From IMG/VR virus record IMGVR_UViG_3300036985_004568, positions 1 to 64,000 of that record: a DNA stretch of 64,000 bases; one strand, written 5' to 3'. Position 1 is the first letter of the stretch. The number at the start of each line of letters is the position of its first letter. A model generated the notes under the pieces. It was not told where the DNA came from. It saw only the letters and a program-made list of their open reading frames with translations, and did no database searches. The position numbers were made by a program, and so were the translations under genes. This document shows positions 1 to 64,000 of the stretch, in pieces. Source of the stretch: a virus.

Positions 1-2
1 AA

Positions 3-431
3 GACATTAGTAAACTTGGTATTGAAGATGAAAACTATGCAGTTCACGTTAAGTCTAATCAGGTCTTCAGTATATTTGGAAATATAGAAGTAGGGGAACA
101 AGACAAAGAGGACAAGACCACTGAACTAATATTAACTACAAGTAGTGGCTGGTCTTCTAAGGCTCTTTCTCTCTGCACTCCTGGCTCAGTTAGTCTTTCC
201 ACAAATATGTATCGTGGAAAGAGCTATGACGCAGACGTGATTCTGGGAGTATCTAGCGCGGCAACTTTCATAGAGTTCCTTAGGATTTCTGAGGAGCCTA
301 CTTATACCCAGATAATGGACCTGCTTCAGGAACATATTACCAAGTGCCAAGCTCACATAAAAGCGAAGCAGACTGCCTTAGATGTAGTTACAAATAAGTA
401 TGGGCAGTATTTGGTATTCAAAGAGTTATAA
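3..431 (+). CDS. Hypothetical protein, 5'-truncated; paralog of 2030..2869
   Basis: Frame is open from base 3. C-terminus LRISEEPTY...KAKQTALDVVTNKYGQYLVFKEL aligns with IRISEPETY...AAKTQALDAVVQKYGQYICYKEL. Confidence 0.75.
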   Translation, partial: DISKLGIEDENYAVHVKSNQVFSIFGNIEVGEQDKEDKTTELILTTSSGWSSKALSLCTPGSVSLSTNMYRGKSYDADVILGVSSAATFIEFLRISEEPTYTQIMDLLQEHITKCQAHIKAKQTALDVVTNKYGQYLVFKEL

Positions 432-446
432 AAGAAAGGAGGACTA

Positions 447-725
447 ATGATGTTCGGATTAAATGTAGTAATCTTTAAGTGGGAGAAGTATCAGGCAGTA
501 ATGAAAGACGGAACCTTAAAAGAAAAGATAGCTAAAGGTAATTGTTCCTGCTGTAGAAAACAAATACCTAATGGAGTTGCTATAATTACCCAGACTTATA
601 GTAATAGGTTTGGTGGTGGTGTCCATAAGTATTGTCCCGCGTGTTCTGCGGCTGGGATGAAAGAACTTAAGGAAGCTACCAAGAACATAAAATTCCGAGC
701 CAAGATAGGCTGGGATAACTTTTAA
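447..725 (+). CDS. Small zinc-finger protein
   Basis: CSCC...HKYCPAC; GGAGG RBS. Confidence 0.65.
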   Translation: MMFGLNVVIFKWEKYQAVMKDGTLKEKIAKGNCSCCRKQIPNGVAIITQTYSNRFGGGVHKYCPACSAAGMKELKEATKNIKFRAKIGWDNF

Positions 726-741
726 CTAAAGGAGGCTAGTA

Positions 742-1029
742 ATGAAAAGACCAGCAAAAGTCACACTTCAAAGAGCAGTCAAGTTGTTAAGGGCTACCAA
801 TGGAACAGTCTTCAGGGCAACCTTCGTGAAGAGAACAGATGGTACCGTAAGGAACTTGGTAGGCAGGCTTGATGTGACCAAGGGAATCACAGGTAAGGGT
901 ATGGCATATGACCCTTTCGATAAAGGACTTATGACCGTATTTGATTTCCAGAAGAAGGCTTTCAGGATGGTGAATCTTGAATCCTTAACTGAGATAGTAG
1001 TGAAAGGACATACCTATGCGATTAAGTAA
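742..1029 (+). CDS. SH3-fold WYL_2/DUF2693-like phage protein
   Basis: FVKRTDGTVR...VFDFQKKAFRMVNLESL matches the family pattern; GGAGG RBS. Confidence 0.65.
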   Translation: MKRPAKVTLQRAVKLLRATNGTVFRATFVKRTDGTVRNLVGRLDVTKGITGKGMAYDPFDKGLMTVFDFQKKAFRMVNLESLTEIVVKGHTYAIK

Positions 1030-1264
1030 GTATTACACACAAGGTGATGGTGAGGGTAATGTGTATACAATTAGAAAAATGAAAGGACCAGGTCTTAAGA
1101 ATTGGAGAGTTACTTATCAGGGTAGGTTCTTTAAAAATGGGGAAGAGTTTGTTTCGGACCCTAATGGTCAACATTATGACTATTATAACTATGCGGATAT
1201 TAGAAAGCACCTAGACCCCATTACTAAAAAACAACTTATGATTTTAGTATTAAAACACTACTAA
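1016..1264 (+). CDS. Hypothetical protein with a variant of the C-terminal tag
   Basis: Ends PITKKQLMILVLKHY. Confidence 0.6.
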   Translation: MRLSKYYTQGDGEGNVYTIRKMKGPGLKNWRVTYQGRFFKNGEEFVSDPNGQHYDYYNYADIRKHLDPITKKQLMILVLKHY

Positions 1265-1273
1265 GGAGGTATT

Positions 1274-1459
1274 ATGGAACAAGACTTGATTCTAGGATTC
1301 AAAGAACTTAGACGCAAGATCTGGGAAGGGATGTCAATAACAGAACTGTACCAAGTAAAGAATAGCAGGCTGGAGATGCTGGATTCAGGTATGCATATCG
1401 ATAAAAAAGATTTGGAAGAGATTAACAGGGAGTTAAGAAAGAGAGGGGAAAATGTCTGA
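1274..1459 (+). CDS. Hypothetical protein
   Basis: AGGAGG RBS; fits the gene tiling. Confidence 0.55.
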   Translation: MEQDLILGFKELRRKIWEGMSITELYQVKNSRLEMLDSGMHIDKKDLEEINRELRKRGENV

Positions 1460-1610
1460 ACCATATGCTAGAACCAAGATACCAATTGAGACCTTGATGG
1501 ACGAAGCTTATGCTTGGTGGGAAAGTAAACTAGACCACGAGAAACAAAATATGTATTTAGAGTTGTATATGAAAGCTAAGAAGATAGGACCAGAAGAAGT
1601 TCAATACTAA
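1452..1610 (+). CDS. Hypothetical protein (52 aa, not in ORF track)
   Basis: MSEPYARTKIP...GPEEVQY; purine-rich RBS; fills the gap between neighbours. Confidence 0.55.
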   Translation: MSEPYARTKIPIETLMDEAYAWWESKLDHEKQNMYLELYMKAKKIGPEEVQY

Positions 1611-1620
1611 GGAGGTTAAG

Positions 1621-1869
1621 ATGGCAAAGAGTACCAAGTTCAAGAAAGGTGAGTACGCGATTCAGATCAATGCTCCAATGGATAACTGCTTGGTAAGGAT
1701 TCTGGATAATGACACTGTATCAAAGGATGGTTTCTACAGGCATGAACATCTTGGGGGTGGAGGAAAAGACTTTATTAGTCAGCCCCAAATGGGAGTTGTA
1801 CACGGTAAGTTTCTTCGTAGGGCTACCAAGAAGGAAATTCTAATCCACGCCGTAAGAAAGGAGTATTAA
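1621..1869 (+). CDS. SH3-like hypothetical protein with a variant of the C-terminal tag
   Basis: KFKKGEY start; ends RRATKKEILIHAVRKEY. Confidence 0.6.
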   Translation: MAKSTKFKKGEYAIQINAPMDNCLVRILDNDTVSKDGFYRHEHLGGGGKDFISQPQMGVVHGKFLRRATKKEILIHAVRKEY

Positions 1870-2029
1870 AAAAGAAAGCAAACTATATGTACATAGTTCA
1901 CTGTAAGATACCAGTAATAGCAAAGACTGCTGTAGAAGCAAAGAAGAAAATAAAGTCTAAGTTAGGAACCACTATTAAGGGTGGTAGGAAATACTTTATT
2001 GAAGCCTTTAAATAGAAAGGAGTTACCAA

Positions 2030-2869
2030 GTGATATTTCCAAGAGAAGAAAAGTTAAAGTATGAGAAGTTACAAGCTAAGCTGGATCGCTTAAACGCATC
2101 CTGTAAGAAGATGGATATTAACACATTCTATAGCAACAAGTTCGAGACTATAGTTCTGTGTGCATCTCAAAAGTTAATATTAAGAACTGAGAAGATAAAA
2201 CTCACTGAGGGAGACTTCTATGGGGGGCACACATTCTCCCTTACCGGTTCTGGAATTCGTCAGCATTATGGATATGTAGGACACCACCATAGACCAGAGG
2301 GTAATTGGTTACACTTTCTTATTAATGGCCCTCATTGTAAGTCTTTGCAAAATAAGAAGTGGTTGGCAGATCTATCTAAGAAGTGGGATGAGATAAAGAA
2401 GATAGCAAAGGATCCCACGACGGTGGATAATCTAAAGCAGGTACTTGAAGATATCCGTAGTACTCACTTCTTTGGATCCAACTATAATGATGTTAATCTT
2501 ACACACGAAGAAAAGGTAGCGCTTGGTACTCCCGTAGAGATTCAAGGATCTGAGGAGATGGAGGCAAGTAAAGGGGAAAATGATAGTGATCACACATTTA
2601 CTGCTACTAGGTTAGTTGTTGAGCTTAATGATCGTGATATCTCAATTTCCTTAGAAAAGAACAAGGCTTCTCATGTATGCTTTCAGATAGTTGAAAGATT
2701 AATGCTCTCAGACTATATTCGGATCTCTGAACCGGAAACTTATGATGCTATTACCAAGTTGATTGATGGGTTGATCTGTCAGGTAGACGCCAAGGTGGCA
2801 GCCAAAACCCAGGCCCTTGATGCTGTCGTACAGAAGTATGGTCAGTATATCTGCTACAAAGAGCTCTAA
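2030..2869 (+). CDS. Hypothetical protein; paralog of 3..431
   Basis: 279 aa ORF with AAGGAG RBS and the shared C-terminal domain. Confidence 0.75.
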   Translation: MIFPREEKLKYEKLQAKLDRLNASCKKMDINTFYSNKFETIVLCASQKLILRTEKIKLTEGDFYGGHTFSLTGSGIRQHYGYVGHHHRPEGNWLHFLINGPHCKSLQNKKWLADLSKKWDEIKKIAKDPTTVDNLKQVLEDIRSTHFFGSNYNDVNLTHEEKVALGTPVEIQGSEEMEASKGENDSDHTFTATRLVVELNDRDISISLEKNKASHVCFQIVERLMLSDYIRISEPETYDAITKLIDGLICQVDAKVAAKTQALDAVVQKYGQYICYKEL

Positions 2870-2931
2870 ATCCCGCGGAATAGTCTTGGTAAGCTCCTTA
2901 TCTAAATCTCATTAAGGAAAAATAACAACAC

Positions 2932-2957
2932 TAGTATTATATATTTATATAATACTA
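2932..2957. repeat. AT-rich inverted repeat
   Basis: TAGTATTATATA-tt-TATATAATACTA; perfect 12-bp arms in an intergenic gap. Confidence 0.8.
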
Positions 2958-3087
2958 AAGCTTTAAGTACTTGTATTATCCCCTGGGGGCCCCTAAGATA
3001 GATTATATACCTAATTTAGGGTATAATAGAATTATTTTAAAAATACTTGGTAGTCGCCCCACAAAAATAGGCTCAAAAGGAGGGATT

Positions 3088-3393
3088 ATGGCACAAAAGT
3101 ACAAAGTTGGAGATATAGTTAGGCTGGTTAGGGAGAGGGATGGGGAATCGTGGGAACGTGTTGCACGGATTGAGCATGTCAAATCTTGTAGTGCTTCGGA
3201 TTGTACCTATAGGGACGGAGGAACGCATAGGGAAGAAAGTGGGGAAGTTTGTAAGCAATGTGATGGTTCTATGTATGACTGTAGAGTTATTGCAGGTAAA
3301 GGAAGGAATTATCAAGAAGGTCATCTAGGAGCTTGGGCAGGATATAACATGCAGAAACTAACAGACGAAGAACTAGCATTCTATCTTCTGTAA
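3088..3393 (+). CDS. SH3-like Cys-loop protein, C-terminal tag family
   Basis: ATG 3088 follows AAGGAGG; KYKVGDIV, CSASDC..CKQCDG, ends QKLTDEELAFYLL. Paralogs at 6742 and 7053. Confidence 0.75.
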   Translation: MAQKYKVGDIVRLVRERDGESWERVARIEHVKSCSASDCTYRDGGTHREESGEVCKQCDGSMYDCRVIAGKGRNYQEGHLGAWAGYNMQKLTDEELAFYLL

Positions 3394-3407
3394 TGAGAGG
3401 AGGTTAT

Positions 3408-3761
3408 ATGAGTAAAGCTGTACGTAAGAACGCTAAATGGCACTTGGTAGATATCCCTGAGACTATGGTCCTTACGCCGGATCTACCACGAAGACAACGG
3501 GCCTTCAGAGGCAGGCATTGCAACCGGTGTGGCATTCCTATCTCAGCTGGAGAAGAACACCTAGCAATGTTCTTTAAGACAGACAAGTTCTTTATGATGC
3601 GGCATAACTTATGTTGTATCTGTGGGTTAGAACTATTATTAGAGTCCCTACAAAGGGCGGAAGCTTTGTATCTCTATGTCCAGCAACAGATCAAATCTGT
3701 ACGTAAGTACATTAAGAACAAGAACTTAACTCTAGTTAGGGATGTACATAACCACGTTTAA
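3408..3761 (+). CDS. Zinc-finger plus coiled-coil hypothetical protein
   Basis: CNRC...HNLCCIC; GGAGG RBS before ATG 3408. Confidence 0.6.
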   Translation: MSKAVRKNAKWHLVDIPETMVLTPDLPRRQRAFRGRHCNRCGIPISAGEEHLAMFFKTDKFFMMRHNLCCICGLELLLESLQRAEALYLYVQQQIKSVRKYIKNKNLTLVRDVHNHV

Positions 3762-3926
3762 GGCCCCTTGGTGGTCCTAAGAAGTCGCCTGAAGCCCAAT
3801 GCCTAGGTTCTACCAAGATCGTTTAAATTGGCTCTATAAAACGCCAGTAGCTAGGCCATTCTACCCTGGGGTAACAAGTGCAATAATTACAATTATTATT
3901 GGGAATAGCAATTAAGCACAATTTAC

Positions 3927-3955
3927 TTGACAAATCAACAAAGATGTGTTATACT
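3927..3955 (+). promoter_or_regulatory. Sigma70-type early promoter
   Basis: TTGACA-17 nt-TATACT with extended -10 TG, upstream of the RBS and ATG 3982. Confidence 0.85.
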
Positions 3956-3981
3956 TTAACCAAATAACTGAAAGGAGCATT

Positions 3982-4551
3982 ATGTTAGTAAGCAGAGGGA
4001 ACCATAAGTTGGGGACTGATACCTTGATCTTGAACATCACCAGCGCGGCCGATTGCATGTCTCGGAAGCTGGGTCTTTGTGCTCTAGGTACCAAGTGTTA
4101 TGCTATGAAGGCTGAGCGCATGTATAAAGCCGTCCTGCCTTACCGGAGTAAACAGACTGAGTATTGGGACCAGAATCATCCGGCCACGATTGCAATGGAT
4201 CTCTGGAAGGAAGTTTCCAGGACTACCAAGCAACCAATCAAGTACATTCGGATCTCAGAAGCAGGAGACTTCAGGGACCAAGCAGACGTAGACAAGTTGA
4301 TCAAAATAGCAGAAATACTTGGGGCTATTGATGTTACGTTATATGGATACACGGCCCGTAAGGACCTAGCCTTTGGTAAGTGCCCGAGCAACCTGATCAT
4401 GAATGGCTCAGGGTTTATGATTCACAATAGCTTCACGGCCGTACCTAAAGTTAGCCTGGCCCAGCACAAGGTAACATGCGCGGGGAACTGCCGGGGATGC
4501 AACCTTTGTAAGATCCGCGGGAAGCTGGCCATCAAAGTGGGGATACACTGA
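3982..4551 (+). CDS. GP88-family protein (radical-SAM-like Cys cluster)
   Basis: C-x7-C-x5-CYA, RISEAGDF, YGYT and C-terminal CAGNCRGCNLC, typical of phage gp88 proteins. Confidence 0.7.
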   Translation: MLVSRGNHKLGTDTLILNITSAADCMSRKLGLCALGTKCYAMKAERMYKAVLPYRSKQTEYWDQNHPATIAMDLWKEVSRTTKQPIKYIRISEAGDFRDQADVDKLIKIAEILGAIDVTLYGYTARKDLAFGKCPSNLIMNGSGFMIHNSFTAVPKVSLAQHKVTCAGNCRGCNLCKIRGKLAIKVGIH

Positions 4552-4763
4552 TGAAGAGCACACATGGGCCCGTACGCTTACCAAAGTATACCAAGCGGAA
4601 ATGGATCTGTAAGAAGCTTAATACCTGTGGTTCTCCAGACTGTTTATGTTATAAGCCACATGAACATAGTTCTAGATGTGGTCACTTTTGTTCTGCTGAA
4701 CCTGCTGGATATGGTACCTGTAGGCCCCTAGTAAAGGGGGAGGAGCTAATCTATGGCTACTAA
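4551..4763 (+). CDS. Cys/His zinc-binding mini-protein, C-terminal tag family
   Basis: IC-x5-C-x4-C..KPH; ends CRPLVKGEELIYGY. Confidence 0.75.
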   Translation: MKSTHGPVRLPKYTKRKWICKKLNTCGSPDCLCYKPHEHSSRCGHFCSAEPAGYGTCRPLVKGEELIYGY

Positions 4764-4986
4764 AATTAGAACAGATAGTTATGAACCAATAAAGGGAACT
4801 GTAATATGTAGGGGTCACCTAGACTGCCGTTCCAAAATGGGTTGTCCCCATCATAAGTTACATAAGTGGATAAAAAATGAAGAAGGCCGTCCAAGTCATC
4901 AAGAATGTTTCAACCAAATACTTGGTCCTTCCCACTGTGACTGTATCCCAATGACCAAAGTAGGACTTCTATTGGAGTCCTATTAA
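4753..4986 (+). CDS. Cys/His zinc-binding mini-protein, C-terminal tag family
   Basis: Close paralog of 5449; ends CIPMTKVGLLLESY. Confidence 0.75.
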   Translation: MATKIRTDSYEPIKGTVICRGHLDCRSKMGCPHHKLHKWIKNEEGRPSHQECFNQILGPSHCDCIPMTKVGLLLESY

Positions 4987-5168
4987 TGGTAAAGTTAATA
5001 TGTTCCAAGTGGTTAAAGTGTACTAATAAAGAGTGTCCCGCCAAGGTGGCCCATGTGGCACGCCATGGGTGTTGTGATGGCCCTAAGTGTTATTATGAAT
5101 CTAATATTGGGAGAAAGGTAAAGTGTAGAAAACTAACTAAGGAAGAGGAAATTTTAATCTATTATTAA
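4986..5168 (+). CDS. Cys/His zinc-binding mini-protein, C-terminal tag family
   Basis: ICSKWLKCTNKEC; ends CRKLTKEEEILIYY. Confidence 0.75.
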   Translation: MVKLICSKWLKCTNKECPAKVAHVARHGCCDGPKCYYESNIGRKVKCRKLTKEEEILIYY

Positions 5169-5231
5169 AGGAGACTCAATGAAACTAATGGAAAAGTTAT
5201 TCCCCCCTCAGGGCTACCAAGGGAGGCCTAA

Positions 5232-5459
5232 ATGTCTAAAGAAGTGATCTGTGACCACTACAAAGAATGTAAAGCTAAAGGATGCCACCATATTAAACCA
5301 CATACAACTGTTGACTTTTCTGCTATACTAAGAAGATCCTTTGCTACAAAGACTACCTGCCTTGATCCTGATTTATGTACTGGCCTAACTCTATCATTTC
5401 CGGTTAGAGTAAGATGTAGAGCTTTAAAGAAGGGTGAGAAGCTAATCTATGCCTACTAA
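5232..5459 (+). CDS. Cys/His zinc-binding mini-protein, C-terminal tag family
   Basis: ICDHYKECKAKGCHHIKPH; ends CRALKKGEKLIYAY. Confidence 0.75.
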   Translation: MSKEVICDHYKECKAKGCHHIKPHTTVDFSAILRRSFATKTTCLDPDLCTGLTLSFPVRVRCRALKKGEKLIYAY

Positions 5460-5685
5460 ACAACGTAAAGATATGTGGGAGCCAATTAAAGGATGGGTAA
5501 TTTGTCAGGGCTACAAGACCTGTTCATCCAAAAGAGCATGTCTTCATTCTAGGTTGCATAGGTGGAGAAGGTCCCCAAAGTTTAAAGAGGGGATAGATTG
5601 TTGCTATAATAGTGATTCTAGTAAACAAAATACTTGTAACTGCTCACATAAAACTAAAACAGAATTAATGCTGGAGGCCTATTAA
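5449..5685 (+). CDS. Cys/His zinc-binding mini-protein, C-terminal tag family
   Basis: Paralog of 4753; ends CSHKTKTELMLEAY. Confidence 0.75.
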   Translation: MPTKQRKDMWEPIKGWVICQGYKTCSSKRACLHSRLHRWRRSPKFKEGIDCCYNSDSSKQNTCNCSHKTKTELMLEAY

Positions 5686-5870
5686 TGGAAAAACGAATCT
5701 GTCCACGCGCTGGAACTTGTTGTGATTATGCTCCCTGTAAGCATAGTCGGCCACATATACCCAATGATAACTGTTATGCTACCACCATTCTCTGTACATA
5801 CCACTGCTGTGAAGCCACTCCTGAATTACTGGAGAAGATAGAAGCAGAGAAGATAGTAAATAATTATTAA
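5685..5870 (+). CDS. Cys/His zinc-binding mini-protein
   Basis: ICPRAGTCCDYAPCKHSRPH; ends KIVNNY. Confidence 0.7.
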   Translation: MEKRICPRAGTCCDYAPCKHSRPHIPNDNCYATTILCTYHCCEATPELLEKIEAEKIVNNY

Positions 5871-5972
5871 GCACTTTGAGAAAGGTGCGTTAGCAAGTAC
5901 GCTAGAGGCACGATTAGCAAAAAACTCGATTTCGAGAACTCTGTGTTAGCAGAGAATGAGAGGAGAATTTAT

Positions 5973-6068
5973 ATGTCTCCCACCTTAATTCACTTATTTG
6001 ATGATATATTCAGTACTCTATTGGGTATTTTGGATGATATAGTCAATACTATACTAGGAGAAAACTAA
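5973..6068 (+). CDS. 31-aa amphipathic peptide (not in ORF track)
   Basis: AGGAG RBS; MSPTLIHLFDDIFSTLLGILDDIVNTILGEN; TAATG overlap with the next gene. Confidence 0.45.
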   Translation: MSPTLIHLFDDIFSTLLGILDDIVNTILGEN

Positions 6069-6370
6069 TGTTAATTAGCCTATTTAACTGGTTTATTCAT
6101 TTAAATAACCCTATTGTAGCTGTTTTACTCATAGCTTTACCCTTTATAATTGCTGGATATATAGAAATAAATAGGGAGAAAGCCTGTAAAATAGGTAGAA
6201 TAGTCTATGATAAAGAGAGTAAGATAATAGGTAGAATTGATGGGGAAATAGATATGGACGGTACTATAAGACTTACGAATGACAGAGGAACTTATTGGTA
6301 TACGCAAGTGGGGAAGCTTAGAAGATTAACCCCTAAAGAAAGGTTTGATTATTATGTCCAATCTCTTTGA
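6068..6370 (+). CDS. Membrane-anchored SH3-like hypothetical protein
   Basis: N-terminal hydrophobic helix; ends RRLTPKERFDYYVQSL. Confidence 0.6.
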   Translation: MLISLFNWFIHLNNPIVAVLLIALPFIIAGYIEINREKACKIGRIVYDKESKIIGRIDGEIDMDGTIRLTNDRGTYWYTQVGKLRRLTPKERFDYYVQSL

Positions 6371-6560
6371 AGTAGGTATGTGGGTAAATGACGGGCGAAA
6401 AGGTTGTGTGGGTCAAATAAAGATTTTAGGTAAGGAAACGGTGGAATTGTATTACCCCACTAAATACTCTACACACGGAATATGGTGGGATGCTTGGATT
6501 TGGGATATTGAATTTCTTACGGAACAAGAGCAATTACAAGTAATGTTAGATTTGCTTTAG
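6354..6560 (+). CDS. SH3-like hypothetical protein with a variant of the C-terminal tag
   Basis: FEVGMWV start; ends FLTEQEQLQVMLDLL. Confidence 0.6.
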   Translation: MSNLFEVGMWVNDGRKGCVGQIKILGKETVELYYPTKYSTHGIWWDAWIWDIEFLTEQEQLQVMLDLL

Positions 6561-6694
6561 GCTTGAATGCTATATGCTCGATAGCAATTAAGATAAAACT
6601 CGGATTAATTATTGAAAATTAGATTTTAAGCTCAAATCATATTGATGGTTATACTAATTAATCCCTAACAATAGCCAATAATTCAAGGAAACAC

Positions 6695-6723
6695 TTGACA
6701 AATCCCACTTTATATGCTATACT
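6695..6723 (+). promoter_or_regulatory. Sigma70-type early promoter
   Basis: TTGACA-17 nt-TATACT with TG extension; shares ACTTGACAAATC with the 3927 promoter. Confidence 0.85.
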
Positions 6724-6741
6724 TAACACAAGGAGAATAGA

Positions 6742-7056
6742 ATGTTTGAGATTGGAACATTTATAAAGTGTAAAAGGAAATCAAGATGGAAATATCAGGA
6801 AGATAAGATTCTCATATTTAAAATAGTAAGTACTAGGCTCTGTCAAGAAGCTAGCTGTATCTGGGGTAAAACTGAATCAGGCAAGAAGAAGATTTGTTCT
6901 AAATGTGATGGCATTATGTATCGGGGTTTAAATATACGAAAACCAGTTAAACCCAAGTCTTTTAATCTAGGGAAAAAGAAACCCTATGATTTTTCTTTGG
7001 CGGGATTTGATATGATACAAATTTCAGAAGCCGAGGTAATGGTGGAGCTGTTATGA
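6742..7056 (+). CDS. SH3-like Cys-loop protein, C-terminal tag family
   Basis: FEIGTF, CQEASC..CSKCDGIMYR, ends AGFDMIQISEAEVMVELL. Confidence 0.75.
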   Translation: MFEIGTFIKCKRKSRWKYQEDKILIFKIVSTRLCQEASCIWGKTESGKKKICSKCDGIMYRGLNIRKPVKPKSFNLGKKKPYDFSLAGFDMIQISEAEVMVELL

Positions 7057-7325
7057 AAACATTTAAAGTCAAAGATATAGTTTTATTTAAGCGGCCTACA
7101 AATGGGGAAGAATTTAGAGTTATTATTGGCAGGATTACTAGCCTTGAAAAATGTACACCCGAAGTAGATTGTAGCTATAAGGGTACAAATAAGTTCTGTA
7201 ATAAATGTCACCACATAAAGTATAGGATTAAATCCCTAAATATAGCTAAGCCTCCGTTTGGGTATATGGCTGGCTTTAATTGTCAAAAATTAAATTCTGT
7301 AGAGGTTGCAGTCTATTTAATGTAG
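7053..7325 (+). CDS. SH3-like Cys-loop protein, C-terminal tag family
   Basis: FKVKDIV, CTPEVDC..CNKC, ends AGFNCQKLNSVEVAVYLM. Confidence 0.75.
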   Translation: MKTFKVKDIVLFKRPTNGEEFRVIIGRITSLEKCTPEVDCSYKGTNKFCNKCHHIKYRIKSLNIAKPPFGYMAGFNCQKLNSVEVAVYLM

Positions 7326-7334
7326 GAGGATAAA

Positions 7335-7631
7335 ATGCAAGATACAGAAACGGGGGAATCTAAATACCAAAGAGTAAGAAGGCATATTGACGAAATAAGT
7401 ATATTAGCTGGAATACTTTATAAGTATGTGAGTACTTTACGGGATGGTATAAAATCTAAAGAAATACAGATTGACGATGAAATGAAGCGGTTAAAGGAAA
7501 TCATTAGCTCCATTCGCAATAAACGAATAACCCTTAATAAAGATAAAACCTGTATTGAAGAATGCAAACAGGTATTAAAGAAGTGTTATAGGATAAATTT
7601 AGATGCCTTAGAAACAGCCGAGGAACTATAA
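7335..7631 (+). CDS. Coiled-coil hypothetical protein
   Basis: AGGAGG RBS; helical composition. Confidence 0.6.
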   Translation: MQDTETGESKYQRVRRHIDEISILAGILYKYVSTLRDGIKSKEIQIDDEMKRLKEIISSIRNKRITLNKDKTCIEECKQVLKKCYRINLDALETAEEL

Positions 7632-7861
7632 TGCCTAAACCAGAAATACACTTAACTGTACAAACAAACTATGTAGGAATTATTGCTTGTTCTAAATGTG
7701 GTTATGAATGTGCTTGGACTTCAAAGAATTATAATGATGGTAAATGTAAGCGATGCGGTAAAGATACCAAGAATATAATTACTAATTGTTCCGCAAACTC
7801 AAAACGACCATTAAATCAAACTATACAAGCTTACATAAGAGAACTTGGAGGAACAATATGA
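7631..7861 (+). CDS. Zinc-ribbon protein
   Basis: CSKC...CKRC. Confidence 0.6.
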   Translation: MPKPEIHLTVQTNYVGIIACSKCGYECAWTSKNYNDGKCKRCGKDTKNIITNCSANSKRPLNQTIQAYIRELGGTI

Positions 7862-8199
7862 ATATTCTAGATGGTATTTTAGAATTAGAGGAATTACTTA
7901 CTCAATTAAATTATAAATCTAAAGAACCCTTTAAAGAGGGGGCTAAGGTTTTAATATGGGTAAATAAAACTTTTATATCAGCAACATTTGTAAAGTATAC
8001 CCCCTGTGATTCCGACAATTATGTAGAATGTAGAACATGTTTTAAGTATATGGAATTTAAAGATATTATACCGCCCTACCACGAAGTCTTACCACATATA
8101 TCACGATGTAACACAGCAACTGCCCATAATTCACATCGTAGAGTATTCCTAGCAGATGACCCAATAGTAGATGTAATAAAGATTCATTTTAATTATTAA
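7858..8199 (+). CDS. SH3-like Cys-containing hypothetical protein
   Basis: GGAGG RBS before ATG 7858; FKEGAKV, CRTC; ends IHFNY. Confidence 0.6.
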   Translation: MNILDGILELEELLTQLNYKSKEPFKEGAKVLIWVNKTFISATFVKYTPCDSDNYVECRTCFKYMEFKDIIPPYHEVLPHISRCNTATAHNSHRRVFLADDPIVDVIKIHFNY

Positions 8200-8265
8200 G
8201 CCAATAGGAATTGAGCTTAATTAGTTATATGTTGTTTAACAATTAAGTTTAAATAGGAGGAACAA

Positions 8266-8472
8266 ATGAAAACAAAGGCGTTTGTAGTAGGGGATAGAGT
8301 TGTAACAAAGGACTTAGAGGGAATTATTTCGGAAGTGATTGATTCAAAAAATGTTATGGTAAGTTGGATTGATTCCTTAATAATAGGGAATACCTGCTTA
8401 TCACGAGATTTACTGCATTGGGATGAAACAATGAAAGTATATGATGTTCAACAAGGTAAAACAAGGATTTAA
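8266..8472 (+). CDS. SH3-like hypothetical protein
   Basis: FVVGDRVV; AGGAGG RBS. Confidence 0.6.
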   Translation: MKTKAFVVGDRVVTKDLEGIISEVIDSKNVMVSWIDSLIIGNTCLSRDLLHWDETMKVYDVQQGKTRI

Positions 8473-8488
8473 CTAAAAGGAGGAACAA

Positions 8489-8758
8489 ATGTATAATGCC
8501 TTAATGAGTGCTTGGTTGTTCATCTGGGTAGGGTGTCTAGTGACGGCAATGGTATTCTTTACTTACTATGTGTTATTTGGAAGAAATGTAAAAAAAGAAA
8601 GCTTAATGGTAGTTGTTGAAGGAGAAAAGGTCGTGCCTTGTCAATGTTGCGGGGAGGCTTGTAATACAATAGAAGTTAAAAAGCCTAAGGTGGCTAAGAA
8701 ATTTGTTAGTAAAGGAAAAATTGGTAGCAAACGGAAAACACGGAAGAAACTGGGTTGA
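8489..8758 (+). CDS. Membrane protein with basic tail
   Basis: N-terminal transmembrane helix; AGGAGG RBS. Confidence 0.6.
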   Translation: MYNALMSAWLFIWVGCLVTAMVFFTYYVLFGRNVKKESLMVVVEGEKVVPCQCCGEACNTIEVKKPKVAKKFVSKGKIGSKRKTRKKLG

Positions 8759-8784
8759 TTATTTTAGAAAATATGTTATACTTG
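8754..8784 (+). promoter_or_regulatory. Promoter, class 2 (copy 1)
   Basis: GTTGATTATTTTAGAAAATATGTTATACTTG (TTGATT-16 nt-TATACT); 30/31 identical to 26602..26632. Confidence 0.75.
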
Positions 8785-8811
8785 GCTTAACCAATAACAA
8801 GGAGGATTTAA

Positions 8812-9762
8812 ATGGTAAGACGTAAAGCAAAAAAGAGAATGGGTATACACAAGTTTATAGAAGCCAACTGGTCATTATTTATGGTAGGACTTATTGGGCT
8901 AATATTTCTTATCTTATTTGTTACCAAGGCTTTTGCAGGAGTAGAAACGGTTAAGGATAATAATGATGGAAATTTAGGGGATATTTTAGTAAATACGGGA
9001 ACAAAAAATGGACAAAGTGATGTAGGCACTTGGACAAATCCAACTTGTATACCCTCTTTAAAAGGAGATAAAGGAGACAAGGGAGATAAAGGAGCTACTG
9101 GTGCAACTGGATTACAGGGTATCCAGGGAAATCAAGGTTTTGTAGGAAATAATGGAACTAATGGTTTAAATGGTAAAGATGGTAAAGATGGAATTAATGG
9201 TAAAGATGGTAAAGATGGAATTAATGGTAAAGATGGTAAAGATGGAATTAATGGTAAAGATGGTAAAGATGGAATTAATGGTAAAGATGGTAACGATGGA
9301 GAAGTTGGACCAAAGGGTGACCAGGGAGATGTGGGATTGCCAGGAGTTCCTGGGGAAGAAGGCGCAAAGGGAGACATTGGAGACAAAGGGGAGCACGGGA
9401 TACAGGGAATGAAGGGCCTTGACTTTGATCCCGCAACTCTTAATGAACAGAATAGTAAACTTGATAATATGAACTCTCGTATTAACAAATTAGAAAGAAC
9501 GCAGTATGTATTTCAGGGGGAAGTAAGATTATTTGATACTCGCAAATGGACAGGAAAACCTTTTGTGCGATACAATATTCAAAGGCACAAGGTGGATACC
9601 GTTGGCTTTATACTCACCTACAAAATGGGTAAGAGTTATGAAGAACGCCAAATGGAGTTATTAAATACTCGTCTTGATCGAATGGAAAAAAACCAACCCG
9701 CAGTAATTGAAAGACATTATAATGCGGACGGAACAGTAAAGGAAATTAGTATCCACGATTAG
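8812..9762 (+). CDS. Exported collagen-like protein with coiled coil and beta-strand C-terminal region
   Basis: Hydrophobic N-terminus ending AFA; long Gly-X-Y run; heptad LNEQNSKLDNMNSRINKLE; amphipathic strands. Confidence 0.8.
   Translation: MVRRKAKKRMGIHKFIEANWSLFMVGLIGLIFLILFVTKAFAGVETVKDNNDGNLGDILVNTGTKNGQSDVGTWTNPTCIPSLKGDKGDKGDKGATGATGLQGIQGNQGFVGNNGTNGLNGKDGKDGINGKDGKDGINGKDGKDGINGKDGKDGINGKDGNDGEVGPKGDQGDVGLPGVPGEEGAKGDIGDKGEHGIQGMKGLDFDPATLNEQNSKLDNMNSRINKLERTQYVFQGEVRLFDTRKWTGKPFVRYNIQRHKVDTVGFILTYKMGKSYEERQMELLNTRLDRMEKNQPAVIERHYNADGTVKEISIHD
9169..9300 (+). repeat. 27-bp tandem repeat (4 perfect copies plus 1 partial)
   Basis: AATGGTAAAGATGGTAAAGATGGAATT, encoding NGKDGKDGI. 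Confidence 0.95.
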
Positions 9763-9858
9763 CAGGTGAGTGCGTAGTAGCGAACAAAGCGGGTATGGTG
9801 GGGGAGACTTCCCCGAAAATAAGCAAGTTTTCCTCACCTACCTAATTCGGAGGTAAAA

Positions 9859-10035
9859 ATGAAAGACCCTAAAAGAATTAAAAGAATCTGTAAATTACTT
9901 GAAAAACAATGGTCAAAAGTACCAGACCAAAGGCTTGGTCAATTTATTGCTAATTATATTTTTGGACACCATACAGATACTTTTTATCAGGAAGACACTA
10001 CTTCAGAAGAATGCTTAAATAAACTTTCTTTATAA
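9859..10035 (+). CDS. YihD/DUF1040-like small phage protein (not in ORF track)
   Basis: MKDPKRIKRICKLLEKQWSKVPDQRLGQFI; GGAGG RBS. Confidence 0.6.
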   Translation: MKDPKRIKRICKLLEKQWSKVPDQRLGQFIANYIFGHHTDTFYQEDTTSEECLNKLSL

Positions 10036-10039
10036 AGAG

Positions 10040-10291
10040 GTGAATATGGAGACCCCCAATAAGGAAGCTTTAGAACAAAATGAGGCACAGAAACAAATCC
10101 AAGCACGTATGAAGGCACAGCAGGATATGAAGGATAAGATTGATAAGGTATCTGCAGAAATAAATGTTATCTTGGAACGAGAAGGACTGACATTAAAGGT
10201 GGAACATAGCATTATGGTAGTACCAAATGACCAGCTGCAGATGATGCGTCCGCCTAAACCGCCTACTCCTCCAGAAGAAAGTAAGGAGTAA
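10040..10291 (+). CDS. Hypothetical protein
   Basis: Coiled-coil N-terminus and Pro-rich tail. Confidence 0.55.
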   Translation: MNMETPNKEALEQNEAQKQIQARMKAQQDMKDKIDKVSAEINVILEREGLTLKVEHSIMVVPNDQLQMMRPPKPPTPPEESKE

Positions 10292-10293
10292 AA

Positions 10294-11511
10294 ATGAAAT
10301 TATCAATCTTTACCCCAACACATGACCCAAAATATTTACAGGAGGCCTATGATTCAATTAAGAATCAGGACTTTGATGAGTGGGTTATAGTAGCCAACAA
10401 TACTTTAATACCAAATTTTAATGATTCTCGTGTAAAGGTATTCGAGTATAATGATGTTCATTTTGTTGGAGCTTTAAAGAAAGTAGCGTGTGGATATTGT
10501 ACTGGAGATATTTTAGTTGAGCTAGACCACGATGACCTTCTTACGGATGATGCCATAAAAGAAATTAGAAAGGCATTTGAAGATCCAAGAATAGGATTTG
10601 TACATTCAAATGCAACTAATTTCAAGAATAACTTCGAACCAACTCCTCTATATAGTACAGCTTTTGGATGGAAGTATCGTCCATTCCTATATAAAGGGCA
10701 TAAATTAGATGAGTATATTGCATTTGCTTCCACACCTGCAAGTGTTTCTCGTATTTGGTATTGTCCTAACCATGTTCGTGCATGGAGAAAAGATGCATAT
10801 ATTAAAGCTGGAGGACATTCCGAGAATATGAGGGTATTAGATGACCAGGATTTAATTGCAAGGACATATTTAATTACTGAATTTAAGCATATAGATAAAT
10901 GTTTATATCTATATAGAATTACTGGAGATAATACTTGGTTAAAACATAACGCTGAGATTCAGAATAATGTTTATCGCATCTATGATAAATATATATTTAA
11001 GATTGTAGAGAAGTGGGCTGATACTAATTTTTTCTTAAAATTAGATTTAGGTGGAAGATTTAATTGCCCTAAAGGATATAAGAGTGTTGATATGAAAGAT
11101 GCTGACTATAATATTGACCTAACAAAACCCTGGCCGTTTAAGGATAATTCAGTAGGAGTACTTAGGGCGCAAGATATATTGGAGCATCTAAAAGATCCAA
11201 TCCATGTAATGAAAGAAGCTTATAGGGTGCTGGCTCCTGGTGGATATTTTATGATCAATGTTCCAAGCACTGATGGAAGAGGGGCATTTCAAGACCCAAC
11301 CCATGTAAGTTTCTGGAATGAGAATAGTTTCTGGTATTATACTAAACATGACCAGGCACGATTTATTGATACTCCAGTAAGATTTCAGTCAATGCGGTTA
11401 TATAGTAGTAATCCTAATGAGTATTGCAAAGCTAACTATATCTGCTATGTAACCGCGCATCTAATAGCATTAAAAGGCCAATCCCGTCAACCAGGATTAA
11501 TTGAAATTTAG
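10294..11511 (+). CDS. GT2 glycosyltransferase fused to class I SAM methyltransferase
   Basis: LSIFTPTH, ELDHDD (DXD), DDQDL; then KLDLGG, DILEHL, RVLAPGG, QDPTH. Confidence 0.85.
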   Translation: MKLSIFTPTHDPKYLQEAYDSIKNQDFDEWVIVANNTLIPNFNDSRVKVFEYNDVHFVGALKKVACGYCTGDILVELDHDDLLTDDAIKEIRKAFEDPRIGFVHSNATNFKNNFEPTPLYSTAFGWKYRPFLYKGHKLDEYIAFASTPASVSRIWYCPNHVRAWRKDAYIKAGGHSENMRVLDDQDLIARTYLITEFKHIDKCLYLYRITGDNTWLKHNAEIQNNVYRIYDKYIFKIVEKWADTNFFLKLDLGGRFNCPKGYKSVDMKDADYNIDLTKPWPFKDNSVGVLRAQDILEHLKDPIHVMKEAYRVLAPGGYFMINVPSTDGRGAFQDPTHVSFWNENSFWYYTKHDQARFIDTPVRFQSMRLYSSNPNEYCKANYICYVTAHLIALKGQSRQPGLIEI

Positions 11512-11520
11512 GAGGGTACA

Positions 11521-11763
11521 ATGATTGTTAAACAAAGTTCTAACGTAACTAAAAATCTTCAACTTATGTATCAAGGACTTTGGTTAATGATTAAAGTGAT
11601 AGGTTGGTGTCTATGGCATTTGCTTATGGGATGGGCAATGGTAAATATGCTATTTTTTAAACCCAAGAAATGGGACATAGTTACTAAACTATTTTTATTA
11701 TTGGCTGGTAGAAAGTTCTATATGCACCTTACAAAACCAAAAGTTAAATGTAACCTAAGTTAA
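11521..11763 (+). CDS. Membrane protein
   Basis: Hydrophobic, Trp-rich segment; AGGAGG RBS. Confidence 0.5.
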   Translation: MIVKQSSNVTKNLQLMYQGLWLMIKVIGWCLWHLLMGWAMVNMLFFKPKKWDIVTKLFLLLAGRKFYMHLTKPKVKCNLS

Positions 11764-12216
11764 GGAGTCCCGAATATGAAAAGTGAGCCACCCGCCCCAG
11801 AGAAAGGATGAGAGATGAGAAAAAGCAAAGAATTTTTAATCCCAGATAGCAAGATACCAAAGTTATTTCAGCTTGCAACAGGAAGAAAATATAGTACTAA
11901 ACAGATTTGTATTAATGATTTGCGTAGGTTTTTTGAGTATTGCTTGATATATGTTACTCAGGAATATCAAAAAATTAAAAAGGACTAACCCCACGCTCCC
12001 AAAGGTGGGTAAAGGAGGAGGGATAGATGAAAATACTTTCTTTAAATAAGAAACAGCCTGATCCAGCCAAAGCGTTGATACTTATTTGTGCAGAATTAAT
12101 ACGATTAAGTGGACAAAAAAGGATAACTCCTAATGACAAACTTTCCCTTGGATACTATGGAGTTATGGGACTATGCCACACAGCGAGGTTGTCTAAAGAA
12201 AGTAGGAGAATTAAAA

Positions 12217-12879
12217 GTGGAAAATAATTTAAAACTACCAATTCCTAGAATTATTATCCCAACCGGAATAGTTGAGTTTGATATGGCTATTGGTGGGGGC
12301 ATTCAAGCAGGGAGATTTATAGAAATATTTGGTAATGCTGGAGTTGGTAAAAGCCTATTTGCTTTATATTTAATTAAAGTATTACAAAATAACCGATCCA
12401 CTGAAGTTTTATATGTGGATGCAGACCAGTCCTTTGATCCCATACACGCCTCTAAACTAGGCATAAATTTAAAGACACTAGCACTAGCCAGGATACAGTC
12501 TGGGGATTTAAGTGGCATACTAGATTGTGCAAATGAGTATGATGTAATAGTTGTTGACCCCATCGTTGGAATGGATGAGCCCGAGATGATAGTAGACTTC
12601 TTTGTAAAACATTTAGAAGCCTTAAGTCATTCAAGGGCCTCATTCGTATTACTAAATCAATTACGTGTTAACTTAGGTAAAGGCAATCTTATAGCCCCAT
12701 TAGGAAGGGCTTTCCACCAGTTCATTTCAATCCGAGTTCTTATTACTAAGAAGCGAGTATTAAGTTCAAAAGGTATAATTTGTGGATATGAGTTAAATTG
12801 TGATGTAGTAAAGAATAAATTAGCACCAACCACTGGAACATTTAAAGTTACAGTGCCTTATGAAGGGGGGATAAAATGA
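12217..12879 (+). CDS. Divergent short RecA-family ATPase (paralog 1)
   Basis: IPTG..FDMAIGGGIQAGRFIEIFGNAGVGKS, YVDADQSFDP, VIVVD, LNQLR, VVKNKLAP; GTG 12217 after AGGAG. Confidence 0.85.
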   Translation: MENNLKLPIPRIIIPTGIVEFDMAIGGGIQAGRFIEIFGNAGVGKSLFALYLIKVLQNNRSTEVLYVDADQSFDPIHASKLGINLKTLALARIQSGDLSGILDCANEYDVIVVDPIVGMDEPEMIVDFFVKHLEALSHSRASFVLLNQLRVNLGKGNLIAPLGRAFHQFISIRVLITKKRVLSSKGIICGYELNCDVVKNKLAPTTGTFKVTVPYEGGIK

Positions 12880-13697
12880 ATTTCGTAGGACTTAAATCTA
12901 TATTATATGAATTAAAATTAATTGCAAGTAAAACCAGCACATTTCCACATTCCCTCTTCAAAGGTCCGAGGGGCTGTGGTAAAACTGTACTTAGTAGGGA
13001 AATCGGTAGAATAACTCATCAGAGATTTATTGAATTGAATGCTCCTGCGCTTGATAAGAAACGTTTATATGTAGTACTATTAAATACCAAGCCCAATGAT
13101 ATTATTTTTATTGATGAGATCCACAGGCTTACTCCTGTAGTTGAAGAAATCCTATATCAACCTATGGAATCAAAAATGTTAACCATACCCTGTGGTGGAC
13201 GATTAATGACAGTCCCCTTCGTTCCCTTTACTTTAATAGGGGCCACAACCAGACCGGCATTGATTACCAAACCCTTATTATCCAGATTTAAAATTACCAT
13301 TGATATTCCTCCCTATACTACAAGAGATTTGGCGAGGATAATTAAAGGTAAATATCAAATGACAAATAGGGAAGCATTAAACATCGCGAGGCACACATTA
13401 GTTCCAAGAGAGGCACTCAATTTAGCAGAGAGGGCCCTGGCATTAGATATGGGTGTTGCTACTGGATTAACTTTCCTAAACTTTAAGGATGGTTTATCTG
13501 CAGATGAAAGAGTATACTTAAAGCAATTAGCACAAGGGGATAGCCACTCCATACAGTCGATTGCCAGTGGGATGCAATTGGAACTTGATTCCATTACCTT
13601 TTTAGAAGATCGATTATTCAAATTAGGGTATATAGAAGTAACCAGTAAGGGTAGGCAATTAACTTATCTGGGCCTAGCAAAAGCAAGGAGCCTATAA
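12876..13697 (+). CDS. ruvB: Holliday junction branch-migration ATPase RuvB
   Basis: GPRGCGKT, IFIDEIHRL, EEILYQPME, FTLIGATTR, PLLSRF, C-terminal TSKGR. Confidence 0.9.
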   Translation: MNFVGLKSILYELKLIASKTSTFPHSLFKGPRGCGKTVLSREIGRITHQRFIELNAPALDKKRLYVVLLNTKPNDIIFIDEIHRLTPVVEEILYQPMESKMLTIPCGGRLMTVPFVPFTLIGATTRPALITKPLLSRFKITIDIPPYTTRDLARIIKGKYQMTNREALNIARHTLVPREALNLAERALALDMGVATGLTFLNFKDGLSADERVYLKQLAQGDSHSIQSIASGMQLELDSITFLEDRLFKLGYIEVTSKGRQLTYLGLAKARSL

Positions 13698-14785
13698 TGG
13701 TATTTTCAACGCTATACGCTAATGCAAGTAACGGTAAGATAAAGATGTGGAGCATTGAGGCTGATGGTAATACTATGATAATTCGTAGTGGATATGAGGG
13801 TGGAAAAATGGCCGAGCAAAGAAAAACCATTGTGGGTAAGAATATTGGTAAAGCCAATGAAACTTCAGATGGACAACAATGTCATTTGGAATGCAAATCT
13901 AAGTGGCAGAAGAAGATAGATGAACAATACTGTGAAGACCGTATGAAGATTAAGGAATATGGTGAACAAGAGATATTACTTCCTATGTTGGCCTTGAACT
14001 TTAGAGATAGGGAACACGACATTAAATTTCCCTGCTATGTCCAACCTAAAATTAATGGAGTAAGGTGTATCTATCAAGGAGATAAGTTTATATCCCGTAA
14101 AGGAAAAGAATATACAACTCTCAAGCATCTTGCTATAGAATTAAAGGAACTTGGAATCACTATGCCGGATGGAGAGATTTATGTTCACGGAATGGCCTTT
14201 CAAGAGATAATCCGTAGGGTAAAAAAAGATCGGGGTGTAAAGACACAGGCCTTAGAATATTGGATTTATGATCAAGTTAATGATCAGAAGTTTAAGGCGC
14301 GTAATGATGAAATTAGTAATAAATTTAAGGATTATTTTATCCAGGCTCCTAGTATTAGAAAGTGTAAGATAAAATATGTTGAAACTGTTTTAGTTAACTC
14401 TAAAGAAGAAATTAAACAATGGCACGGTAAATTTGTACAGCAGGGATTTGAAGGAGTAATTATTCGTAATGTGGATGGATTATATAAAGTGAAGCATCGT
14501 TCTCAGGATCTCCAAAAATATAAGGAGTTCTTTGATGCTGAATTTGAGATTGTAGGTTATCACGAAGGAACGGGTACGGATGATGGAACAGTTATATTTG
14601 AAGTAAAAACTAAAAAAGGACAAGTATTTAGTGTCCGGCCCAGGGGAACACATGAAGTAAGGTCGGAGTATTTGGAGGACATTTCTAGCATCATTGGGAA
14701 AGAACTTACAGTTAGATATCAAAACCTTAGTGAGGAAGGTATTCCAATTTTTCCAGTGGGAATATCTATTAGAGACTATGAATAA
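13697..14785 (+). CDS. ATP-dependent DNA ligase with N-terminal WGR-like domain
   Basis: QPKINGVRC (motif I), PDGEIY, FEGVIIR, QKYK, OB-fold tail PIFPV. Confidence 0.9.
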   Translation: MVFSTLYANASNGKIKMWSIEADGNTMIIRSGYEGGKMAEQRKTIVGKNIGKANETSDGQQCHLECKSKWQKKIDEQYCEDRMKIKEYGEQEILLPMLALNFRDREHDIKFPCYVQPKINGVRCIYQGDKFISRKGKEYTTLKHLAIELKELGITMPDGEIYVHGMAFQEIIRRVKKDRGVKTQALEYWIYDQVNDQKFKARNDEISNKFKDYFIQAPSIRKCKIKYVETVLVNSKEEIKQWHGKFVQQGFEGVIIRNVDGLYKVKHRSQDLQKYKEFFDAEFEIVGYHEGTGTDDGTVIFEVKTKKGQVFSVRPRGTHEVRSEYLEDISSIIGKELTVRYQNLSEEGIPIFPVGISIRDYE

Positions 14786-14960
14786 AAGAATGATCTGCAT
14801 ACATAGAACTGAGAAGTGTGTAAGAACAGAATGTGTACATTGCGTACCACATGAAGAGAGACTAGGTATATGTGATAGAAAAGCGTGTGGCTATGCCTTT
14901 AATCAAAAAGCACATTGTAAAGTACTAACTAAAACAGAGTTAATTATTGAATCTTACTAA
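14778..14960 (+). CDS. Cys/His zinc-binding mini-protein, C-terminal tag family
   Basis: ICIHRTEKCVRTECVHCVPH; ends CKVLTKTELIIESY. Confidence 0.75.
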   Translation: MNKRMICIHRTEKCVRTECVHCVPHEERLGICDRKACGYAFNQKAHCKVLTKTELIIESY

Positions 14961-14970
14961 GGAGGTTACA

Positions 14971-15261
14971 ATGAATGCTCCAATTATTGAACAAGGCAGT
15001 AATAATCTTTTTGCAGAACAAGTACCAGAACAGGTTGGATTGGATTTAAAGTGTCCTGGATGTGGAAACAACCTTACAATGAATGATAAGGGATTGGTAT
15101 GTCCCGTATGTGATAAAGAAAAGAAGGTATTGGTAAAAAAGCATTGGTTATTCGGATACAAGGTTATTGAAGCACATAATGTTTTTTGTGGGGAATATCT
15201 AACCATTGAACAGTGTGAGGAACTTACTAAAAAGGGAGTAGACATTAGTGTTAAATACTAA
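14971..15261 (+). CDS. Zinc-ribbon protein
   Basis: CPGC...CPVC; AAGGAGG RBS. Confidence 0.65.
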   Translation: MNAPIIEQGSNNLFAEQVPEQVGLDLKCPGCGNNLTMNDKGLVCPVCDKEKKVLVKKHWLFGYKVIEAHNVFCGEYLTIEQCEELTKKGVDISVKY

Positions 15262-15478
15262 ACTATTTAAAGCATATTTAGTTGAAGTAACTGATGAAGC
15301 TTCCTTTTTGGAGAAGCACATTGTTATACTATTACTACAACCCACATTGGACTCAGTACCAACTATCTTTGATTATACGGAACTAAAAATAATTAGAACT
15401 GATAGTATCTATAAACTTATAAAAGAAATTAAGATGCCTAAGGATGCCGAGGCCAGGTTATTATTAACCTATTATTAG
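15248..15478 (+). CDS. Hypothetical protein with a variant of the C-terminal tag
   Basis: Ends DAEARLLLTYY. Confidence 0.55.
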   Translation: MLNTKLFKAYLVEVTDEASFLEKHIVILLLQPTLDSVPTIFDYTELKIIRTDSIYKLIKEIKMPKDAEARLLLTYY

Positions 15479-15624
15479 GAGGGGTTCTTTTCATAAAACA
15501 GTTTGTACCCTATCCTGAAAATTGGTTACATTTAGATATTGCCTCTTCTGCTTTTGGTAAGGATGGTAAGGCCAATGGGGCGCCAATAAAAACATTAATT
15601 AAATTTATTGAAGGGTTAATATAG
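15478..15624 (+). pseudogene. C-terminal remnant of an M17 leucyl aminopeptidase
   Basis: GGVLFIKQFVPYPENWLHLDIASSAFGKDGKANGAPIKTLIKFIE matches the PepA C-terminal pattern LFLxxFV..WxHLDIA..G..xxTL. In-frame stop at 15439 and no start codon. Confidence 0.7.
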
Positions 15625-15626
15625 CA

Positions 15627-15803
15627 ATGGCCAAAGACATGATCTGCCCGGGATATAAAAAATGCCACCCTACAGCTTGTGCTTGTAGGGAGTTGCATGA
15701 ACAGGTCCACATATGTACTTCTTTTACCAGATGTCCTGAAGTAAATAGAAGAATTATATGTCGTAAGGCTACTAAAGAAGAAAAAATATATTTTAACTAT
15801 TAA
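15627..15803 (+). CDS. Cys/His zinc-binding mini-protein, C-terminal tag family (not in ORF track)
   Basis: MAKDMICPGYKKCHPTACACRELH...CRKATKEEKIYFNY. Confidence 0.75.
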   Translation: MAKDMICPGYKKCHPTACACRELHEQVHICTSFTRCPEVNRRIICRKATKEEKIYFNY

Positions 15804-15812
15804 AGGACAAAT

Positions 15813-15977
15813 ATGAAGAATAGAATATGTCCACGTTATAAAAAATGTAAAGAAGTCTGCTATCATAAAACAGTCCATGAAGTGGAAGACGGATGTGGGT
15901 ATAAATGTACCCCTAATGGAAAGATTGTAAACTGTAGACAAGCTACAATGGGAGAAATAATTATAGCGAATTTCTAA
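15813..15977 (+). CDS. Cys/His zinc-binding mini-protein, C-terminal tag family (not in ORF track)
   Basis: MKNRICPRYKKCKEVCYHKTVH...CRQATMGEIIIANF. Confidence 0.75.
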   Translation: MKNRICPRYKKCKEVCYHKTVHEVEDGCGYKCTPNGKIVNCRQATMGEIIIANF

Positions 15978-15981
15978 TTCT

Positions 15982-15996
15982 GGTATATAATATATA
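15982..15996 (+). promoter_or_regulatory. Promoter, class 3 motif GGTATATAATATATA
   Basis: Identical 15-mer occurs at five gene boundaries, each upstream of an RBS. Confidence 0.8.
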
Positions 15997-16192
15997 ATAG
16001 GAACACTAAAAGGAGGAAATGTGATTAATTTAACAAAAGAGCAGGTAAAATTAGGATGTAAGGCAGTAAGTATTATATTGGCAGTTATAGGCTTAGGTAT
16101 AATTTTTAAAACTAGTCCTATTGCCGTGGTATTAGTAATAATGGGTGTTGTTGGTTTTTACTTCTCAGATAAACCCTAAATCGGAGGTACTA

Positions 16193-17257
16193 ATGTCTCG
16201 TGTATTTAAAAGTATTATTGCCGGGTTAATTCTTATTGCTTTAGCTTTACAGGCCAAGTTCTTACAAGGAATAAATAATAAACTGTCATTTATGGACCAA
16301 GGACAGAGCATTATTACTTATGATTTAGATATACTTAATAAGAATTTACTAAATACTAATAATAATGTAATAGAAGGAGCACAGGCCACATTTGAATTAA
16401 ATAATGTGATGGTTAAAATTATGCAGGCAATAGATGGAAATAGTGTGGAACGGGATAATCAATTAACTGTTCAATTAGATAAATTAGTGGAATCTCTTGC
16501 CAAAGAAATTAAACTTAATAAAATACGAGATGCTTATTTAGCCAAAGTAACTAATTTTATTCTTAAAAAAAACCGTGATGAAGTAATGACACAAGAATTA
16601 TTTGATAGAGAAATTGAAGGGATAAGAAAACTAATTTCCCAATCAGAAGATGCGACAAGATTAGGAAGGGAATTAATTGAACATAATATAATGTTAAGCA
16701 ATATTATGCTTTATAATAATGAGGAGGGCACACAGGGATCTGGAATTACTATTAAGTTAAAAGATAAGTATTTTATACTTTCTGCTGCCCATTTAGTCTC
16801 AAATGATAAACAAATACTACAATTAGTAGAAAATGGAATTACTGTTTGTGATGTGCGCGTGGTACGTTGGGACAAAAAATTTGACTTACTCCTATTGGAA
16901 ACAGTTGATCCAGATATACAACCAAGAGTATGGACTACAATTGCCGTTAATGAGCCTCAAAAAGGGATTGATTCAATTTATGTTTGTGGAAATCCAATAG
17001 GTCTGGAAGACGTTTTAAGTACAGCAAGGGTAATAAAATATACAGGAGATTTCTTTTATTATTTAAATCATAGTTATTTCGGATCTTCTGGTGGGGGAAT
17101 ATTTAATATATCAGGAGAATTAGTTGGTACCATATCCCACTTGATTGCAGTTGATCCTACACCAGTAGGAATTGTAACGCAACGCTCCCCCATGTTTGTA
17201 ATTCATGGAGCTACGCGTACTCAAGCTATTCATAAATTCTTGGAAGGACTAGAGTAA
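16193..17257 (+). CDS. Membrane-anchored trypsin-like (S1) serine protease with coiled-coil stalk
   Basis: N-terminal transmembrane helix; catalytic triad motifs LSAAHLV, DLLLL, FGSSGGGIFN. Confidence 0.85.
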   Translation: MSRVFKSIIAGLILIALALQAKFLQGINNKLSFMDQGQSIITYDLDILNKNLLNTNNNVIEGAQATFELNNVMVKIMQAIDGNSVERDNQLTVQLDKLVESLAKEIKLNKIRDAYLAKVTNFILKKNRDEVMTQELFDREIEGIRKLISQSEDATRLGRELIEHNIMLSNIMLYNNEEGTQGSGITIKLKDKYFILSAAHLVSNDKQILQLVENGITVCDVRVVRWDKKFDLLLLETVDPDIQPRVWTTIAVNEPQKGIDSIYVCGNPIGLEDVLSTARVIKYTGDFFYYLNHSYFGSSGGGIFNISGELVGTISHLIAVDPTPVGIVTQRSPMFVIHGATRTQAIHKFLEGLE

Positions 17258-17260
17258 ATT

Positions 17261-17335
17261 TGCGGGGTGACGCATTGGTAGCGTGAAAGGCTCATAACCT
17301 TTAAGTAGGAAGTTCGATTCTTCCCCCCGCTTCCA
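17261..17335 (+). tRNA. tRNA-Met(CAT), initiator-like
   Basis: Full cloverleaf: acceptor TGCGGGG/CCCCGCT with a 1:72 mismatch, D stem ACGC/GCGT, anticodon arm AAAGG-CTCATAA-CCTTT, T arm GGAAG-TTCGATT-CTTCC, encoded CCA. Confidence 0.92.
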
Positions 17336-17361
17336 AAAAAGTATATGAAAGGACGGACTAA

Positions 17362-17958
17362 GTGGAAAATATAATTACCCCAAAATTTCAGGAATTTAAA
17401 AAGATTCCTAGACTTAGTAGGGATATAATTATTACTGAAAAACTGGATGGGACCAATGGTGTAATTTATATTGGTGAAACTGGGGAATTTCTGGTAGGAT
17501 CAAGGTCACGATGGATTACGCCAGCAGATGATAATCATGGTTTTGCACGATGGGCCTATGAGTATAAAGATGAATTATTACAATTAGGGGTGGGCTGGCA
17601 TTATGGAGAATGGTGGGGAAGTGGTATCAATAGAGGATATGGTTTAATTAAAGGGGAAAAAAGATTTTCTCTCTTTAATTCTGGCAGATGGGTAAAGAAA
17701 ACTCCCGAAGAAATTCCACCTCTTGGGGAAAAGCAAGAATATTGTCCTGATTGTTGTCATGTGGTTCCTATATTATATCAAGGAATATTTCATACATCAA
17801 TGATTTTTAATGCCTTAGGTTATTTAGAAGAAAAGGGTAGTATAGCTGCCCCGAACTTTATGGATCCTGAAGGAATAGTTATTTATCACGTTGCTGCCAG
17901 GCAATACTTTAAAAAGACTATTAAAAATGACCAAGTTCATAAAGGAGAAGTGCAATAA
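17362..17958 (+). CDS. RNA ligase-family nucleotidyltransferase (Rnl2-like adenylation domain)
   Basis: FKKIPRL, ITEKLDGTN, GSRSRW, YGEWWG, VPILY, PEGIV. Confidence 0.8.
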   Translation: MENIITPKFQEFKKIPRLSRDIIITEKLDGTNGVIYIGETGEFLVGSRSRWITPADDNHGFARWAYEYKDELLQLGVGWHYGEWWGSGINRGYGLIKGEKRFSLFNSGRWVKKTPEEIPPLGEKQEYCPDCCHVVPILYQGIFHTSMIFNALGYLEEKGSIAAPNFMDPEGIVIYHVAARQYFKKTIKNDQVHKGEVQ

Positions 17959-18728
17959 TGCCTAAGCAGATATTGGCAGTTGACTTTAGTGAGGTGTTCT
18001 TCTCTTCTGTGTTTGGCCATCAAAGGGCCTGCCAAATGGGTATGAAGTTACCATTAGAGTTTATTGTCTTAAAGAAACTATTCTCCTATCTTAAGGCATT
18101 TCCAGGGAGAGACATTTATATTATGTGCGATGGTACTAAGACTTGGCGCAAAGAAGTATACCCTGAGTACAAGGCACAAAGAAAAGCACAAAGGGAAAAG
18201 CATGAAGACCTGGATTGGACTGATATATTTTTAAAGTATGGTCGGATGATTAGTGATATAGAAAATTACACACCCATGCTCACCTTTAGGGATGATATTT
18301 TAGAGGCAGATGACCTTGAGGCCATCCTCGCTAAAGATGGGGAAGATATAATTATATTTAGTTCGGATAAAGACCTTAACCAGCTAACTATATACCCTAA
18401 CCTAAAATTAGTATCTCCAAAAGGAAAGAAAGTAAAGGGTAAATTTGTTTTTAAAGTAATAGAGGACCCAATAAAAGAATTAGATAAATTAGTGATGAAG
18501 GGGGATGTTGCAGATAATGTACCTAGGGCTTCCTCAGAAGCACAGAGAATAATAAATAATAAAATAGTTAATCTAATAAATCTTCCCACTAACATTGAAG
18601 AGCGTTGTAGGGCTGTACTCAATCAAGCACGATGTAAAACCCCTGACTTAATTGGCTTTTGTAACCTTTATAATTGGCAATTCGTTAGAATAGAGCTTAA
18701 AAAGATTTATCCTAATCATGCACTATAG
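17958..18728 (+). CDS. 5'-3' exonuclease / flap endonuclease (T4 RNase H-like)
   Basis: AVDF, CDG..WRKEVYPEYKAQR, EADD, SSDKDLNQL, GDVADNV. Confidence 0.88.
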   Translation: MPKQILAVDFSEVFFSSVFGHQRACQMGMKLPLEFIVLKKLFSYLKAFPGRDIYIMCDGTKTWRKEVYPEYKAQRKAQREKHEDLDWTDIFLKYGRMISDIENYTPMLTFRDDILEADDLEAILAKDGEDIIIFSSDKDLNQLTIYPNLKLVSPKGKKVKGKFVFKVIEDPIKELDKLVMKGDVADNVPRASSEAQRIINNKIVNLINLPTNIEERCRAVLNQARCKTPDLIGFCNLYNWQFVRIELKKIYPNHAL

Positions 18729-18963
18729 AGCAAAGTTAAAGTTAAAGATAGGTGGATGGTACAGGACACAGAAGGGGGAGATTTATAAAATTGTGAAATG
18801 CCCCCATGAAGGATGTAGTGGAGACCACTGTTCTAACCAATTGATGGTATGTATGTATTCTCCTAAACGGATCATACGAAGTACGCTCTGTGGTAGTGGA
18901 TCAATACGGGCCGAACTTATCTATTATTGTACAGATGAAGAAATAACATTTCATTCATTATGA
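18718..18963 (+). CDS. SH3-like Cys-loop protein, C-terminal tag family
   Basis: LKIGGWY, Cys cluster; ends CTDEEITFHSL. Confidence 0.7.
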   Translation: MHYRAKLKLKIGGWYRTQKGEIYKIVKCPHEGCSGDHCSNQLMVCMYSPKRIIRSTLCGSGSIRAELIYYCTDEEITFHSL

Positions 18964-19232
18964 AGCCAAAAATATTAAAATATAAAAAAGGGGACCTCTT
19001 TAAACATATTGATCATTTTGGTAAAGTTGAGTACTTTGTTGTTAGAGAATGTCGTTCAAGGGGATTTTGTGAACTAGCAGTAGCCAAAGCTACTATAAAT
19101 AAATTAGACTGTAAAGGGTTAGGTTTATACGCACTAGATAAGAAAGATTGGATATCCAGTTGCTCTAATTCTCAGCACCACCAGGAAATGAAAAAGTTAA
19201 CTGAAGCTGAAAAAATGTTAATGGGATACTAA
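18960..19232 (+). CDS. SH3-like Cys-loop protein, C-terminal tag family
   Basis: YKKGDLF, Cys cluster; ends KKLTEAEKMLMGY. Confidence 0.7.
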   Translation: MKPKILKYKKGDLFKHIDHFGKVEYFVVRECRSRGFCELAVAKATINKLDCKGLGLYALDKKDWISSCSNSQHHQEMKKLTEAEKMLMGY

Positions 19233-19508
19233 ATGACGCAACTAAAGCAATATAAATTATCTTTTGACCAATTATGTAATGTGGCTCCGGATCATACCCT
19301 TAAAGGTTTATTAAATTATTTAGTAAGGACTAATCCAGAGGAGAGGGGGCATGGAACCACCTATAAGTATACTTGCCCTACCTGTGGGCAGTTACATCTA
19401 AGCTTAGCACATTATGCATGTAAGATTGAACTGGATATGGCTAATACTGATAAGTTATGCCCATATTGCACTAGTTTATTAATAGCTTTAAACCTGGGAG
19501 AATTCTAA
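19233..19508 (+). CDS. Zinc-finger protein
   Basis: CPTC...CPYC. Confidence 0.6.
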   Translation: MTQLKQYKLSFDQLCNVAPDHTLKGLLNYLVRTNPEERGHGTTYKYTCPTCGQLHLSLAHYACKIELDMANTDKLCPYCTSLLIALNLGEF

Positions 19509-19509
19509 T

Positions 19510-19947
19510 ATGATAAAGCGAATAGTTACTGATAGAAAGATATTAAGTGTTCCTTGTGAATTAGTACTTCCAGGAGAAGACATTACACAAATAGTGCAGG
19601 ATCTTAAAGATACCTTTGAGCCCCTAAAGTCTCGGGGGTTTGGACTTGCTGCTAACCAAATTGGATATAATAAGGCAGTAGCTTATTTTATGTTTGCTGG
19701 TAAAGAGTATATACTAATCAACCCAAAGATTATAGTTAAGGACTTACCAATAGCCTTTATGGAAGGTTGTTTTAGTTTTAGTGGAATGCAGATTAAGACT
19801 AGACGATTTAACTATATTAAACTTATCAATGGCTTAGAAGTAAAGGAAGAAGAATATAAGGGATTACTTGCTATAATAATTCAACATGAATGTGACCATT
19901 TAGTGGGTTTAACTATCCTAGATAAAAAGTGGAGATCGAGTAACTAA
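19510..19947 (+). CDS. def: Peptide deformylase
   Basis: All three motifs present: GFGLAANQIG, EGCFS, QHECDHLVG. Confidence 0.93.
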   Translation: MIKRIVTDRKILSVPCELVLPGEDITQIVQDLKDTFEPLKSRGFGLAANQIGYNKAVAYFMFAGKEYILINPKIIVKDLPIAFMEGCFSFSGMQIKTRRFNYIKLINGLEVKEEEYKGLLAIIIQHECDHLVGLTILDKKWRSSN

Positions 19948-20183
19948 TGATTATTAACCCTATAATTGGTGAGCAATATTGGTGGAAGAACAATACGCAG
20001 TTTCGTGGAAAAGTAGTCGAAGTTATAGCACTCCACCACAATATGTCTCGCGTTTCCTCTTTTAAATACTTTGTCACAGTAAGAATTATAGAGTCAAGTT
20101 ATAAAGGGGAAGTTGGCTTAACCTCTAGTACAATAAATACTTGTTTATATGATCTTGCTACTATAGTCATGGAGGCCCTATGA
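19947..20183 (+). CDS. SH3-like hypothetical protein
   Basis: PIIGEQYW; ends TIVMEAL. Confidence 0.55.
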   Translation: MIINPIIGEQYWWKNNTQFRGKVVEVIALHHNMSRVSSFKYFVTVRIIESSYKGEVGLTSSTINTCLYDLATIVMEAL

Positions 20184-20413
20184 AAAGAAGATTTATTCTA
20201 TTGATTGTACTATTTCTCCTATGCACAGTACCCGTATCAGCAGCTTGTCCTAAATTCAAACTAAATATAGTCCAATTGGATAATATGAAGGGAGTAAATT
20301 ACTCCATTAATTATCCAGTAAGCATAGACTATGATGGAGATAGTGATATGGACATTCTAATAATGTCAAAAGAAGGAACTTTATACTTTTTAGAAAACCT
20401 TAGTATTCCTTAG
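20180..20413 (+). CDS. Secreted protein with a single FG-GAP/VCBS-type repeat
   Basis: Signal peptide ending VSA; IDYDGDSDMDILIMSKEGTLYFLEN. Confidence 0.7.
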   Translation: MKRRFILLIVLFLLCTVPVSAACPKFKLNIVQLDNMKGVNYSINYPVSIDYDGDSDMDILIMSKEGTLYFLENLSIP

Positions 20414-20421
20414 GAGGGAAT

Positions 20422-20766
20422 ATGAATAATTCTCAGAAGAAGGATATGGTAACTGTATTAAAAGTCTGGTTAGTATGGACGGTACTATTTTTACTATGGC
20501 TTATATTTACGCCAAGTACCTGTAGAGCAATGGACTTTAAAGGATATATTAATAGGCCAATTACCACTACACAGACTAAGGGGGAGCTTAGGATAGAGTG
20601 GAGTGATTTCTTTGGTTGTGATCTATTCCGCCCCTACTTTGCTATAAAAGACATGGAACGTTCCTTCACAAATTTTACAGCCTTAGATATGGGGAAACTT
20701 AAGGGAAGACTAAGATTTGGGGATGGGTATAAAACAGTAGAGTATAAATTTAAATATGAATTCTAA
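20422..20766 (+). CDS. Exported protein, putative small outer-membrane beta protein
   Basis: Signal/transmembrane N-terminus ending CRA; C-terminus VEYKFKYEF resembles a beta-signal. Confidence 0.5.
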   Translation: MNNSQKKDMVTVLKVWLVWTVLFLLWLIFTPSTCRAMDFKGYINRPITTTQTKGELRIEWSDFFGCDLFRPYFAIKDMERSFTNFTALDMGKLKGRLRFGDGYKTVEYKFKYEF

Positions 20767-21925
20767 TAGCAAAATGAACCCTAAAGTTAAATTAGTTTTT
20801 GGACTATCCATATTGACTTATTTTCAACAGGGAGTTGAGGGACTTCCTGCGCAAGGTCTATTCGTGTTCATGAAGACTAAGCTTGGCATGACTCCCCAGG
20901 CTATTATGTGGTTTGGCACATTTATTGGAATAGCATGGCTTATAAAGCCCGTTTTGGGGGCAATTATTGACAGGTTCTTTGGCAAAAAATGGTGGTATTT
21001 TGGGGCTGTTTTGCTAAGTATGGTAACTTGTGCCTTCTTAGCTAAATTAAGCCTACCTATCATCTTCCTAGGATGTTTACTGGCCCTTTTAAGCACTGCT
21101 GCCAGTATCCGGGATATATCTGTAGATGGAATTGCAGTATGTGCTGGTAAAGCTAATGGTATCTGTGACAAACTACAATCTGTACAGTGGATCGCGGTTA
21201 CAGTAGGTAGTCTCTTGGTAGGTATAGGGGGAGGTTATATTGCACAATATTTACCCTATCAAGTAGGATTTATGATATTGATTCCAATATATGCTTTAGC
21301 TGGTTGCCTAATTTTAAAATATAAACCTGAAGCGGAGCAAACCAAAGTAACTTTTGGATCAGTATTGGTGTTATTTAAAGATAAACGGTTTATTCTAACG
21401 TGCTTATTTATCTTTCTATATAAATATAGCCCTTCATTTGGTACTCCCTTGGGATTTATTATTCGGGATAAGTTTAAGTGGTCAGAAATATTTATTGGAT
21501 TTCTTGGAACAATAACTGCAGTGATGAGTATCATTGGAGCCTTAATATATTATAGAATTTCTAAAAAGATAGACCCCAAGAAATGGATTACTATTTCCAT
21601 CTGGTTAGGGGCAATTACTACATTACTGTACCTTTACTATACTCGTTATACTGCAGTAGGTTATGATGTAGTATTTAGTTTAACTGGAATGTTTTTTCAT
21701 CTAATAATTATGTCTTGGATGGCGGAGAATTCAGTAACTGGACTAGAAACTACATCGTTTGCAACCCTTTGTGCCATTAGTAATTTAGCAGGAACGGCTG
21801 GAAGTGCATCGGGAGCATGGTTACTTCCAATTATAGGACTACCCGGATTAATTATTCTATCAGCAGCTACGTCATTTTTATGCTTACCTTTAGCACCGAT
21901 TATATTTAGAAAGAATAATGAATAA
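20756..21925 (+). CDS. MFS transporter, BT1 folate/biopterin-like
   Basis: About 12 hydrophobic segments; AWLIKPVLGAIIDRF, DISVDG, LQSVQW, GLETTSFATL. Confidence 0.75.
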   Translation: MNSNSKMNPKVKLVFGLSILTYFQQGVEGLPAQGLFVFMKTKLGMTPQAIMWFGTFIGIAWLIKPVLGAIIDRFFGKKWWYFGAVLLSMVTCAFLAKLSLPIIFLGCLLALLSTAASIRDISVDGIAVCAGKANGICDKLQSVQWIAVTVGSLLVGIGGGYIAQYLPYQVGFMILIPIYALAGCLILKYKPEAEQTKVTFGSVLVLFKDKRFILTCLFIFLYKYSPSFGTPLGFIIRDKFKWSEIFIGFLGTITAVMSIIGALIYYRISKKIDPKKWITISIWLGAITTLLYLYYTRYTAVGYDVVFSLTGMFFHLIIMSWMAENSVTGLETTSFATLCAISNLAGTAGSASGAWLLPIIGLPGLIILSAATSFLCLPLAPIIFRKNNE

Positions 21926-22119
21926 ATTTGTTATTGGGGATTTTGTTTCATCCTGTCCCCATAATACTCGTTCTAATTTTATGCCTGGGGTTGGGGAGGT
22001 AATAGCGATATTCAAATTAGATAAGACCCCTACTCTTTACGTTTGTGAACACAATACTAACTACTTCTTATATGAGGAAGACCAAATATATCTTTATGAT
22101 CCATATTAGGGGGGGTATA

Positions 22120-22686
22120 ATGAAAATCTGGTTTACAGCGGACTGCCACTTCTTCCATTATAATATTATAAAGTACTGTAAGCGTCCTTTTAACTCTATG
22201 GACGAGATGAACTTAGTGATGATAAAGAATTGGAACTCTAGGGTAAAAAAAGAAGATACTATATTCATAGTGGGTGACTTTATATTCACAAATAGTCCTG
22301 GTGGTAAGCCCGGGGAAGGGGCTCCTATTAATGTACCTACTTTTATGTCCTTACTCAATGGTAATAAAATATTTATAGAGGGCAATCATGATAAAAATAA
22401 TCACACTAATAGCCATATTCAGAAATTAGTTCTAGACTATGGTGGACGAAAGTTAAATTTAGTGCACAATCCTGACCATGCGGATTATAGATATGATATT
22501 AATTTAACTGGGCATGTGCATGAAAAATGGGAAATAAATAGGTATAGGAACGGAGAGTTATTTACTGATTGTATAAATGTTGGTATGGATGTATGGAATT
22601 TCCTGCCAGTAAATTGGGAAGAACTTAATAGTCGATACGCAAAATGGTTGAAATTAAATGGAACATGCACAAGATTTGGTATATAA
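22120..22686 (+). CDS. Calcineurin-like metallophosphoesterase
   Basis: ADCHF, GDF, GNHD, GHVH, INVGMD. Confidence 0.88.
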   Translation: MKIWFTADCHFFHYNIIKYCKRPFNSMDEMNLVMIKNWNSRVKKEDTIFIVGDFIFTNSPGGKPGEGAPINVPTFMSLLNGNKIFIEGNHDKNNHTNSHIQKLVLDYGGRKLNLVHNPDHADYRYDINLTGHVHEKWEINRYRNGELFTDCINVGMDVWNFLPVNWEELNSRYAKWLKLNGTCTRFGI

Positions 22687-22692
22687 TATATA
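22678..22692 (+). promoter_or_regulatory. Promoter, class 3 motif
   Basis: GGTATATAATATATA followed by GTAGGAGG and ATG 22706. Confidence 0.8.
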
Positions 22693-22705
22693 GTAGGAGG
22701 CGTAC

Positions 22706-22879
22706 ATGAGTGAATTCAAGTACAAAAATGGAGCAAAGTTAGTATTTGGCCTATTTATTTTATCATTATTAATTATTATTGGCTGTGGTACGCTCAGTCA
22801 GTATGATATTGATAGTGCTAAAAAGAGGATTGATAGAGATAAACAGCCCCAAGCACCCTTTAGCATACCTAAAGAATAA
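22706..22879 (+). CDS. Small lipoprotein (not in ORF track)
   Basis: MSEFKYKNGAKLVFGLFILSLLIIIGC lipobox; AGGAGG RBS. Confidence 0.6.
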   Translation: MSEFKYKNGAKLVFGLFILSLLIIIGCGTLSQYDIDSAKKRIDRDKQPQAPFSIPKE

Positions 22880-23137
22880 ATGACCATACCCATAATAGCA
22901 CTATATGGACTCATCGGTTTTAGTTATGGTATATGCAAATTCTTTACTAGTCCAAATGTGCAATACACTCTGTGTGATGCTCTCTTCAGTGTATTATTTG
23001 GGGGAGTAATAGTTTTAGTTGGCTTACTAGTTTTTATTATAGAAGTACTAATAAATTTATTTATTTGGTTAAATAGGTTAGTAATAGTTGAAAAGGATAA
23101 TAAAGCAGCTATTATAAAGTGCTCAAAAAGGAAATAA
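22880..23137 (+). CDS. Membrane protein
   Basis: Two hydrophobic helices. Confidence 0.55.
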   Translation: MTIPIIALYGLIGFSYGICKFFTSPNVQYTLCDALFSVLFGGVIVLVGLLVFIIEVLINLFIWLNRLVIVEKDNKAAIIKCSKRK

Positions 23138-23138
23138 T

Positions 23139-23366
23139 ATGGGACAACGCTCTGATTGTTGTATGGCTAAAGTGAACATTGTTGGAGATACAGATCCACA
23201 TTATGTTTGTCGTAAATGTAAACAGTCCTGTCACATTATTATGAAAGTACGTAAAGACTGGGGACTTAATCCTAGTACTCAGGTACTACCTACGAAGAAA
23301 AGAAATAAAAGATTTAGATTAACCCCCAAAGAAGAACGAGAAATTAGGCGAGATCTATTCTATTAG
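23139..23366 (+). CDS. Small zinc-binding basic protein
   Basis: SDCC...YVCRKCKQSC. Confidence 0.6.
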   Translation: MGQRSDCCMAKVNIVGDTDPHYVCRKCKQSCHIIMKVRKDWGLNPSTQVLPTKKRNKRFRLTPKEEREIRRDLFY

Positions 23367-23374
23367 GAGGTACT

Positions 23375-24076
23375 ATGAATGAATTAATGGTAGCAGTCAT
23401 TGGAGTAGTGAGTGCAGTCCTTGGGGCCCTCCTATTCCCTATAATTAAAGGATTTATTATGTCCGCTGGAACGAAGGTAATAAAGGAAAAGTTGGGGGTA
23501 GAGGTGAAGAATACCTATACTGGTAGTACACTATTGGCTAAAGTTAAGTATGACCTTCAGCCAATTAAGTTCCTAACTACCTCAATCCGGACCTTGGCAT
23601 TAGCTGCAGCAATAGCAGGAGCAGTATACGGGATTGGATTTTGGAGAGGGCAGGTAAATAAACCAGTCCACTTTAATCTTCAGGGTAAAGAGGCCACTAT
23701 TAAATTAAATGAGCATTTTCTTAAGATACTTTCTGATGGCACTGCACAGGTAATAGATAAACAAGGTAAGGTTTTAAAAGTTATACGTCCTAAGGATATT
23801 CCTGAATTAGAGAGAGAATTAAGGCCAATGGGATTTGAGTTTAAGCCAATAATGGTAATGGGGTTAGGGGTTGGGACGCTAGTAAAGTATGAGGCGGGAC
23901 TTGGGGTATCAGTATTTAAGTTTAATAAGTTTTCCCTTAATGCATTTATAACTAATGGCGGTGCCTATGTAGGCCCAAGTTATAAATTAACGCCAAATTT
24001 TGATGCTTTAGTTGGCGTAGGTAAGGACTATCAAATGGGTACCCGTGTATTTGCCGGGGGAAGGTGGAAATTTTAA
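23375..24076 (+). CDS. Membrane protein with beta-barrel-like C-terminal domain
   Basis: Two N-terminal hydrophobic segments; Gly-rich alternating strands ending VFAGGRWKF. Confidence 0.6.
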   Translation: MNELMVAVIGVVSAVLGALLFPIIKGFIMSAGTKVIKEKLGVEVKNTYTGSTLLAKVKYDLQPIKFLTTSIRTLALAAAIAGAVYGIGFWRGQVNKPVHFNLQGKEATIKLNEHFLKILSDGTAQVIDKQGKVLKVIRPKDIPELERELRPMGFEFKPIMVMGLGVGTLVKYEAGLGVSVFKFNKFSLNAFITNGGAYVGPSYKLTPNFDALVGVGKDYQMGTRVFAGGRWKF

Positions 24077-24249
24077 TGCGCCCTAATTATGTTGATATTA
24101 TTACAAAAGGTTTAGTTTTACAGGGGTACATAGAAAAAGGCGGAAGTGACGTGTTTAGATTATTAATAAATCCCACTACTGGGCAACATATAAAAGTATT
24201 TTATACAGATTACGAGTTGAAGGAAGAAGTCATGGTGAGGGAGAGCTAA

Positions 24250-24837
24250 ATGGAACTTTCAATGGTAGTTACAGGAATAAAGACCATACCTTCCACTACC
24301 ACAATTGAGGAATGCATGTTGCTGTACTCATATGTTAAACAACTTCCATTAAATGCTATTATTGTGGAATTAGGCACTGGTTTAGGAAGATCAACGGCAG
24401 CTATGGCGTATGCCTGTAATGGCACAGGGCGTAAAATTTATACAATAGATAATTATTGTCAAGGTAAAAAGTTTACCCAGGAAGTGGCTGGAGAGTGGTC
24501 AGCTAGTAAAGCTAAGGAGAATCTAAGAAGACTTCACCTAGAGCAGTATATTACATTCTTAAACTATGAAACTACGGATACACAAGTCCTACATTTTATA
24601 CCTACCCCATTTGACTTTATCTTTATAGACGCGGGCCATTCCTACCAAGGAGTTATTGAGGATATCCTTCTCTGGAAACAGTATCTTAGGCCAAATGGTA
24701 TTATGTGTGGGCACGATTGGAGTTTTGCATATCCAGAAGGAATTATGGTTATTAAAGCAGTCTCCTCTACTATATTAGACCCAAGACATCCCTTTGAAGT
24801 GCAGCATAGGATTTGGAAGTTAGCGAGGTATTGGTAA
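24250..24837 (+). CDS. Class I SAM methyltransferase (Methyltransf_24-like)
   Basis: VELGTGLGRST, YTIDNY, DFIFIDAGHSY, LRPNGIMCGHDW. Confidence 0.88.
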   Translation: MELSMVVTGIKTIPSTTTIEECMLLYSYVKQLPLNAIIVELGTGLGRSTAAMAYACNGTGRKIYTIDNYCQGKKFTQEVAGEWSASKAKENLRRLHLEQYITFLNYETTDTQVLHFIPTPFDFIFIDAGHSYQGVIEDILLWKQYLRPNGIMCGHDWSFAYPEGIMVIKAVSSTILDPRHPFEVQHRIWKLARYW

Positions 24838-25826
24838 TGGCAATTTACGCTTTCGGCGCGTTTGGAACAAATAACATAGGGGATGAGGCTATTTTTAATG
24901 GGCTCAGTGAAGAATACCCTGGTGCAATTCAGATGTATGTTAATAAAGTACCTAAGTGGGGGGCAGGAACCACACCTGCAGTATGGTACGCTGATTTTCT
25001 TACTGGAGTAAAGCATTTTGTAAAGGAGGATACATTAATTATAGGAGGAGGGGGATTATTACATAGTATGCAGGCAATAAATGATTATTATACTATGGCC
25101 CAATTGGTATTTGATGTGGGAGGTAAGGTTATTATAGAGGGGCTAGGGGCAGAAGGATTACAAACAGAATACAAACCTATTGTAAAAAACCTACTTTCTC
25201 TTGCAACACACATTTCTGTACGCACTACTACTTCTAGAGAATTATTACAGCCCCTAACAACTAAGAAGGTGGATGTTAGGGCCGATTTTGCTTATTCGAT
25301 GAAGTGGAAGCGGGCTCAATTAGGGCCCTTATTTAGAGCAAAATACATCGGTATAGTAGTAGGAGGGACCACTAATTTGCACGAATATGATGAGTTATGT
25401 GAGTTAATAAAGAAGTACTCAGTTGGTGCAACTCATTTTAATTTTTTAATTTTACCCCATTCTATATCCTATACCAACCCAATGAACAATGACCGATTAG
25501 TGGCTCAATATATTTGGTCTAATTGCGATATATACCATTCATATAGGGAAGATAGAATCAACATATTAGAATATTTACCTAGTTGCCCAGAAGATATGGT
25601 TAGTCTATATAGTGAATTGATGTATGGGGTAATTGGATGGAGATACCATTCCTTAATATTTAGTGAACTGGCTAATAAGCCAATCCTTCTAGCTGCACCT
25701 ACATTTAAGAATATGGCCTATGTTAAAGATGTTAAAAGATCCAACTTAATTGTGAAGCAAAATAACGAGACCCTCGAGCAGGCTTTTCTAAATCTTATAC
25801 CTTTACTGGCAGTTGAGCAGTTTTAG
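24837..25826 (+). CDS. Polysaccharide pyruvyl transferase family protein
   Basis: GAFGTNNIGDEAI, IIGGGGLL, ISVR, ADFA, GWRYHSLIFS. Confidence 0.85.
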   Translation: MAIYAFGAFGTNNIGDEAIFNGLSEEYPGAIQMYVNKVPKWGAGTTPAVWYADFLTGVKHFVKEDTLIIGGGGLLHSMQAINDYYTMAQLVFDVGGKVIIEGLGAEGLQTEYKPIVKNLLSLATHISVRTTTSRELLQPLTTKKVDVRADFAYSMKWKRAQLGPLFRAKYIGIVVGGTTNLHEYDELCELIKKYSVGATHFNFLILPHSISYTNPMNNDRLVAQYIWSNCDIYHSYREDRINILEYLPSCPEDMVSLYSELMYGVIGWRYHSLIFSELANKPILLAAPTFKNMAYVKDVKRSNLIVKQNNETLEQAFLNLIPLLAVEQF

Positions 25827-25840
25827 GTATATAATATATA
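25826..25840 (+). promoter_or_regulatory. Promoter, class 3 motif
   Basis: GGTATATAATATATA upstream of 25885. Confidence 0.8.
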
Positions 25841-25884
25841 GTAAGTACTACTATTTTTAACAAACAACTAACTAGGAGGTTAAG

Positions 25885-26343
25885 ATGGCAGAAGGAATTC
25901 TTCAGGAGTTAAGTGGGGAATTAGTGCGCGTTGATTCCAAATGGTATAAAGTATTACAACCACAATATGTTCCAAAAGAAATGGGAATTAAGATTTCATT
26001 TAGTACAGAGGATTCTGATCCCGGAACTATTAAGTTTATAAAGGCGTTTGTGGCAGGAGAATCAAAACCCGCAAGTAAAACCTATTCAAAACCATATGTT
26101 AAAAAGGCATATGGTGCCCCAGTTGCAGAAAAAGCCCCCTCTACATCCCCTACATCGGCTCCTACAAAACAAACCGGATATGGTAGTGCCGAAGATGTAA
26201 AGGGTAAAGAAGTTGGCTGTGCTATAGGAGCTGCAGCTGAAATATTATCTGGTAGTCAAGAGGCCACTTCTGTTATTTTAGTTAAGATGAAACAGTTGGT
26301 TGAGGGGATCTTAGCTATATCAAAGGAATTTAAGGCAAAATAA
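25885..26343 (+). CDS. Hypothetical protein (beta N-domain, low-complexity linker, helical C-domain)
   Basis: Strong AGGAGG RBS; possibly nucleic-acid binding, unverified. Confidence 0.6.
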   Translation: MAEGILQELSGELVRVDSKWYKVLQPQYVPKEMGIKISFSTEDSDPGTIKFIKAFVAGESKPASKTYSKPYVKKAYGAPVAEKAPSTSPTSAPTKQTGYGSAEDVKGKEVGCAIGAAAEILSGSQEATSVILVKMKQLVEGILAISKEFKAK

Positions 26344-26344
26344 A

Positions 26345-26593
26345 ATGGAAAAGCAGATAACTATAAAAGTCTGTGATAGATGTACTTGCAAGACTCCCAA
26401 GCGGGCATCCGTGCAGTGTATTATCTGCAAACGTGATGTCTGCTCGGAACATAGGAGTTACAATGATTTCTTCCAGGAGCTATGTAGTGAATGTAGTAAT
26501 GCAATAGAAGGGCTTAAACCAGCACAGAGGGCGCATTTACAGCGGCAAATGGCGGATATATTAGCCCCAATTGTAGTTGTACAAAAATTATAA
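26345..26593 (+). CDS. Zinc-finger protein
   Basis: CDRC, CIIC..CSEH, CSEC; ends IVVVQKL. Confidence 0.65.
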   Translation: MEKQITIKVCDRCTCKTPKRASVQCIICKRDVCSEHRSYNDFFQELCSECSNAIEGLKPAQRAHLQRQMADILAPIVVVQKL

Positions 26594-26601
26594 AATACTT
26601 T

Positions 26602-26632
26602 GTTGATTATTTTAGAATATATGTTATACTTG
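26602..26632 (+). promoter_or_regulatory. Promoter, class 2 (copy 2)
   Basis: GTTGATTATTTTAGAATATATGTTATACTTG, near-identical to 8754..8784. Confidence 0.75.
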
Positions 26633-26827
26633 TCTAGGAAAGGGAAACTAGCATGAGACTATTGGGTAGGACTGCCACAGATGTTATTAAGCGGGGGCTA
26701 CTTGAGGGAAAGAACTCAATTCAACTATTCCTCATGGTTAAAGATGAATTTCCCCGTTATTCTGACAAGGCGTTGAGAAAACTCATATCAGTCCATAAAG
26801 CTAGGTTCTTAAAAAAATAGGAGCAAT

Positions 26828-27208
26828 ATGAAGACAAAGGTACAAGTTAAAACCATTGATTCAATTGTATCCGCTCTCCGAAACAAGAATAATGTAACTA
26901 ACCAGGAATATCAGAAAGTTTATAGGCACTGTAAACGGGTATCTGGTAGAGCGTTTGACCATTACGGGATGAATTCCATTGTGTATAATCCTAGTGTTAA
27001 GGAAGACATAATTGAAGATATAGCCACCATATCCTTAGTTAAGGCCATTAAAGGATATAATCCCAATAAAAATGCTAAATTTTTTACTTATTACTTTAAT
27101 AAAGTACGTTCCTACACAAGAGCACATGCAGGAAAGGCCTATCGTAGAAGGAGCCTCCTTAATGCATCGAGTTTAGACGAGTATACTAAAGAAGGTCAGG
27201 ACGATTAA
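26828..27208 (+). CDS. Sigma-70 region-2-like protein lacking region 4
   Basis: EDIATISLVKAIKGYNPNKNAKFFTYYFNKVR resembles region 2.2-2.4 GLLKAIEKYDPxKGxKFSTYA; ORF ends shortly after SSLDE. Confidence 0.7.
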   Translation: MKTKVQVKTIDSIVSALRNKNNVTNQEYQKVYRHCKRVSGRAFDHYGMNSIVYNPSVKEDIIEDIATISLVKAIKGYNPNKNAKFFTYYFNKVRSYTRAHAGKAYRRRSLLNASSLDEYTKEGQDD

Positions 27209-27576
27209 TGCGCCTACTCATATGTGGAGACCGTAACTGGAAAAATAAGGAATTAATCTTAAATGTTATTAGGGCTATAAGACCTAAGCCTAAAGTTGTA
27301 ATATGTGGTGGTGCCAGTGGCGCTGACACTCTTGCAAAAGAAGTGGCTCTAGAGTTGGGGATTCCAGTTAAAGAATTTATGGCAAATTGGGCACAGTTTG
27401 GTAAGGCAGCTGGCCCAATGCGAAATAAACAAATGTTGCAAGAAGGCAAGCCCACGTATGTTATTGCCTTTCATGATGATATAAAGAACTCTAAAGGTAC
27501 GGCTCATATGCTTTACATTTCTAAGTATTATAAAATACGTACAACTTTATATACTACGAGAGGAATTGAAAAATGA
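27208..27576 (+). CDS. SLOG-family YspA/DUF2493 protein
   Basis: LLICGDRNW, GGASGADTLA, GKAAGPMRNKQM, SKGTAHM. Confidence 0.88.
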   Translation: MRLLICGDRNWKNKELILNVIRAIRPKPKVVICGGASGADTLAKEVALELGIPVKEFMANWAQFGKAAGPMRNKQMLQEGKPTYVIAFHDDIKNSKGTAHMLYISKYYKIRTTLYTTRGIEK

Positions 27577-30500
27577 TTAAGAACCTCGGATCCACTTTAG
27601 AGACTTTAAAACCTTTTCTTAGGAAGTACCTACTGGTTAAAGGCACACAGTTTAAGGGTAGGTTGTTCTCCTGTCCTAATAAACAGGCTCATAAAAACCT
27701 GGATATTAAACCAGGTTGTAATTTTCTGGATAAAGAGGAAACTAAATTTTATTGCTATGTTTGCCTCCCCGGGCATGAAGAAGTAAGGACCTCATTAGGG
27801 CTTAAACCTATTAAAGATCTACTTATAGGGGAAAAGGTATATACAAGACTGGGACAAGAGACAACCCTTATTAATAAAGTAAAACATGATCCCCAGTATG
27901 CTATCATAAATTTGCAAACCGGCCTTACTCCTATTGGCCATAGTATGACCCAAAATCATGCGATTCCCATAATTAAACAAGAGCAAGTATATACAATGCC
28001 CTATATTGAATTAATTCCAAATAGGTATAAATTTTCTAGTAGGGCCTTTTATAGAAACCATATTTCTAAATATACTGATGTTTTAAATATCTTTAAAGTG
28101 CCCGCTAAAGATATTAGAGTTGGGGATTATTTATTATATCCAGAAACTAGACATATTACCGATTACTCTAAAATCTATACAGATAGAATAATTAAAAAAT
28201 ATACAAAAGGCCCCATGAATAAACGTATTACAAAAATTCCACTAGAGGACGACATTTTATGGATGTTTGGTCTCTATATTGCAGAGGGTAATACATATAG
28301 AGGAGGGGTAAGGTTTACTTTACATAAAAATGAAACTGCCTATCAAATAAAATTAAAGCAAATTTTTAAAACATATTTTGCTAAAGACTTAGTTGAGCGC
28401 GTTCATAATAATTCTTGGACTGCTACTTGTTCATCTACAGACCTAGAGCTTATTTTTAGAGAATTATTTAATGATTTAGCAGAAAATAAAATATATCCAT
28501 ATTTCTTTAATTATCTCCCTATTGATAAGCGGCATGCCTTATTTTCTGGAATAATGGCTGGGGATGGATCTAAAACAAGAGAATTTATTAAAATAACTAG
28601 TTCTGCCCTGATTGCACAATTATTTGATTTAGGTATATCCTTACATAAAATCCCTAGTTATCAAGAATACCCAGAATATACGGATAACATGGGAATTAGG
28701 CATTTAAAAACTTATAGTCTTTCTTTTATAAGACCCTCACTCAGGGGATTTTTTGAGACTATTGAAGGTGTTACTTATTTATTACAACAAGTAACTAAAA
28801 TTTCCTTATGTGGACAGGAGCCGGTATATGATATAACCGTAAAAGATCAAGATCATTCCTTTGTTGGAAAATTCTTTACTTTTTATAATTGTGGCGCATC
28901 TGGTGATATCGTAGATGCAGTACATCTTTTAGAGGCTAGACCTATAACTGGTTCAGGTTTTCATGATACAATAGAATACTTATGTAAGTTAGTTAAGGTA
29001 CCATTTGAATTGGCTGAAGAGACCCCAGAGTCTAAATTTATGCAAGAGGTAGAGGCCTTCTTGGGTGCTTTAGTGTCCAAAGCCCATACTAATCTTAAAA
29101 ATTTAGTAGTTACTCAGCCCGAACATCCGGCGGTTAAACTATTACAGACTAAGGGATGGTTAAATAGTGTAGACACCTATAAACTTGGATTGATCCAAGC
29201 GGTTAAGGAGAATAAGTCCCAGAAATTGATGGATGTTTGTAACTTTTTAAATTTAGACCTTAATCACTTAGTTAATGGTATTATTATTCCAATTGAGTTT
29301 AAGCATAAGTTAATAGGATTTCAGATCAGAGCCACTGATTTAAATACATTAGGGGGCATGAAGTATAAGACTTATTTATCTACTAGTAAAGGATTGTTTA
29401 ACCTAGATAATATTGATGCCTCCCAACCAGTCTATATAGTAGAAGGGGCCTCATCTGTTATAGTTATGCATAACTTTGGAATAGACAATGTTGTTTCTAC
29501 CTTAGGTAACGGATTAAATGAATCCCACTATGAGGCATTAATTTCTAAGGATGTTAAAGATGTATGTGTATTATATGACAATGATGAAGGTGGAGAGTTA
29601 GGTAGAAAACGGGGTTGTGAGACATTTGTAGGTAAGGGCGAGATCAAACTAAACTTCAAACTATTGTCTAAGGAGAATGACCCGGCCGATTATGTGTTGG
29701 CAGGTAATAAATTAGAAACTTTACCAACATTAACTTTATGGGATTACCTTTTACACAAAGGATATAAAGAGTTGATGTTAAAGTATGTAGCAGCACAGCA
29801 GGATTTAATTGATAAAGAGAAGTTGGTTAATATACTAGCTAAAGAACTAGATGTTCCTAAGAGCATACTCTTGGAAGAAATCCATAAGTATGAAAGCACA
29901 ATAAGTGAAGTTCCCACCATCATGTCTTTAAAAGAGAAGGAAAGTATTATTGAGACTATTAATACTTTCGAAAAATGGGCATGGAGTCGTGGGGAATTAC
30001 TGGGAATAAAATCATTTGATTGCTTTGATAAATGCTTTGATGGATTACAGGAAGGATTGATTTTGGTAGGTGGTGCGCCTAACGTAGGAAAATGCTTAAG
30101 TGGGGAGACTCTTATCCAAACTACTTTAGGGTTAGTTCCGATACAGAACCTATTTAAAGAAAAAAATAAAGTAATAGGTACATTTACTAATCCTACAGAT
30201 AAATTCTCAGTTCCCGGCCCACTTAGTTTAGAGCCAGTAACCAAACTTTATTATACAAAAAGTAAATGTTATAAGGTAATTTTAAATAATGGCCGAGAAA
30301 TTATAGGAACGCCAGAACATCCCCTCTTAACTAATATTGGGGTATTTAAACAGCTTAAAGAACTCACTTTAAAGGACCAACTAATAACTAGTAATGGGGC
30401 AAATATTTGGGGGACTAAAGTTACTTTAAATAAATTTGTGCCTTCCCAACAATTATTGGCTACTGCAACCATAATTCCTAAAATGTATCCAATAGAATTA

Positions 30501-32129
30501 ACCAAAGATTTAGCCTTTTTACTCGGATTATATATAGGAGATGGCGCATGTTTTGCTCCAGATTTTTCTATTACCCAAAAAACACCGTATAATACAACTA
30601 TAAATAAACTGATTAAAAAACTCTTTGGTATTAGGCCCCACACATATAAATTGGAATTGTCGGCAGGTAGGTTAATTCGAACCTATTTTGAGGAAATATT
30701 AGGAGTGCCCTATGTTACAGGTGGGTATAAAGAAGTCCCTTCTTGTATATGGACTGCCCCCAAAGAGGTTGTAGCTGCATTTATAAGTGGTTATTTTGCT
30801 GCCGATGGATATATAAATAAAACTAGAGTCGAGATTAGTTTAACTACAAAATCTTATAAAATGTCCCAACAATTGGCTACACTATTAGATAATTTTGGTG
30901 TAAGAAATTATATTAGGGTAGTAAATAGATGTGCATCTAATACTAAATTAAAAATTAAACGAAACTATTATACAGTTACAGTACGTGGAACCTATGAAGA
31001 TGCTGTACGTTTTAGAAGTGAAGTTTGTAGTAATCGTACGGGAAGATCCGGAAAATTCCATGCTCTAGAAAAATTAACTGGACAGTTTAATAGAAGTTAT
31101 CAGCCACTTAGGACGAATACAGGTATACGGTTTGAGCCTATGGGAATAAAAGAAATAATTTATTTAACAAAAGAACAAGAAGTATATGATATTAGTGTAC
31201 CAACAACGCACCAGTTTATTGCTAATGGCATTGTAAGTCATAATAGCGCGCTTACAACGTCAATAGCCTGTAGAATTATGGAGACCACTCCAAATCCCTA
31301 TATTATCTATTTGAGTATAGACGATTCTGCTATTATAACTACGGCTAGATTTTTAGCTAACTTATCTGGTATTCCTATTAATATTGTTTCAAATCCTAAA
31401 CATCGTATTGTTGAAAATAAGTATTATACGGATGCCGAAAGAAAAGATTTGATGGTGCGTAGAGAAAAGGCCCTAGAGTATATGCGTAAACATGTGACTG
31501 TCTTTAATTTGAAGGATGCGTCTAGTGGATATACTATTGAATATTTAAATACACTCTTTAAATCCCTAGAACCTATTATTAAAGATAAGAAGGTTGTCTT
31601 AATAGTGGATAATCTGCATAAATTACGAAGTCTTAGGGATTTTAAGAGTGATAAGTCTTTGGTGGACTCTGTATGTAGTAATTTAAAGATTCTTTCAGGT
31701 GTGTACAAGTGCCCAGTAATAGCCACTGTTGAACATACAAAGGCATCTATACAATTAGGTGAAGTTGGAGGTTCGGCGATAAAAGAGTCCTCTTCGTTGC
31801 ATTATGATGCTAATTTAATTCTGACTGTTGTGCTAAAGCAGGTGGTTGGTACCTTTAAATTGGTTGATGTAATAGTTAGTAAAAATAAAATGAGTACTTT
31901 TATTGGAGCCCTACCCTTTAGACTATATCCTGATCAAAGTAGAATGGAAGCCTGTGATGGAAATGCCTCTAACTTTGGATTACCCCAGGATGGACCTGTA
32001 TCCCAAGAAGTTAAAACTGAACCTATTACTCAAGGAGAACCTGATGGAAAAATTTCAAGTAATGGAGAAGGAAATCCTATTAATAAAGAACAAGGAACTC
32101 CAGGAGTGGGTACGGAAGAGCCTAAATAA
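27573..32129 (+). CDS. Primase-helicase fusion (CHC2 zinc finger, TOPRIM, DnaB-like) containing two inteins
   Basis: CPxxxxH..CYV|CGASGD, YIVEG, LYDNDEGG, NDPAD, GAPNVGK|S, IVDNLH, YDANL, KNK. Confidence 0.92.
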   Translation: MIKNLGSTLETLKPFLRKYLLVKGTQFKGRLFSCPNKQAHKNLDIKPGCNFLDKEETKFYCYVCLPGHEEVRTSLGLKPIKDLLIGEKVYTRLGQETTLINKVKHDPQYAIINLQTGLTPIGHSMTQNHAIPIIKQEQVYTMPYIELIPNRYKFSSRAFYRNHISKYTDVLNIFKVPAKDIRVGDYLLYPETRHITDYSKIYTDRIIKKYTKGPMNKRITKIPLEDDILWMFGLYIAEGNTYRGGVRFTLHKNETAYQIKLKQIFKTYFAKDLVERVHNNSWTATCSSTDLELIFRELFNDLAENKIYPYFFNYLPIDKRHALFSGIMAGDGSKTREFIKITSSALIAQLFDLGISLHKIPSYQEYPEYTDNMGIRHLKTYSLSFIRPSLRGFFETIEGVTYLLQQVTKISLCGQEPVYDITVKDQDHSFVGKFFTFYNCGASGDIVDAVHLLEARPITGSGFHDTIEYLCKLVKVPFELAEETPESKFMQEVEAFLGALVSKAHTNLKNLVVTQPEHPAVKLLQTKGWLNSVDTYKLGLIQAVKENKSQKLMDVCNFLNLDLNHLVNGIIIPIEFKHKLIGFQIRATDLNTLGGMKYKTYLSTSKGLFNLDNIDASQPVYIVEGASSVIVMHNFGIDNVVSTLGNGLNESHYEALISKDVKDVCVLYDNDEGGELGRKRGCETFVGKGEIKLNFKLLSKENDPADYVLAGNKLETLPTLTLWDYLLHKGYKELMLKYVAAQQDLIDKEKLVNILAKELDVPKSILLEEIHKYESTISEVPTIMSLKEKESIIETINTFEKWAWSRGELLGIKSFDCFDKCFDGLQEGLILVGGAPNVGKCLSGETLIQTTLGLVPIQNLFKEKNKVIGTFTNPTDKFSVPGPLSLEPVTKLYYTKSKCYKVILNNGREIIGTPEHPLLTNIGVFKQLKELTLKDQLITSNGANIWGTKVTLNKFVPSQQLLATATIIPKMYPIELTKDLAFLLGLYIGDGACFAPDFSITQKTPYNTTINKLIKKLFGIRPHTYKLELSAGRLIRTYFEEILGVPYVTGGYKEVPSCIWTAPKEVVAAFISGYFAADGYINKTRVEISLTTKSYKMSQQLATLLDNFGVRNYIRVVNRCASNTKLKIKRNYYTVTVRGTYEDAVRFRSEVCSNRTGRSGKFHALEKLTGQFNRSYQPLRTNTGIRFEPMGIKEIIYLTKEQEVYDISVPTTHQFIANGIVSHNSALTTSIACRIMETTPNPYIIYLSIDDSAIITTARFLANLSGIPINIVSNPKHRIVENKYYTDAERKDLMVRREKALEYMRKHVTVFNLKDASSGYTIEYLNTLFKSLEPIIKDKKVVLIVDNLHKLRSLRDFKSDKSLVDSVCSNLKILSGVYKCPVIATVEHTKASIQLGEVGGSAIKESSSLHYDANLILTVVLKQVVGTFKLVDVIVSKNKMSTFIGALPFRLYPDQSRMEACDGNASNFGLPQDGPVSQEVKTEPITQGEPDGKISSNGEGNPINKEQGTPGVGTEEPK
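27762..28889 (+). mobile_element. Intein 1 with LAGLIDADG endonuclease (376 aa), in the primase zinc finger
   Basis: Starts CLPGHEEVRT; block B TQNH; GLYIAEG and SGIMAGDG; VYDITV; ends FYN followed by Cys+1. Confidence 0.88.
30093..31244 (+). mobile_element. Intein 2 with LAGLIDADG endonuclease (384 aa), in the helicase P-loop
   Basis: GK|CLSGETLI, TPEHP, GLYIGDG, SGYFAADG, VYDISV, GIVSHN|S. Confidence 0.93.
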
Positions 32130-32586
32130 TACTCCCGACTATTTCTTTAAGGGTTGGGCATCCTCCACAGGTAAATACCATCCCGCGTGTACCTGTAAAG
32201 ATGGGGGCCTAGTAGTGCATGTTAAACGCGCTGTTTACATTGCTAATAGGCTATGTGGTGGGTGGGGTTTAGTAGAAGAAAATAGGGATATAGTTCTAGC
32301 TGCAACTATTCTACATGATATAGCTAAAGTTGGGCAGGGATCTGGTCCTTATATAGACTATGTTAATCATCCATTAAATGCTGAGAAGTATTTAATACAA
32401 GACAGCCTTACTCCAGAATTATATACTAAAATTAATAATTGTATACGTCATCATATGGGACTATGGACTCCCGATGGAGTTAAGAAGCCCCTTACAGAGT
32501 ATAGTTTGCTAGAATTGGCAACCTACTCAGCGGACTATATGGCAACTACTAAGGACTTGATTACTCCGGAGGACACACTTGGATAA
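32044..32586 (+). CDS. HD-domain phosphohydrolase (YhaM-like HD domain)
   Basis: ASSTGKYHP, GGLVVH, LHDIAK, HP, HHMG, ADY. Confidence 0.85.
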   Translation: MEKFQVMEKEILLIKNKELQEWVRKSLNNTPDYFFKGWASSTGKYHPACTCKDGGLVVHVKRAVYIANRLCGGWGLVEENRDIVLAATILHDIAKVGQGSGPYIDYVNHPLNAEKYLIQDSLTPELYTKINNCIRHHMGLWTPDGVKKPLTEYSLLELATYSADYMATTKDLITPEDTLG

Positions 32587-33256
32587 ATTAGCCTTAGAGC
32601 AGAGAATTAAGGAACTAGCGCCCTGGTTTCACTATATAGAATTTCCTTATGGTTTAAAGTCCAGAGAGTGCAAGGACCTCAAACATGATGTCTATAACCA
32701 TCCTTTATCCCTAGCAGATAGATTGGAGAAAGTACTTCCAATTAATAGTGTAAAGGATAAATTGATTCTAGATATGGGGTGTAATGGAGGTTACTTTACT
32801 TACCTATATGCTAAAAATGGGGGTAGAGTGGATGCAATGGACCTTAATCGACGTTATGTGGATCAAACTAAATTTGTACGGGAAGTCTTCTCTGAGGAAT
32901 TTAGTACCATGCCAACAGTGTCTATGGCCGATATTGAAACATTAGCAATGCCTCCAGAAACTTACGATATAAGTTTAGGACTAGGTCTTTTATATCACGT
33001 CCCTAATCCCGTCCTTGCCTTACATAATTTCTATAAGGTAACTAAAACGGGAGGACTTTGCATCTTAGAGTCTAATTGCTCTCCTAAAATACCAGAAGGT
33101 ACTGTAGAATTTATGGGAAATATTAAACCATATAGTGCAGTCTGGAGATTTTCTGCACAGACATTAAGAGATATGGTAGAGTATGTCGGATTTAATGTAG
33201 AGGAAAGTATTGTATTTTCTGCCGGTAATAGGATAATCATATACGCCACTAAATGA
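32579..33256 (+). CDS. Class I SAM methyltransferase (DUF1698/CmoB-like)
   Basis: PWFHYIE, ILDMGCNGGYF, GLLYHVPNP, KTGG. Confidence 0.85.
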   Translation: MDKLALEQRIKELAPWFHYIEFPYGLKSRECKDLKHDVYNHPLSLADRLEKVLPINSVKDKLILDMGCNGGYFTYLYAKNGGRVDAMDLNRRYVDQTKFVREVFSEEFSTMPTVSMADIETLAMPPETYDISLGLGLLYHVPNPVLALHNFYKVTKTGGLCILESNCSPKIPEGTVEFMGNIKPYSAVWRFSAQTLRDMVEYVGFNVEESIVFSAGNRIIIYATK

Positions 33257-33513
33257 GTATTAGAAATAATAAATTTAAAGTAGGCCAGATTTGGAAACGG
33301 ACCTTTTCTGATGCAGTCATGTATCAGATTGTATCTTGTAATAAGGGTAAAAATACGTATGCTGACTTTGATCCTATACTATGTAAACGATGTACTATTA
33401 ATTCCATGTTACTACCACCAAAGTGTAATTTAGGATATTGTTGTAGACTACATGTAAATAATACTCATATTAAAAAGTTAACAAAACTTGAAGCATTACT
33501 GGAGAATTTTTAA
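33253..33513 (+). CDS. SH3-like Cys-loop protein, C-terminal tag family
   Basis: FKVGQIW, CKRC; ends KKLTKLEALLENF. Confidence 0.7.
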   Translation: MSIRNNKFKVGQIWKRTFSDAVMYQIVSCNKGKNTYADFDPILCKRCTINSMLLPPKCNLGYCCRLHVNNTHIKKLTKLEALLENF

Positions 33514-35843
33514 TGAAATTTACTTGTACAGATTGTGCATTAAAGAAGGTAGGTTGTGTGACTGGGGAAGGTTTAACTCCGGCACTAATTATGATTGTTT
33601 CAGATAGGCCTACACTGGATGAGGTTAATAATAAGACGGGATTTTCTGGTAAATCTAATGAACAAATAAATTCCTATCTTACTTTGGCTGAAATTCCATT
33701 AGATAAGGTCTATAAGACCTACATAGTTAAGGGATATGTAAAGTCTGGAGCAACAGTTGGTATTGTATCTATTCGTAAGTGTGTACCACATTTAGTCGAA
33801 GAAATTAAATTAGTAAAACCAAAAGTAATAGTACTTCTTGGAGCTACTGCATATAAGGGATTCAAAGGTAAGTCGGGATCTGGAACATACTACTATGATG
33901 AGGAGTTTAGTGCTTGGATAGTCTACAGTTTCCATCCAATGAAGCCAATATATTCTGGGCAAGAGGACGACTTTATGCAGATCGTCTCTCATTTTAAATT
34001 AGCCAAGGAATTAGTAACTCGTAATACTACTCAGACTTTAGCAAAACCAAATGTGGTAGTTGTGCACACCCTGGAAGAATTACAGGCCGTAAAGTCCACA
34101 CTTATGGTAGCCAGTGAATGTGGGATTGACTGTGAAACTACAGGATTAAATCTACAGAAAGATAAATTATTAACTATAGGGTTTGCTACAAAAGAGTTTG
34201 TTATTGGAGTAATCTATAGAAAGGAAATGCAGCAAGATCTTCAGGATATTTTTAATGTACGTAAAATTATTGGGCATAACTTAAAATTTGATATTCAAGT
34301 ATTAAGAAGTAATGGTTTAATCTCTAAGAATGTGGCTGCAGATACAATGCTAGAGCATTATGTGTTAGAACCAATCTCCACAAGTAGGGACCTAGTAAGT
34401 TTGTGTCTTAAGGAGTTTCAAACTACTTTCGAAAAGAACCTAGACTATACCACTCTTTTTGTTAATGGGATAACTTCAGAAATTGAGAACTTACTCGCGG
34501 AACGCGGGGCCCTGGATGCCTATTTATCATTCCTACTCCATGAAAAATTTATTGCTCGTATCCAAGCAGACAAGACTATGAGTAGTTTCTTTTCCAATTG
34601 TGTTATGCCAATTTTAGATTTACTTTGTGAAATAGAGTTTAATGGAATCCATATTGATCAAAATGAGTTGTTCTCTGCTGAAACAGTACTAAACTATGAG
34701 TTGAAGGCTAGGGAGGCGGATATACTAGCTGACCCTGTAGTACAACATTTCGCACAAAAGGAGAATCTAACAGAGATAAATCTTGGCTCACCTAAGCAAA
34801 TGAGTACCTTAATATATAAGTATCTTCACTTTCCAGTACTACGAGAGCAAGGAAGGACAACAGCAAAAGATGTTATAGAGAAGTTAAATGAGACACAAAA
34901 GAATCCTTTTATAACTAAACTCTTAGAGTATAGAAACATGTCCAAGCTACGAGATACTTATATTAAAGGGCTTAAAGAGGCCCTAGATCGTTCTGGTGAA
35001 GATAGGGTACATGTGCAGTATAATCAGACGGTAGTAGTTACTGGACGCTTGAGTTGTTCCGCGCCTAACCTTCAGACTATTCCTAAGGCAGTAGAGAACG
35101 CTAAGACAATTAGAAAGATGTTTGGTGCGCGTTTGGGTTATTCTTTAGTAGAAATGGATTTTAAGCAACTAGAATTTAGAATTTGGGCACATCTTTCCAA
35201 AGATGCAGCAATGTTAAACATGTTAGAGGCTGGAGGGGATATCCATAGAAATATAGCCGCCCTATTAAATGGCGTAGCTGAGCCCCAGGTAACAGATTCC
35301 CAAAGATACCAAGCAAAAGAAATTTGTTTTGGTTTGATTTATGGCATGGGTGTAACCACTATGTCTGATAGAACTGGAATAACGGTAGAAGAGGCAACAC
35401 GTATAAAGAATGACTTCTTCTCAACTTTTCCTGAAGCTACTATATGGATTAAACAGGTACAAGACTTTGGATTAAAGCATAAGTATGTGCTAACTCCTTT
35501 TGGACGTAAAATTCCAATTGTGTATAATCCTAATGATAAAGAACAGATAGCCAGTGCACAACGTCATGCAGTTAACTATCCTATCCAAAGCACCGGTGGA
35601 GACCTTACAAATATTACTGGAGTATATCTAAAGAAACTGATGATTACGGAAGGGATTAATGCTAAAATTGTACTAAACGTCCATGACTCCTTAGTATGGG
35701 AGGTCAAGGACGAGGAAATAGTTAAATTTAAGCCAGTTGCCCTAGAAGCAATTAAAATGATTAGTGATAAGATCAATTTTAGGGCATTTTTACAGGCCTC
35801 TTTTACTCAAGGTAAGAATCTTGGAGAGTTAGTTGAACTTTAA
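33513..35843 (+). CDS. polA: Family A DNA polymerase with N-terminal UDG-like domain and 3'-5' exonuclease
   Basis: UDG-like KPKVIVLLGATA..FHP; exonuclease IDCETTG, HNLKFD; polymerase TGRLS, DFKQLEFR, KEICFGLIYG, VHDS. Confidence 0.95.
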   Translation: MKFTCTDCALKKVGCVTGEGLTPALIMIVSDRPTLDEVNNKTGFSGKSNEQINSYLTLAEIPLDKVYKTYIVKGYVKSGATVGIVSIRKCVPHLVEEIKLVKPKVIVLLGATAYKGFKGKSGSGTYYYDEEFSAWIVYSFHPMKPIYSGQEDDFMQIVSHFKLAKELVTRNTTQTLAKPNVVVVHTLEELQAVKSTLMVASECGIDCETTGLNLQKDKLLTIGFATKEFVIGVIYRKEMQQDLQDIFNVRKIIGHNLKFDIQVLRSNGLISKNVAADTMLEHYVLEPISTSRDLVSLCLKEFQTTFEKNLDYTTLFVNGITSEIENLLAERGALDAYLSFLLHEKFIARIQADKTMSSFFSNCVMPILDLLCEIEFNGIHIDQNELFSAETVLNYELKAREADILADPVVQHFAQKENLTEINLGSPKQMSTLIYKYLHFPVLREQGRTTAKDVIEKLNETQKNPFITKLLEYRNMSKLRDTYIKGLKEALDRSGEDRVHVQYNQTVVVTGRLSCSAPNLQTIPKAVENAKTIRKMFGARLGYSLVEMDFKQLEFRIWAHLSKDAAMLNMLEAGGDIHRNIAALLNGVAEPQVTDSQRYQAKEICFGLIYGMGVTTMSDRTGITVEEATRIKNDFFSTFPEATIWIKQVQDFGLKHKYVLTPFGRKIPIVYNPNDKEQIASAQRHAVNYPIQSTGGDLTNITGVYLKKLMITEGINAKIVLNVHDSLVWEVKDEEIVKFKPVALEAIKMISDKINFRAFLQASFTQGKNLGELVEL

Positions 35844-35853
35844 ATCTAAATCT

Positions 35854-35868
35854 GGTATATAATATATA
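35854..35868 (+). promoter_or_regulatory. Promoter, class 3 motif
   Basis: GGTATATAATATATA upstream of 35883. Confidence 0.8.
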
Positions 35869-35882
35869 GTGAGGGAGTAATA

Positions 35883-36287
35883 ATGGGAAAAACTGTAATA
35901 AGGGCAAATGACTGTGGGGCAACCTTAAAGAAGGTCACTGAACGTTCCGGTAAGAATGGTCCCTACTTAATGTGGGAATTCCAAGATGACGGTGGGGAAC
36001 GTAAGGTTGGTTTCACAGATAGTGAAGTAATCCTAGGCAATAGGACATGGACATGGCTTCATATGTTAGGAATTTCTTTAAATGTTGGAGATACTATAGA
36101 ATTACAGGATTTGCAAGATATAGAATGTTTTATATTTCTGGATGATAAGGGCACTGTGAGAATGGTAACAGAGACCCTAACACCAGAACAAGTAGACAAT
36201 TCAGTAGAGCCTAACAGTGGTGTAATAACGCCAGTGGTTACTCCGGAGCTTCCGGAGAAATCAGAGGCCGAGGGGTTATTCTCCTAA
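35883..36287 (+). CDS. OB-fold-like protein, possible ssDNA-binding protein
   Basis: SGKNGPYLMWEF beta pattern; acidic tail ending GLFS; lies between polymerase and recA. Confidence 0.4.
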   Translation: MGKTVIRANDCGATLKKVTERSGKNGPYLMWEFQDDGGERKVGFTDSEVILGNRTWTWLHMLGISLNVGDTIELQDLQDIECFIFLDDKGTVRMVTETLTPEQVDNSVEPNSGVITPVVTPELPEKSEAEGLFS

Positions 36288-36622
36288 TGACTAGTCATGA
36301 ATTCGGTAAAAGACTACAGGATCAGGTGGCCGATATGTTTAAAGATATTTTTCCTAAGGCTAGATCCACCTCGGGTAGTGGTAATAGAGGGGAACATGGG
36401 GATGTGCAGCAGCCCTGGTTTATCATAGAATGCAAAGCTCGTTTTACTGACTCCATAACTATTAGTAGGAATGTGTGGAGAAAGTTAAACTCGGACATTC
36501 CAATTGGAAGTAAAAGACTACCGTTATACATTATAGAGAATAAGCATGGAGAGCAATTTGCAGTATTAAGTCTTGTGGACTTTATAGATATATTTAAAAG
36601 AAGTATTAAGGAGGAAAAATGA
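36287..36622 (+). CDS. Hjc-type PD-(D/E)xK Holliday junction resolvase
   Basis: GKRLQ..VA, SGSG, GDV, IECK. Confidence 0.75.
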   Translation: MTSHEFGKRLQDQVADMFKDIFPKARSTSGSGNRGEHGDVQQPWFIIECKARFTDSITISRNVWRKLNSDIPIGSKRLPLYIIENKHGEQFAVLSLVDFIDIFKRSIKEEK

Positions 36623-36788
36623 AATACTTAGTATTCTTTCAAGTTGAGAGTATGCGGAATACTCGGACTTATGTTGCTAGGGAATGTGACACAATTGGGG
36701 AAGCCCTTGAGCAACGAGAAGAGCTTATTAATCACGGTTGGCATGATGAGACAGTAATTTTCACGGAAATAAAAGAAGGGACAAAATA

Positions 36789-37775
36789 ATGTCTGAAGAT
36801 AAAAAAACAATAAAAGAAGTTATTAAAGAGTTAAATAAGAAATTTGGTAGGACGTCTATAAACTTTGCAGATACAGTTAAGGATAGAACACGTATCCCAT
36901 TTAAGCAGAAGTACTTAAATGATTTAACTGGCGGTGGAGTTCCTTGTGGCCAGTTCACAACTATATGGGGTGGTTCAAGTTGTGGAAAGTCCTCCACTAT
37001 ACTAGATTTAATAGCTGAGGCGCAGAAGAAGGGGTTAACTTGCGTATATTGTGACCTTGAGCACTCCTATGACCCAAAGTGGGCTGCCAAACATGGCGTG
37101 GATGCCAGTAAATTGATCTACGGTGACTTTGGTAGCGCCGAAGAGCCCATGGATGCACTAATTGCCTTCTGTAAGGCACAAGTGGCTGATTTGATCATCG
37201 TAGACTCAATTCAGGGCCTTTCTCCAAAGGGCGAGCAGGAAGAAAAGAGTGGCAAGGAAAAGTCTGTCCAGGATGATACAATGGCACTATTAGCTAGAAA
37301 GTTATCCCAGTTTTTTAGGATGGCTGCTGGTCTAGTAAGTCAGGCAAATACTGCAGTAGTATTAGTTGGGCAGACTAGAATGGACTTGGGTGGCTTTATT
37401 AAGCTTGAGACTCTGTCTGGTGGGCATGCACTGTTGCATTGGTCTAGTATTATCTTACATTTAAGACGCGGTCAAAAAGCAGATGCTCCAACCACTGAGA
37501 TTGTTAATGAAGAAGGAAAGAAGGAAAAAGTAATTATTGGATTTAACTGTGTTATTAAATTAAATAAATGTAAAGTATCTGGAGCAGTTGAAGGAAATGA
37601 AATGAGCCTTCCTTTTTATTTTGGATCTGGTTTAACAGATGGGGAAGCACCTGAAGTAATATCGGTGGAAGAAAAACCAACAGTAGAAGAGGTAATTGCG
37701 GAAGTTAATGCTGCAGACCCGTGTCCTGATGTTAAAGAAAAAAAGAAGCGGGGACGGAAGCCTAAAGTTAACTAA
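36789..37775 (+). CDS. recA: RecA recombinase (paralog 2, canonical)
   Basis: GGSSCGKS, DLEH, IIVDSI, ALLARKLSQ, GQTR, SGGHAL. Confidence 0.93.
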   Translation: MSEDKKTIKEVIKELNKKFGRTSINFADTVKDRTRIPFKQKYLNDLTGGGVPCGQFTTIWGGSSCGKSSTILDLIAEAQKKGLTCVYCDLEHSYDPKWAAKHGVDASKLIYGDFGSAEEPMDALIAFCKAQVADLIIVDSIQGLSPKGEQEEKSGKEKSVQDDTMALLARKLSQFFRMAAGLVSQANTAVVLVGQTRMDLGGFIKLETLSGGHALLHWSSIILHLRRGQKADAPTTEIVNEEGKKEKVIIGFNCVIKLNKCKVSGAVEGNEMSLPFYFGSGLTDGEAPEVISVEEKPTVEEVIAEVNAADPCPDVKEKKKRGRKPKVN

Positions 37776-37910
37776 ATATGAATACTCTTTATTGTAAATG
37801 TAGGCGCCCACTACACCAAGATTGGTGGCTAGTTATTATAGATGGGGTTCGCACTGAGATATGTGCAAGATGTATAGGCTTAATAAAACCAAAGGTAAAG
37901 AGGAGTAAGC

Positions 37911-38339
37911 ATGACAACAAAAGATGACATTAAGGCATTCTGTGACTCCAAGTTAGAGGGACTAAAGCCCTATTTTACTAAAATTGAGGAGATCTCAAAA
38001 CAGTTTTACACAGATGCTGACATAATGTCCTTTCCCCAATATGGGCCATTAGAGAACAGACTAGTTGGCATGTTTACTTTTATAAATACAGTATATAAAG
38101 AGCTTGATGCCCTTACGGATACCTATTCTGCAGTAAGGTTCAACCAACTTAAAGTAAAGGCTGAGATCGATAGTATTAAGTTTGTAGCGGATGTGGCTAA
38201 GCATGATGCACAAGAGTTTACCTCAGACCTAAGATTAACGCGGGCTATATTAGAGGGGTATGTACACAATATAGAGCAACTTTTAGCCACCTGCAGAAGG
38301 CACCTTTATGTAACAAAAAAAGAGCAGCACTATGGATAA
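37911..38339 (+). CDS. Helical protein, possibly a UvsY-like recombination mediator
   Basis: All-helical 142 aa ORF just downstream of recA; function is inference only. Confidence 0.35.
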   Translation: MTTKDDIKAFCDSKLEGLKPYFTKIEEISKQFYTDADIMSFPQYGPLENRLVGMFTFINTVYKELDALTDTYSAVRFNQLKVKAEIDSIKFVADVAKHDAQEFTSDLRLTRAILEGYVHNIEQLLATCRRHLYVTKKEQHYG

Positions 38340-38799
38340 ACATAATCTTCATGAGTTTGAAACAGTCCTTTTTCTAATGGAGCAGTTAGATGAAGTAATT
38401 ACTGCTTATAAGATGCAGCACGGTGTAGCTCCTGTTGCATATTCATACTTATATGAACTTTGTATTCTACGTTTACTGGAATTATTTAAGGGGAATCCCG
38501 AATTTATAAAGGGAGTTTCCGATGTTACAACCGCTACAGTATTGGCTCTTTTAAAACTTATTCAAAAACCAGTAGAAAAGGATAAGGAACTCACGGATAA
38601 ATTAAACAAATTTAAGGAGTTATTGGCAGGTACTAATATTGTTATACCCGACACAGTAAACAAATTTTTAAAGAAGTACCCACATAGTACTTGTTCTACT
38701 AATGAGAACATGGATAAAAATAAAAGTACATCCGATAAATTAATAGATGAGTATTTAAAAAAGAAGAAGTTAAATAATAAAAAGAAACGGAACAAATAA
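38332..38799 (+). CDS. Hypothetical protein
   Basis: Overlap-coupled ORF with basic tail. Confidence 0.6.
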   Translation: MDKHNLHEFETVLFLMEQLDEVITAYKMQHGVAPVAYSYLYELCILRLLELFKGNPEFIKGVSDVTTATVLALLKLIQKPVEKDKELTDKLNKFKELLAGTNIVIPDTVNKFLKKYPHSTCSTNENMDKNKSTSDKLIDEYLKKKKLNNKKKRNK

Positions 38800-39431
38800 T
38801 GCTTCCAAGGACTCTTCTACAAAATAAATTAAATGAGCTCCTTAGCCAGGACTCTTGGGGGCATAGGTGCTTATATTGTAGACTACCCCTAGGCCCATCT
38901 TCACTTACACTCCCAGGTTTTAATGTGAGTAAGCTACATGCGGATTGTGTAACTCCCTTCATGAATTACTGGGCATGCATGCTTCTAGGAGATTTACTTC
39001 CAGTGTCCACAAATCAGGTGCTGTTTAACAGTCAGATAGTATCGGATGGGCTACTCAGGAACAGTTCTATGGAGGAGGGCGTTTTAGATTTAATTATACA
39101 TAGAGTAGCCCATGAAGTGAGTGAAAAGTTACCATTTAATGCAAAGATAGATAAGAGTGAGATACAACACACCCGTAATCCAAGTTCTTTGACTTCAACT
39201 ATCTCTATACGCCTCCACTATCATGTTAACTGCATGTTCTGTGGAGGATCTTTAAGGGTAAGTCAACTGCCTTATAAACCCTGGGAGCAGAATGATTTAA
39301 TCTTTCCCGATCAGGGCACTAGGTTCGAGGAAGTACTACAGTCTGAAGATAAAAAATTTGCTTTTCATAAGTCCTGTCTAAATGATACATTACAGATGCT
39401 CACTACTTACCATGGAGGAATACATGAATAA
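38799..39431 (+). CDS. Hypothetical protein with two CxxC...HxxC zinc sites
   Basis: CLYC..HADC and CMFC..HKSC. Confidence 0.6.
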   Translation: MLPRTLLQNKLNELLSQDSWGHRCLYCRLPLGPSSLTLPGFNVSKLHADCVTPFMNYWACMLLGDLLPVSTNQVLFNSQIVSDGLLRNSSMEEGVLDLIIHRVAHEVSEKLPFNAKIDKSEIQHTRNPSSLTSTISIRLHYHVNCMFCGGSLRVSQLPYKPWEQNDLIFPDQGTRFEEVLQSEDKKFAFHKSCLNDTLQMLTTYHGGIHE

Positions 39432-40068
39432 AAAGGGAGTAGAGGTTGAAGCTGGTGTAGATTTAAGGGTGCGTTTAGATCCGGGTTGTCTATCCTGGGA
39501 CCTCTTTCTTTTTGGGGAAGTAGAGCATAGAAGAATTTCGGAACTTATTCAACATATGTTAGTTTTAGATGCTACAAATGATAAACGTTCAATTAATTTA
39601 ATTATTTGTTCACCGGGAGGATACTGTTCCGCAGGATATGCCCTAATAGATACAATGGCTGGCATGAGACATGTAGTTAGAACAATAGCCCTGGGGGAGA
39701 TTTGCTCTATGGGGTCTCTAATCTTTATAGCAGGTACTCCTGGCCAAAGATATATTGGAAGTAGGACCCAAGTTCTTTTTCATCCTATGAGTGAGGAAGT
39801 TGCAGATTATGGTTCTTTTATTAAAGACCGCGTAAAAAGCATTGATCATGCCCAAAAATTAGCAAAAGACCTAATGCGTTCAAGAACTGGTTTACCTAGT
39901 GATATGGTTGAGCTCTCCGAACGAGGAGAAATATGGTTAGATTCTGGAGAGGCCTTAAAATATAAGGTTGCGGATACTATTATTACTGATAATGAGGTAA
40001 TATCGGGGATGTACAAGGAATTACTTAAAGAACGTATAAAAGTTTCACCTAAAAAGGCAAAGAAATAA
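39424..40068 (+). CDS. clpP: ClpP-family protease subunit
   Basis: LFLFGEV, ICSPGG, CSMGS (catalytic Ser), RY..LFHP (His), WLDSGEALKYKVAD. Confidence 0.88.
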   Translation: MNKKGVEVEAGVDLRVRLDPGCLSWDLFLFGEVEHRRISELIQHMLVLDATNDKRSINLIICSPGGYCSAGYALIDTMAGMRHVVRTIALGEICSMGSLIFIAGTPGQRYIGSRTQVLFHPMSEEVADYGSFIKDRVKSIDHAQKLAKDLMRSRTGLPSDMVELSERGEIWLDSGEALKYKVADTIITDNEVISGMYKELLKERIKVSPKKAKK

Positions 40069-40985
40069 TGGTAAAGGTAATTTGTACAGCAGACTTGCAT
40101 ATTGCAGAAAGATTCGACCTAGAACAACAGAAACGTTTATTAGATGTGGTTATATTAGAGGCCAATAAACGCGATGAACTATGGATCTTAGGCGACCTAT
40201 TTCATACTAACCGTATATCTCCTTTAGAACTAATGTTGTTTATTGATTTTATAAAGCAGATTAAAGTGCCAATTATATTAATTGCCGGAAATCATGATAT
40301 GGCTGCAGAAAATTCTTTACTAGACTGGATGCCTAAAGTTTTACCAGTAACAGTTTCCAAAACCTCAATGAGGATTGAACGTGAGGGGGTCTCTGTATTA
40401 TTGGGACATTATAGTGTGGAAGAATCAGTACTTGGTGCATATGATATAAGGTTAAATTCTGGAATATCTGTAAATCAATTAGATGTGGACTTAGCATTGC
40501 TAGGACATATCCATCGCGGCCAGCATATTCAGGGCACAAAGACACAAGTCGTCCATCCGGGTTCATTATTTTATATTGATTTTAATGAACGCAATGATAC
40601 TAAGGCCTTAGTGGAAGTTACATTTGATCAGGGTAAATATATGATAGAACATATAGAGCTCAATCCAGATCCAATTGTACAATTAGATATTACCCCAGAT
40701 AGCGACTCTGATATTTTAAAAGACTATCCTTCTAATTGTAGAGTAAAATTAATTGTACATTACTCAGACCCTAGTCTTAATAAAAAAGAAGTATATAAAA
40801 GATTTGCTAAATTTCTATTTAAAGACCTAAAAGTAGTATTCCTTTATGAGAATAAAAATTTACTTGGAGTAAGTTTACAAGAAGATCATAAAGAAGAAGC
40901 AGGATTACTTAGATTAGACAGGTATCTTACGGAACATACTACTAGTGAGATTAAAGAACTGATATTAATGTTATTAAAGGAGTAA
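40068..40985 (+). CDS. sbcD: SbcD/Mre11-like nuclease
   Basis: ADLH, GDLF, GNHD, GHIH, PGS..DFNE. Confidence 0.88.
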   Translation: MVKVICTADLHIAERFDLEQQKRLLDVVILEANKRDELWILGDLFHTNRISPLELMLFIDFIKQIKVPIILIAGNHDMAAENSLLDWMPKVLPVTVSKTSMRIEREGVSVLLGHYSVEESVLGAYDIRLNSGISVNQLDVDLALLGHIHRGQHIQGTKTQVVHPGSLFYIDFNERNDTKALVEVTFDQGKYMIEHIELNPDPIVQLDITPDSDSDILKDYPSNCRVKLIVHYSDPSLNKKEVYKRFAKFLFKDLKVVFLYENKNLLGVSLQEDHKEEAGLLRLDRYLTEHTTSEIKELILMLLKE

Positions 40986-40987
40986 TA

Positions 40988-41233
40988 TTGTCTTATCCAA
41001 ATAAACAAAATAGAAGTATAGTTATAGGAAGTAAATATGGCAACTATACTGTTATTAGAAAAACTAAACGATATAAATTAGGCCATTATAAAACAGGGCA
41101 AATTCGTAATTTTATATGTTCTAAATGTAACTGGGGGTTGGGATGTTTCAATGATTCCCCACTTTATCTTACACGTGCCATTAAATATTTAAAGGAGTAC
41201 AATGGGAATTCTTCTGGCCTTAGATCAAAGTAG
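40988..41233 (+). pseudogene. Degenerate endonuclease VII-type homing endonuclease remnant
   Basis: HYKTGQIRNFICSKCNWGLGCFNDSP..RAIKYL matches the EndoVII C-terminal half; the first CxxC and the DH motif are missing. Confidence 0.6.
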
Positions 41234-41765
41234 CACTGCAACTGGGTATTGTGTTATGCGTAATGGTAAAATATCAGAAGTAGGTTGTATTAATGTAAGG
41301 GCGTCTTTAGACCTTTTTGAACGTACTGTAGAAATGAGTAAGGACATTCGGGAATTATTGAATAAGTTTAAGCCAGATTATCTTTGTCTTGAGGAGATAT
41401 ATGGTCTGCCGGGGCGTTATACGGCCCTTAAAGCACTCGCTATAGTACGTGGCGCCCTTATTTTAGTATGGTATGAATATAAACATGAGGCACCTATTGT
41501 TATTAATTGCTCCTCAGCTAGATGTAAAATAGGAATAAAGGGCAATGCTAAGAAACCGGAGGTTATGGCTGCCGTTAATGCTAAGTTTAATCTTAAGATT
41601 GAAAATGAACATGAGGCTGATGCAGTAGTATTGGGAGTAGTAGGTAATGATATGCTTCCAGCTAAAGAGCCTGAAATAGAAGTGACCAATACTGCGGTTA
41701 AAGTTAGAAGTAAGGGAACTAAAGTGGGAAAACTTAGTAAAGGTGGAAAGAAGGGGAAGAAGTAA
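41202..41765 (+). CDS. ruvC: RuvC Holliday junction resolvase
   Basis: LALDQSSTATG, CLEE, GNAKK, HEADA. Confidence 0.88.
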   Translation: MGILLALDQSSTATGYCVMRNGKISEVGCINVRASLDLFERTVEMSKDIRELLNKFKPDYLCLEEIYGLPGRYTALKALAIVRGALILVWYEYKHEAPIVINCSSARCKIGIKGNAKKPEVMAAVNAKFNLKIENEHEADAVVLGVVGNDMLPAKEPEIEVTNTAVKVRSKGTKVGKLSKGGKKGKK

Positions 41766-43273
41766 TGAAATTTAAGTCCTTACATTTAGAAAACTTTCAA
41801 AGTTATGACAAGGCAGATATCCTCTTTACTGATTTTAAAATAACTTTTGTAACAGGTTATAATCAGGATACTGGTAGTAGTAATGGTGCCGGTAAAAGTG
41901 GTATTAAAGAGGCCCTTTTCTACTTATTATTTGGTAGATCTAAAGTTAAAGGTCCAGATTTAATTAGAAGGGGGCAAAAGTCACTAAAAATATCTGGTAG
42001 TATTGAGCACAATTCCTATACATTAAATATTAGTAGAACACGAAAAGCGCAAACTGCAACTCTAGAATTAGAAGTCAACGGAGTACCAAGTGTAGGAACT
42101 GCTTCTGAATTGCAAACTAAAATAGAAGAATTACTTGGTATTAATATTGAATCTTTTACTACTTATTCAGTTATTGACAAAGTAAGACAGACAGATTTAA
42201 CCCAATTATCTTCAACAGATTTACGTTTAGTACTACAAGACCTATTGGGATTGGATAGATTACAAGGAGTATTGGTCTCCTTAAACTCTCATAAAAATGA
42301 TTTAGAGAAGTATTTATTACGTGCCCATACTCGCTTTTACCCATCTCAAAAACGCCTAGATATACTACATGTTGTTCATGCTGAGTTAAAGAAACGTTGT
42401 GATGAGTATGGTGCACAAGTAGTTGAGTTATCTAGCAAGAAAAGTACACTAGAGTATGAGATTAGATCAATCAAGAACTTGAGGGAAGGTCTGTTAATGC
42501 AAAAGGAAGATTTATTAAAAAATTCTTCCTGTCCTACTTGTGGGGCCTCTATAATTTTAAGTAAACGAATGGAAGACCTTAATAAATGTGAAGAAGCAGT
42601 ACTTAAATTCAATCAACAAATTGATACCAATACAAAAGAAGCGATGAGGATTGGTGGAGATATTGCAGGAGCCATGCACCTCAACAACTCCCTTGGGAAT
42701 AAGGTAGCCAAGTGTATTACTCGTATTGCACAATTATCGGACAGCATGAAGGAACAACAAGACATCAATGTAATAAAGGTAGAGCAGGAGACTTACTCTT
42801 CTGCTCTAATAACTCTGCAAAATTATATTACGTCTGTTTTGGTAGATGTAGCATTAAAGATCGAAGACCAAATGAACCTGGAGTTATCAAGATTTAGTGA
42901 TTTATTTTGTAAAATTAACCTATCTAAGACTACGCATGATGGCTTGATTGTACCCAATTGCTCTATTGTATTATTTAGAGACCAGTATGAATATACTTTT
43001 GATATGTTATCTTCTGGGGAACAGGCCCTAGTATCCCTTATATTTAAGTTAGTAATAAGTAATCTTAGGGGTAATATTTCAATGTTATTTGTTGATGAGG
43101 GACTTGATGCCTTAGATGAGGTTAATAGAGAAAGGATATTATCCCTATTAGAAGTAAGTCCCTATACACAAATATTCATTATTTCCCACCGAGAAGACTC
43201 AGCCCACATAAAAGCTGGCCAAAAGATCCTATTAAGAAAGACTGATGGCATCACACAGATAATCTCAATTTAG
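41765..43273 (+). CDS. sbcC: SbcC/Rad50-like ATPase
   Basis: ENFQSY, SNGAGKS, CPTC zinc hook, LSSGE, FVDE, IISH. Confidence 0.92.
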   Translation: MKFKSLHLENFQSYDKADILFTDFKITFVTGYNQDTGSSNGAGKSGIKEALFYLLFGRSKVKGPDLIRRGQKSLKISGSIEHNSYTLNISRTRKAQTATLELEVNGVPSVGTASELQTKIEELLGINIESFTTYSVIDKVRQTDLTQLSSTDLRLVLQDLLGLDRLQGVLVSLNSHKNDLEKYLLRAHTRFYPSQKRLDILHVVHAELKKRCDEYGAQVVELSSKKSTLEYEIRSIKNLREGLLMQKEDLLKNSSCPTCGASIILSKRMEDLNKCEEAVLKFNQQIDTNTKEAMRIGGDIAGAMHLNNSLGNKVAKCITRIAQLSDSMKEQQDINVIKVEQETYSSALITLQNYITSVLVDVALKIEDQMNLELSRFSDLFCKINLSKTTHDGLIVPNCSIVLFRDQYEYTFDMLSSGEQALVSLIFKLVISNLRGNISMLFVDEGLDALDEVNRERILSLLEVSPYTQIFIISHREDSAHIKAGQKILLRKTDGITQIISI

Positions 43274-43284
43274 TATATAATATA
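43273..43284 (+). promoter_or_regulatory. Promoter, class 3 variant
   Basis: GTATATAATATA at a gene boundary before ATG 43294. Confidence 0.6.
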
Positions 43285-43899
43285 AGGTGAGAGATGCTAT
43301 ACGAATACCATAGTGAGTCTATATATTGTGAAGTATGCAAAAAATGGTACAATATTTATAGAGAGGTATATCAGCTAGAGGGGTGGGGTGCACCAGGACC
43401 CCTTCTCTGCTTAGAAGGAGACCATATAGTTGGATATACCTGGGAACTACCAGAAATATTTTTACCTGGGTACAAACCACAAAAGTATACAGCGGAGTAG
43501 GAGGAAGCATGTTAGTCAAGGTATTACTGCAATATACGGCAACTCTTTCTTTTGTAGGGCTAACTATTGTAGGACTAGTAGAGAAGGACTGGAACTTTGG
43601 GGTCGGGGTCAACCTGGGATTAGTAATATTATATATATTTCTTTACTTTACCCCAATTAAATGATATTTATACTAGAACTTATATTAGCAGTTACTGGTA
43701 TGTTCCTCCTCTTACTAACTATGGTATTATTAAATCTAATTGCTGTAATAGGTTATTCCTACTTAATTGACCCTAAAGAAGATGGGGACGAGTTATATTC
43801 CCTATTGGGTAAATTATCTAGGCAGGTTCAAGTGATAACGTTATTCCTATTTATACCGATTGGACTAATTATTTTAATAAAACAACGTAGATTGGAAAA

Positions 43900-44337
43900 A
43901 TGGAAAACATATTTAGAGAGATTATAAACCTACGTGGGGAAGATGCAATGGATATCATAAAATACGCCATGTATAGAAGATATTCGGCTATTAGAGTTGC
44001 ATTTAGGGAAGTCAAGTGGTTTATTCAGCGGGGTAAGCGTGGATACGCAGACTGTGATACCTGGGATTTTGATACATACTTATCAAAAATAATTTGTGGG
44101 GGTTGCAAAAGACTCAAAGAAGGGGATTCCTCTTTACCCTTTTCCCTATCTATTAAATATTCAAATTATGCTGATGCAGAAAAGAAATGGCGTGAAATAT
44201 TAACTAAAATAATTAGAGCGTTTAGTCTAAAGAGGCTGTGGATGGACGAATGCAGGTTCCCAACTAAGTCAGAACTTAAAGAAATAGAGGTTGGGTGGAG
44301 GCTGTTTAAGAAGTACTATGGTGATCTTTGGGACTAG
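43900..44337 (+). CDS. Phage hypothetical protein
   Basis: FIQRGKRGYADCDTWDFDTYL...KYYGDLWD, a pattern I recall in other phage ORFs. Confidence 0.65.
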   Translation: MENIFREIINLRGEDAMDIIKYAMYRRYSAIRVAFREVKWFIQRGKRGYADCDTWDFDTYLSKIICGGCKRLKEGDSSLPFSLSIKYSNYADAEKKWREILTKIIRAFSLKRLWMDECRFPTKSELKEIEVGWRLFKKYYGDLWD

Positions 44338-44350
44338 ATAGCTCCAGTTT

Positions 44351-44365
44351 GGTATATAATATATA
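44351..44365 (+). promoter_or_regulatory. Promoter, class 3 motif
   Basis: GGTATATAATATATA then GTAGGAGG; heads the gene run containing deoC. Confidence 0.8.
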
Positions 44366-44378
44366 GTAGGAGGGCTCA

Positions 44379-44723
44379 ATGAGGCTAGAACTGATTAAAG
44401 CAGATACTGTATACGAGGGGATGTCCATCTCAGAAGACGCTTGTAAATCTGTAGTAGATAGTTTTAAGGGTCCAGTATCCATAACATTTGCCACCACTAA
44501 GCTCATTATGGGTAAAATAGTCTCAGTTGAGTATGATCCTATTACTAAGGCCATTTATGGTGAAGTAGAGTTAGATATAGTGGTAATGGCAGGTGTGGAT
44601 GGAACGAAGTCTATAGATACCCCTATGGGTAAGCGCATAATAGACGGAATACTAACTTCAGGAATTTTAGTACCTAAATCTTTGATGCCCGGAGGAAAAA
44701 ATGCCCACAAAATGGACAAGTAA
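44379..44723 (+). CDS. Hypothetical protein
   Basis: AGGAGG RBS; beta-rich. Confidence 0.6.
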   Translation: MRLELIKADTVYEGMSISEDACKSVVDSFKGPVSITFATTKLIMGKIVSVEYDPITKAIYGEVELDIVVMAGVDGTKSIDTPMGKRIIDGILTSGILVPKSLMPGGKNAHKMDK

Positions 44724-45774
44724 AGAAACCCAAATATTAAAGAAATTATTAGAAGACGGAAAGACTCTTCGTGAATGTGCCAATGTTATAAGTAGGCCCT
44801 ATAGTAGTGTTGAACACAAAAGTAGGGAACTACAATTTACCAAACCTGCCGTTCAATTAACAGGGACGATGAAGGACAAGGGCCTTTCTATTAAAATAAT
44901 TCAGACTTTAAAAGATAATTTACGAGGAGTTACCCCATATGTTGCAGCAACTCCTGCATATACTAAAGGGGATACTTTAGTAATACAACTTTCGGATCTC
45001 CATGCTGGTAAGATCGTTAAGGAACAAGATGGTTCTATTAAGTATGACGAGCATGTATTTAGAGTAAGGATTAATTGTCTATTTACACAGATACTTAAAC
45101 TATTGGATAATAATATCACCAAAAGTGTTAAGATCACAAATGTTGTTATATTATCTACTGGGGACCAAGCTAATGGTGAGGGCATCTATGCTACACAGGC
45201 TTATGAACAGGAAATGGCTCCACCCCACCAGGTTATGTTGGTTGTTGAAGTTATTCAGAAATTAATAGTATCTTTACTAGCTAGAAAATTAAATGTTAGT
45301 TTTTACGGAGTTAAAGGTAATCACGGTAGAACTGGTAAAGATATGGATACAACCTCAAACTGGGATTTAATGATATATATGATCCTAGATTTTTGGTCAA
45401 AACAAGTATTAAAGAACCCAAATCTTACAATTAAGTATGCTGAAACAGACTACATGACCTTAGCAATTAGAGGCCATAGGTATCTTATAAGGCACGTTGC
45501 CCCTGAACAGTCAGATAGCCCTTCAGGAAGAGTTAAATTTAATGAGTGGGCTAGAATGCACGGAGTTGAGGCAATAGTATATGGCCATTTCCACCATTTT
45601 GGTCTAAATGATTGTGATGGAGTACGTATTTTTAGGGGGGGATGTGTCCCTGGAGGAGATGCCCTATCAGAACAGATGGCTAAAAGCTCAAATCCTATTC
45701 AGTTGATTTGGGGAGTAAATGAAGCAAGGGTAAGTACATTTTTCTATGCAGTTGACTTGGGAGGGGAAAAATAA
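44701..45774 (+). CDS. HTH plus calcineurin-like metallophosphoesterase
   Basis: WTSKE...HTH; SDLH, GD, GNHG, RH, GHFH. Confidence 0.85.
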   Translation: MPTKWTSKETQILKKLLEDGKTLRECANVISRPYSSVEHKSRELQFTKPAVQLTGTMKDKGLSIKIIQTLKDNLRGVTPYVAATPAYTKGDTLVIQLSDLHAGKIVKEQDGSIKYDEHVFRVRINCLFTQILKLLDNNITKSVKITNVVILSTGDQANGEGIYATQAYEQEMAPPHQVMLVVEVIQKLIVSLLARKLNVSFYGVKGNHGRTGKDMDTTSNWDLMIYMILDFWSKQVLKNPNLTIKYAETDYMTLAIRGHRYLIRHVAPEQSDSPSGRVKFNEWARMHGVEAIVYGHFHHFGLNDCDGVRIFRGGCVPGGDALSEQMAKSSNPIQLIWGVNEARVSTFFYAVDLGGEK

Positions 45775-45775
45775 C

Positions 45776-46465
45776 ATGAATAAACTAGAATTGGCTAAAG
45801 TTATTGACCATACAAATCTTAAACCTGAATTAAATCGTAAGGGGATTATAGCCTTACTTAACGAAGCTAAAGAGTATAACTTTATTGCCGTATGTATTCC
45901 GGCAAGTTGGGTATATTTTGCTAAACAACGATTGGCGGGAACTGGGATCCAAGTAGCCACTGTACCCAACTGGGAATCTGGTGGTGGACTATTGAGATTA
46001 AAAGGAGAGTCTGCTTTTGAAGAAGCTGATGCAATTGACTATATTCTTGATATTCATAGGTTTGTTGTTGGTAAGGACTGGCCTAAAACAGCTATGGAAC
46101 TAGAGCAGATAAGGTTAAAGACCCGTGGAGAACTAAAAATAATTATTGAAACCACCGTTATTAGGGCCGTAGCAGAGGAAAAGAAAGAAAGTTATGAGCT
46201 ACTCCTTAAGAAAGCTTGTAAATTAGTACAAGAATCTGGAGCGAACTGGATAAAGACAGATAGTGGCTTATTTATGAGAGATCCAAAGACTGGAATGCAG
46301 GATTTACTCAATGATGTTAAATTAATGAGGCAGTTCTGCACTCTTCCAGTTAAAGCTGCAGGTGGGATAAAGACTAAGGAAGAAGTTGAAAAGTTAGTTG
46401 AATTAGGGGCTACTAGGATTGGAACATCTAGAGGAGTTTCTATAATTCAAAGTGCAAAGGAGTAA
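45776..46465 (+). CDS. deoC: Deoxyribose-phosphate aldolase
   Basis: IDHTNLKP, AVCI, LKIIIET, WIKTDSG (Schiff-base Lys), VKAAGGIKT, RIGTS. Confidence 0.93.
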   Translation: MNKLELAKVIDHTNLKPELNRKGIIALLNEAKEYNFIAVCIPASWVYFAKQRLAGTGIQVATVPNWESGGGLLRLKGESAFEEADAIDYILDIHRFVVGKDWPKTAMELEQIRLKTRGELKIIIETTVIRAVAEEKKESYELLLKKACKLVQESGANWIKTDSGLFMRDPKTGMQDLLNDVKLMRQFCTLPVKAAGGIKTKEEVEKLVELGATRIGTSRGVSIIQSAKE

Positions 46466-46467
46466 AC

Positions 46468-46839
46468 TTGAATAGACTTATGTTGCAAGAGATTTTTGGA
46501 TTTGCCTTAATCCTAACTGGAATTTTAGATGCCATAAAGTACGTAATACAGGCATCTAAGATACGCAAGGAGAAGTCAGCAGAAGCAATGTCCCGGAGAT
46601 TTGTAAATTATGCCATACTCAATGATATAGTAAAATTAGGCTATGGACTGGTTATTAGAGACCTATTCATTATATCCACCTCAGTCCTAGCTTTAGTATG
46701 TATGCTGTACTTATTTTGGACAGTGTACATTTTTTATAGTTATGAGACCTACCCTAGGAGAGTGTACATAAAGCGCCCTAGTTTATGGAAATACACTATT
46801 AATTCAATAGTGCCAAACAATAAAAGAAAACATCTTTAG
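46468..46839 (+). CDS. SemiSWEET/PQ-loop family transporter
   Basis: Three transmembrane helices; IQASKIRKEKSAEAMS resembles PQxxKxxKxKSAxxxS; YG in TM2. Confidence 0.7.
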   Translation: MNRLMLQEIFGFALILTGILDAIKYVIQASKIRKEKSAEAMSRRFVNYAILNDIVKLGYGLVIRDLFIISTSVLALVCMLYLFWTVYIFYSYETYPRRVYIKRPSLWKYTINSIVPNNKRKHL

Positions 46840-46848
46840 GAGTTAAAT

Positions 46849-48438
46849 ATGGCTGATAATAGAGTAGAAAATACCCCTCCCAGTATAGCACCAAAATTAG
46901 AAGCATTAGACTCCCAATTTAAGTTTGTTACTTATTTAATTGGAGCTATGCAGATCACTGCTGAAAAAGATGGTGGTGGGGAAAAGCGAGAAAATCTTGA
47001 TAAAGAACTTCGTTTAAGAAATGTATTTCCAATTAATCCCGTTAAACTAGAGGAATCCAAAACTGGTATGTCCTCAGAAGAGATTACTATTAAGATGAAG
47101 GGCTGGATAGCATCTGGATGTTGGGATAAATTTGGAGAACAAGCCATTAATATTTGGAAGGGACGTGATTATGTTGAAGCCAACGGAAGTCTCAAGCATG
47201 TACCCGGGGACATTGCTTACTGTACAATGTCTAGCTGGATTACTTTTAGGCTTTCTTCTGGCGACCAGCCTTGTATTGCTAACAATACTCCTATTACAAT
47301 GGCTGACTTTTCTACCAAAATGATTCAAGATATTGTTCCTGGAGATAAGATATTAGGATTTGTTAAAAGAAATAGGAAAACCTATTTAACTGAATCTACT
47401 GTTTTTGAGACGTTAGATAGGGGGATAAAAAGTACAGTGCAGTGTTTAGGGCCAAATTCATCCGTATTTGCTACTCCAGATCATCCATTTTTAACACCCA
47501 ATACACGATCTGGTTCAATTTATGCTCCAGTCAAAGATATTGGGACCTGTTTTGCCACAGATTGCAGTCCATTAACTCTAGAATTTATAAAAGGTTGGTT
47601 TTTAGGTTATACACAACATGATGGAAGTATGATAAATACAAAACATGGGGCGGCTTTAACTTTTTTGTCTAATAAGCAAGAAGAGATAAACAAGGTATAT
47701 GAAGTAATGCAGAAATTAGGACTAACACCTACTCCAGTTAAACGAGGTGGATTAAATTACAAATATTGGGTAGTTGGTACGTATAAAAGGTCCGACATTC
47801 TACTTGTACAAAAATGGCAGAATGAACTAACTGGAAAAGTGCAATTAAAAGGTTGGTTAAGTGGGAGTATTGATGCTGATGGTTATTATGAACTTGAGTC
47901 AATAAGGTACACCCAAGCAGAAGTACATAATAGGAATATAGAACAATTTAAAAAAGCACTTGAGTCTATTGGGATCAAGTATTCCCTACAAGTACGCAAT
48001 CGTAAAGGTCTATTTGGATTACGTAGTATTAATGCAACTCCGGAATACACGATTTGTATGCCGAAAAGTGTTGCTTTTACATGTCCCTCCCTATTAGCAT
48101 ATAAACGTTTAAATTTTAAGTATACTATTGATAAGTTACAGGTACCCATAACCACAATACCTGCTGGCAAGTTGCGAGTTTTTGATCTTGCTACCTCAAC
48201 AGGAAATTTTATGGCTAATGGTTTTATCGTACATAATTGTGGTTCTTACATGGAGTGTGGGATCGCTATGGAACACGGTATACCAATCTATCTTATAACG
48301 GATATACCTAAAAAAGAATTAAAGCAAAGTTTACTACAGGCAATATTAGTGACCCAAGGAGAAGTATTCAGGACTGAGAATGAATATTTACTCTTCATAG
48401 ATAAGAAGTATGATTTAAAGAGGAAAAATGCGGATTAG
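46849..48438 (+). CDS. Nucleoside 2-deoxyribosyltransferase / dNMP N-glycosidase fold protein interrupted by an intein
   Basis: Extein motifs TYLIGAM, INP, GDIAYC and |CGSYMECGIAMEHGIPIY (the GTxxExGxA..xPv catalytic-Glu motif). Confidence 0.75.
   Translation: MADNRVENTPPSIAPKLEALDSQFKFVTYLIGAMQITAEKDGGGEKRENLDKELRLRNVFPINPVKLEESKTGMSSEEITIKMKGWIASGCWDKFGEQAINIWKGRDYVEANGSLKHVPGDIAYCTMSSWITFRLSSGDQPCIANNTPITMADFSTKMIQDIVPGDKILGFVKRNRKTYLTESTVFETLDRGIKSTVQCLGPNSSVFATPDHPFLTPNTRSGSIYAPVKDIGTCFATDCSPLTLEFIKGWFLGYTQHDGSMINTKHGAALTFLSNKQEEINKVYEVMQKLGLTPTPVKRGGLNYKYWVVGTYKRSDILLVQKWQNELTGKVQLKGWLSGSIDADGYYELESIRYTQAEVHNRNIEQFKKALESIGIKYSLQVRNRKGLFGLRSINATPEYTICMPKSVAFTCPSLLAYKRLNFKYTIDKLQVPITTIPAGKLRVFDLATSTGNFMANGFIVHNCGSYMECGIAMEHGIPIYLITDIPKKELKQSLLQAILVTQGEVFRTENEYLLFIDKKYDLKRKNAD
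47272..48237 (+). mobile_element. Intein 3 with LAGLIDADG endonuclease (322 aa)
   Basis: QP|CIANNTPITMAD, ATPDHPF, SGSIDADG, VFDL, GFIVHN|C. Confidence 0.92.
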
Positions 48439-48634
48439 TGTATATTTTAAGTGTAAAGGGTGCATGGGGACGGGTTGGGCAACTCCCAATACTCCTTGTC
48501 CTACATGTAAGGGTAAAGGGGAGGCGCTCCACCAATTCATGGATGTTATAAAGGTAATAGAGTTTCCAGATAACACTGAATACGCAGAACTAGTAGTTAA
48601 GGAGAATAATGCACCCAGTACTAGTAGCAATTAG
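48428..48634 (+). CDS. DnaJ-type zinc-finger small protein
   Basis: CKGCMGTG...CPTCKGKG. Confidence 0.7.
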   Translation: MRISVYFKCKGCMGTGWATPNTPCPTCKGKGEALHQFMDVIKVIEFPDNTEYAELVVKENNAPSTSSN

Positions 48635-48935
48635 TCTTTTCGTAGTAGGGATATTGGAGAACTTCCTAATATCAGTGAATACTGATTTTCGTATTCAGAA
48701 GAGTAGGTGGGGATGCTTTATTACTTCCTTTATTATTGCAGTAACTTGGTGTTATATTGTGGGGACAGTTACTGAAAATCTTACGGTTCTTTGGCTTATT
48801 ACAATTTATTCTATAGGGTATGGTGTAGGGGACGTATTAGGGCTTCATTTTAATAAATACCTGGAGCATATAGTTAAGAAGTATAATCTTAAATTACGCA
48901 AACTTCGTAAGCGTAAACTAAGTAGAAAGAAATAA
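48609..48935 (+). CDS. Small multi-pass membrane protein
   Basis: Three transmembrane segments; YSIGYGVG. Confidence 0.65.
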   Translation: MHPVLVAISLFVVGILENFLISVNTDFRIQKSRWGCFITSFIIAVTWCYIVGTVTENLTVLWLITIYSIGYGVGDVLGLHFNKYLEHIVKKYNLKLRKLRKRKLSRKK

Positions 48936-49082
48936 TGGCAGATCATCCCATAGTTGGCGGAGGTGATACGGAGTATTCAAAAAATTATGATAAAATATTC
49001 CGTAAGCCCCTTAAGGTTCGCCTAATAGATAAGTGGAACAGGTTTCTAATTAAGTTATTTCTTGAGAAAAGAAAGGTATAAT

Positions 49083-49427
49083 ATGTACCGCTATAATACT
49101 ATACGAATTAGTGCTACGGGGTCTATAGAGTCAAGGTTCTTTCCTTATCATATAAATGCTGAGATCATTATGTTAGATTCTAAGCAAAGTACATTAGATA
49201 CAGACATTATAAAGGGCATCCTATCTAAAAACCTCAACTTAAAGAACGGTTCACTAGAGAATATAGCCCGGGTACTAAGTTTAAGATTATCCCGGTACGT
49301 TTTTAAGGCATATCCCTATGTATTAACTATTAAAGTTAAGGTACTTTGTAATGAGGATGGTATTAGCAGTGAAATGGAGCTTTCAGAAGAGGAATTAGTA
49401 ATTGAACAAAACAATGGAGGGTTATAA
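49083..49427 (+). CDS. Hypothetical protein, possible T-fold (QueF/FolB-like)
   Basis: Beta-beta-alpha-alpha-beta-beta pattern with SLENIARVL and VKV..DGISSE; weak support. Confidence 0.3.
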   Translation: MYRYNTIRISATGSIESRFFPYHINAEIIMLDSKQSTLDTDIIKGILSKNLNLKNGSLENIARVLSLRLSRYVFKAYPYVLTIKVKVLCNEDGISSEMELSEEELVIEQNNGGL

Positions 49428-49645
49428 TGGAATTAGTTGCAATGAATATTCAGAATGCTAGGAATTTGGTATGGATAGGGGTTAATATCGGGATAGGTTT
49501 AACAATGGGGTACATAGTTGTATCTTTCATTGGGGGAATACTGTCTTACTTCACTACTCCTAAAAATAATGATGTAGATACTGAGCGGATGTTCCAGGAA
49601 TTATTAAAGAAAAAGGAAGAAGCCGATAATAAGGGGGAATAGACT

Positions 49646-50035
49646 ATGAAATTTAATAAAGTTAAAGATTCTGGTAAGCGGCAGTCCTTTAAATCCGGGG
49701 CAGTTAGAGATACAGCAGAAGGCAAAGGTAGGTATGACCTATTGCCTACAAGGGCCCTTAGAAGATTAGCAGAGCACTATGAAAATGGCGCAAAGAAGTA
49801 TGGGGATGATAACTGGTTAAAAGGAATACCTCTTAAGCGCATGATGGACTCTGCTCTTCGCCATATGTTTAAAGCGCTAGAGGGAAAAGTAGATGAGGAC
49901 CATTTAACTGCTGCTGCTTGGAATATTGTAGGCATAATCGAATTGCAGGAACGAATTGAAGAGGGAATGTTACCAAAAGAACTTGATAATCTTCCAAAGC
50001 AAAAGAAGGTAGTCAAGGAAAGTGGGAGAGATTAA
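49646..50035 (+). CDS. dATP/dGTP diphosphohydrolase domain protein (DUF5664)
   Basis: SGAVRD..GKGRYDLLP, GAKKYGDDNWLKG, DSALRH, EDHLTAAAWN. Confidence 0.88.
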   Translation: MKFNKVKDSGKRQSFKSGAVRDTAEGKGRYDLLPTRALRRLAEHYENGAKKYGDDNWLKGIPLKRMMDSALRHMFKALEGKVDEDHLTAAAWNIVGIIELQERIEEGMLPKELDNLPKQKKVVKESGRD

Positions 50036-50461
50036 ATGTGGAAAAGGACTTATAAGGCTAGAACAAAGAAGAGTTATTTGAATGTGAAAGAGTGCCCCCC
50101 AAAGATTAATGAGGTCATTGGGTACCTATCAATGGACTTTGCTAAGAACAATCTATTGGAAAGGGATGATCTGGCCCAAGATTTATATTTACTCTACTTC
50201 TCCATGCTTAAGAAGCGCCCCGAGTTAGTCAACGCACAACCTGGTTACTTCTTTATTAAATTTAAGTGGTTCTTACTTACTAAATGGAAGAAACGCATTA
50301 AGGACATTTGTAAAGAATGGGATTATAAACTCAGTAAACTTAGGGACTATGATATTCCATTAGATCCAGAAGAACACAACTACTACGCTGAACAGGAGAA
50401 AGAGAAGAAACTCCAACCAAAGGTAAGACTTACTAAGAAGCGTAAACGCTACGGATTCTAG
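50036..50461 (+). CDS. Sigma region-2-like protein
   Basis: ERDDLAQDLYL resembles ECF region 2.2 (DxEDLxQExFL); no C-terminal HTH. Confidence 0.45.
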   Translation: MWKRTYKARTKKSYLNVKECPPKINEVIGYLSMDFAKNNLLERDDLAQDLYLLYFSMLKKRPELVNAQPGYFFIKFKWFLLTKWKKRIKDICKEWDYKLSKLRDYDIPLDPEEHNYYAEQEKEKKLQPKVRLTKKRKRYGF

Positions 50462-50469
50462 GAGAGACT

Positions 50470-50748
50470 ATGGCACATAATGAAGAGGTGGGTAACGTCG
50501 CTGCATATGAGTCAATGATGGCGCAAGTTAAGGAAGAACTTGGTGATACTATTTTTGTAATCGCGGAATTACTAAGTCATGGTTTAACTAAGCGAAAGGT
50601 GGCTAAGACCCTTAATATACCTTATCCAGAACTAAAACAGAAGGTTTTGCTTTTAAGAAAGTACTTTTCTAAAGAATATCATTTAGTGGGAGGTAAAAGT
50701 GGTGGAAAAAAGAAGCGTAGGACGGCCAAAAAAGGCGGATCAAAGTAA
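50470..50748 (+). CDS. Sigma region-4/LuxR-like HTH protein
   Basis: IAELLSHGLTKRKVAKTLNIPYPELKQKV. Confidence 0.55.
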   Translation: MAHNEEVGNVAAYESMMAQVKEELGDTIFVIAELLSHGLTKRKVAKTLNIPYPELKQKVLLLRKYFSKEYHLVGGKSGGKKKRRTAKKGGSK

Positions 50749-51295
50749 ACGGTTATCAATAGCCCAGGAGTACCTCTTAAAGGGGTTTAAGGACCATGAG
50801 ATAGTAGAAGAGATGGCTAAGTTATTCCCGGGTTATACTACTAATATGCTTGTTAGTGATAAGGAGACTATTACAGCCAACTACATCAAGGCTGTTACGG
50901 AGAATAAATATTTATTGGCCAAGCAAGCAGAAACTATCATGAAGCACTTGGACCAGTTAGATATGATTAAAAAGAAGTTATGGGAGATTGAATCCAAGGC
51001 CAATGGGGACACTAAAGGGCAAATTGAGGCCCTAAAGACCCTATTGACAGAATTGGAACATGAGTCCAAGATATTGAAACTTATTGATACCTCACATAAG
51101 ATTATTAAGAACTACATCCATATTGATAAAATTAATATCTTAATGGAGAAGTTGACTGGAGTTATTAGAGAGTTCGTTCCAGAGGATAAACAACCATATG
51201 CTTTTCAGAGGATTAAGGACATGGGTTCTGTTTTGGACACGGAATGTACAGAGATTGCAGACCAAGTAGAAGCAGAAGAAGAGAAGGGTAGATAA
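50699..51295 (+). CDS. Putative terminase small subunit
   Basis: GRPKK plus HTH plus helical oligomerisation region, immediately upstream of terL. Confidence 0.6.
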   Translation: MVEKRSVGRPKKADQSKRLSIAQEYLLKGFKDHEIVEEMAKLFPGYTTNMLVSDKETITANYIKAVTENKYLLAKQAETIMKHLDQLDMIKKKLWEIESKANGDTKGQIEALKTLLTELEHESKILKLIDTSHKIIKNYIHIDKINILMEKLTGVIREFVPEDKQPYAFQRIKDMGSVLDTECTEIADQVEAEEEKGR

Positions 51296-51296
51296 T

Positions 51297-53513
51297 ATGG
51301 GTATAGGTAGCTCTTGGGAAAATTTCTTCGATAAACAGGCAAAGAACACAGCTGCTACAGCTAAGTTCATTGAAAAGCCCACTTCTCCTGAAGTATTCTT
51401 CAGGGACTGGATGGGACAACCCCTATTTCCTGAGCAGTTAAATCCTATTAATGCCATGTTTACTCCAGATCTTGAGAACCTCAATCCTGATATTAATGAG
51501 ATTCTATTAATGTTTGGAGAAGGCGCTGGAAAAGACTTTCTATGTGAGCGCATGTTAATATATGTAGCTTATTGGTTACTGTGCCATAAGAGCCCACAAA
51601 AGTACTTAGGTAGGGCTGAAGGTACGCCTATCGACTTAGTAAATACTTCCGTAAATGAAGAACATGCATCCAATGTATTCTTTGAGCAGTTCTGTGAGGC
51701 CGTAAAATTAGTTATTAATCCCATAACTGGAAAGAATTGGTTTGAAGAACAAGGTATGGATATCCGTTCTGGTAGGGATATACTCACAACTAAAGTAAGG
51801 TTTCCAAAAAATATCACCGCCTATAGTTGTAACAGTGTTAAATACACCGCTGAAGGAAAGAACGTATTAATTGGAATCCTCGACGAGATCGCAGAATTCA
51901 AGTATGATAGGGCTAAATCATTATACACCAACCTTAAAGCTACCGCTACTTCCCGCTTCCCAAACTACCATAAGATAATTTTAATATCTTATTTAAGAGA
52001 CCAGTATGATTTTATGAACAGTCACTGGAACGAGATGGAGGCTTTACCAGAATCTTTGCGTAGGAAGGTATATATGTCAAAAAAGGCTACTTGGGAAGTG
52101 AACCTAATGGTCTCTAAGGCAGATTATGCAGATGCATACGCACAGGATCCAGAAGACTCGGCAAGAAGATATGAAAATATTATGCCTAGTAAAACTGGCC
52201 AGAAGTTTATAAAGAACGGAATTAAGATTACTAATGCTGTATATGACTTTGATGGTTCTCCCATTATATCGGAAACTCCCCATGTTAGTACTAATATAAA
52301 TGAGGAGACCCTGCAGGTTTGGTTTAAGGCGTTTTATATTAAAGAAATTTATAGATTGGAGCAGGAATTAGCCCTAAGTCCCAACAGTGCAGAATTAAGG
52401 GCTAAAATTGATGCATTAAAAGATAACCATAGTGGTGCTAATTATTATATTCATATTGACTTGGCAAAAGGTGCAGTTGACTATGCTGGGTTTTGTATGT
52501 TGCATACTTATCAGAAGACTGAGTCCCAGATTGGATATTACACCGATCTAATCGTACAGTTACAGCCGGATGGCAATGAGATAAATTTTGAGCAGATAAG
52601 GGAATTTATTTTTAAATTACAAAGTATGGGATTTCCAATCGCTAAGGTCTCACTAGATGGGTGGTCCTGTCAATTAGGTACAAATAAAATAAAATTACTT
52701 AATGGCACCACTAAAAGAGTTGACGAAGTAACTCAAAAAGAATGGATTTATGCTTTTGATTCCTCCACTAATAGGATTGTCCCTGCTGAATGTAATCCTG
52801 CACGGAAAACTGGGGAAAATATAGGTTGTTATGGGTTACTTTTAGATAATGGAGAACAGGCTTCGTTTACCGCAGAACATAAAATTTTAATGTTAAATGG
52901 GACTTATAAAAGAGTAATAGATTTAATCCCAGGAGACCAAATAAGGCCTTTAGAATTTAGGGAAAAGAATATTTGGGGTGGGGGAAGTACTTATTTACAA
53001 GTCCACCAACCCTCAAATAAAACTAAAAAATGGCAATTTGTCCATAAAATTGTATCAATTACTTATATTGGTAAAAAGGATGTATATGATTTAGAAGTAC
53101 CTAATTATCATAATGTTGGCCTAGAGTGTGGAATATTTGCACATAATTCAACAGATTTTATGCAATTATTGGATAAAAGGGGAATTCCATGTGAACTAGT
53201 GTCTCTAGATCGCACTATGCAGCCTTATAATACTTTAAAGGATTTATTATACCAGGAGATACTTGAATATTATTATAACCCTATACTACTTAGGGAGTTA
53301 AATGAACTACAGATTATAAATAACAAGGTAGATCATCCTAAAGAAAGTACAGAAAGGTTAAAGGAAGAGGGTAAAAGACTGGGTTCCAAAGACCTTGCTG
53401 ACTCCTTGGCCGGTGCTGTATTTACTGCATCTTCTGCGGGTGGTTCCGGTTCAGGTTGTGTGGTAGAATTAGTGCCGGAAGAGGCCGAAGATAAGTTGGA
53501 TAAACTCTTTTAG
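51297..53513 (+). CDS. terL: Terminase large subunit with mini-intein
   Basis: GEGAGKD, ILDE, ATSRF, ATWEVN, HIDLA, SLDGWS|S, KVDHP, SKDLADSLAG. Confidence 0.92.
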   Translation: MGIGSSWENFFDKQAKNTAATAKFIEKPTSPEVFFRDWMGQPLFPEQLNPINAMFTPDLENLNPDINEILLMFGEGAGKDFLCERMLIYVAYWLLCHKSPQKYLGRAEGTPIDLVNTSVNEEHASNVFFEQFCEAVKLVINPITGKNWFEEQGMDIRSGRDILTTKVRFPKNITAYSCNSVKYTAEGKNVLIGILDEIAEFKYDRAKSLYTNLKATATSRFPNYHKIILISYLRDQYDFMNSHWNEMEALPESLRRKVYMSKKATWEVNLMVSKADYADAYAQDPEDSARRYENIMPSKTGQKFIKNGIKITNAVYDFDGSPIISETPHVSTNINEETLQVWFKAFYIKEIYRLEQELALSPNSAELRAKIDALKDNHSGANYYIHIDLAKGAVDYAGFCMLHTYQKTESQIGYYTDLIVQLQPDGNEINFEQIREFIFKLQSMGFPIAKVSLDGWSCQLGTNKIKLLNGTTKRVDEVTQKEWIYAFDSSTNRIVPAECNPARKTGENIGCYGLLLDNGEQASFTAEHKILMLNGTYKRVIDLIPGDQIRPLEFREKNIWGGGSTYLQVHQPSNKTKKWQFVHKIVSITYIGKKDVYDLEVPNYHNVGLECGIFAHNSTDFMQLLDKRGIPCELVSLDRTMQPYNTLKDLLYQEILEYYYNPILLRELNELQIINNKVDHPKESTERLKEEGKRLGSKDLADSLAGAVFTASSAGGSGSGCVVELVPEEAEDKLDKLF
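52668..53147 (+). mobile_element. Intein 4, mini-intein (160 aa)
   Basis: WS|CQLGTNKI, TAEHK, VYDLEV, IFAHN|S. Confidence 0.9.
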
Positions 53514-53574
53514 ATTGAGGTATTTAGGTAGTTTTCAATATTACAGACAATAATATTATAATAGGAGGTTTAAT

Positions 53575-54864
53575 ATGTGGTATAATTTATTCGGAGTATT
53601 CCATAAAAAGACTGAGGCGCCTCTTGCAGAAGTTGAGTCCCCTGCTATTTCAGAAGGGGTTGCCTATGTTGCGCCTGAGGAGAGGTCTTTATCTGCAGAC
53701 CAACTTTCTACTTTATATCTAACCAATTCTTGGGTACGTAAGTACATAGATATTATAGTTAGCGGTTGTCTAAAGTATAAATTACAGGCAGTTCCTGCAC
53801 CTGGGGTTAATGCGGCTGTTGCTACAGCCCACATGCAAGAAGTAAACACCTTCTTATCCTATGCAAACGAGGTTGAGACATTTGGAGATGTTAGGGGTAA
53901 ATATCTTAAAGATCTTTTGTTATTTGGTAATGGTGCTTTAGAATGCCAACCAAAAACAGGTACTGCAATCAAGTTCTTATATGCGGCTCCGGGATATCTA
54001 TTAAGAGCTAAATTTGATGCTTATGGTAACCTTGCTAAGGCAGGTTGCTATGCATTTATGGATCCTAAAACAGGAGTAGAGAGTGAAACAACCTATGGCC
54101 AGGAAGACCTGGTACATTTTAAATTAGACCAATTAAGTGACCATTTCTACGGATCTTCTCCAATTGCATCCGCTTATAAGGAGTTAAATGCTGATACTAA
54201 GGCCCTTAAAGAGATGGAACGTGGAGATTTTGGTATTTCCCCCCAGGTATTAGGATTTCCTAAGCAGACAAAGACCTGGATTTCTACCGTTATGACAAGT
54301 ATCCAGTCGGTTATTACTGGTAAGGGTGGTAATAAGGTGGTGAGTGTAAATACTGACGATATTAAAAAGATTGCTTTATCTGATAAGACCTATAAGGATG
54401 AGTTTGAATTTCAGAAGTGGCTTGTACAGAGGCACAATGTCTTTGGTATCCCTCCCTTTAAGCTGGGATTTGTAGATTCTACCGGATCTATGTCTGCTAG
54501 GGAGCAGAGAGAAGAATTTCAGTCCCTTATTTGGACATTAGTGACCTATGAGTGTGAAAAGTTAACTTTAATACTATGTCGTTTACGTCTAAAGTATGAG
54601 GATGTTATTATTACATCCCCGGAACTTATTACACGGTTGGATTTTGATAAAGCCCGCGTCCTTGACCGTTTAGTAATGTCTGGTATTATCACTCCTAATG
54701 AGGCCCGAGTTAAATATCTTGGCCTTGATGCAATATTGGATAAGAACGCAGATAAACTCTATATGAAAAAGAGTTTGGATGTTGAGGTAGATCCTAAAGT
54801 TACTGAATTGGAAGATAAGAAGAGTAAACTTATAGAAAAATTACTAGAAGAACATAAGGATTAA
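53575..54864 (+). CDS. Portal protein
   Basis: Directly after terL; DLLLFGNG, LVHFK..FYGSSPI, FGIPPFKLG, GIITPNEAR..LGL. Confidence 0.9.
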   Translation: MWYNLFGVFHKKTEAPLAEVESPAISEGVAYVAPEERSLSADQLSTLYLTNSWVRKYIDIIVSGCLKYKLQAVPAPGVNAAVATAHMQEVNTFLSYANEVETFGDVRGKYLKDLLLFGNGALECQPKTGTAIKFLYAAPGYLLRAKFDAYGNLAKAGCYAFMDPKTGVESETTYGQEDLVHFKLDQLSDHFYGSSPIASAYKELNADTKALKEMERGDFGISPQVLGFPKQTKTWISTVMTSIQSVITGKGGNKVVSVNTDDIKKIALSDKTYKDEFEFQKWLVQRHNVFGIPPFKLGFVDSTGSMSAREQREEFQSLIWTLVTYECEKLTLILCRLRLKYEDVIITSPELITRLDFDKARVLDRLVMSGIITPNEARVKYLGLDAILDKNADKLYMKKSLDVEVDPKVTELEDKKSKLIEKLLEEHKD

Positions 54865-54875
54865 TAGGAGGAATC

Positions 54876-55175
54876 ATGGAGTTATTTTCTAATCCAGAAT
54901 TAACAGAACAAATCACGGGACTTGAGGTTGAGTTAGGCATTGTTCCTGCTGGTGAATCTAAGACCTATACCTTTTTCCTATATAATGAACAAGATTGTCA
55001 GTTAACTAATATACAGGTTAAGGTTAGGCATCCTGAAGTCACTATTGTTAGGGCTCCCCAAACACTCGAAGCAAAGTCCTCTGGAGCTATAGAGGTGAAA
55101 TGGGAAGCTTCAGTTACAGTTAAACAGGGGCTGCATACTCCCATTGAGATATTTGCTGATGAACTCTGGAGATAA
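54876..55175 (+). CDS. Ig-like virion protein
   Basis: LGIVPAGESKTYTFFLYN..P.TL..IEVKW beta-sandwich pattern. Confidence 0.55.
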   Translation: MELFSNPELTEQITGLEVELGIVPAGESKTYTFFLYNEQDCQLTNIQVKVRHPEVTIVRAPQTLEAKSSGAIEVKWEASVTVKQGLHTPIEIFADELWR

Positions 55176-55177
55176 AT

Positions 55178-56275
55178 ATGATATTACGTCAAACAGAATA
55201 TAATAACTGGAGAGGGGCATGGGATTCTGAAAGAGCCTATATAGTTTATGATATTATTGAATATAACGGTTCTGCCTATGTTTGTATTAAACAACATGCC
55301 GATCAAGTTCCTCCAAATTTAACTTATTGGAATTTATTAGCTGAAGGACAAATAGGTCCGCAAGGACCTCAGGGGGAAATTGGTAGTCAGGGGCCCCAAG
55401 GCTTTCAAGGCAACCAAGGACTTACTGGAGATACCGGTGACCAAGGTGGAGTTGGTGAGCAGGGCCCTATGGGACCACAAGGACACCAAGGCTTCCAAGG
55501 TTGGCAGGGCTATCAAGGAATTAAAGGGGACACTGGTGATCAAGGTGGACAGGGATTTCAAGGAGAAGAAGGAGAGATTGGTCCTCAAGGTGATGCTGGA
55601 ATACAAGGACCACAAGGCAATCAAGGGTTTCAAGGTAACCAAGGGCCACAGGGAAGTACCGGAAGTCAAGGTGCAACAGGATCCCAAGGACCACAAGGTG
55701 TGGCTGGTTCTACAGGCCCGCAAGGAACTCAAGGTGTACAAGGGGCAGTTGGTAGTCAAGGAAATCAGGGCAATCAAGGTAACCAGGGCGCACAAGGACC
55801 CAATCAGGTCTCTACGTCTACAGCAACTAATATTACCGGAATACTTAAGGGGAATGGAGCAAATGTTTTAGCTGCTACCCCGAGTACTGATTATCTGGTC
55901 CCTAATGATATTCAGAGCGCCTTTGCTGAGTCTCTTGGTGTATCCACATCTACCTCAGCAGTATATGCACAAAAATTAAGATTATCTTTTACACCTACTA
56001 CATCTGGTAATTATTTACTAATTTGGTCGTGTGAGACTGTGAACTCAAATGGCGGTGGTACTATTGTATATATTCAAGTTCAGCAGAATGATACTACTAA
56101 CTTAGCCGGAGAGTTTGTACATGAGGTATGGACTGGTAATTTATATGAAGCCCAAGCAGGTTCTGCTGTGGTGGCCTTGACTGCTGGTGTAGCTCAAACA
56201 TTTGATATGGACTGGAGACGCTCTGCAAATAATGGGCGCATTCGTGATGCTAGAATGGCAATACAAAAACTTTAA
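55178..56275 (+). CDS. Collagen-like fibre protein
   Basis: N-terminal WRGAW..YDIIEYNGSAYVC module, long G-x-Q-rich repeats, beta C-terminal domain. Confidence 0.85.
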   Translation: MILRQTEYNNWRGAWDSERAYIVYDIIEYNGSAYVCIKQHADQVPPNLTYWNLLAEGQIGPQGPQGEIGSQGPQGFQGNQGLTGDTGDQGGVGEQGPMGPQGHQGFQGWQGYQGIKGDTGDQGGQGFQGEEGEIGPQGDAGIQGPQGNQGFQGNQGPQGSTGSQGATGSQGPQGVAGSTGPQGTQGVQGAVGSQGNQGNQGNQGAQGPNQVSTSTATNITGILKGNGANVLAATPSTDYLVPNDIQSAFAESLGVSTSTSAVYAQKLRLSFTPTTSGNYLLIWSCETVNSNGGGTIVYIQVQQNDTTNLAGEFVHEVWTGNLYEAQAGSAVVALTAGVAQTFDMDWRRSANNGRIRDARMAIQKL

Positions 56276-56493
56276 GGAGTTAACATGACTTATACTTATA
56301 CTTTAGTTTCTGAATCCCCGGATCTAGATTTTATTCACATACAAGTAGCAAGTTCTCTTATGGTTGATAAGCAAATTGATTATTGTAGGTATGATGAAGA
56401 TTTATGTCTGCTTCAGGTGATCTTTATTAATGAATTATCAGTGGAAGATAAGGCTATCCTTGATCAGATTGTAACACAACTACCTATTTAACT

Positions 56494-57081
56494 ATGAAAA
56501 ATATTATTGTTAATACAGCTGCCATCTTTGATCTGGTTCTTCTCGGAACTGATGGTAAAAAAGTTGAAGGCCTGGATATTCTTTATGAAATCAGAAGGGC
56601 CGATGACAATTCCTTAAGTGATACCGGGATAATGGGGGAAGAATCAGGGAGATATTTTGTAACAATTAACTTATCTGTTAAAGCACAGTATGTTATGTTT
56701 TATACTACACCTGAGGGTTATGAGGACGGTATGGAGGATTTTGCGGTTATAGATGAGCAAGCCAAAGAGTCCTCTGTCCAAGCCATTTCTACAAAAATAG
56801 ACCTTTTAGCGGGAACTTTAACTTCTATAATTAATTCTTTAACTTCACACAGGGGATTAACTGAAGATCGTTTAGCTAGAATACTTGGATTAGTACAGGA
56901 AAATTTTAGAATTACTTCCCCTGTATATGATACTCTAGGAAACTTAATTAGTAGTGTTACCAAAATTTATGCATCAGCTTCTGATTGCAATGCAGATATA
57001 AATCCTATTGCTACCTATTCGGTTGCGGGTTCTTATGATTCCACTAATAAACTTCTAACTTATAAAGTAACCAAAAACTAA
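56494..57081 (+). CDS. Putative virion structural protein
   Basis: Ig-like N-terminus, coiled coil, RILGLVQEN..YD repeats. Confidence 0.55.
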   Translation: MKNIIVNTAAIFDLVLLGTDGKKVEGLDILYEIRRADDNSLSDTGIMGEESGRYFVTINLSVKAQYVMFYTTPEGYEDGMEDFAVIDEQAKESSVQAISTKIDLLAGTLTSIINSLTSHRGLTEDRLARILGLVQENFRITSPVYDTLGNLISSVTKIYASASDCNADINPIATYSVAGSYDSTNKLLTYKVTKN

Positions 57082-57082
57082 C

Positions 57083-57856
57083 ATGCCTGATCCTGAAGAT
57101 CCAATACCTCCTCCTGATGAAGACGATGATTTAGGTGGTCATGCTAGACATCGTACCCCACCAAATCAACCTACTGTTAAATCTGTTGTTTTAGCGGGAG
57201 TTGGCTTATTTAAAAATGTCCTTTCTGCTATTACTAGGGGATTATTGTCCCCAAAAGAACTTCCAGTTGGGGAAGAGCCAATTGGAGGGGGTGGAAAACG
57301 GAGGAAAAAGTCACAAAAGACCCCTTATTTCCCTGGAAGGATAGTTCCACAGAGTAAAAAGTATAAACTTACGGGAACTAAGAAATTTCCCTTCCATTTC
57401 AAGGCTTTTGTGCTTGGAAAACTGAAGATAAGAGTTAAAGCGAAGACTAAGGTGCGGGGAACCTTACTTGCCCCTACGAGCCTCCTAGCGCAAATAACGG
57501 GTATTAAGCTATTTAAGAAGATGCTTAGGGCGCTTATTGGTGGTACAAAATTGACAAGAACGTTGACAAGAATACGTATTTTTGGAGTTAAGTTATTTGC
57601 TTCCAAGAGGTTATGGTTTGTCAAGGGGATTAAATCCTTTACTTACCAAGTACGGCAGATCCTTAGAGGTACCAAGTCATTCTCCAACTTTAACAAGTAT
57701 ATCTTAGTAGGAATTAAAATCTTTAGTACCAAGGTAAAATTAACCCTAAAAGGAACAATATTTAAAGCAATTAAATGTTTAAAGCAATTGAGGGGTAAAA
57801 AGGATTTTAAGAAGTTTTTATTTGCTTTGGGGATATTTGAAAAGAAGAAACGCTAA
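57083..57856 (+). CDS. Protein with acidic/Pro-rich N-terminus and basic 14-aa repeats
   Basis: Eleven xG-x-K-type units at 14-residue spacing. Confidence 0.6.
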   Translation: MPDPEDPIPPPDEDDDLGGHARHRTPPNQPTVKSVVLAGVGLFKNVLSAITRGLLSPKELPVGEEPIGGGGKRRKKSQKTPYFPGRIVPQSKKYKLTGTKKFPFHFKAFVLGKLKIRVKAKTKVRGTLLAPTSLLAQITGIKLFKKMLRALIGGTKLTRTLTRIRIFGVKLFASKRLWFVKGIKSFTYQVRQILRGTKSFSNFNKYILVGIKIFSTKVKLTLKGTIFKAIKCLKQLRGKKDFKKFLFALGIFEKKKR

Positions 57857-58309
57857 TCCGAAGATCCAACCAATTCCCAGTTCAGTTACCCACACATTTA
57901 TTTCAAATCTCACCATAAAGTAATTTACTAAACATAATAGTAGGGTAAACATAAAATAGGTATACCAGTCTTTGGTATGATAAGCAATGGGTAAGAAAGC
58001 AATAAGCCCGTAAACTAATCCACATAGCGTACGGGCCTGCACATTTGTTAATCCTAGAACATGCTGAAAGATTGAGTTTTCCCCATATCCTAAACGTATA
58101 ATTAGTGCTGTAATAATAGATAAAATTCCAATAATCCAATTCTTAGAGTTAAAGCCAAACACAATACCACATAAAATAGGAATTATTGTATCTCTCCATC
58201 CTACCCAAGGCCACGGATTTGGATTAATTAGACCAGGGCCCCAACCCCCTAAACGCCACAGGGGGCCACATGCCAACCATAAGCATATATTAAAGACAAT
58301 TTTCCACAT
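57818..58309 (-). CDS. Multi-pass membrane protein
   Basis: LWRLGG, WRD, GYG; 4-5 transmembrane segments. Confidence 0.7.
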   Translation of the reverse strand: MWKIVFNICLWLACGPLWRLGGWGPGLINPNPWPWVGWRDTIIPILCGIVFGFNSKNWIIGILSIITALIIRLGYGENSIFQHVLGLTNVQARTLCGLVYGLIAFLPIAYHTKDWYTYFMFTLLLCLVNYFMVRFEINVWVTELGIGWIFGLAFLLFKYPQSK

Positions 58310-58312
58310 AGT

Positions 58313-59407
58313 TTATGGATTAGGAAGTATCCATTCAGAAGGAATACTAGAATAATTACTTAAACTTGTAGTGGAATTACCTGCTCCACTATAGCAGGAG
58401 GTTGCAGTTACAGTACCTGTACCAAAGTTACAATTCCAAATAGCTGGAGCTTCCCCTTGCACGCCTGTAAAACTAGTTCTAGTAAAGCACTCAGTAAACT
58501 TAACGGATTTATTTAAAAATCTTGTATTCTCTTCTCCTGGTGCATAAAATATGGAGGCATTTAAACAAAGTTTATCACATCCATAAAATGTCCAAATAAA
58601 ATCATTTGCTTGGACATTATATTTAAATAATTCCGTAGGAATGGTGGTAAGCCGGAAGCAGGTGTGGAAGGCCATTTGAAAGTTTGTTGCTAGTAGGTTA
58701 TACCTAAATAGGTCAGTTGGAATGGCCCCTATCCTAGTGGTACCAAAAAAAACTGATTTAAAAGTAGTTACTTTATCATTATACCTGAATAAATCTGTAG
58801 GGATGGTAGTTAAAAAAGCGTCATTACATCCGTAAAAAGTTTGTTCAAAACTAGTAACTATAGTATTATATTTAAATAAATTAGCAGGGATTGCGCGTAA
58901 ATCTGAACATCCTCGGAAAGCGCCAAAAAATCTAGTTATTTTTGTACTTCCAGAAAATGCGTCAGTAGGAATTGAAGTCAACTTTGTGCAGTCCCTAAAA
59001 ATATTTTCAGCAGTAGTTAAAGACGTTAATTCTTTCATATTACTTGATATGGCGGTTAGATTAGTACAACCATTAAAATTCAGAGTAGTAAAGCCCATAT
59101 CCCCAATAAAATCAATTATTTCAGTAACTTTTAACTTATCCCCAGCATTATTAAATCCAAATGCTATACATGTACCCACCATAGTTATAGTTCTTGTTCC
59201 TGCTGTAGCATATGTATGGACTCTAGTTGCACTGGTATATGCAGTAACAGTACTATCGGAAGTACCATCCCCCCAGTTAACCGTAAAATTATGTGTACCT
59301 ATTAAAAGAGGTAAGGTAAAAGTTTCATTTGTAGAAGTGGTTGTCACACTAAATTTAAAAGTACCACTGGGTAATGACTTAAAAAATGTAGGTAAAGGGC
59401 TTATCAT
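58313..59407 (-). CDS. PKD-like domain plus BspA/DUF285-type leucine-rich repeat protein
   Basis: VNWGDG..HTYATAG; repeats LTxIPxDLFRYNxxxTxFxxTFxGC. Confidence 0.8.
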   Translation of the reverse strand: MISPLPTFFKSLPSGTFKFSVTTTSTNETFTLPLLIGTHNFTVNWGDGTSDSTVTAYTSATRVHTYATAGTRTITMVGTCIAFGFNNAGDKLKVTEIIDFIGDMGFTTLNFNGCTNLTAISSNMKELTSLTTAENIFRDCTKLTSIPTDAFSGSTKITRFFGAFRGCSDLRAIPANLFKYNTIVTSFEQTFYGCNDAFLTTIPTDLFRYNDKVTTFKSVFFGTTRIGAIPTDLFRYNLLATNFQMAFHTCFRLTTIPTELFKYNVQANDFIWTFYGCDKLCLNASIFYAPGEENTRFLNKSVKFTECFTRTSFTGVQGEAPAIWNCNFGTGTVTATSCYSGAGNSTTSLSNYSSIPSEWILPNP

Positions 59408-59412
59408 ATTAT

Positions 59413-59679
59413 TTACTTAAGTTGTATTGATTTGTTGATGGTATGGTCTACTAAAATATCTAATTTTCCTTCAATTTTAGCAAGCCGTTCCCTTATATCT
59501 GTCTGACCATTAGTACATTCTTTTTGCTCTTTTGCAAGGCGTATTACTTCTTTGTGTAGATGGCGGACATCATTAAATTTGATAATAACAAAAAAAGCAC
59601 CTTGAATTACAAATAGAACTATTGAACTTACTGCTGGCCACAACCTCAACGCTGTATCCCACTGCATGGTGTCCTCCAA
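59413..59679 (-). CDS. Transmembrane plus coiled-coil protein (XhlA/holin-like)
   Basis: One transmembrane helix, then IRERLAKIEGKLD. Confidence 0.5.
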   Translation of the reverse strand: MEDTMQWDTALRLWPAVSSIVLFVIQGAFFVIIKFNDVRHLHKEVIRLAKEQKECTNGQTDIRERLAKIEGKLDILVDHTINKSIQLK

Positions 59680-59680
59680 A

Positions 59681-60457
59681 TTAGAAAGCAGATTTTAGGA
59701 ATTCCAAAGAAAAATTAGAATATTTTCCGGTTCCACCACTGGAAGACCCCCTAACAAAACAGACATTGGTAAGGGTATATGATGTCCCACCATATGTCAC
59801 TGTTAATGTGTCTGCCGTTGTTGATAAAGTAGTATATAGATTCACTAAATATTGTTCTATTTCTATCCTGGACTCTTTTTTTACGTACCCATTCACCGTA
59901 ATACCTAGTTTACCACCGCCAACATAACCAGTTGACATCATCTTAATACCAAGGGCAGTTGGTAGGATATAGTCAATTACATTACCGTCATAGGAAACAT
60001 TAACTGAAGCGTGATCTCCTATGTAAATACTGCCAAATTTTACTGTCTGTACTGCTGCAGTAGATCCAGGTATATCCTCTAGTTTTCCAGATTTTGAAAA
60101 AGTAAACGTAGAAACTACAAATTCCCCTTGCGCGGACTTAATAGAATAGGCCGTTACTTTACAATTTGCTAAAATTAAAGAAATCCCAGTAGTACCATCT
60201 GGACCACCTAAGGACAGGTATATATCAAAATATGCCCCAACATCCAATCCAGTATCAAAAGTGGCCTCTAAAAAGTCACAGTTAACCGTAAGATCTTCAG
60301 TCTCAGTATCCTCTGATGTTACTTGCCCTTCAGGACCATATTCCTTATGGGTATTAATTCTATAATCTAAAGCAATATTTCGGGCAAATTCTATCGTTTT
60401 AATAGTAGCCCCACTTTGCTTTAGTACTAAATTTCCTACAGAAAAGCTGTAAACCAT
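59681..60457 (-). CDS. Putative tail structural protein
   Basis: Two beta-rich tail-tube/hub-like halves; AGGAGG RBS; late-gene context. Confidence 0.5.
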   Translation of the reverse strand: MVYSFSVGNLVLKQSGATIKTIEFARNIALDYRINTHKEYGPEGQVTSEDTETEDLTVNCDFLEATFDTGLDVGAYFDIYLSLGGPDGTTGISLILANCKVTAYSIKSAQGEFVVSTFTFSKSGKLEDIPGSTAAVQTVKFGSIYIGDHASVNVSYDGNVIDYILPTALGIKMMSTGYVGGGKLGITVNGYVKKESRIEIEQYLVNLYTTLSTTADTLTVTYGGTSYTLTNVCFVRGSSSGGTGKYSNFSLEFLKSAF

Positions 60458-60481
60458 TGGTATTCCTCCTACTATTGAAAA

Positions 60482-61873
60482 CTAACTAATAAGTTTAATA
60501 TGGCCTAATTGTAAGTTTATATTTCCTGATCCAGAAACAGTATCTCCTAGTACACAAATTGGAGCAATTGCGCAATTTCTAACATCATAACCACTGCAAG
60601 ATGAATGTAATCTAACCCCCCAAATACGAATATTACTAATATTATTTTTATTATACCCATATTCTAAAGCGGCAATAGAAGCAAGACTAAATACTCCACT
60701 TGCCAAAGGTTGCCAATGTTGTAGTCTATACCAGAGCATTCCTCCATCTGCTGGATCCCAGCAAAGATAACCTTCATCATCAACATATGCCCAAGACTCC
60801 CCTTCCGCATGACACTGTGTTCCAGCAATATTAGCTAAAACAAGAGTTGGAAACTTAACACTTCCATCTTTAAAAGAAATTGTAGCATCTAATTCTAAAA
60901 TACCATAATAATTGGAACCACTAACTGAAGTATCTTCCAATTTTATTTTCATATGATTATTAGCTTCTTCTATCAATAAAGTATCTGATAATTGAACTAA
61001 ATGTTTAAACACTGACATTACATAGTTCATACTTCCTAACGATATAGTAGCTGAGATACTAGAACTAGCAACTACTGAAATTTTTGCTTGTTTTTTCTCT
61101 TCATTAATCCAATCTTGATCAAATGAGTAAGAGCAACTTCCTCCTGTCATAACTCCAGCTCCATTACCATACCAGCATTCTCCTTCACGGTACCAATTAT
61201 TTAAAGCGTAAAGTCTTCCACCTGGCCAAAAATGTCCACCACCACCATAACCACCACCAGGAACAAAAGGATAAGTATAACTCCCAGAATCATGTATCAT
61301 TGGCTCTAGTGGAAGAGGTGGGTCTGTTACTGGGCCCTGTTCCCACGTTTCTTCCCACAATACATTTAGTAACATGCCTCTTCTTAGTTCTTCTATGTGT
61401 ACTGCTTTAATAGAGCATCGTTCGGGTAAATATGGGACTTTTTCAATCCTATCTACGTCTGTCCAATCTACTTGTGTAGTCTCATATTCTACTTCTCCAT
61501 ACTTATCCCCCTTAAAATAGTCCGCAATTGTAACTCCTACTTTTTCTAAACATTGTTCTACTATCAACCGTAATGACACGATATCTGCTTTTGTTATAGA
61601 TTTTTGTTTAGTAGTTAAAAATTGAGTTAGGCTAGGGGGAAATGGAACTAATAGTAAAGTACAAACAGAATTCCAATAAACTATTAGTTGATCAATATGT
61701 ATTTTTTTACTATTTGTTTTACCAGAATAACCTACTCCTGCTAAACTATGTTGTGTAAAAATAGGATCATTTAACCAAATAGGATCTGCACACCAAGATT
61801 CTAAATCTGCTGGTTGTGTTCCTATCGGCTTTAATTTACTTTTACAAATATTACAAATGGGATCTGTGGGCAT
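60482..61873 (-). CDS. Putative tail/baseplate protein
   Basis: IKAVHIEELR-type repeats; late-gene context. Confidence 0.5.
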   Translation of the reverse strand: MPTDPICNICKSKLKPIGTQPADLESWCADPIWLNDPIFTQHSLAGVGYSGKTNSKKIHIDQLIVYWNSVCTLLLVPFPPSLTQFLTTKQKSITKADIVSLRLIVEQCLEKVGVTIADYFKGDKYGEVEYETTQVDWTDVDRIEKVPYLPERCSIKAVHIEELRRGMLLNVLWEETWEQGPVTDPPLPLEPMIHDSGSYTYPFVPGGGYGGGGHFWPGGRLYALNNWYREGECWYGNGAGVMTGGSCSYSFDQDWINEEKKQAKISVVASSSISATISLGSMNYVMSVFKHLVQLSDTLLIEEANNHMKIKLEDTSVSGSNYYGILELDATISFKDGSVKFPTLVLANIAGTQCHAEGESWAYVDDEGYLCWDPADGGMLWYRLQHWQPLASGVFSLASIAALEYGYNKNNISNIRIWGVRLHSSCSGYDVRNCAIAPICVLGDTVSGSGNINLQLGHIKLIS

Positions 61874-61874
61874 A

Positions 61875-63998
61875 TTATGCGTAAGTACTAAGGCTTGAAT
61901 CTGGTTTAACTGATGTTTCTGCTACTTGGGCAGATTTACCAAATAAATCTTTAATTTTATTTACATTATATTCTAATGTGCTAACTGCTGGCTTAAGTGA
62001 CTCATTTTCTCTTTTACGCTCTTTATCCTTATTAAGTATATGTAACGTAGAGGCATATTCAGACTGTGGAATTGATAATTCTAATGACGTTCTAAATCCA
62101 TCATTAAAAGAATGATGCACTCTAACTACATCTAAACCATTAACTGTTGTACGTAAATCTAAAGTTTCATCCCCTAAAATTTGCAATGAGCCTTCTCTAA
62201 CTGGCAGGTCAGATTTATGAAATTCTGTATTTGCTGCGTCTATTAAAGTATCCATTACTTCATCTAAATTATCTCCTGGAAGCCCGTACTCTTCATCCTC
62301 TTCATTAAAAATAGGAGTTATCCCCTGTACAATATATCTATTGGGCAGCCCTGAGCCTACGGTATAAGAATAGCGTTTACCTTTATACGTATATAGTATC
62401 CTCATTTCGGCTATATATTGATCTGGGTCCTCTTCATAAGCAACTGTTAATTCTTCAGTTCTTAATTCTGCAGTTACAGGATCAAATATTTCGCGTTCTA
62501 AAGTACCATATATTATTGCTGCCTGGTATCTAACAGGTACCGAATTAAGTACAATATAAGCAGTTTTTCCAGTCTCATCATAGGAATAGTCTACTGAGGC
62601 GCTGGCATCTTGCCATTCTAGAGGATATGTCTCAAAGGATACAATTGCAGGTTTTGAAGAGAAGGAACCATCTCTCCAAGGATGTGCTACAGCAACTAAT
62701 TCTTCTAGTGCGGGATCCATTCTACTATATCGTTTTTCTAAAATATCCATAGGGGTAAATTCTACATTTCCTGTAGTAACCCATTTTGTAAATCCATAAT
62801 CTGTACCATAATCGCTTAAAGCGGGAACCTCTTCCATAATTTGTAATAATTTAGTTACCTTTGGTGCACTATTAGTACGGGCCTGAACTTTAACATTAGA
62901 AATTTCAGATTCAAATCCTCCTAAATTTAACTTAAAATAAAATCCCTTTACGTCATCTTTAGTTTTAAATGGAGTAAGCAGAGTACTAAAAGCAGTATTT
63001 TTAGGAGTAGGCATCTCATCATGTAGGGTAAAAGGAAATATTTGCTCCTGTTTATCTGGATCAGTAGTTTTAAATAAATTACCCTCTTTATTTGAGTCAA
63101 TAATTTGTAATTGTTTTATTTCAGTATATTGAGAAAAATCACTTACAGCAGTAACACTCTTAATCTGATTAGTTTTATCATTAATTAAATTTTCCTCTAA
63201 AATATTTTGGCCAATAGTATACGTTCGTCTACTTACAGGAAAACCATATCTATATTCACTTAATCCTCCAGTAATGGGAGAGGAATAAAGTACGGTACCA
63301 TGATAAGCCGCAATGGCAGCTCTAGCTTCTAATTCTGTATTTCCAACTAAAGAATCCTCGTCAAATTTAGAGATATAATTTTTCTTTGCTGGGGGCCAAG
63401 TTTGTTGTCTACAAAAAGTAGAATAATAATAAGCAAATCCAGTAACTGTGAAATTTACCTGTAGCGCTCCGCCACTCCATATCTCTTCTCGCTTAAATAA
63501 ATATCCTCCAAATACATATCTTCCATTTATTTTAATATATACCGTTTGGCCAGTAGCAAGTAATAGTTCGTCTGTTGGGCGTATATTTTTATGAAAAGAG
63601 GCCGTACAAAAGGAGGGACCATAGACTAATTCAATTGAATCTAATATGTAACCTGTAGAAATAATTCCACCAATACTTATCTCATATGCGGGATTTGTTC
63701 TATATTGGATATCAAAAGTAGGAGTTCCTAGAGTTAATGTTCCAGTGCTCTCTATTCCCTCACCATTCACTCCAACTACCTTAAAACTATAAGTAAGACC
63801 AGAAACTAATTCTCCAATCGTAGTTTGATAATCATATATTAATGTTTGATTTTGTTTAATCCAACTCCCACCAATATCTTTATAGACATTATACCCCGCA
63901 TTATCTGAACTTCCAGTCCAAGTTAAAAATAAAGCATCCCCTAATTTTGGATCTGTGGCAATTAGAGACGTAGGATTTACTGGGGCAGGATAAGCAAC
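61875..63998 (-). CDS. Tail/baseplate hub-like protein with fibronectin type III domain, 5'-truncated
   Basis: Frame is open to the window edge: PAPVNPTSL..LFLTW..GYNVY..L.SGLTYSFKVVGVN.EG.ES (FN3). C-terminal VVRVHHSFNDGFRTSLEL is hub-like. Confidence 0.7.
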   Translation of the reverse strand, partial: VAYPAPVNPTSLIATDPKLGDALFLTWTGSSDNAGYNVYKDIGGSWIKQNQTLIYDYQTTIGELVSGLTYSFKVVGVNGEGIESTGTLTLGTPTFDIQYRTNPAYEISIGGIISTGYILDSIELVYGPSFCTASFHKNIRPTDELLLATGQTVYIKINGRYVFGGYLFKREEIWSGGALQVNFTVTGFAYYYSTFCRQQTWPPAKKNYISKFDEDSLVGNTELEARAAIAAYHGTVLYSSPITGGLSEYRYGFPVSRRTYTIGQNILEENLINDKTNQIKSVTAVSDFSQYTEIKQLQIIDSNKEGNLFKTTDPDKQEQIFPFTLHDEMPTPKNTAFSTLLTPFKTKDDVKGFYFKLNLGGFESEISNVKVQARTNSAPKVTKLLQIMEEVPALSDYGTDYGFTKWVTTGNVEFTPMDILEKRYSRMDPALEELVAVAHPWRDGSFSSKPAIVSFETYPLEWQDASASVDYSYDETGKTAYIVLNSVPVRYQAAIIYGTLEREIFDPVTAELRTEELTVAYEEDPDQYIAEMRILYTYKGKRYSYTVGSGLPNRYIVQGITPIFNEEDEEYGLPGDNLDEVMDTLIDAANTEFHKSDLPVREGSLQILGDETLDLRTTVNGLDVVRVHHSFNDGFRTSLELSIPQSEYASTLHILNKDKERKRENESLKPAVSTLEYNVNKIKDLFGKSAQVAETSVKPDSSLSTYA

Positions 63999-64000
63999 TT

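What the first reader, a model, noticed from the sequence alone, without database searches (positions are those of the whole stretch)
3088..33513. Shared C-terminal tag in exact register on at least 14 small proteins from two unrelated families
Seen: last 10 residues, aligned to the stop codon: TDEELAFYLL (3088), VKGEELIYGY (4551), TKVGLLLESY (4753), TKEEEILIYY (4986), KKGEKLIYAY (5232), TKTELMLEAY (5449), SEAEVMVELL (6742), NSVEVAVYLM (7053), TKTELIIESY (14778), TKEEKIYFNY (15627), TMGEIIIANF (15813), TDEEITFHSL (18718), TEAEKMLMGY (18960), TKLEALLENF (33253). E is at -7 in 13/14, T/S/N at -10 in 12/14, a hydrophobic patch lies at -6 to -4, and the last residue is Y/L/F/M in 14/14. About ten more ORFs (3, 1016, 1621, 2030, 5685, 6068, 6354, 15248, 19947, 26345) end in a looser hydrophobic-hydrophobic-x-x-[YL]. 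The carriers are Cys/His zinc mini-domains or SH3-like barrels. Established: S/T-x-x-E is a helix N-capping box, and free C-terminal motifs are read by PDZ/TPR domains, AAA+ proteases and sliding clamps. Inference: this is a modular system of variable effector heads plus a constant docking tail, routing many small phage proteins to one receptor such as a host hub protein, the phage ClpP, or a packaging/export machine.
Basis: partly seen in the sequence, partly recalled or inferred. Interest (0 to 1): 0.88.

Follow-up and report, generated by a model that had tools for sequence, protein, structure and literature searches.

The report
Shared C-terminal helix on phage mini-proteins
About fifteen tiny early proteins of an uncultured 95-kb sediment phage, from at least five groups with no other detectable sequence similarity, end in the same capped two-turn helix. 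The pattern is real and selected as protein, but it looks more like the closing piece of each small fold than a loose address tag, and no reader was found.

Summary
OBSERVATION CONFIRMED AND EXTENDED. All 14 termini read as reported. A stop-anchored profile built only from the Cys-rich family (A) finds 4 non-A termini at p<0.001 (0.15 expected). Two of them score above all ~24,000 internal windows.

Conservation acts on the peptide. Codon identity at shared residues is 0.47, equal to expectation, and the next gene's ribosome-binding site covers the -7 Glu in only 2 of 14 genes. In orthologs the tail is better kept than the body in 20 of 20 pairs.

Small early proteins of this phage in general end in Y/F/L/M: 45 of 100, against a 19.5% background, 15% in T4 and 12.5% in a Bacillus phage.

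INTERPRETATION PARTLY SUPPORTED. The tail has no linker: an invariant Cys lies 3 residues before the helix cap. Its shared positions match a hydrophobic staple, a capping box and one hydrophobic helix face. AlphaFold predicts strand-turn-helix, with the highest confidence in that block. I therefore favour an integral fold-closing module (0.5) over a tag read in trans (0.3).

No reader was identified. The phage does encode non-structural ClpP-like, S1 and MoxR/zincin-VWA proteins.

The scan has noted similar shared tails in other phages. Those notes are unverified.

The parts
3088..3393 (+). 101-aa SH3-like barrel with a C-x4-C...C-x2-C zinc ribbon (group B1). Tail in the last 17 residues, ending hydrophobic-Y-L-L.
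   Evidence: Orthologs at 43-83% identity keep the tail almost invariant.
4551..4763 (+). 70-aa Cys/His-rich mini-protein, family A. Its tail overlaps the SD and start of the next gene.
4753..4986 (+). 77-aa family A member, the one carrier with Gly instead of Glu at -7.
4986..5168 (+). 60-aa family A member with a canonical C-R-K-L-T-K-E-E tail start.
5232..5459 (+). 75-aa family A member.
5449..5685 (+). 78-aa family A member.
5685..5870 (+). It has a 7-residue insertion before the tail helix.
6742..7056 (+). 104-aa group B1 member.
7053..7325 (+). 90-aa group B1 member and the one folded. The model has five strands plus helix 82-89, and a Cys at -14 as in family A.
14778..14960 (+). 60-aa family A member directly after the DNA ligase gene, and the one folded. 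The model has strand 47-49 and helix 52-59.
15627..15803 (+). 58-aa family A member.
15813..15977 (+). 54-aa family A member.
18718..18963 (+). 81-aa Cys-rich singleton with an SH3-like start and the weakest tail match (Cys at -11).
18960..19232 (+). 90-aa singleton with an A-type tail that scores above all internal windows with the A-only profile.
33253..33513 (+). 86-aa singleton directly upstream of DNA polymerase A, with an A-type tail that scores above all internal windows.
16193..17257 (+). Trypsin-like (DegP-type catalytic domain) peptidase with no PDZ domain detected. It is only a candidate reader and nothing links it to the tails.
39424..40068 (+). Non-structural ClpP-family protein; the prohead protease is a separate S78 gene next to the capsid gene. 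It is only a candidate reader.

Best explanation
The 'tag' is a real, peptide-level conserved C-terminal module of about 14-17 residues. It consists of a short beta-strand that carries the last metal ligand or core residue, then a hydrophobic-staple/capping-box helix start (Leu, Thr, two residues, Glu), then a two-turn amphipathic helix whose final Y/L/F residue is the last core anchor.

It closes the small metal-binding, beta-rich domains of a lineage-specific, fast-evolving set of early and replication-block proteins: nine Cys/His minis, three SH3-like zinc-ribbon proteins and three singletons. It is shared either by descent from one ancestral module or by repeated reuse of the same minimal closing element.

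It is the best-conserved part because it is the fold's core, while the heads diversify.

Shown: the motif, its enrichment, peptide-level selection, the absence of a linker and the predicted secondary structure.

Inferred: that the helix packs in cis, and that the module has a common origin.
For: - No linker. The invariant Cys of family A lies at -14, three residues before the cap Thr, and all indels in both alignments lie upstream of the last 14-17 columns.
- The positions shared across families are -11 Leu, -10 Thr, -7 Glu, then -5, -4 and -1 hydrophobic (an i, i+1, i+4 face). This is the textbook helix-start signal plus one packing face (established knowledge of capping boxes and staples).
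- AlphaFold gives strand then helix at the end of both folded proteins, and the tail block has the highest pLDDT: 77 of a mean 70, and 86 of a mean 75.5.
- The B model matches SH3-like, Tudor and chromo-barrel folds at Z 6-7. Several matches are aligned through residues 88-90, folds in which a C-terminal helix caps the barrel.
- Some B1 members carry the same Cys at -14 followed by R/Q-K-L as family A. A greedy profile alignment is collinear through both Cys knuckles, though without significance.
- The register is not obligatory: P0029 extends the helix by 5 residues and P0013 inserts 4.
- No fused or longer forms exist.
Against: - No sequence similarity outside the tail can be shown between the five groups, so common descent is unproven.
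- I could not inspect model coordinates, so cis-packing is inferred.
- A purely structural reading does not obviously explain why 62% of small proteins in the early block and 48% in the replication block end in Y/F/L/M, against 17-18% in the late and structural blocks, 15% in T4 and 12.5% in phage Nachito.
- It also does not explain why the 3088-group helices are hydrophobic on both faces.
Confidence: 0.5

Rival explanations
1. Address label read in trans. The capped helix ending in a free hydrophobic or aromatic carboxy-terminus is recognised by one common reader, which handles many early proteins as a group (timed degradation, remodelling or recruitment). Candidate readers are the phage's non-structural ClpP-like protease, its S1 peptidase, its MoxR AAA+/zincin-VWA pair, its family-A DNA polymerase, or a host hub.
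For: - At least five sequence groups share the tail in stop-anchored register.
- The tail is more conserved than the body in 20/20 ortholog pairs.
- Hydrophobic ends are enriched specifically in small proteins of the early and replication blocks and not in two control phages.
- The phage encodes three non-structural protease or remodeller systems.
- Precedents exist: the acidic tails of T7 gp2.5 and gp4 (PMC4124056), and small rapidly diverging precursors with a conserved C-terminal peptide cut by a zincin peptidase beside vWA-MoxR systems (PMC7159879).
Against: - There is no linker, and the tail follows a metal ligand directly.
- The last three residues are group-specific: small or polar residues then Y in family A, Y-L-L in the 3088 group, S-L in 18718.
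- Two natural variants break the register.
- No reader was identified, and no co-occurrence test is possible because only one narrow phage lineage carries these genes.
- The peptidase and MoxR genes are not adjacent to most carriers.
Confidence: 0.3
2. Oligomerisation element. The hydrophobic C-terminal helices pair with each other, giving homo- or hetero-oligomers of the paralogs.
For: The 3088-group tails have five to six consecutive hydrophobic residues, more than one packing face needs.
Against: A two-turn helix is short for a stable helical interface. The family A helices are hydrophobic on one face only.
Confidence: 0.08
3. Paralogy plus chance. The tail is simply inherited within families, and the cross-family likeness is a look-elsewhere effect.
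For: Nine carriers are clear paralogs. The tails of 6742, 7053 and 18718 score only p=0.03-0.15 with the A profile.
Against: The A-only profile gives 4 non-A termini at p<0.001 where 0.15 are expected. Two of them score above all ~24,000 internal windows.
Confidence: 0.08
4. DNA-level constraint. The tail reflects the ribosome-binding site and start overlap of the next gene, or a recombination linker at gene ends.
For: In six genes the SD window of the next gene lies wholly inside the last eight codons (two more are touched at codon -2). GGAG explains a Glu at -3 in four of them, and the -7 Glu region in 4551 and 5232.
Against: - Glu at -7 is present in 13/14 genes but overlaps an SD in only 2.
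- Six carriers have no SD in the tail at all.
- Codons at identical residues match at 0.47, equal to the codon-usage expectation, and the highest A-to-B nucleotide identity is 57%.
Confidence: 0.02

Closest known systems
Chromo-barrel / Tudor / Sso7d-type SH3-like barrels capped by a C-terminal helix
   Same: The group B model is a five-stranded SH3-like barrel followed directly by a short C-terminal helix. VIA-align gives Z 6-7 to Tudor, PWWP, chromo-barrel and KOW domains, with several matches aligned to the last residues.
   Different: There is no sequence relationship. A zinc ribbon is inserted in the barrel. Z below 8 may reflect only a common arrangement. Family A has no fold match at all.
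Acidic C-terminal tails ending in Phe of T7 gp2.5 and gp4, which dock on T7 DNA polymerase (PMC4124056 and its ref. 30); by my own knowledge also the T4 clamp-binding C-termini and the SSB C-terminal tip
   Same: Unrelated phage proteins share a C-terminal element with acidic residues and an essential terminal hydrophobic or aromatic residue. Three carriers here sit beside ligase, 5'-3' exonuclease and polymerase A genes.
   Different: Those tails are flexible and disordered. Here the element is a predicted capped helix with no linker, it is found on about 15 tiny proteins of unknown function, and no binding has been shown.
Peptide-processing systems beside vWA-MoxR conflict systems: a zincin metallopeptidase plus small, rapidly diverging proteins whose C-terminal peptide is the conserved part (Kaur, Burroughs, Iyer and Aravind 2020, PMC7159879)
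   Same: The proteins are small and rapidly diverging, with the C-terminus more conserved than the rest. The genome holds a DUF2201 zincin-like/VWA protein next to a MoxR-type AAA+.
   Different: The motif types differ (FxSxx, RxD and acidic types there). The carriers are not adjacent to the peptidase. No radical-SAM or AP-ATPase partner was seen. The context is a phage early region, not a bacterial conflict island.
HbYX / GQYL C-terminal motifs of proteasome activators and ssrA-type C-terminal degrons (own knowledge)
   Same: Both are free hydrophobic or aromatic C-termini read by a protease complex, and the phage encodes a ClpP-family protein.
   Different: Hydrophobic-Tyr-X in register fits only one or two of the 14 tails. 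No tail ends in Ala-Ala. ClpP is docked by loops of its ATPases, not by C-terminal tails.

Membership tests
SH3-like / Tudor / chromo-barrel fold (group B) | Five-stranded partly open beta-barrel | tested here: met
   The AlphaFold model of 7053 has five strands (pLDDT 75.5). The best matches are Tudor, PWWP and KOW domains at Z 6-7.1, rmsd 2.1-3.8 A over 50-70 residues. The scores are middling, so this is fold-level similarity only.
SH3-like / Tudor / chromo-barrel fold (group B) | C-terminal helix packed across the barrel (chromo-barrel/Sso7d type) | tested here: inconclusive
   Helix 82-89 is predicted with the highest pLDDT, and several matches are aligned to residues 88-90. Contacts could not be inspected.
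Zinc ribbon | Two Cys knuckles (C-x2-5-C ... C-x2-C) on beta-hairpins | tested here: met
   C39, C55 and C58 are invariant and C34 is kept in 9 of 10 members of the 3088 group. No Pfam, NCBIfam or PDB sequence match was found. Metal binding is untested.
Flexible C-terminal docking tails (T7 gp2.5/gp4, SSB tip, T4 clamp-binding tails) | Disordered tail separated from the fold by a linker | tested here: not met
   There is no linker. The tail follows an invariant Cys or Ala-Gly without indels and is predicted as strand plus helix at the highest confidence.
Flexible C-terminal docking tails (T7 gp2.5/gp4, SSB tip, T4 clamp-binding tails) | Terminal hydrophobic/aromatic residue at the free carboxy-terminus | tested here: met
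   14/14 carriers end in Y/L/F/M. Twelve of 13 relatives found with the SH3-like-set profile stop at the same residue.
Flexible C-terminal docking tails (T7 gp2.5/gp4, SSB tip, T4 clamp-binding tails) | Demonstrated common receptor | not testable with these tools
No receptor test was run.
Zincin-peptidase peptide-processing systems (PMC7159879) | Small rapidly diverging precursor with a more conserved C-terminal peptide | tested here: met
   Tail identity is 0.86 against body identity 0.72, with the tail higher in 20/20 ortholog pairs.
Zincin-peptidase peptide-processing systems (PMC7159879) | Precursor gene adjacent to the zincin metallopeptidase; FxSxx, RxD or acidic motif | tested here: not met
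   The DUF2201 zincin/VWA gene lies at genome 91970-93184, kilobases from most carriers. The motif here is different.
HbYX / ssrA-type protease-docking or degron termini | Hydrophobic-Tyr-X, or Leu-Ala-Ala, as the last three residues | tested here: not met
   From the 14 termini, only 4986 fits hydrophobic-Tyr-X in register, and none ends in Ala-Ala.

The most novel reading that the evidence does not exclude
The capped helix ending in a free Y/L/F is an address label. It is carried by about 15 strict and some 30 looser small early and replication-block proteins of this phage, roughly a quarter of its genes. One reader handles them together, for instance the phage's own non-structural ClpP-like protease, S1 peptidase or MoxR/zincin-VWA machine, for timed removal or remodelling of early proteins. 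The scan's unverified notes on other phages with their own shared tails would then point to a general, undescribed phage strategy.
Probability: 0.27. Interest if true: 0.8.

Novelty: new variant of a known kind. Interest (0 to 1): 0.5.

Why it matters
If the tail is only a fold element, the result is a tidy description of an orphan, fast-evolving family of zinc mini-proteins that makes up about a tenth of a phage's genes. It is useful mainly as a caution against reading every shared terminus as a tag.

Two things remain unexplained: the tail is shared by groups with no other detectable sequence similarity, and small early proteins end in Y/L/F about three times as often as in the control phages.

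If a common reader exists, this would be a simple, testable system in which a phage labels its early proteome for joint handling. No such system is established for phages beyond the few replisome tails.

Tried and rejected
- Pfam, PHROGs, NCBIfam, PDB sequence profiles and the ESM Atlas gave no family for any carrier.
- Foldseek against viral models gave only weak matches to unnamed small SH3-like phage proteins for B and nothing for A.
- The homodimer co-fold of the 3088 group with zinc gave no verdict: score 0.00, controls not run.
- A search for longer or fused forms found none, which is weak evidence.
- Scans of viral contigs with P0030 and P0032 found nothing. The metagenome scan returned one 2-kb contig.
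- The locus found through the GP88-like neighbour (L003) is an unrelated high-GC phage.
- Sequencing runs: no RNA holder is listed. One sediment-metagenome run holds the whole stretch and may be its source. The other four hold small shares that I did not lay.
- Paper searches for phage ClpP, or for paralogous small phage proteins with conserved C-termini, found nothing on point.
- The RBS/overlap and recombination-linker explanations were rejected.
- Model coordinates are not exposed, so burial of the helix could not be computed.
Full report
CONTEXT

The window is the first 64 kb of a single 95,374-bp contig. It is an uncultured tailed phage, and one sediment-metagenome run holds the stretch completely and may be its source. 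No close relative is in the phage collection.

Genes on the + strand run from about 86.8 kb, across the contig end, to 58 kb. This stretch comprises:
- an early block of tiny genes;
- a replication block with RecA-like, RuvB-like, ligase, S1 peptidase, 5'-3' exonuclease, peptide deformylase, an intein-bearing primase-helicase and a UDG-PolA fusion;
- a middle block that includes a ClpP-family gene.

Structural genes lie on the minus strand. They have their own S78 prohead protease fused to a scaffold, next to the capsid gene.

All 14 termini read exactly as reported, and the coordinates given are ORF starts.
- A leave-one-out, stop-anchored profile scores 13 of 14 at 9-25 bits. Only 8e-5 of internal windows reach 10 bits.
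- To avoid circularity I built the profile from the Cys-rich family alone and scored every other C-terminus. Four reach p<0.001 (0.15 expected) and 10-12 reach p<0.01 (1.5 expected). 18960 and 33253 beat all ~24,000 internal windows.
Most of those, however, have the cap Thr at -12 to -14, not in the same register.

WHO CARRIES THE TAIL

Family A has nine members: 4551, 4753, 4986, 5232, 5449, 5685, 14778, 15627 and 15813. They share an invariant I-C, three further invariant Cys, and a Cys and a His kept in at least 90% of members.

3088, 6742 and 7053 form a clear group with a C-x4-C...C-x2-C ribbon. A profile of that group does not detect 18718, 18960 or 33253. So at least five groups share the tail.

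Profile-profile comparison aligns only the last 14-17 columns, end to end (P=0.002-0.004), and nothing once the tails are removed (P=0.28).

Every database tried left these proteins unnamed. The families belong to one narrow phage lineage. One 96.9-kb relative was partly read.

SELECTION ACTS ON THE PEPTIDE

- Where an A tail and a B tail have the same residue, the codon is identical in 47% of cases, exactly what codon usage predicts. The highest nucleotide identity between an A and a B tail is 57%.
- The SD window of the next gene lies wholly inside the tail in six of 14 genes (two more are touched at codon -2). It accounts for a Glu at -3 in four genes and for the -7 region in only two.
- In orthologs, tail identity exceeds body identity in 20 of 20 carrier pairs (0.86 against 0.72). 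The same holds in only 9 of 16 other small proteins. For example, 3088 orthologs at 43-61% overall identity keep the tail nearly unchanged.

A WIDER BIAS

45 of 100 small proteins (130 aa or fewer) end in Y/F/L/M, against a 19.5% background and 12 of 58 large proteins.

By block, the counts are:
- early block: 26 of 42
- replication block: 14 of 29
- middle/late block: 3 of 17
- structural block: 2 of 12

The relative shows the same bias, 30 of 53. Annotated early or replication regions of T4 (7 of 47) and Bacillus phage Nachito (4 of 32) do not.

WHAT THE TAIL LOOKS LIKE

The positions shared across groups are:
- Leu at -11, Thr at -10 and Glu at -7, which form a hydrophobic staple with a capping box;
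- hydrophobic residues at -5, -4 and -1, which form one face of a two-turn helix.

Positions -9, -8, -6, -3 and -2 vary or are group-specific.

An invariant Cys lies at -14 in family A, and the same Cys followed by R/Q-K-L occurs in some 3088-group members. No indel falls inside the last 14-17 columns except in one relative.

AlphaFold (17- and 13-row alignments, mean pLDDT 70 and 75.5) predicts strand-turn-helix at the end of both 14778 and 7053. The tail block is the most confident part of each model.

The 7053 model is an SH3-like barrel: Z 6-7 to Tudor, PWWP, chromo-barrel and KOW domains, with several matches aligned to the last residues. The 14778 model matches no solved fold.

Both models share the same order after the metal-binding loops: three strands and then the helix.

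READING

A tail with no linker that starts three residues after a metal ligand, and whose shared positions are the generic determinants of a short packed helix, is best read as the closing element of each mini-domain.

The likeness between groups then reflects either a common ancestral C-terminal module with heads diverged beyond recognition, or reuse of the same minimal solution. Two natural variants that break the register fit this reading: five extra residues in P0029 and a four-residue insertion in P0013. I put this at 0.5.

This reading does not explain the early-block-specific excess of hydrophobic ends, the double-faced hydrophobicity of the 3088-group helices, or the near-universal stop at the same residue. 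A label read in trans therefore stays a serious rival (0.3).

The phage has plausible readers: a ClpP-like protein that is not its prohead protease, an S1 peptidase, and a MoxR-type AAA+ next to a DUF2201 zincin/VWA protein. Nothing links any of them to the tails. The one complex job I ran, a homodimer test, gave no verdict.

The printed analogues are the T7 replisome tails (PMC4124056) and zincin-processed small proteins with conserved C-terminal peptides beside vWA-MoxR systems (PMC7159879). Defining features of each were tested and not met, as set out in the membership table.

EARLIER NOTES OF THIS SCAN

Another first-stage note on this same genome lists similar ends near the MoxR/VWA pair. 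I confirmed those ends and the pair.

Notes on other phages describe their own shared C-terminal tails. One is an L-S/T-x-D-E-started helix. Another is a case where the tail proved to be the end of a structural strand. These are unverified leads; I did not test them, and they did not set my scores.

Noticed in passing
window 39424-40068 (+), with 39069-39431 overlapping its start: A ClpP-family gene (Pfam E=4.5e-29) sits in the non-structural + strand block, while a separate S78 prohead protease-scaffold fusion sits next to the capsid gene (genome 77223-78542, minus strand). The Ser and His motifs are recognisable. By my recollection of E. coli ClpP, the Asp position reads Gly. The 120-aa upstream gene has no family.
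   Followed up: partly
genome 90882-93184 (outside the window; L006 10882-13184): A MoxR-type AAA+ (weak AAA_5 match) is directly followed by a DUF2201 protein (putative zincin metallopeptidase plus VWA-like domain). The pair is surrounded by small proteins ending in two hydrophobic residues, K/E, N/E, then Leu.
   Followed up: partly
window 3-431 (partial), 2030-2869; genome 94246-95085: Three paralogs of a ~279-aa protein of no known family all end in K-Y-G-Q-Y, then I/L, V/C, F/Y, K-E-L. A fourth copy precedes the 3088-like genes on the 2-kb contig L007.
   Followed up: no
window 4551-5870 versus L001 1408-2226 / L002 10672-11391: This genome has six family A genes in a row, while the 96.9-kb relative has about four different ones at the same place. 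Gene content in this cluster therefore turns over quickly between close relatives.
   Followed up: partly
window 27573-32129 and 33513-35843: The primase-helicase (Toprim plus DnaB-like) is interrupted by a LAGLIDADG intein. The family-A DNA polymerase carries an N-terminal uracil-DNA-glycosylase-superfamily domain.
   Followed up: no
window 19510-19947: A phage-encoded peptide deformylase (Pfam E=7e-26) lies directly after the tail-bearing genes 18718 and 18960.
   Followed up: no
window 12133-12879 and 37281-37775: Two separate genes match RecA. The first covers profile positions 32-261. The second, 25 kb away, covers only positions 158-244.
   Followed up: no
window 8812-9762: A collagen-triple-helix-repeat protein in the + strand early/replication region has three paralogs elsewhere in the genome (55178-56275, and genome 82603-83154 and 83597-85345).
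   Followed up: no
window 6068-6370, 7335-7631, 7858-8199: Three further small proteins outside families A and B have C-termini far better conserved than their bodies between this genome and the relative: tail identity 1.0, 0.86 and 0.71 against body identity 0.51, 0.46 and 0.44.
   Followed up: no

Follow-up and report, generated by a model that had tools for sequence, protein, structure and literature searches.

A predicted deoxynucleotide catabolic route, with DeoC as a rare third enzyme, in an uncultured sediment phage

The locus described here belongs to an uncultured phage from sediment, whose 95,374-bp genome is rated 100% complete by CheckV, and lies in a stretch of 64,000 nucleotides (positions 1 to 64,000 of IMG/VR record IMGVR_UViG_3300036985_004568) that was analysed as a whole and is referred to below as the window. 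Five genes singled out in a preliminary description of this DNA – encoding a metallophosphoesterase, DeoC, a SemiSWEET-like protein, an NDT-fold protein and a DUF5664 protein – are all present, on the + strand and at the coordinates given there. The same description placed them behind one class 3 promoter. A promoter-like 15-mer, GGTATATAATATATA, can indeed be read from the sequence at 44351..44365 (+ strand), 4 bp upstream of an AGGAGG ribosome-binding site, and this putative promoter occurs five times in the window as an exact + strand match; however, the unit behind it also spans terminase genes. As no + strand terminator-like site was found between 43 and 54 kb, and no intergenic gap from 44379 to 53513 exceeds 10 bp, the presumed transcription unit also holds the two sigma-like genes and both terminase (packaging) genes into which the gene string continues without gaps; it is not a dedicated metabolic operon.

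The features that follow are all on the + strand. Next to the promoter-like site lies a gene for a 114-aa protein of a family termed 'F20' (44379..44723), which accompanies the deoC-bearing block and is found beside it solely in the window genome and in lineages L001, L018, L007 and L082; it matches no Pfam family above threshold, and a structural lead from the Atlas suggests a resemblance to prohead protease/scaffold proteins in their N-terminal part. The metallophosphoesterase (44701..45774) belongs to a phage 'exonuclease' family and has an N-terminal HTH-like region, with matches to PF00149 (26.1 bits, cut-off 21.5) and to phrog_284 'exonuclease' (E 1.8e-39). Relatives of this protein, annotated as exonuclease, metallophosphatase or PolII small subunit, occur in 142 GenBank phages, and in six genomes the gene stands immediately upstream of the deoC block. 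Its proposed membership of a nucleotide route was not upheld, as the family is annotated as exonuclease/metallophosphatase and nothing signals a nucleotide enzyme.

The SemiSWEET-like gene (46468..46839) encodes a predicted membrane protein of three helices, whose C-terminal tail is basic and conserved. Its sequence scores below threshold (E 1.5e-3 to Pfam MtN3_slv; 22 bits to NCBIfam SemiSWEET_2, whose cut-off is 80), but the fold is borne out by an AlphaFold model (pLDDT 82): the best 12 Foldseek matches are all SemiSWEET/SWEET proteins, superposition on 4rng gives a target TM of 0.87 and an rmsd of 1.4 Å over 81 columns, and 17 of the 30 nearest Atlas clusters are SWEET/PQ-loop proteins. 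The notion of a transporter belonging to the cluster fares less well, since in most related phages the gene sits elsewhere – between RuvC and SbcD, distant from any NDT or deoC gene.

DeoC itself, a deoxyribose-5-phosphate aldolase of 229 aa (45776..46465), is assigned by the equivalog model TIGR00126 (127.6 bits, cut-off 117.3) and retains the motifs IDY (position 87), IKTDSG (159) and VKAAGG (192). It falls within a phage-type clade of about 23 clusters, at 44–100% identity, with cellular DeoC set apart at ≤40%. Otherwise deoC is nearly absent from GenBank phages, being found in 15 of 50,697 records; the two of these that were inspected are flagged UNVERIFIED, and just one of the 15, a 735-kb megaphage, is a large bona fide phage record.

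The NDT-fold open reading frame (46849-48438) is split by an intein. The N-extein (residues 1-141; 46849..47271) bears Tyr29, Pro64 and Asp121; a 322-aa LAGLIDADG intein (residues 142-463; 47272..48237; PF14528 and PF14890; Cys1 ... His-Asn, then Cys+1) interrupts the protein five residues ahead of the catalytic Glu; and the C-extein (residues 464-529; 48238..48438) carries the motif CGSYME with the predicted nucleophile, Glu469. These boundaries were set by alignment to an intein-free homologue (P0001), with which the spliced extein, 207 aa long, is collinear and 79% identical. Intein-free homologues span 197–219 aa, and several related clusters of 520–546 aa appear to bear an insert at the same position; L010 shows such an insert.

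Profile and structure searches of the spliced extein confirmed the NDT fold and the Tyr/Asp/Glu motifs proposed earlier. Tyr29, Asp121 and Glu469 are all kept; Tyr29, Pro64, Asp121, Gly143 and Glu147 are invariant among 46 diverse family members; and in the profile alignment the family's Tyr, Pro, Asp and Glu match catalytic residues of solved NDTs and align to the phage enzyme DmtZ. The best 50 structural matches all belong to the NDT superfamily, and the best profile and structure matches are classical NDTs of the PF05014/PF15891 type (2a0k, E 5e-6; 7o62 and 7m5h, VIA-align Z 13.7). Unlike these, the window protein itself gives no Pfam hit, and even its best relative stays under the gathering score, with sub-threshold hits to PF05014 from 26 of the 46 members and to PF15891 from 18 of them. 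Classical NDTs, moreover, use nucleoside substrates and free no sugar phosphate, a poor fit with DUF5664 and DeoC as conserved neighbours. The superfamily also includes N-glycosidases of (deoxy)nucleoside 5'-monophosphates, namely DNPH1/Rcl, MilB and BcmB, which share the fold (Z 10.3–12.7, the highest for DNPH1) and the Tyr/Asp/Glu catalytic arrangement, and whose type of product, (deoxy)ribose-5-phosphate, would be what DeoC needs. Yet identity to them is only 10–17%, the window family retains a transferase-type proline, its setting is neither eukaryotic nor that of antibiotic biosynthesis, and phosphate-binding residues are not assignable in the window protein.

The last of the named genes (49646..50035) encodes a DUF5664 protein (PF18909, E 3.4e-21), a predicted dNTP pyrophosphohydrolase yielding dNMP and PPi. 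Five small unrelated genes lie between it and the NDT-like gene (48428..49642), which counts against the proposed route; they encode a CxxC zinc-ribbon protein of 68 aa, a DUF5698 membrane protein of 108 aa and three others of 48, 121 and 71 aa with no assigned function. Of these, the genes for the DUF5698 and 48-aa proteins are found again at six related loci. The window DUF5664 is 32% identical (E 5e-14) to ALY10775.1 of Arthrobacter phage Wayne, a standalone DUF5664 measured to convert dATP, dUTP and dGTP to their dNMPs (PMC12884076). In Wayne the DUF5664 and NDT-like genes are one gene apart. Such pairs, DUF5664-1/DutZ with DmtZ, were described from PurZ0 2-aminoadenine phages (Arthrobacter Wayne, Gordonia Ghobes) by Poubanne et al., NAR 2026 (PMC12884076), where DmtZ, the NDT-like partner, splits dAMP into adenine and deoxyribose-5-phosphate (dR5P), as followed in an assay coupled via E. 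coli DeoC, and also moves dR5P from dAMP onto 2-aminoadenine. The pairing of DUF5664 with an NDT-fold enzyme is therefore not novel.

The resemblance between the two systems lies in a standalone DUF5664 beside an NDT-superfamily enzyme acting – here by prediction – on dNMP, and in the Tyr and Glu of the window enzyme and its Pro64, which align with their DmtZ counterparts. Sequence similarity to DmtZ is remote (hhalign probability 30–76%), and the window enzyme belongs to a separate family (about 207 aa) in which some 40–55 residues (helices and a β-hairpin) are inserted, with Asp in the triad where DmtZ has Asn, and with an active-site intein in some members. The window genome also lacks PurZ, and its phage adds a DeoC step that PMC12884076 does not report.

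Conservation across related phages, which the preliminary description had called for as a check, gives a mixed picture. Of the 28 distinct lineages with sufficient flanking sequence, 23 have DUF5664 after the NDT-like gene, no more than 1.6 kb downstream, although PF18909 found no match in the L007 and L082 contigs. By comparison, deoC is rare: the main count has it beside the NDT-like gene in just 4 of 26 lineages, and a further one came to light later, so it is not required for the core function. Where adjacent, it is upstream: with the SemiSWEET gene alone intervening in the window genome, L001 and L018, and directly so in L007, L082 and L095. The NDT genes concerned fall into three subfamilies that are only 23–28% identical to one another; L007 and L082 share their gene order and have DeoC proteins 49% identical, with NDTs only 23% identical. 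That the adjacency is retained across three divergent NDT subfamilies and three gene orders, deoC staying upstream while the NDT is replaced, supports a real coupling through dR5P. Free dR5P, the DeoC substrate, requires that the NDT-like enzyme act hydrolytically on substrates bearing a 5'-phosphate.

On these grounds of sequence and synteny, we give about an even chance to the region encoding a route for deoxynucleotide catabolism in which a rare third enzyme joins a widespread core of two. DUF5664, by homology to the characterised enzyme, would hydrolyse one or more dNTPs to dNMP and pyrophosphate. Going by fold, triad and the DmtZ precedent, Glu469 of the spliced NDT-like enzyme, placed by Tyr29 and Asp121, would then attack C1' of the dNMP; the base would leave and a deoxyribosyl-5-phosphate–enzyme intermediate form, from which water would free dR5P or an acceptor base would take the sugar phosphate. 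DeoC, given its equivalog-level family membership, would cleave dR5P to glyceraldehyde-3-phosphate and acetaldehyde, making removal irreversible, preventing sugar-phosphate build-up and returning carbon to glycolysis. Overall, the infected cell's pool would be depleted of a deoxynucleotide chosen by its base. Two further proteins travel with the deoC/NDT block: the metallophosphoesterase, which may supply the route with dNMPs from DNA, and the SemiSWEET-fold protein, which may carry a product or substrate over the membrane. The three-step route proposed earlier is thus chemically coherent, with experimental precedent for steps one and two (PMC12884076), even though the pair is not new and few relatives have deoC; the new part is DeoC as a third, sugar-cleaving step, the first two having been shown in other phages in 2026. 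DeoC is likewise the terminal step in the bacterial deo regulon and in DERA-based sugar-phosphate microcompartments, where DNA-derived dR5P is converted to glyceraldehyde-3-phosphate and acetaldehyde (PMC11585597). Cells, however, reach dR5P by way of a nucleoside, a phosphorylase and phosphopentomutase, whereas here it would come straight from dNMP via an N-glycosidase; and the phage gene is part of a replication/late gene string, near which no enzyme for handling acetaldehyde is encoded.

Against the catabolic route, a phage without RNR or thymidylate synthase would seem to need its dNMPs. The reported absence of RNR from the window holds for the whole 95,374-bp genome, where PurZ, ThyA, ThyX and TGT/DpdA were likewise sought and not found. 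With no modified-base pathway in evidence, we see no reason for excluding a canonical base, and the suggestion of a modified genome that does so is not sustained. The NDT-like protein might instead be mainly a deoxyribose-5-phosphate transferase, swapping the base of a DUF5664-made dNMP for a salvaged or imported one – perhaps via the SemiSWEET-fold protein or BT1/MFS transporters – to give a wanted, possibly non-canonical dNMP, with DeoC merely clearing dR5P from a hydrolytic side reaction. The proline at the Pro64 position is called typical of transferases in the DmtZ paper (PMC12884076), so its invariance in the family means that transfer rather than hydrolysis may be the main activity. The transfer by DmtZ onto 2-aminoadenine and the designed phosphodeoxyribosyltransferase 4hx9 among the structural matches (Z 11.7) point the same way, as do a dNMP-kinase-like gene right after the NDT-like gene in L003 and a BT1-family transporter, encoded at 20756-21925 in the window and, in L009 and L090, close to the NDT or SemiSWEET genes. 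We nevertheless regard this as unlikely: genes for synthesis of an unusual base (PurZ, TGT, ThyA, ThyX) were not found, the window shows no dNMP kinase near the block, the transporters are putative and in most relatives the SemiSWEET and NDT-like genes are unlinked, and a pure transferase, freeing no dR5P, leaves the conserved deoC adjacency unexplained. A reverse, anabolic route, in which DeoC would join glyceraldehyde-3-phosphate to acetaldehyde, giving dR5P to which the NDT-like enzyme would add a base, could give dNMP without the missing RNR, and DERA is reversible; but it is extremely improbable, because an NDT-type glycosyl-enzyme intermediate needs a nucleotide or nucleoside donor and does not form from the hemiacetal of the free sugar, the balance at the N-glycosidic bond lies strongly towards hydrolysis, a general Pfam scan of the window proteins showed neither phosphopentomutase nor nucleoside phosphorylase, and DUF5664 would have no role.

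How an RNR-less phage affords to destroy dNMPs, and why no modified-base pathway is seen, would be explained if the catabolic route were aimed not at a canonical nucleotide but at one made by a defence system or used by it as a signal, such as a dNTP analogue that is deaminated or terminates chains; human DNPH1, according to its PDB entry titles, sanitises hmdUMP. As a speculation confined to the substrate, this is very unlikely, with no defence or anti-defence gene context found around the block and with the characterised DUF5664 working on canonical dATP, dGTP and dUTP (PMC12884076). It is also possible, though quite unlikely, that the genes are separate auxiliary and DNA-metabolism functions packed into one middle/late transcription unit: DeoC would join the host's DeoA, DeoB and DeoD in using deoxyribose from degraded host DNA as an energy source, the NDT-like enzyme would salvage nucleosides, and DUF5664 would be a general house-cleaning pyrophosphatase. 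The gap-free gene string into sigma-like and terminase genes agrees with this, as do the 299 GenBank records of phages with DUF5664 but no NDT or deoC gene, the placement of SemiSWEET and metallophosphoesterase relatives elsewhere in other genomes, and genome G001, where deoC and the NDT-like gene are some 18 kb apart. Mere neighbourhood, however, sits poorly with the persistence of both adjacencies, and a pure nucleoside enzyme of the classical type would not explain the link to DeoC. The pairing even occurs as a fusion in Stenotrophomonas phage Jojan60, whose UPU15984.1 ('purine trans deoxyribosylase') joins an NDT-clan DUF4406 domain (E 6e-13) to DUF5664 (E 1.6e-32); unlike the window proteins, it is a single polypeptide of predicted activity from a different NDT-clan family, with no deoC nearby, and it matches the A3 profile weakly (E 0.0018).

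In the sediment phage genome IMGVR_UViG_3300036985_004568 – 95,374 bp in full, rated complete by CheckV and represented in the window by its first 64 kb – domain, profile or model evidence assigns all five genes named in the preliminary description, each on the + strand: a calcineurin-type metallophosphoesterase (MPE; 44701-45774), DeoC (45776-46465), a SemiSWEET-fold three-helix protein (46468-46839), an NDT-like enzyme (46849-48438) and a DUF5664 protein (49646-50035). They lie in a string of about nineteen + strand genes (44379-53513) with intergenic gaps of at most 10 bp throughout and no terminator-like site on the + strand within this stretch. The 15-mer GGTATATAATATATA, found in five exact copies on the + strand of the window, stands ahead of the string at 44351, and the following promoter-like motif, GTTTTCAAT, is found at 53531, before the portal gene. 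The single promoter proposed for these genes is plausible; since the unit also includes terS, a terL that appears to carry an intein, and two sigma-like genes, the string is no dedicated metabolic operon.

The NDT-like enzyme is split by a 322-residue LAGLIDADG intein (residues 142-463), and its 207-aa spliced extein is 79% identical, without gaps, to P0001, an intein-free metagenomic homologue. The fold was therefore judged on the AlphaFold model of P0001 rather than on one of the spliced window protein. This model (pLDDT 77) aligns by VIA-align with Z 13.7 to 7o62 and 7m5h and 12.7 to DNPH1 (8rpt), and its top 50 structural matches all belong to the NDT superfamily, consistent with a predicted flavodoxin-like α/β fold of the kind common to NDT, DNPH1, MilB and YtoQ. 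An insertion of about 40–55 residues, modelled as helices and a β-hairpin, lies between the model elements at about residues 64 and 119.

An initial search yielded ten intein-free homologues, and a profile run against 1.84 billion representative proteins then gave only 131 clusters at E 1e-3 or better. A profile from the ten close homologues gave chance PDB matches only; one built from 46 diverse family members was needed, and it matches solved NDTs (2a0k, E 5e-6; 7m5h), YtoQ and BcmB with the catalytic residues aligned. Tyr29, Pro64, Asp121, Gly143 and Glu147 are invariant in these 46 members. The catalytic Tyr, Asp/Asn and Glu of 2a0k and 7m5h fall opposite Tyr29, Asp121 and Glu147 (the last being Glu469 in the window protein), as do Asn77 and Glu103 of DmtZ, the NDT-like enzyme of PurZ0 2-aminoadenine phages, so that the enzyme studied here has the full catalytic triad: a Tyr after strand 1, an Asp/Asn and the Glu of a G-x-x-x-E motif. 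The original reading of an NDT fold retaining these residues is borne out by the 46-member alignment and the P0001 model.

At the level of curated families, neither Pfam nor NCBIfam matched either extein alone, and PF05014 (gathering threshold 28.8 bits) matched neither the two exteins nor P0001; a relative at locus L082 reaches 25.1 bits, and sub-threshold PF05014 matches occur in 26 of the 46 members (best E 6.7e-7). Judged by its fold matches and retained triad, the protein is predicted to be an NDT-superfamily enzyme with intact catalytic residues, in a putative family of its own outside PF05014. When 50,697 GenBank phages were searched, tblastn found no relative of the protein and blastn no match to the whole region. 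Several of the 131 clusters are 520–546 aa long, which suggests that they carry the same intein. Pfam-detected LAGLIDADG-type inteins are present in the primase-helicase (27573-32129) as well as in the NDT-like enzyme, and an insert seems to split the large terminase (51297-53513), to judge by its sequence and its broken tblastn matches.

The DUF5664 (dGTP_diPhyd_N) protein matches PF18909 with E 3.4e-21 (75.5 bits against a cut-off of 27), is 32% identical (E 5e-14) to ALY10775.1 of Arthrobacter phage Wayne and is thus a predicted dNTP pyrophosphohydrolase. That such proteins turn dNTP into dNMP, as had been stated, is correct for the characterised Wayne enzyme, a standalone DUF5664 protein acting on dATP, dUTP and dGTP (PMC12884076). 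One gene away in Wayne is the gene for DmtZ, which splits dAMP into adenine and deoxyribose-5-phosphate (dR5P), can also pass the sugar phosphate to 2-aminoadenine, and uses a Tyr6/Asn77/Glu103 triad plus a transferase-type Pro57 (PMC12884076). The DUF5664/NDT pairing was first described in 2026, in PurZ0-type 2-aminoadenine phages, with DmtZ activity assayed by coupling via E. coli DeoC (PMC12884076) – the same coupling that this phage encodes in its own genes.

The NDT-like enzyme is not a member of the DmtZ family. The two align at the superfamily level only (hhalign probability 30% for the Ghobes and 76% for the Wayne protein), keeping Tyr, Pro, Asp/Asn and Glu at matching positions; in the NDT-like enzyme an extended substrate loop follows Tyr29, a region that aligns without confidence. 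Specificity for 5'-phosphorylated deoxynucleotides, with adenine selected via Asp12, is a DmtZ feature, and DmtZ resides in a PurZ0 genome, unlike the genome studied here, which has no PF00709 match. The NDT-like enzyme may nonetheless work like DmtZ.

DeoC matches the TIGR00126 equivalog with 127.6 bits (cut-off 117.3) over residues 5-225 of 229. Its motifs IKTDSG (at 159), VKAAGG (at 192) and IDY (at 87) are invariant across three phage DeoCs and a 21-member phage clade, and presumably hold the counterparts of the E. coli Schiff-base Lys, second Lys and proton-relay Asp, respectively. Phage DeoCs form a clade of their own, of about 23 clusters. Among GenBank phages deoC is nearly absent, with matches in 15 of 50,697 records; two of these that were checked, an Enterococcus and a fecal record, carry an UNVERIFIED flag, and another is a 735-kb megaphage. 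No NDT or DUF5664 gene was found near deoC in the Enterococcus, fecal and megaphage records (10-kb flanks; the entire 5.2-kb fecal record), so the checked records provide no independent replicate of the association. The DeoC of one relative (L095:8001-9707) carries a 339-residue intein-like insert directly after the Schiff-base lysine (ADYIK / C...VHN / SDSGLF), with a predicted spliced product of 228 aa; to our knowledge, an intein in DeoC is unusual. An intein interrupts the active site of DeoC in this relative as well as that of the NDT-like enzyme, which marks both as conserved genes and homing targets in this phage group.

Gene neighbourhoods were compared across ten viral and 61 metagenomic loci carrying NDT-like relatives, with lineages collapsed at 95% identity. 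Of 28 lineages whose sequence extends 1.5 kb or more past the NDT-like gene, 23 have DUF5664 no more than 1.6 kb downstream of it, a raw count that overstates independence, as the lineages are related. The cultured Stenotrophomonas phage Jojan60 encodes a DUF4406 (NDT clan)-DUF5664 fusion, labelled 'purine trans deoxyribosylase' (UPU15984.1; L011:3203-4324), which is a candidate single-chain dNTP-to-base enzyme. Given the adjacency and this fusion, the NDT-like/DUF5664 pair is the conserved core. An upstream deoC is present in four of 26 lineages in the main count – a lower bound, because loci were found with short peptide patterns – and in L095, found after the count. The expected co-occurrence thus holds for the NDT-like/DUF5664 pair but not for deoC in most lineages, nor for the SemiSWEET gene, which is mostly elsewhere.

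Where deoC does accompany the NDT-like gene, the SemiSWEET gene stands between them in the window, L001 and L018, and deoC is directly upstream in L007, L082 and L095; in a seventh genome (G001) it lies about 18 kb away. The NDT-like genes beside deoC fall into three subfamilies with a mutual identity of only 23–28%, and L007 and L082 share the same gene order with deoC 49% and the NDT-like genes 23% identical. Adjacency kept even when the NDT-like partner is replaced argues well for a functional link between the two genes. In the six genomes with this adjacency the MPE and SemiSWEET-fold genes stay with the block in varying order: MPE-deoC-SWEET-NDT in the window, MPE-SWEET-deoC-NDT in L095 and MPE-x-deoC-NDT ... 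SWEET in L007 and L082. In most deoC-less relatives, the SemiSWEET gene is between RuvC and SbcD and the MPE gene kilobases from the NDT-like gene. Same-sized contigs in the match lists hint at further copies of the block (32404, 12623 and 3796 for deoC and NDT; 13347 and 5749 for deoC and SemiSWEET; 3462 for SemiSWEET and NDT). In L007 (10932-11303) and L082 (7365-7742), where DUF5664 is missing, the NDT-like gene is followed by one for a 123–125-aa helical protein (68% mutual identity), with a weak DUF1599 ('nucleotide modification associated domain 1') match in L007 (E 1e-3) and, in L082, no Pfam match and no DUF5664 similarity by hhalign; that it stands in for DUF5664 is a lead only.

The MPE scores above the PF00149 threshold and matches phrog_284 'exonuclease' with E 1.8e-39; its relatives in 142 GenBank phages (Bacillus, Lactobacillus, haloviruses) are labelled exonuclease, metallophosphatase or PolII small subunit. 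By sequence it is assigned to the PHROG 284 family, whose exonuclease label is an annotation. SbcD, the partner of SbcC, is a separate gene (40068-40985). A nucleotidase or phosphatase step for the MPE, for which nothing but gene position speaks, was set aside. Counting the phrog_284 protein of the block, the genome holds three MPEs; the others are a Metallophos_2 protein (22045-22686) and SbcD, whose gene lies with those for RuvC and SbcC. In the closest relative, the MPE at the same position (L001:7677-8837) is only 28% identical, with neighbouring proteins at 59–93%, and the allele has apparently been swapped at a fixed position.

For the SemiSWEET-fold protein, the predicted model (pLDDT 82) has its best 12 Foldseek matches all among SemiSWEETs and SWEETs (4rng: target TM 0.87, rmsd 1.4 Å), with weak E-values of 0.018 or more, as expected of an 80-residue helical domain. 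It scores below curated cut-offs (PF03083, 18.9 against 23.7 bits; NF037968, 22 against 80 bits). The model predicts the SemiSWEET three-helix bundle topology, and the Atlas neighbours are consistent with this assignment. In the family's KYxIQAxKI motif the Gln is invariant, and the residue before it is, we assume, not the Pro of the canonical PQ motif. A C-terminal tail (46720-46839), predicted to be cytoplasmic, is conserved after the third helix in 19 of 19 family members (K-R/K-P ... Y..NS..PN..R..L); we know of no other SemiSWEETs with such a tail. A tblastn search of the 50,697 GenBank phages with this protein gave zero matches. Elsewhere in the window, the MFS transporter encoded at 20756-21925 belongs to the BT1 (folate-biopterin transporter) family (E 2.5e-15); L009 (8008-9210) and L090 (9133-10338) have relatives of it, close to the NDT-like and the SemiSWEET gene, respectively. 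Directly 5' of the SemiSWEET-fold gene in L082 is a gene for an 85-aa membrane protein (7745-8002) with a weak PnuC/NMN-transporter match (E 0.003), and the pair hints at a two-part, riboside-type transporter.

Most likely, the three predicted enzymes form a route in which the DUF5664 protein would convert dNTP to dNMP, the NDT-like enzyme would split dNMP into base and dR5P, and DeoC would cleave dR5P to glyceraldehyde-3-phosphate and acetaldehyde. The gene neighbourhood argues that the NDT-like enzyme is, at least in part, a dNMP N-glycosidase, since DeoC would have free dR5P as its only substrate here and hydrolysis of a 5'-phosphorylated deoxynucleotide is the sole way in which an NDT-fold enzyme frees dR5P. 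The aldolase reaction is reversible, yet runs in the catabolic direction in vivo, and dR5P accumulation is harmful to deoC mutants, which would give a reason for adding DeoC. The reverse, anabolic route supplying deoxyribose, also raised at the outset, is unlikely given the glycosyl-enzyme mechanism. With the DUF5664 and DmtZ activities published, the first two steps are known biology of 2-aminoadenine phages (PMC12884076) rather than new, and the DeoC step is what is added here.

As a possible target, the preliminary description had named a canonical base excluded from a modified genome. The genome has no match to PF00709 (PurZ), PF01702 (TGT/DpdA), PF00303 (ThyA) or PF02511 (ThyX), and hence shows no obvious modified-base programme calling for such exclusion; readings as a Z-genome or as 7-deazaguanine or hydroxymethyl-pyrimidine DNA are unsupported. 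The class I/II RNR large-subunit family PF02867 likewise had no match in the genome. The initial interpretation is thus partly supported: the DUF5664/NDT pairing and the DeoC coupling hold up, a modified-base pathway does not, and the pair itself is already published. The same family searches weigh against a DmtZ-like base swap, in which the enzyme would naturally act as a dR5P transferase, exchanging the base of the dNMP supplied by DUF5664 for a non-canonical one – imported through the SemiSWEET-fold and BT1/MFS proteins, or host-derived – and leading, in this widespread sediment phage group, to an unrecognised base substitution in DNA without enzymes of the PurZ, DpdA or thymidylate-synthase type, with DeoC clearing the hydrolytic by-product. 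The invariant transferase-type Pro64 keeps base swapping alive as a lead, and a dNMP-kinase-like gene directly after the NDT-like gene in L003 and the BT1/MFS gene with its relatives near block genes would fit it; as a whole, we consider this scheme highly improbable.

New here, then, are the DUF5664/NDT pair in a non-Z phage group, the putative NDT family and a phage DeoC as third step. If the degradative route works as read, these phages take a deoxynucleotide down to central-carbon metabolites, beyond shifts in phosphorylation state, and the DUF5664/NDT pairing would be a general nucleotide-pool tool in phages without known base substitution; the new family would comprise about 131 clusters, none in GenBank phages. 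The substrate of the NDT-like enzyme could reveal which nucleotide has to be kept out or swapped in these phages; the list is of three enzymes, and a coupled assay already exists.

Further nucleotide chemistry could be encoded at 31903-33256, where genes for an HD-domain phosphohydrolase and a class I SAM methyltransferase separate the intein-bearing primase-helicase from the DNA polymerase. The latter, of family A (33513-35843), carries a domain of the uracil-DNA-glycosylase superfamily at its N-terminus (PF03167, E 1.1e-11), and the L095 polymerase begins in the same way.
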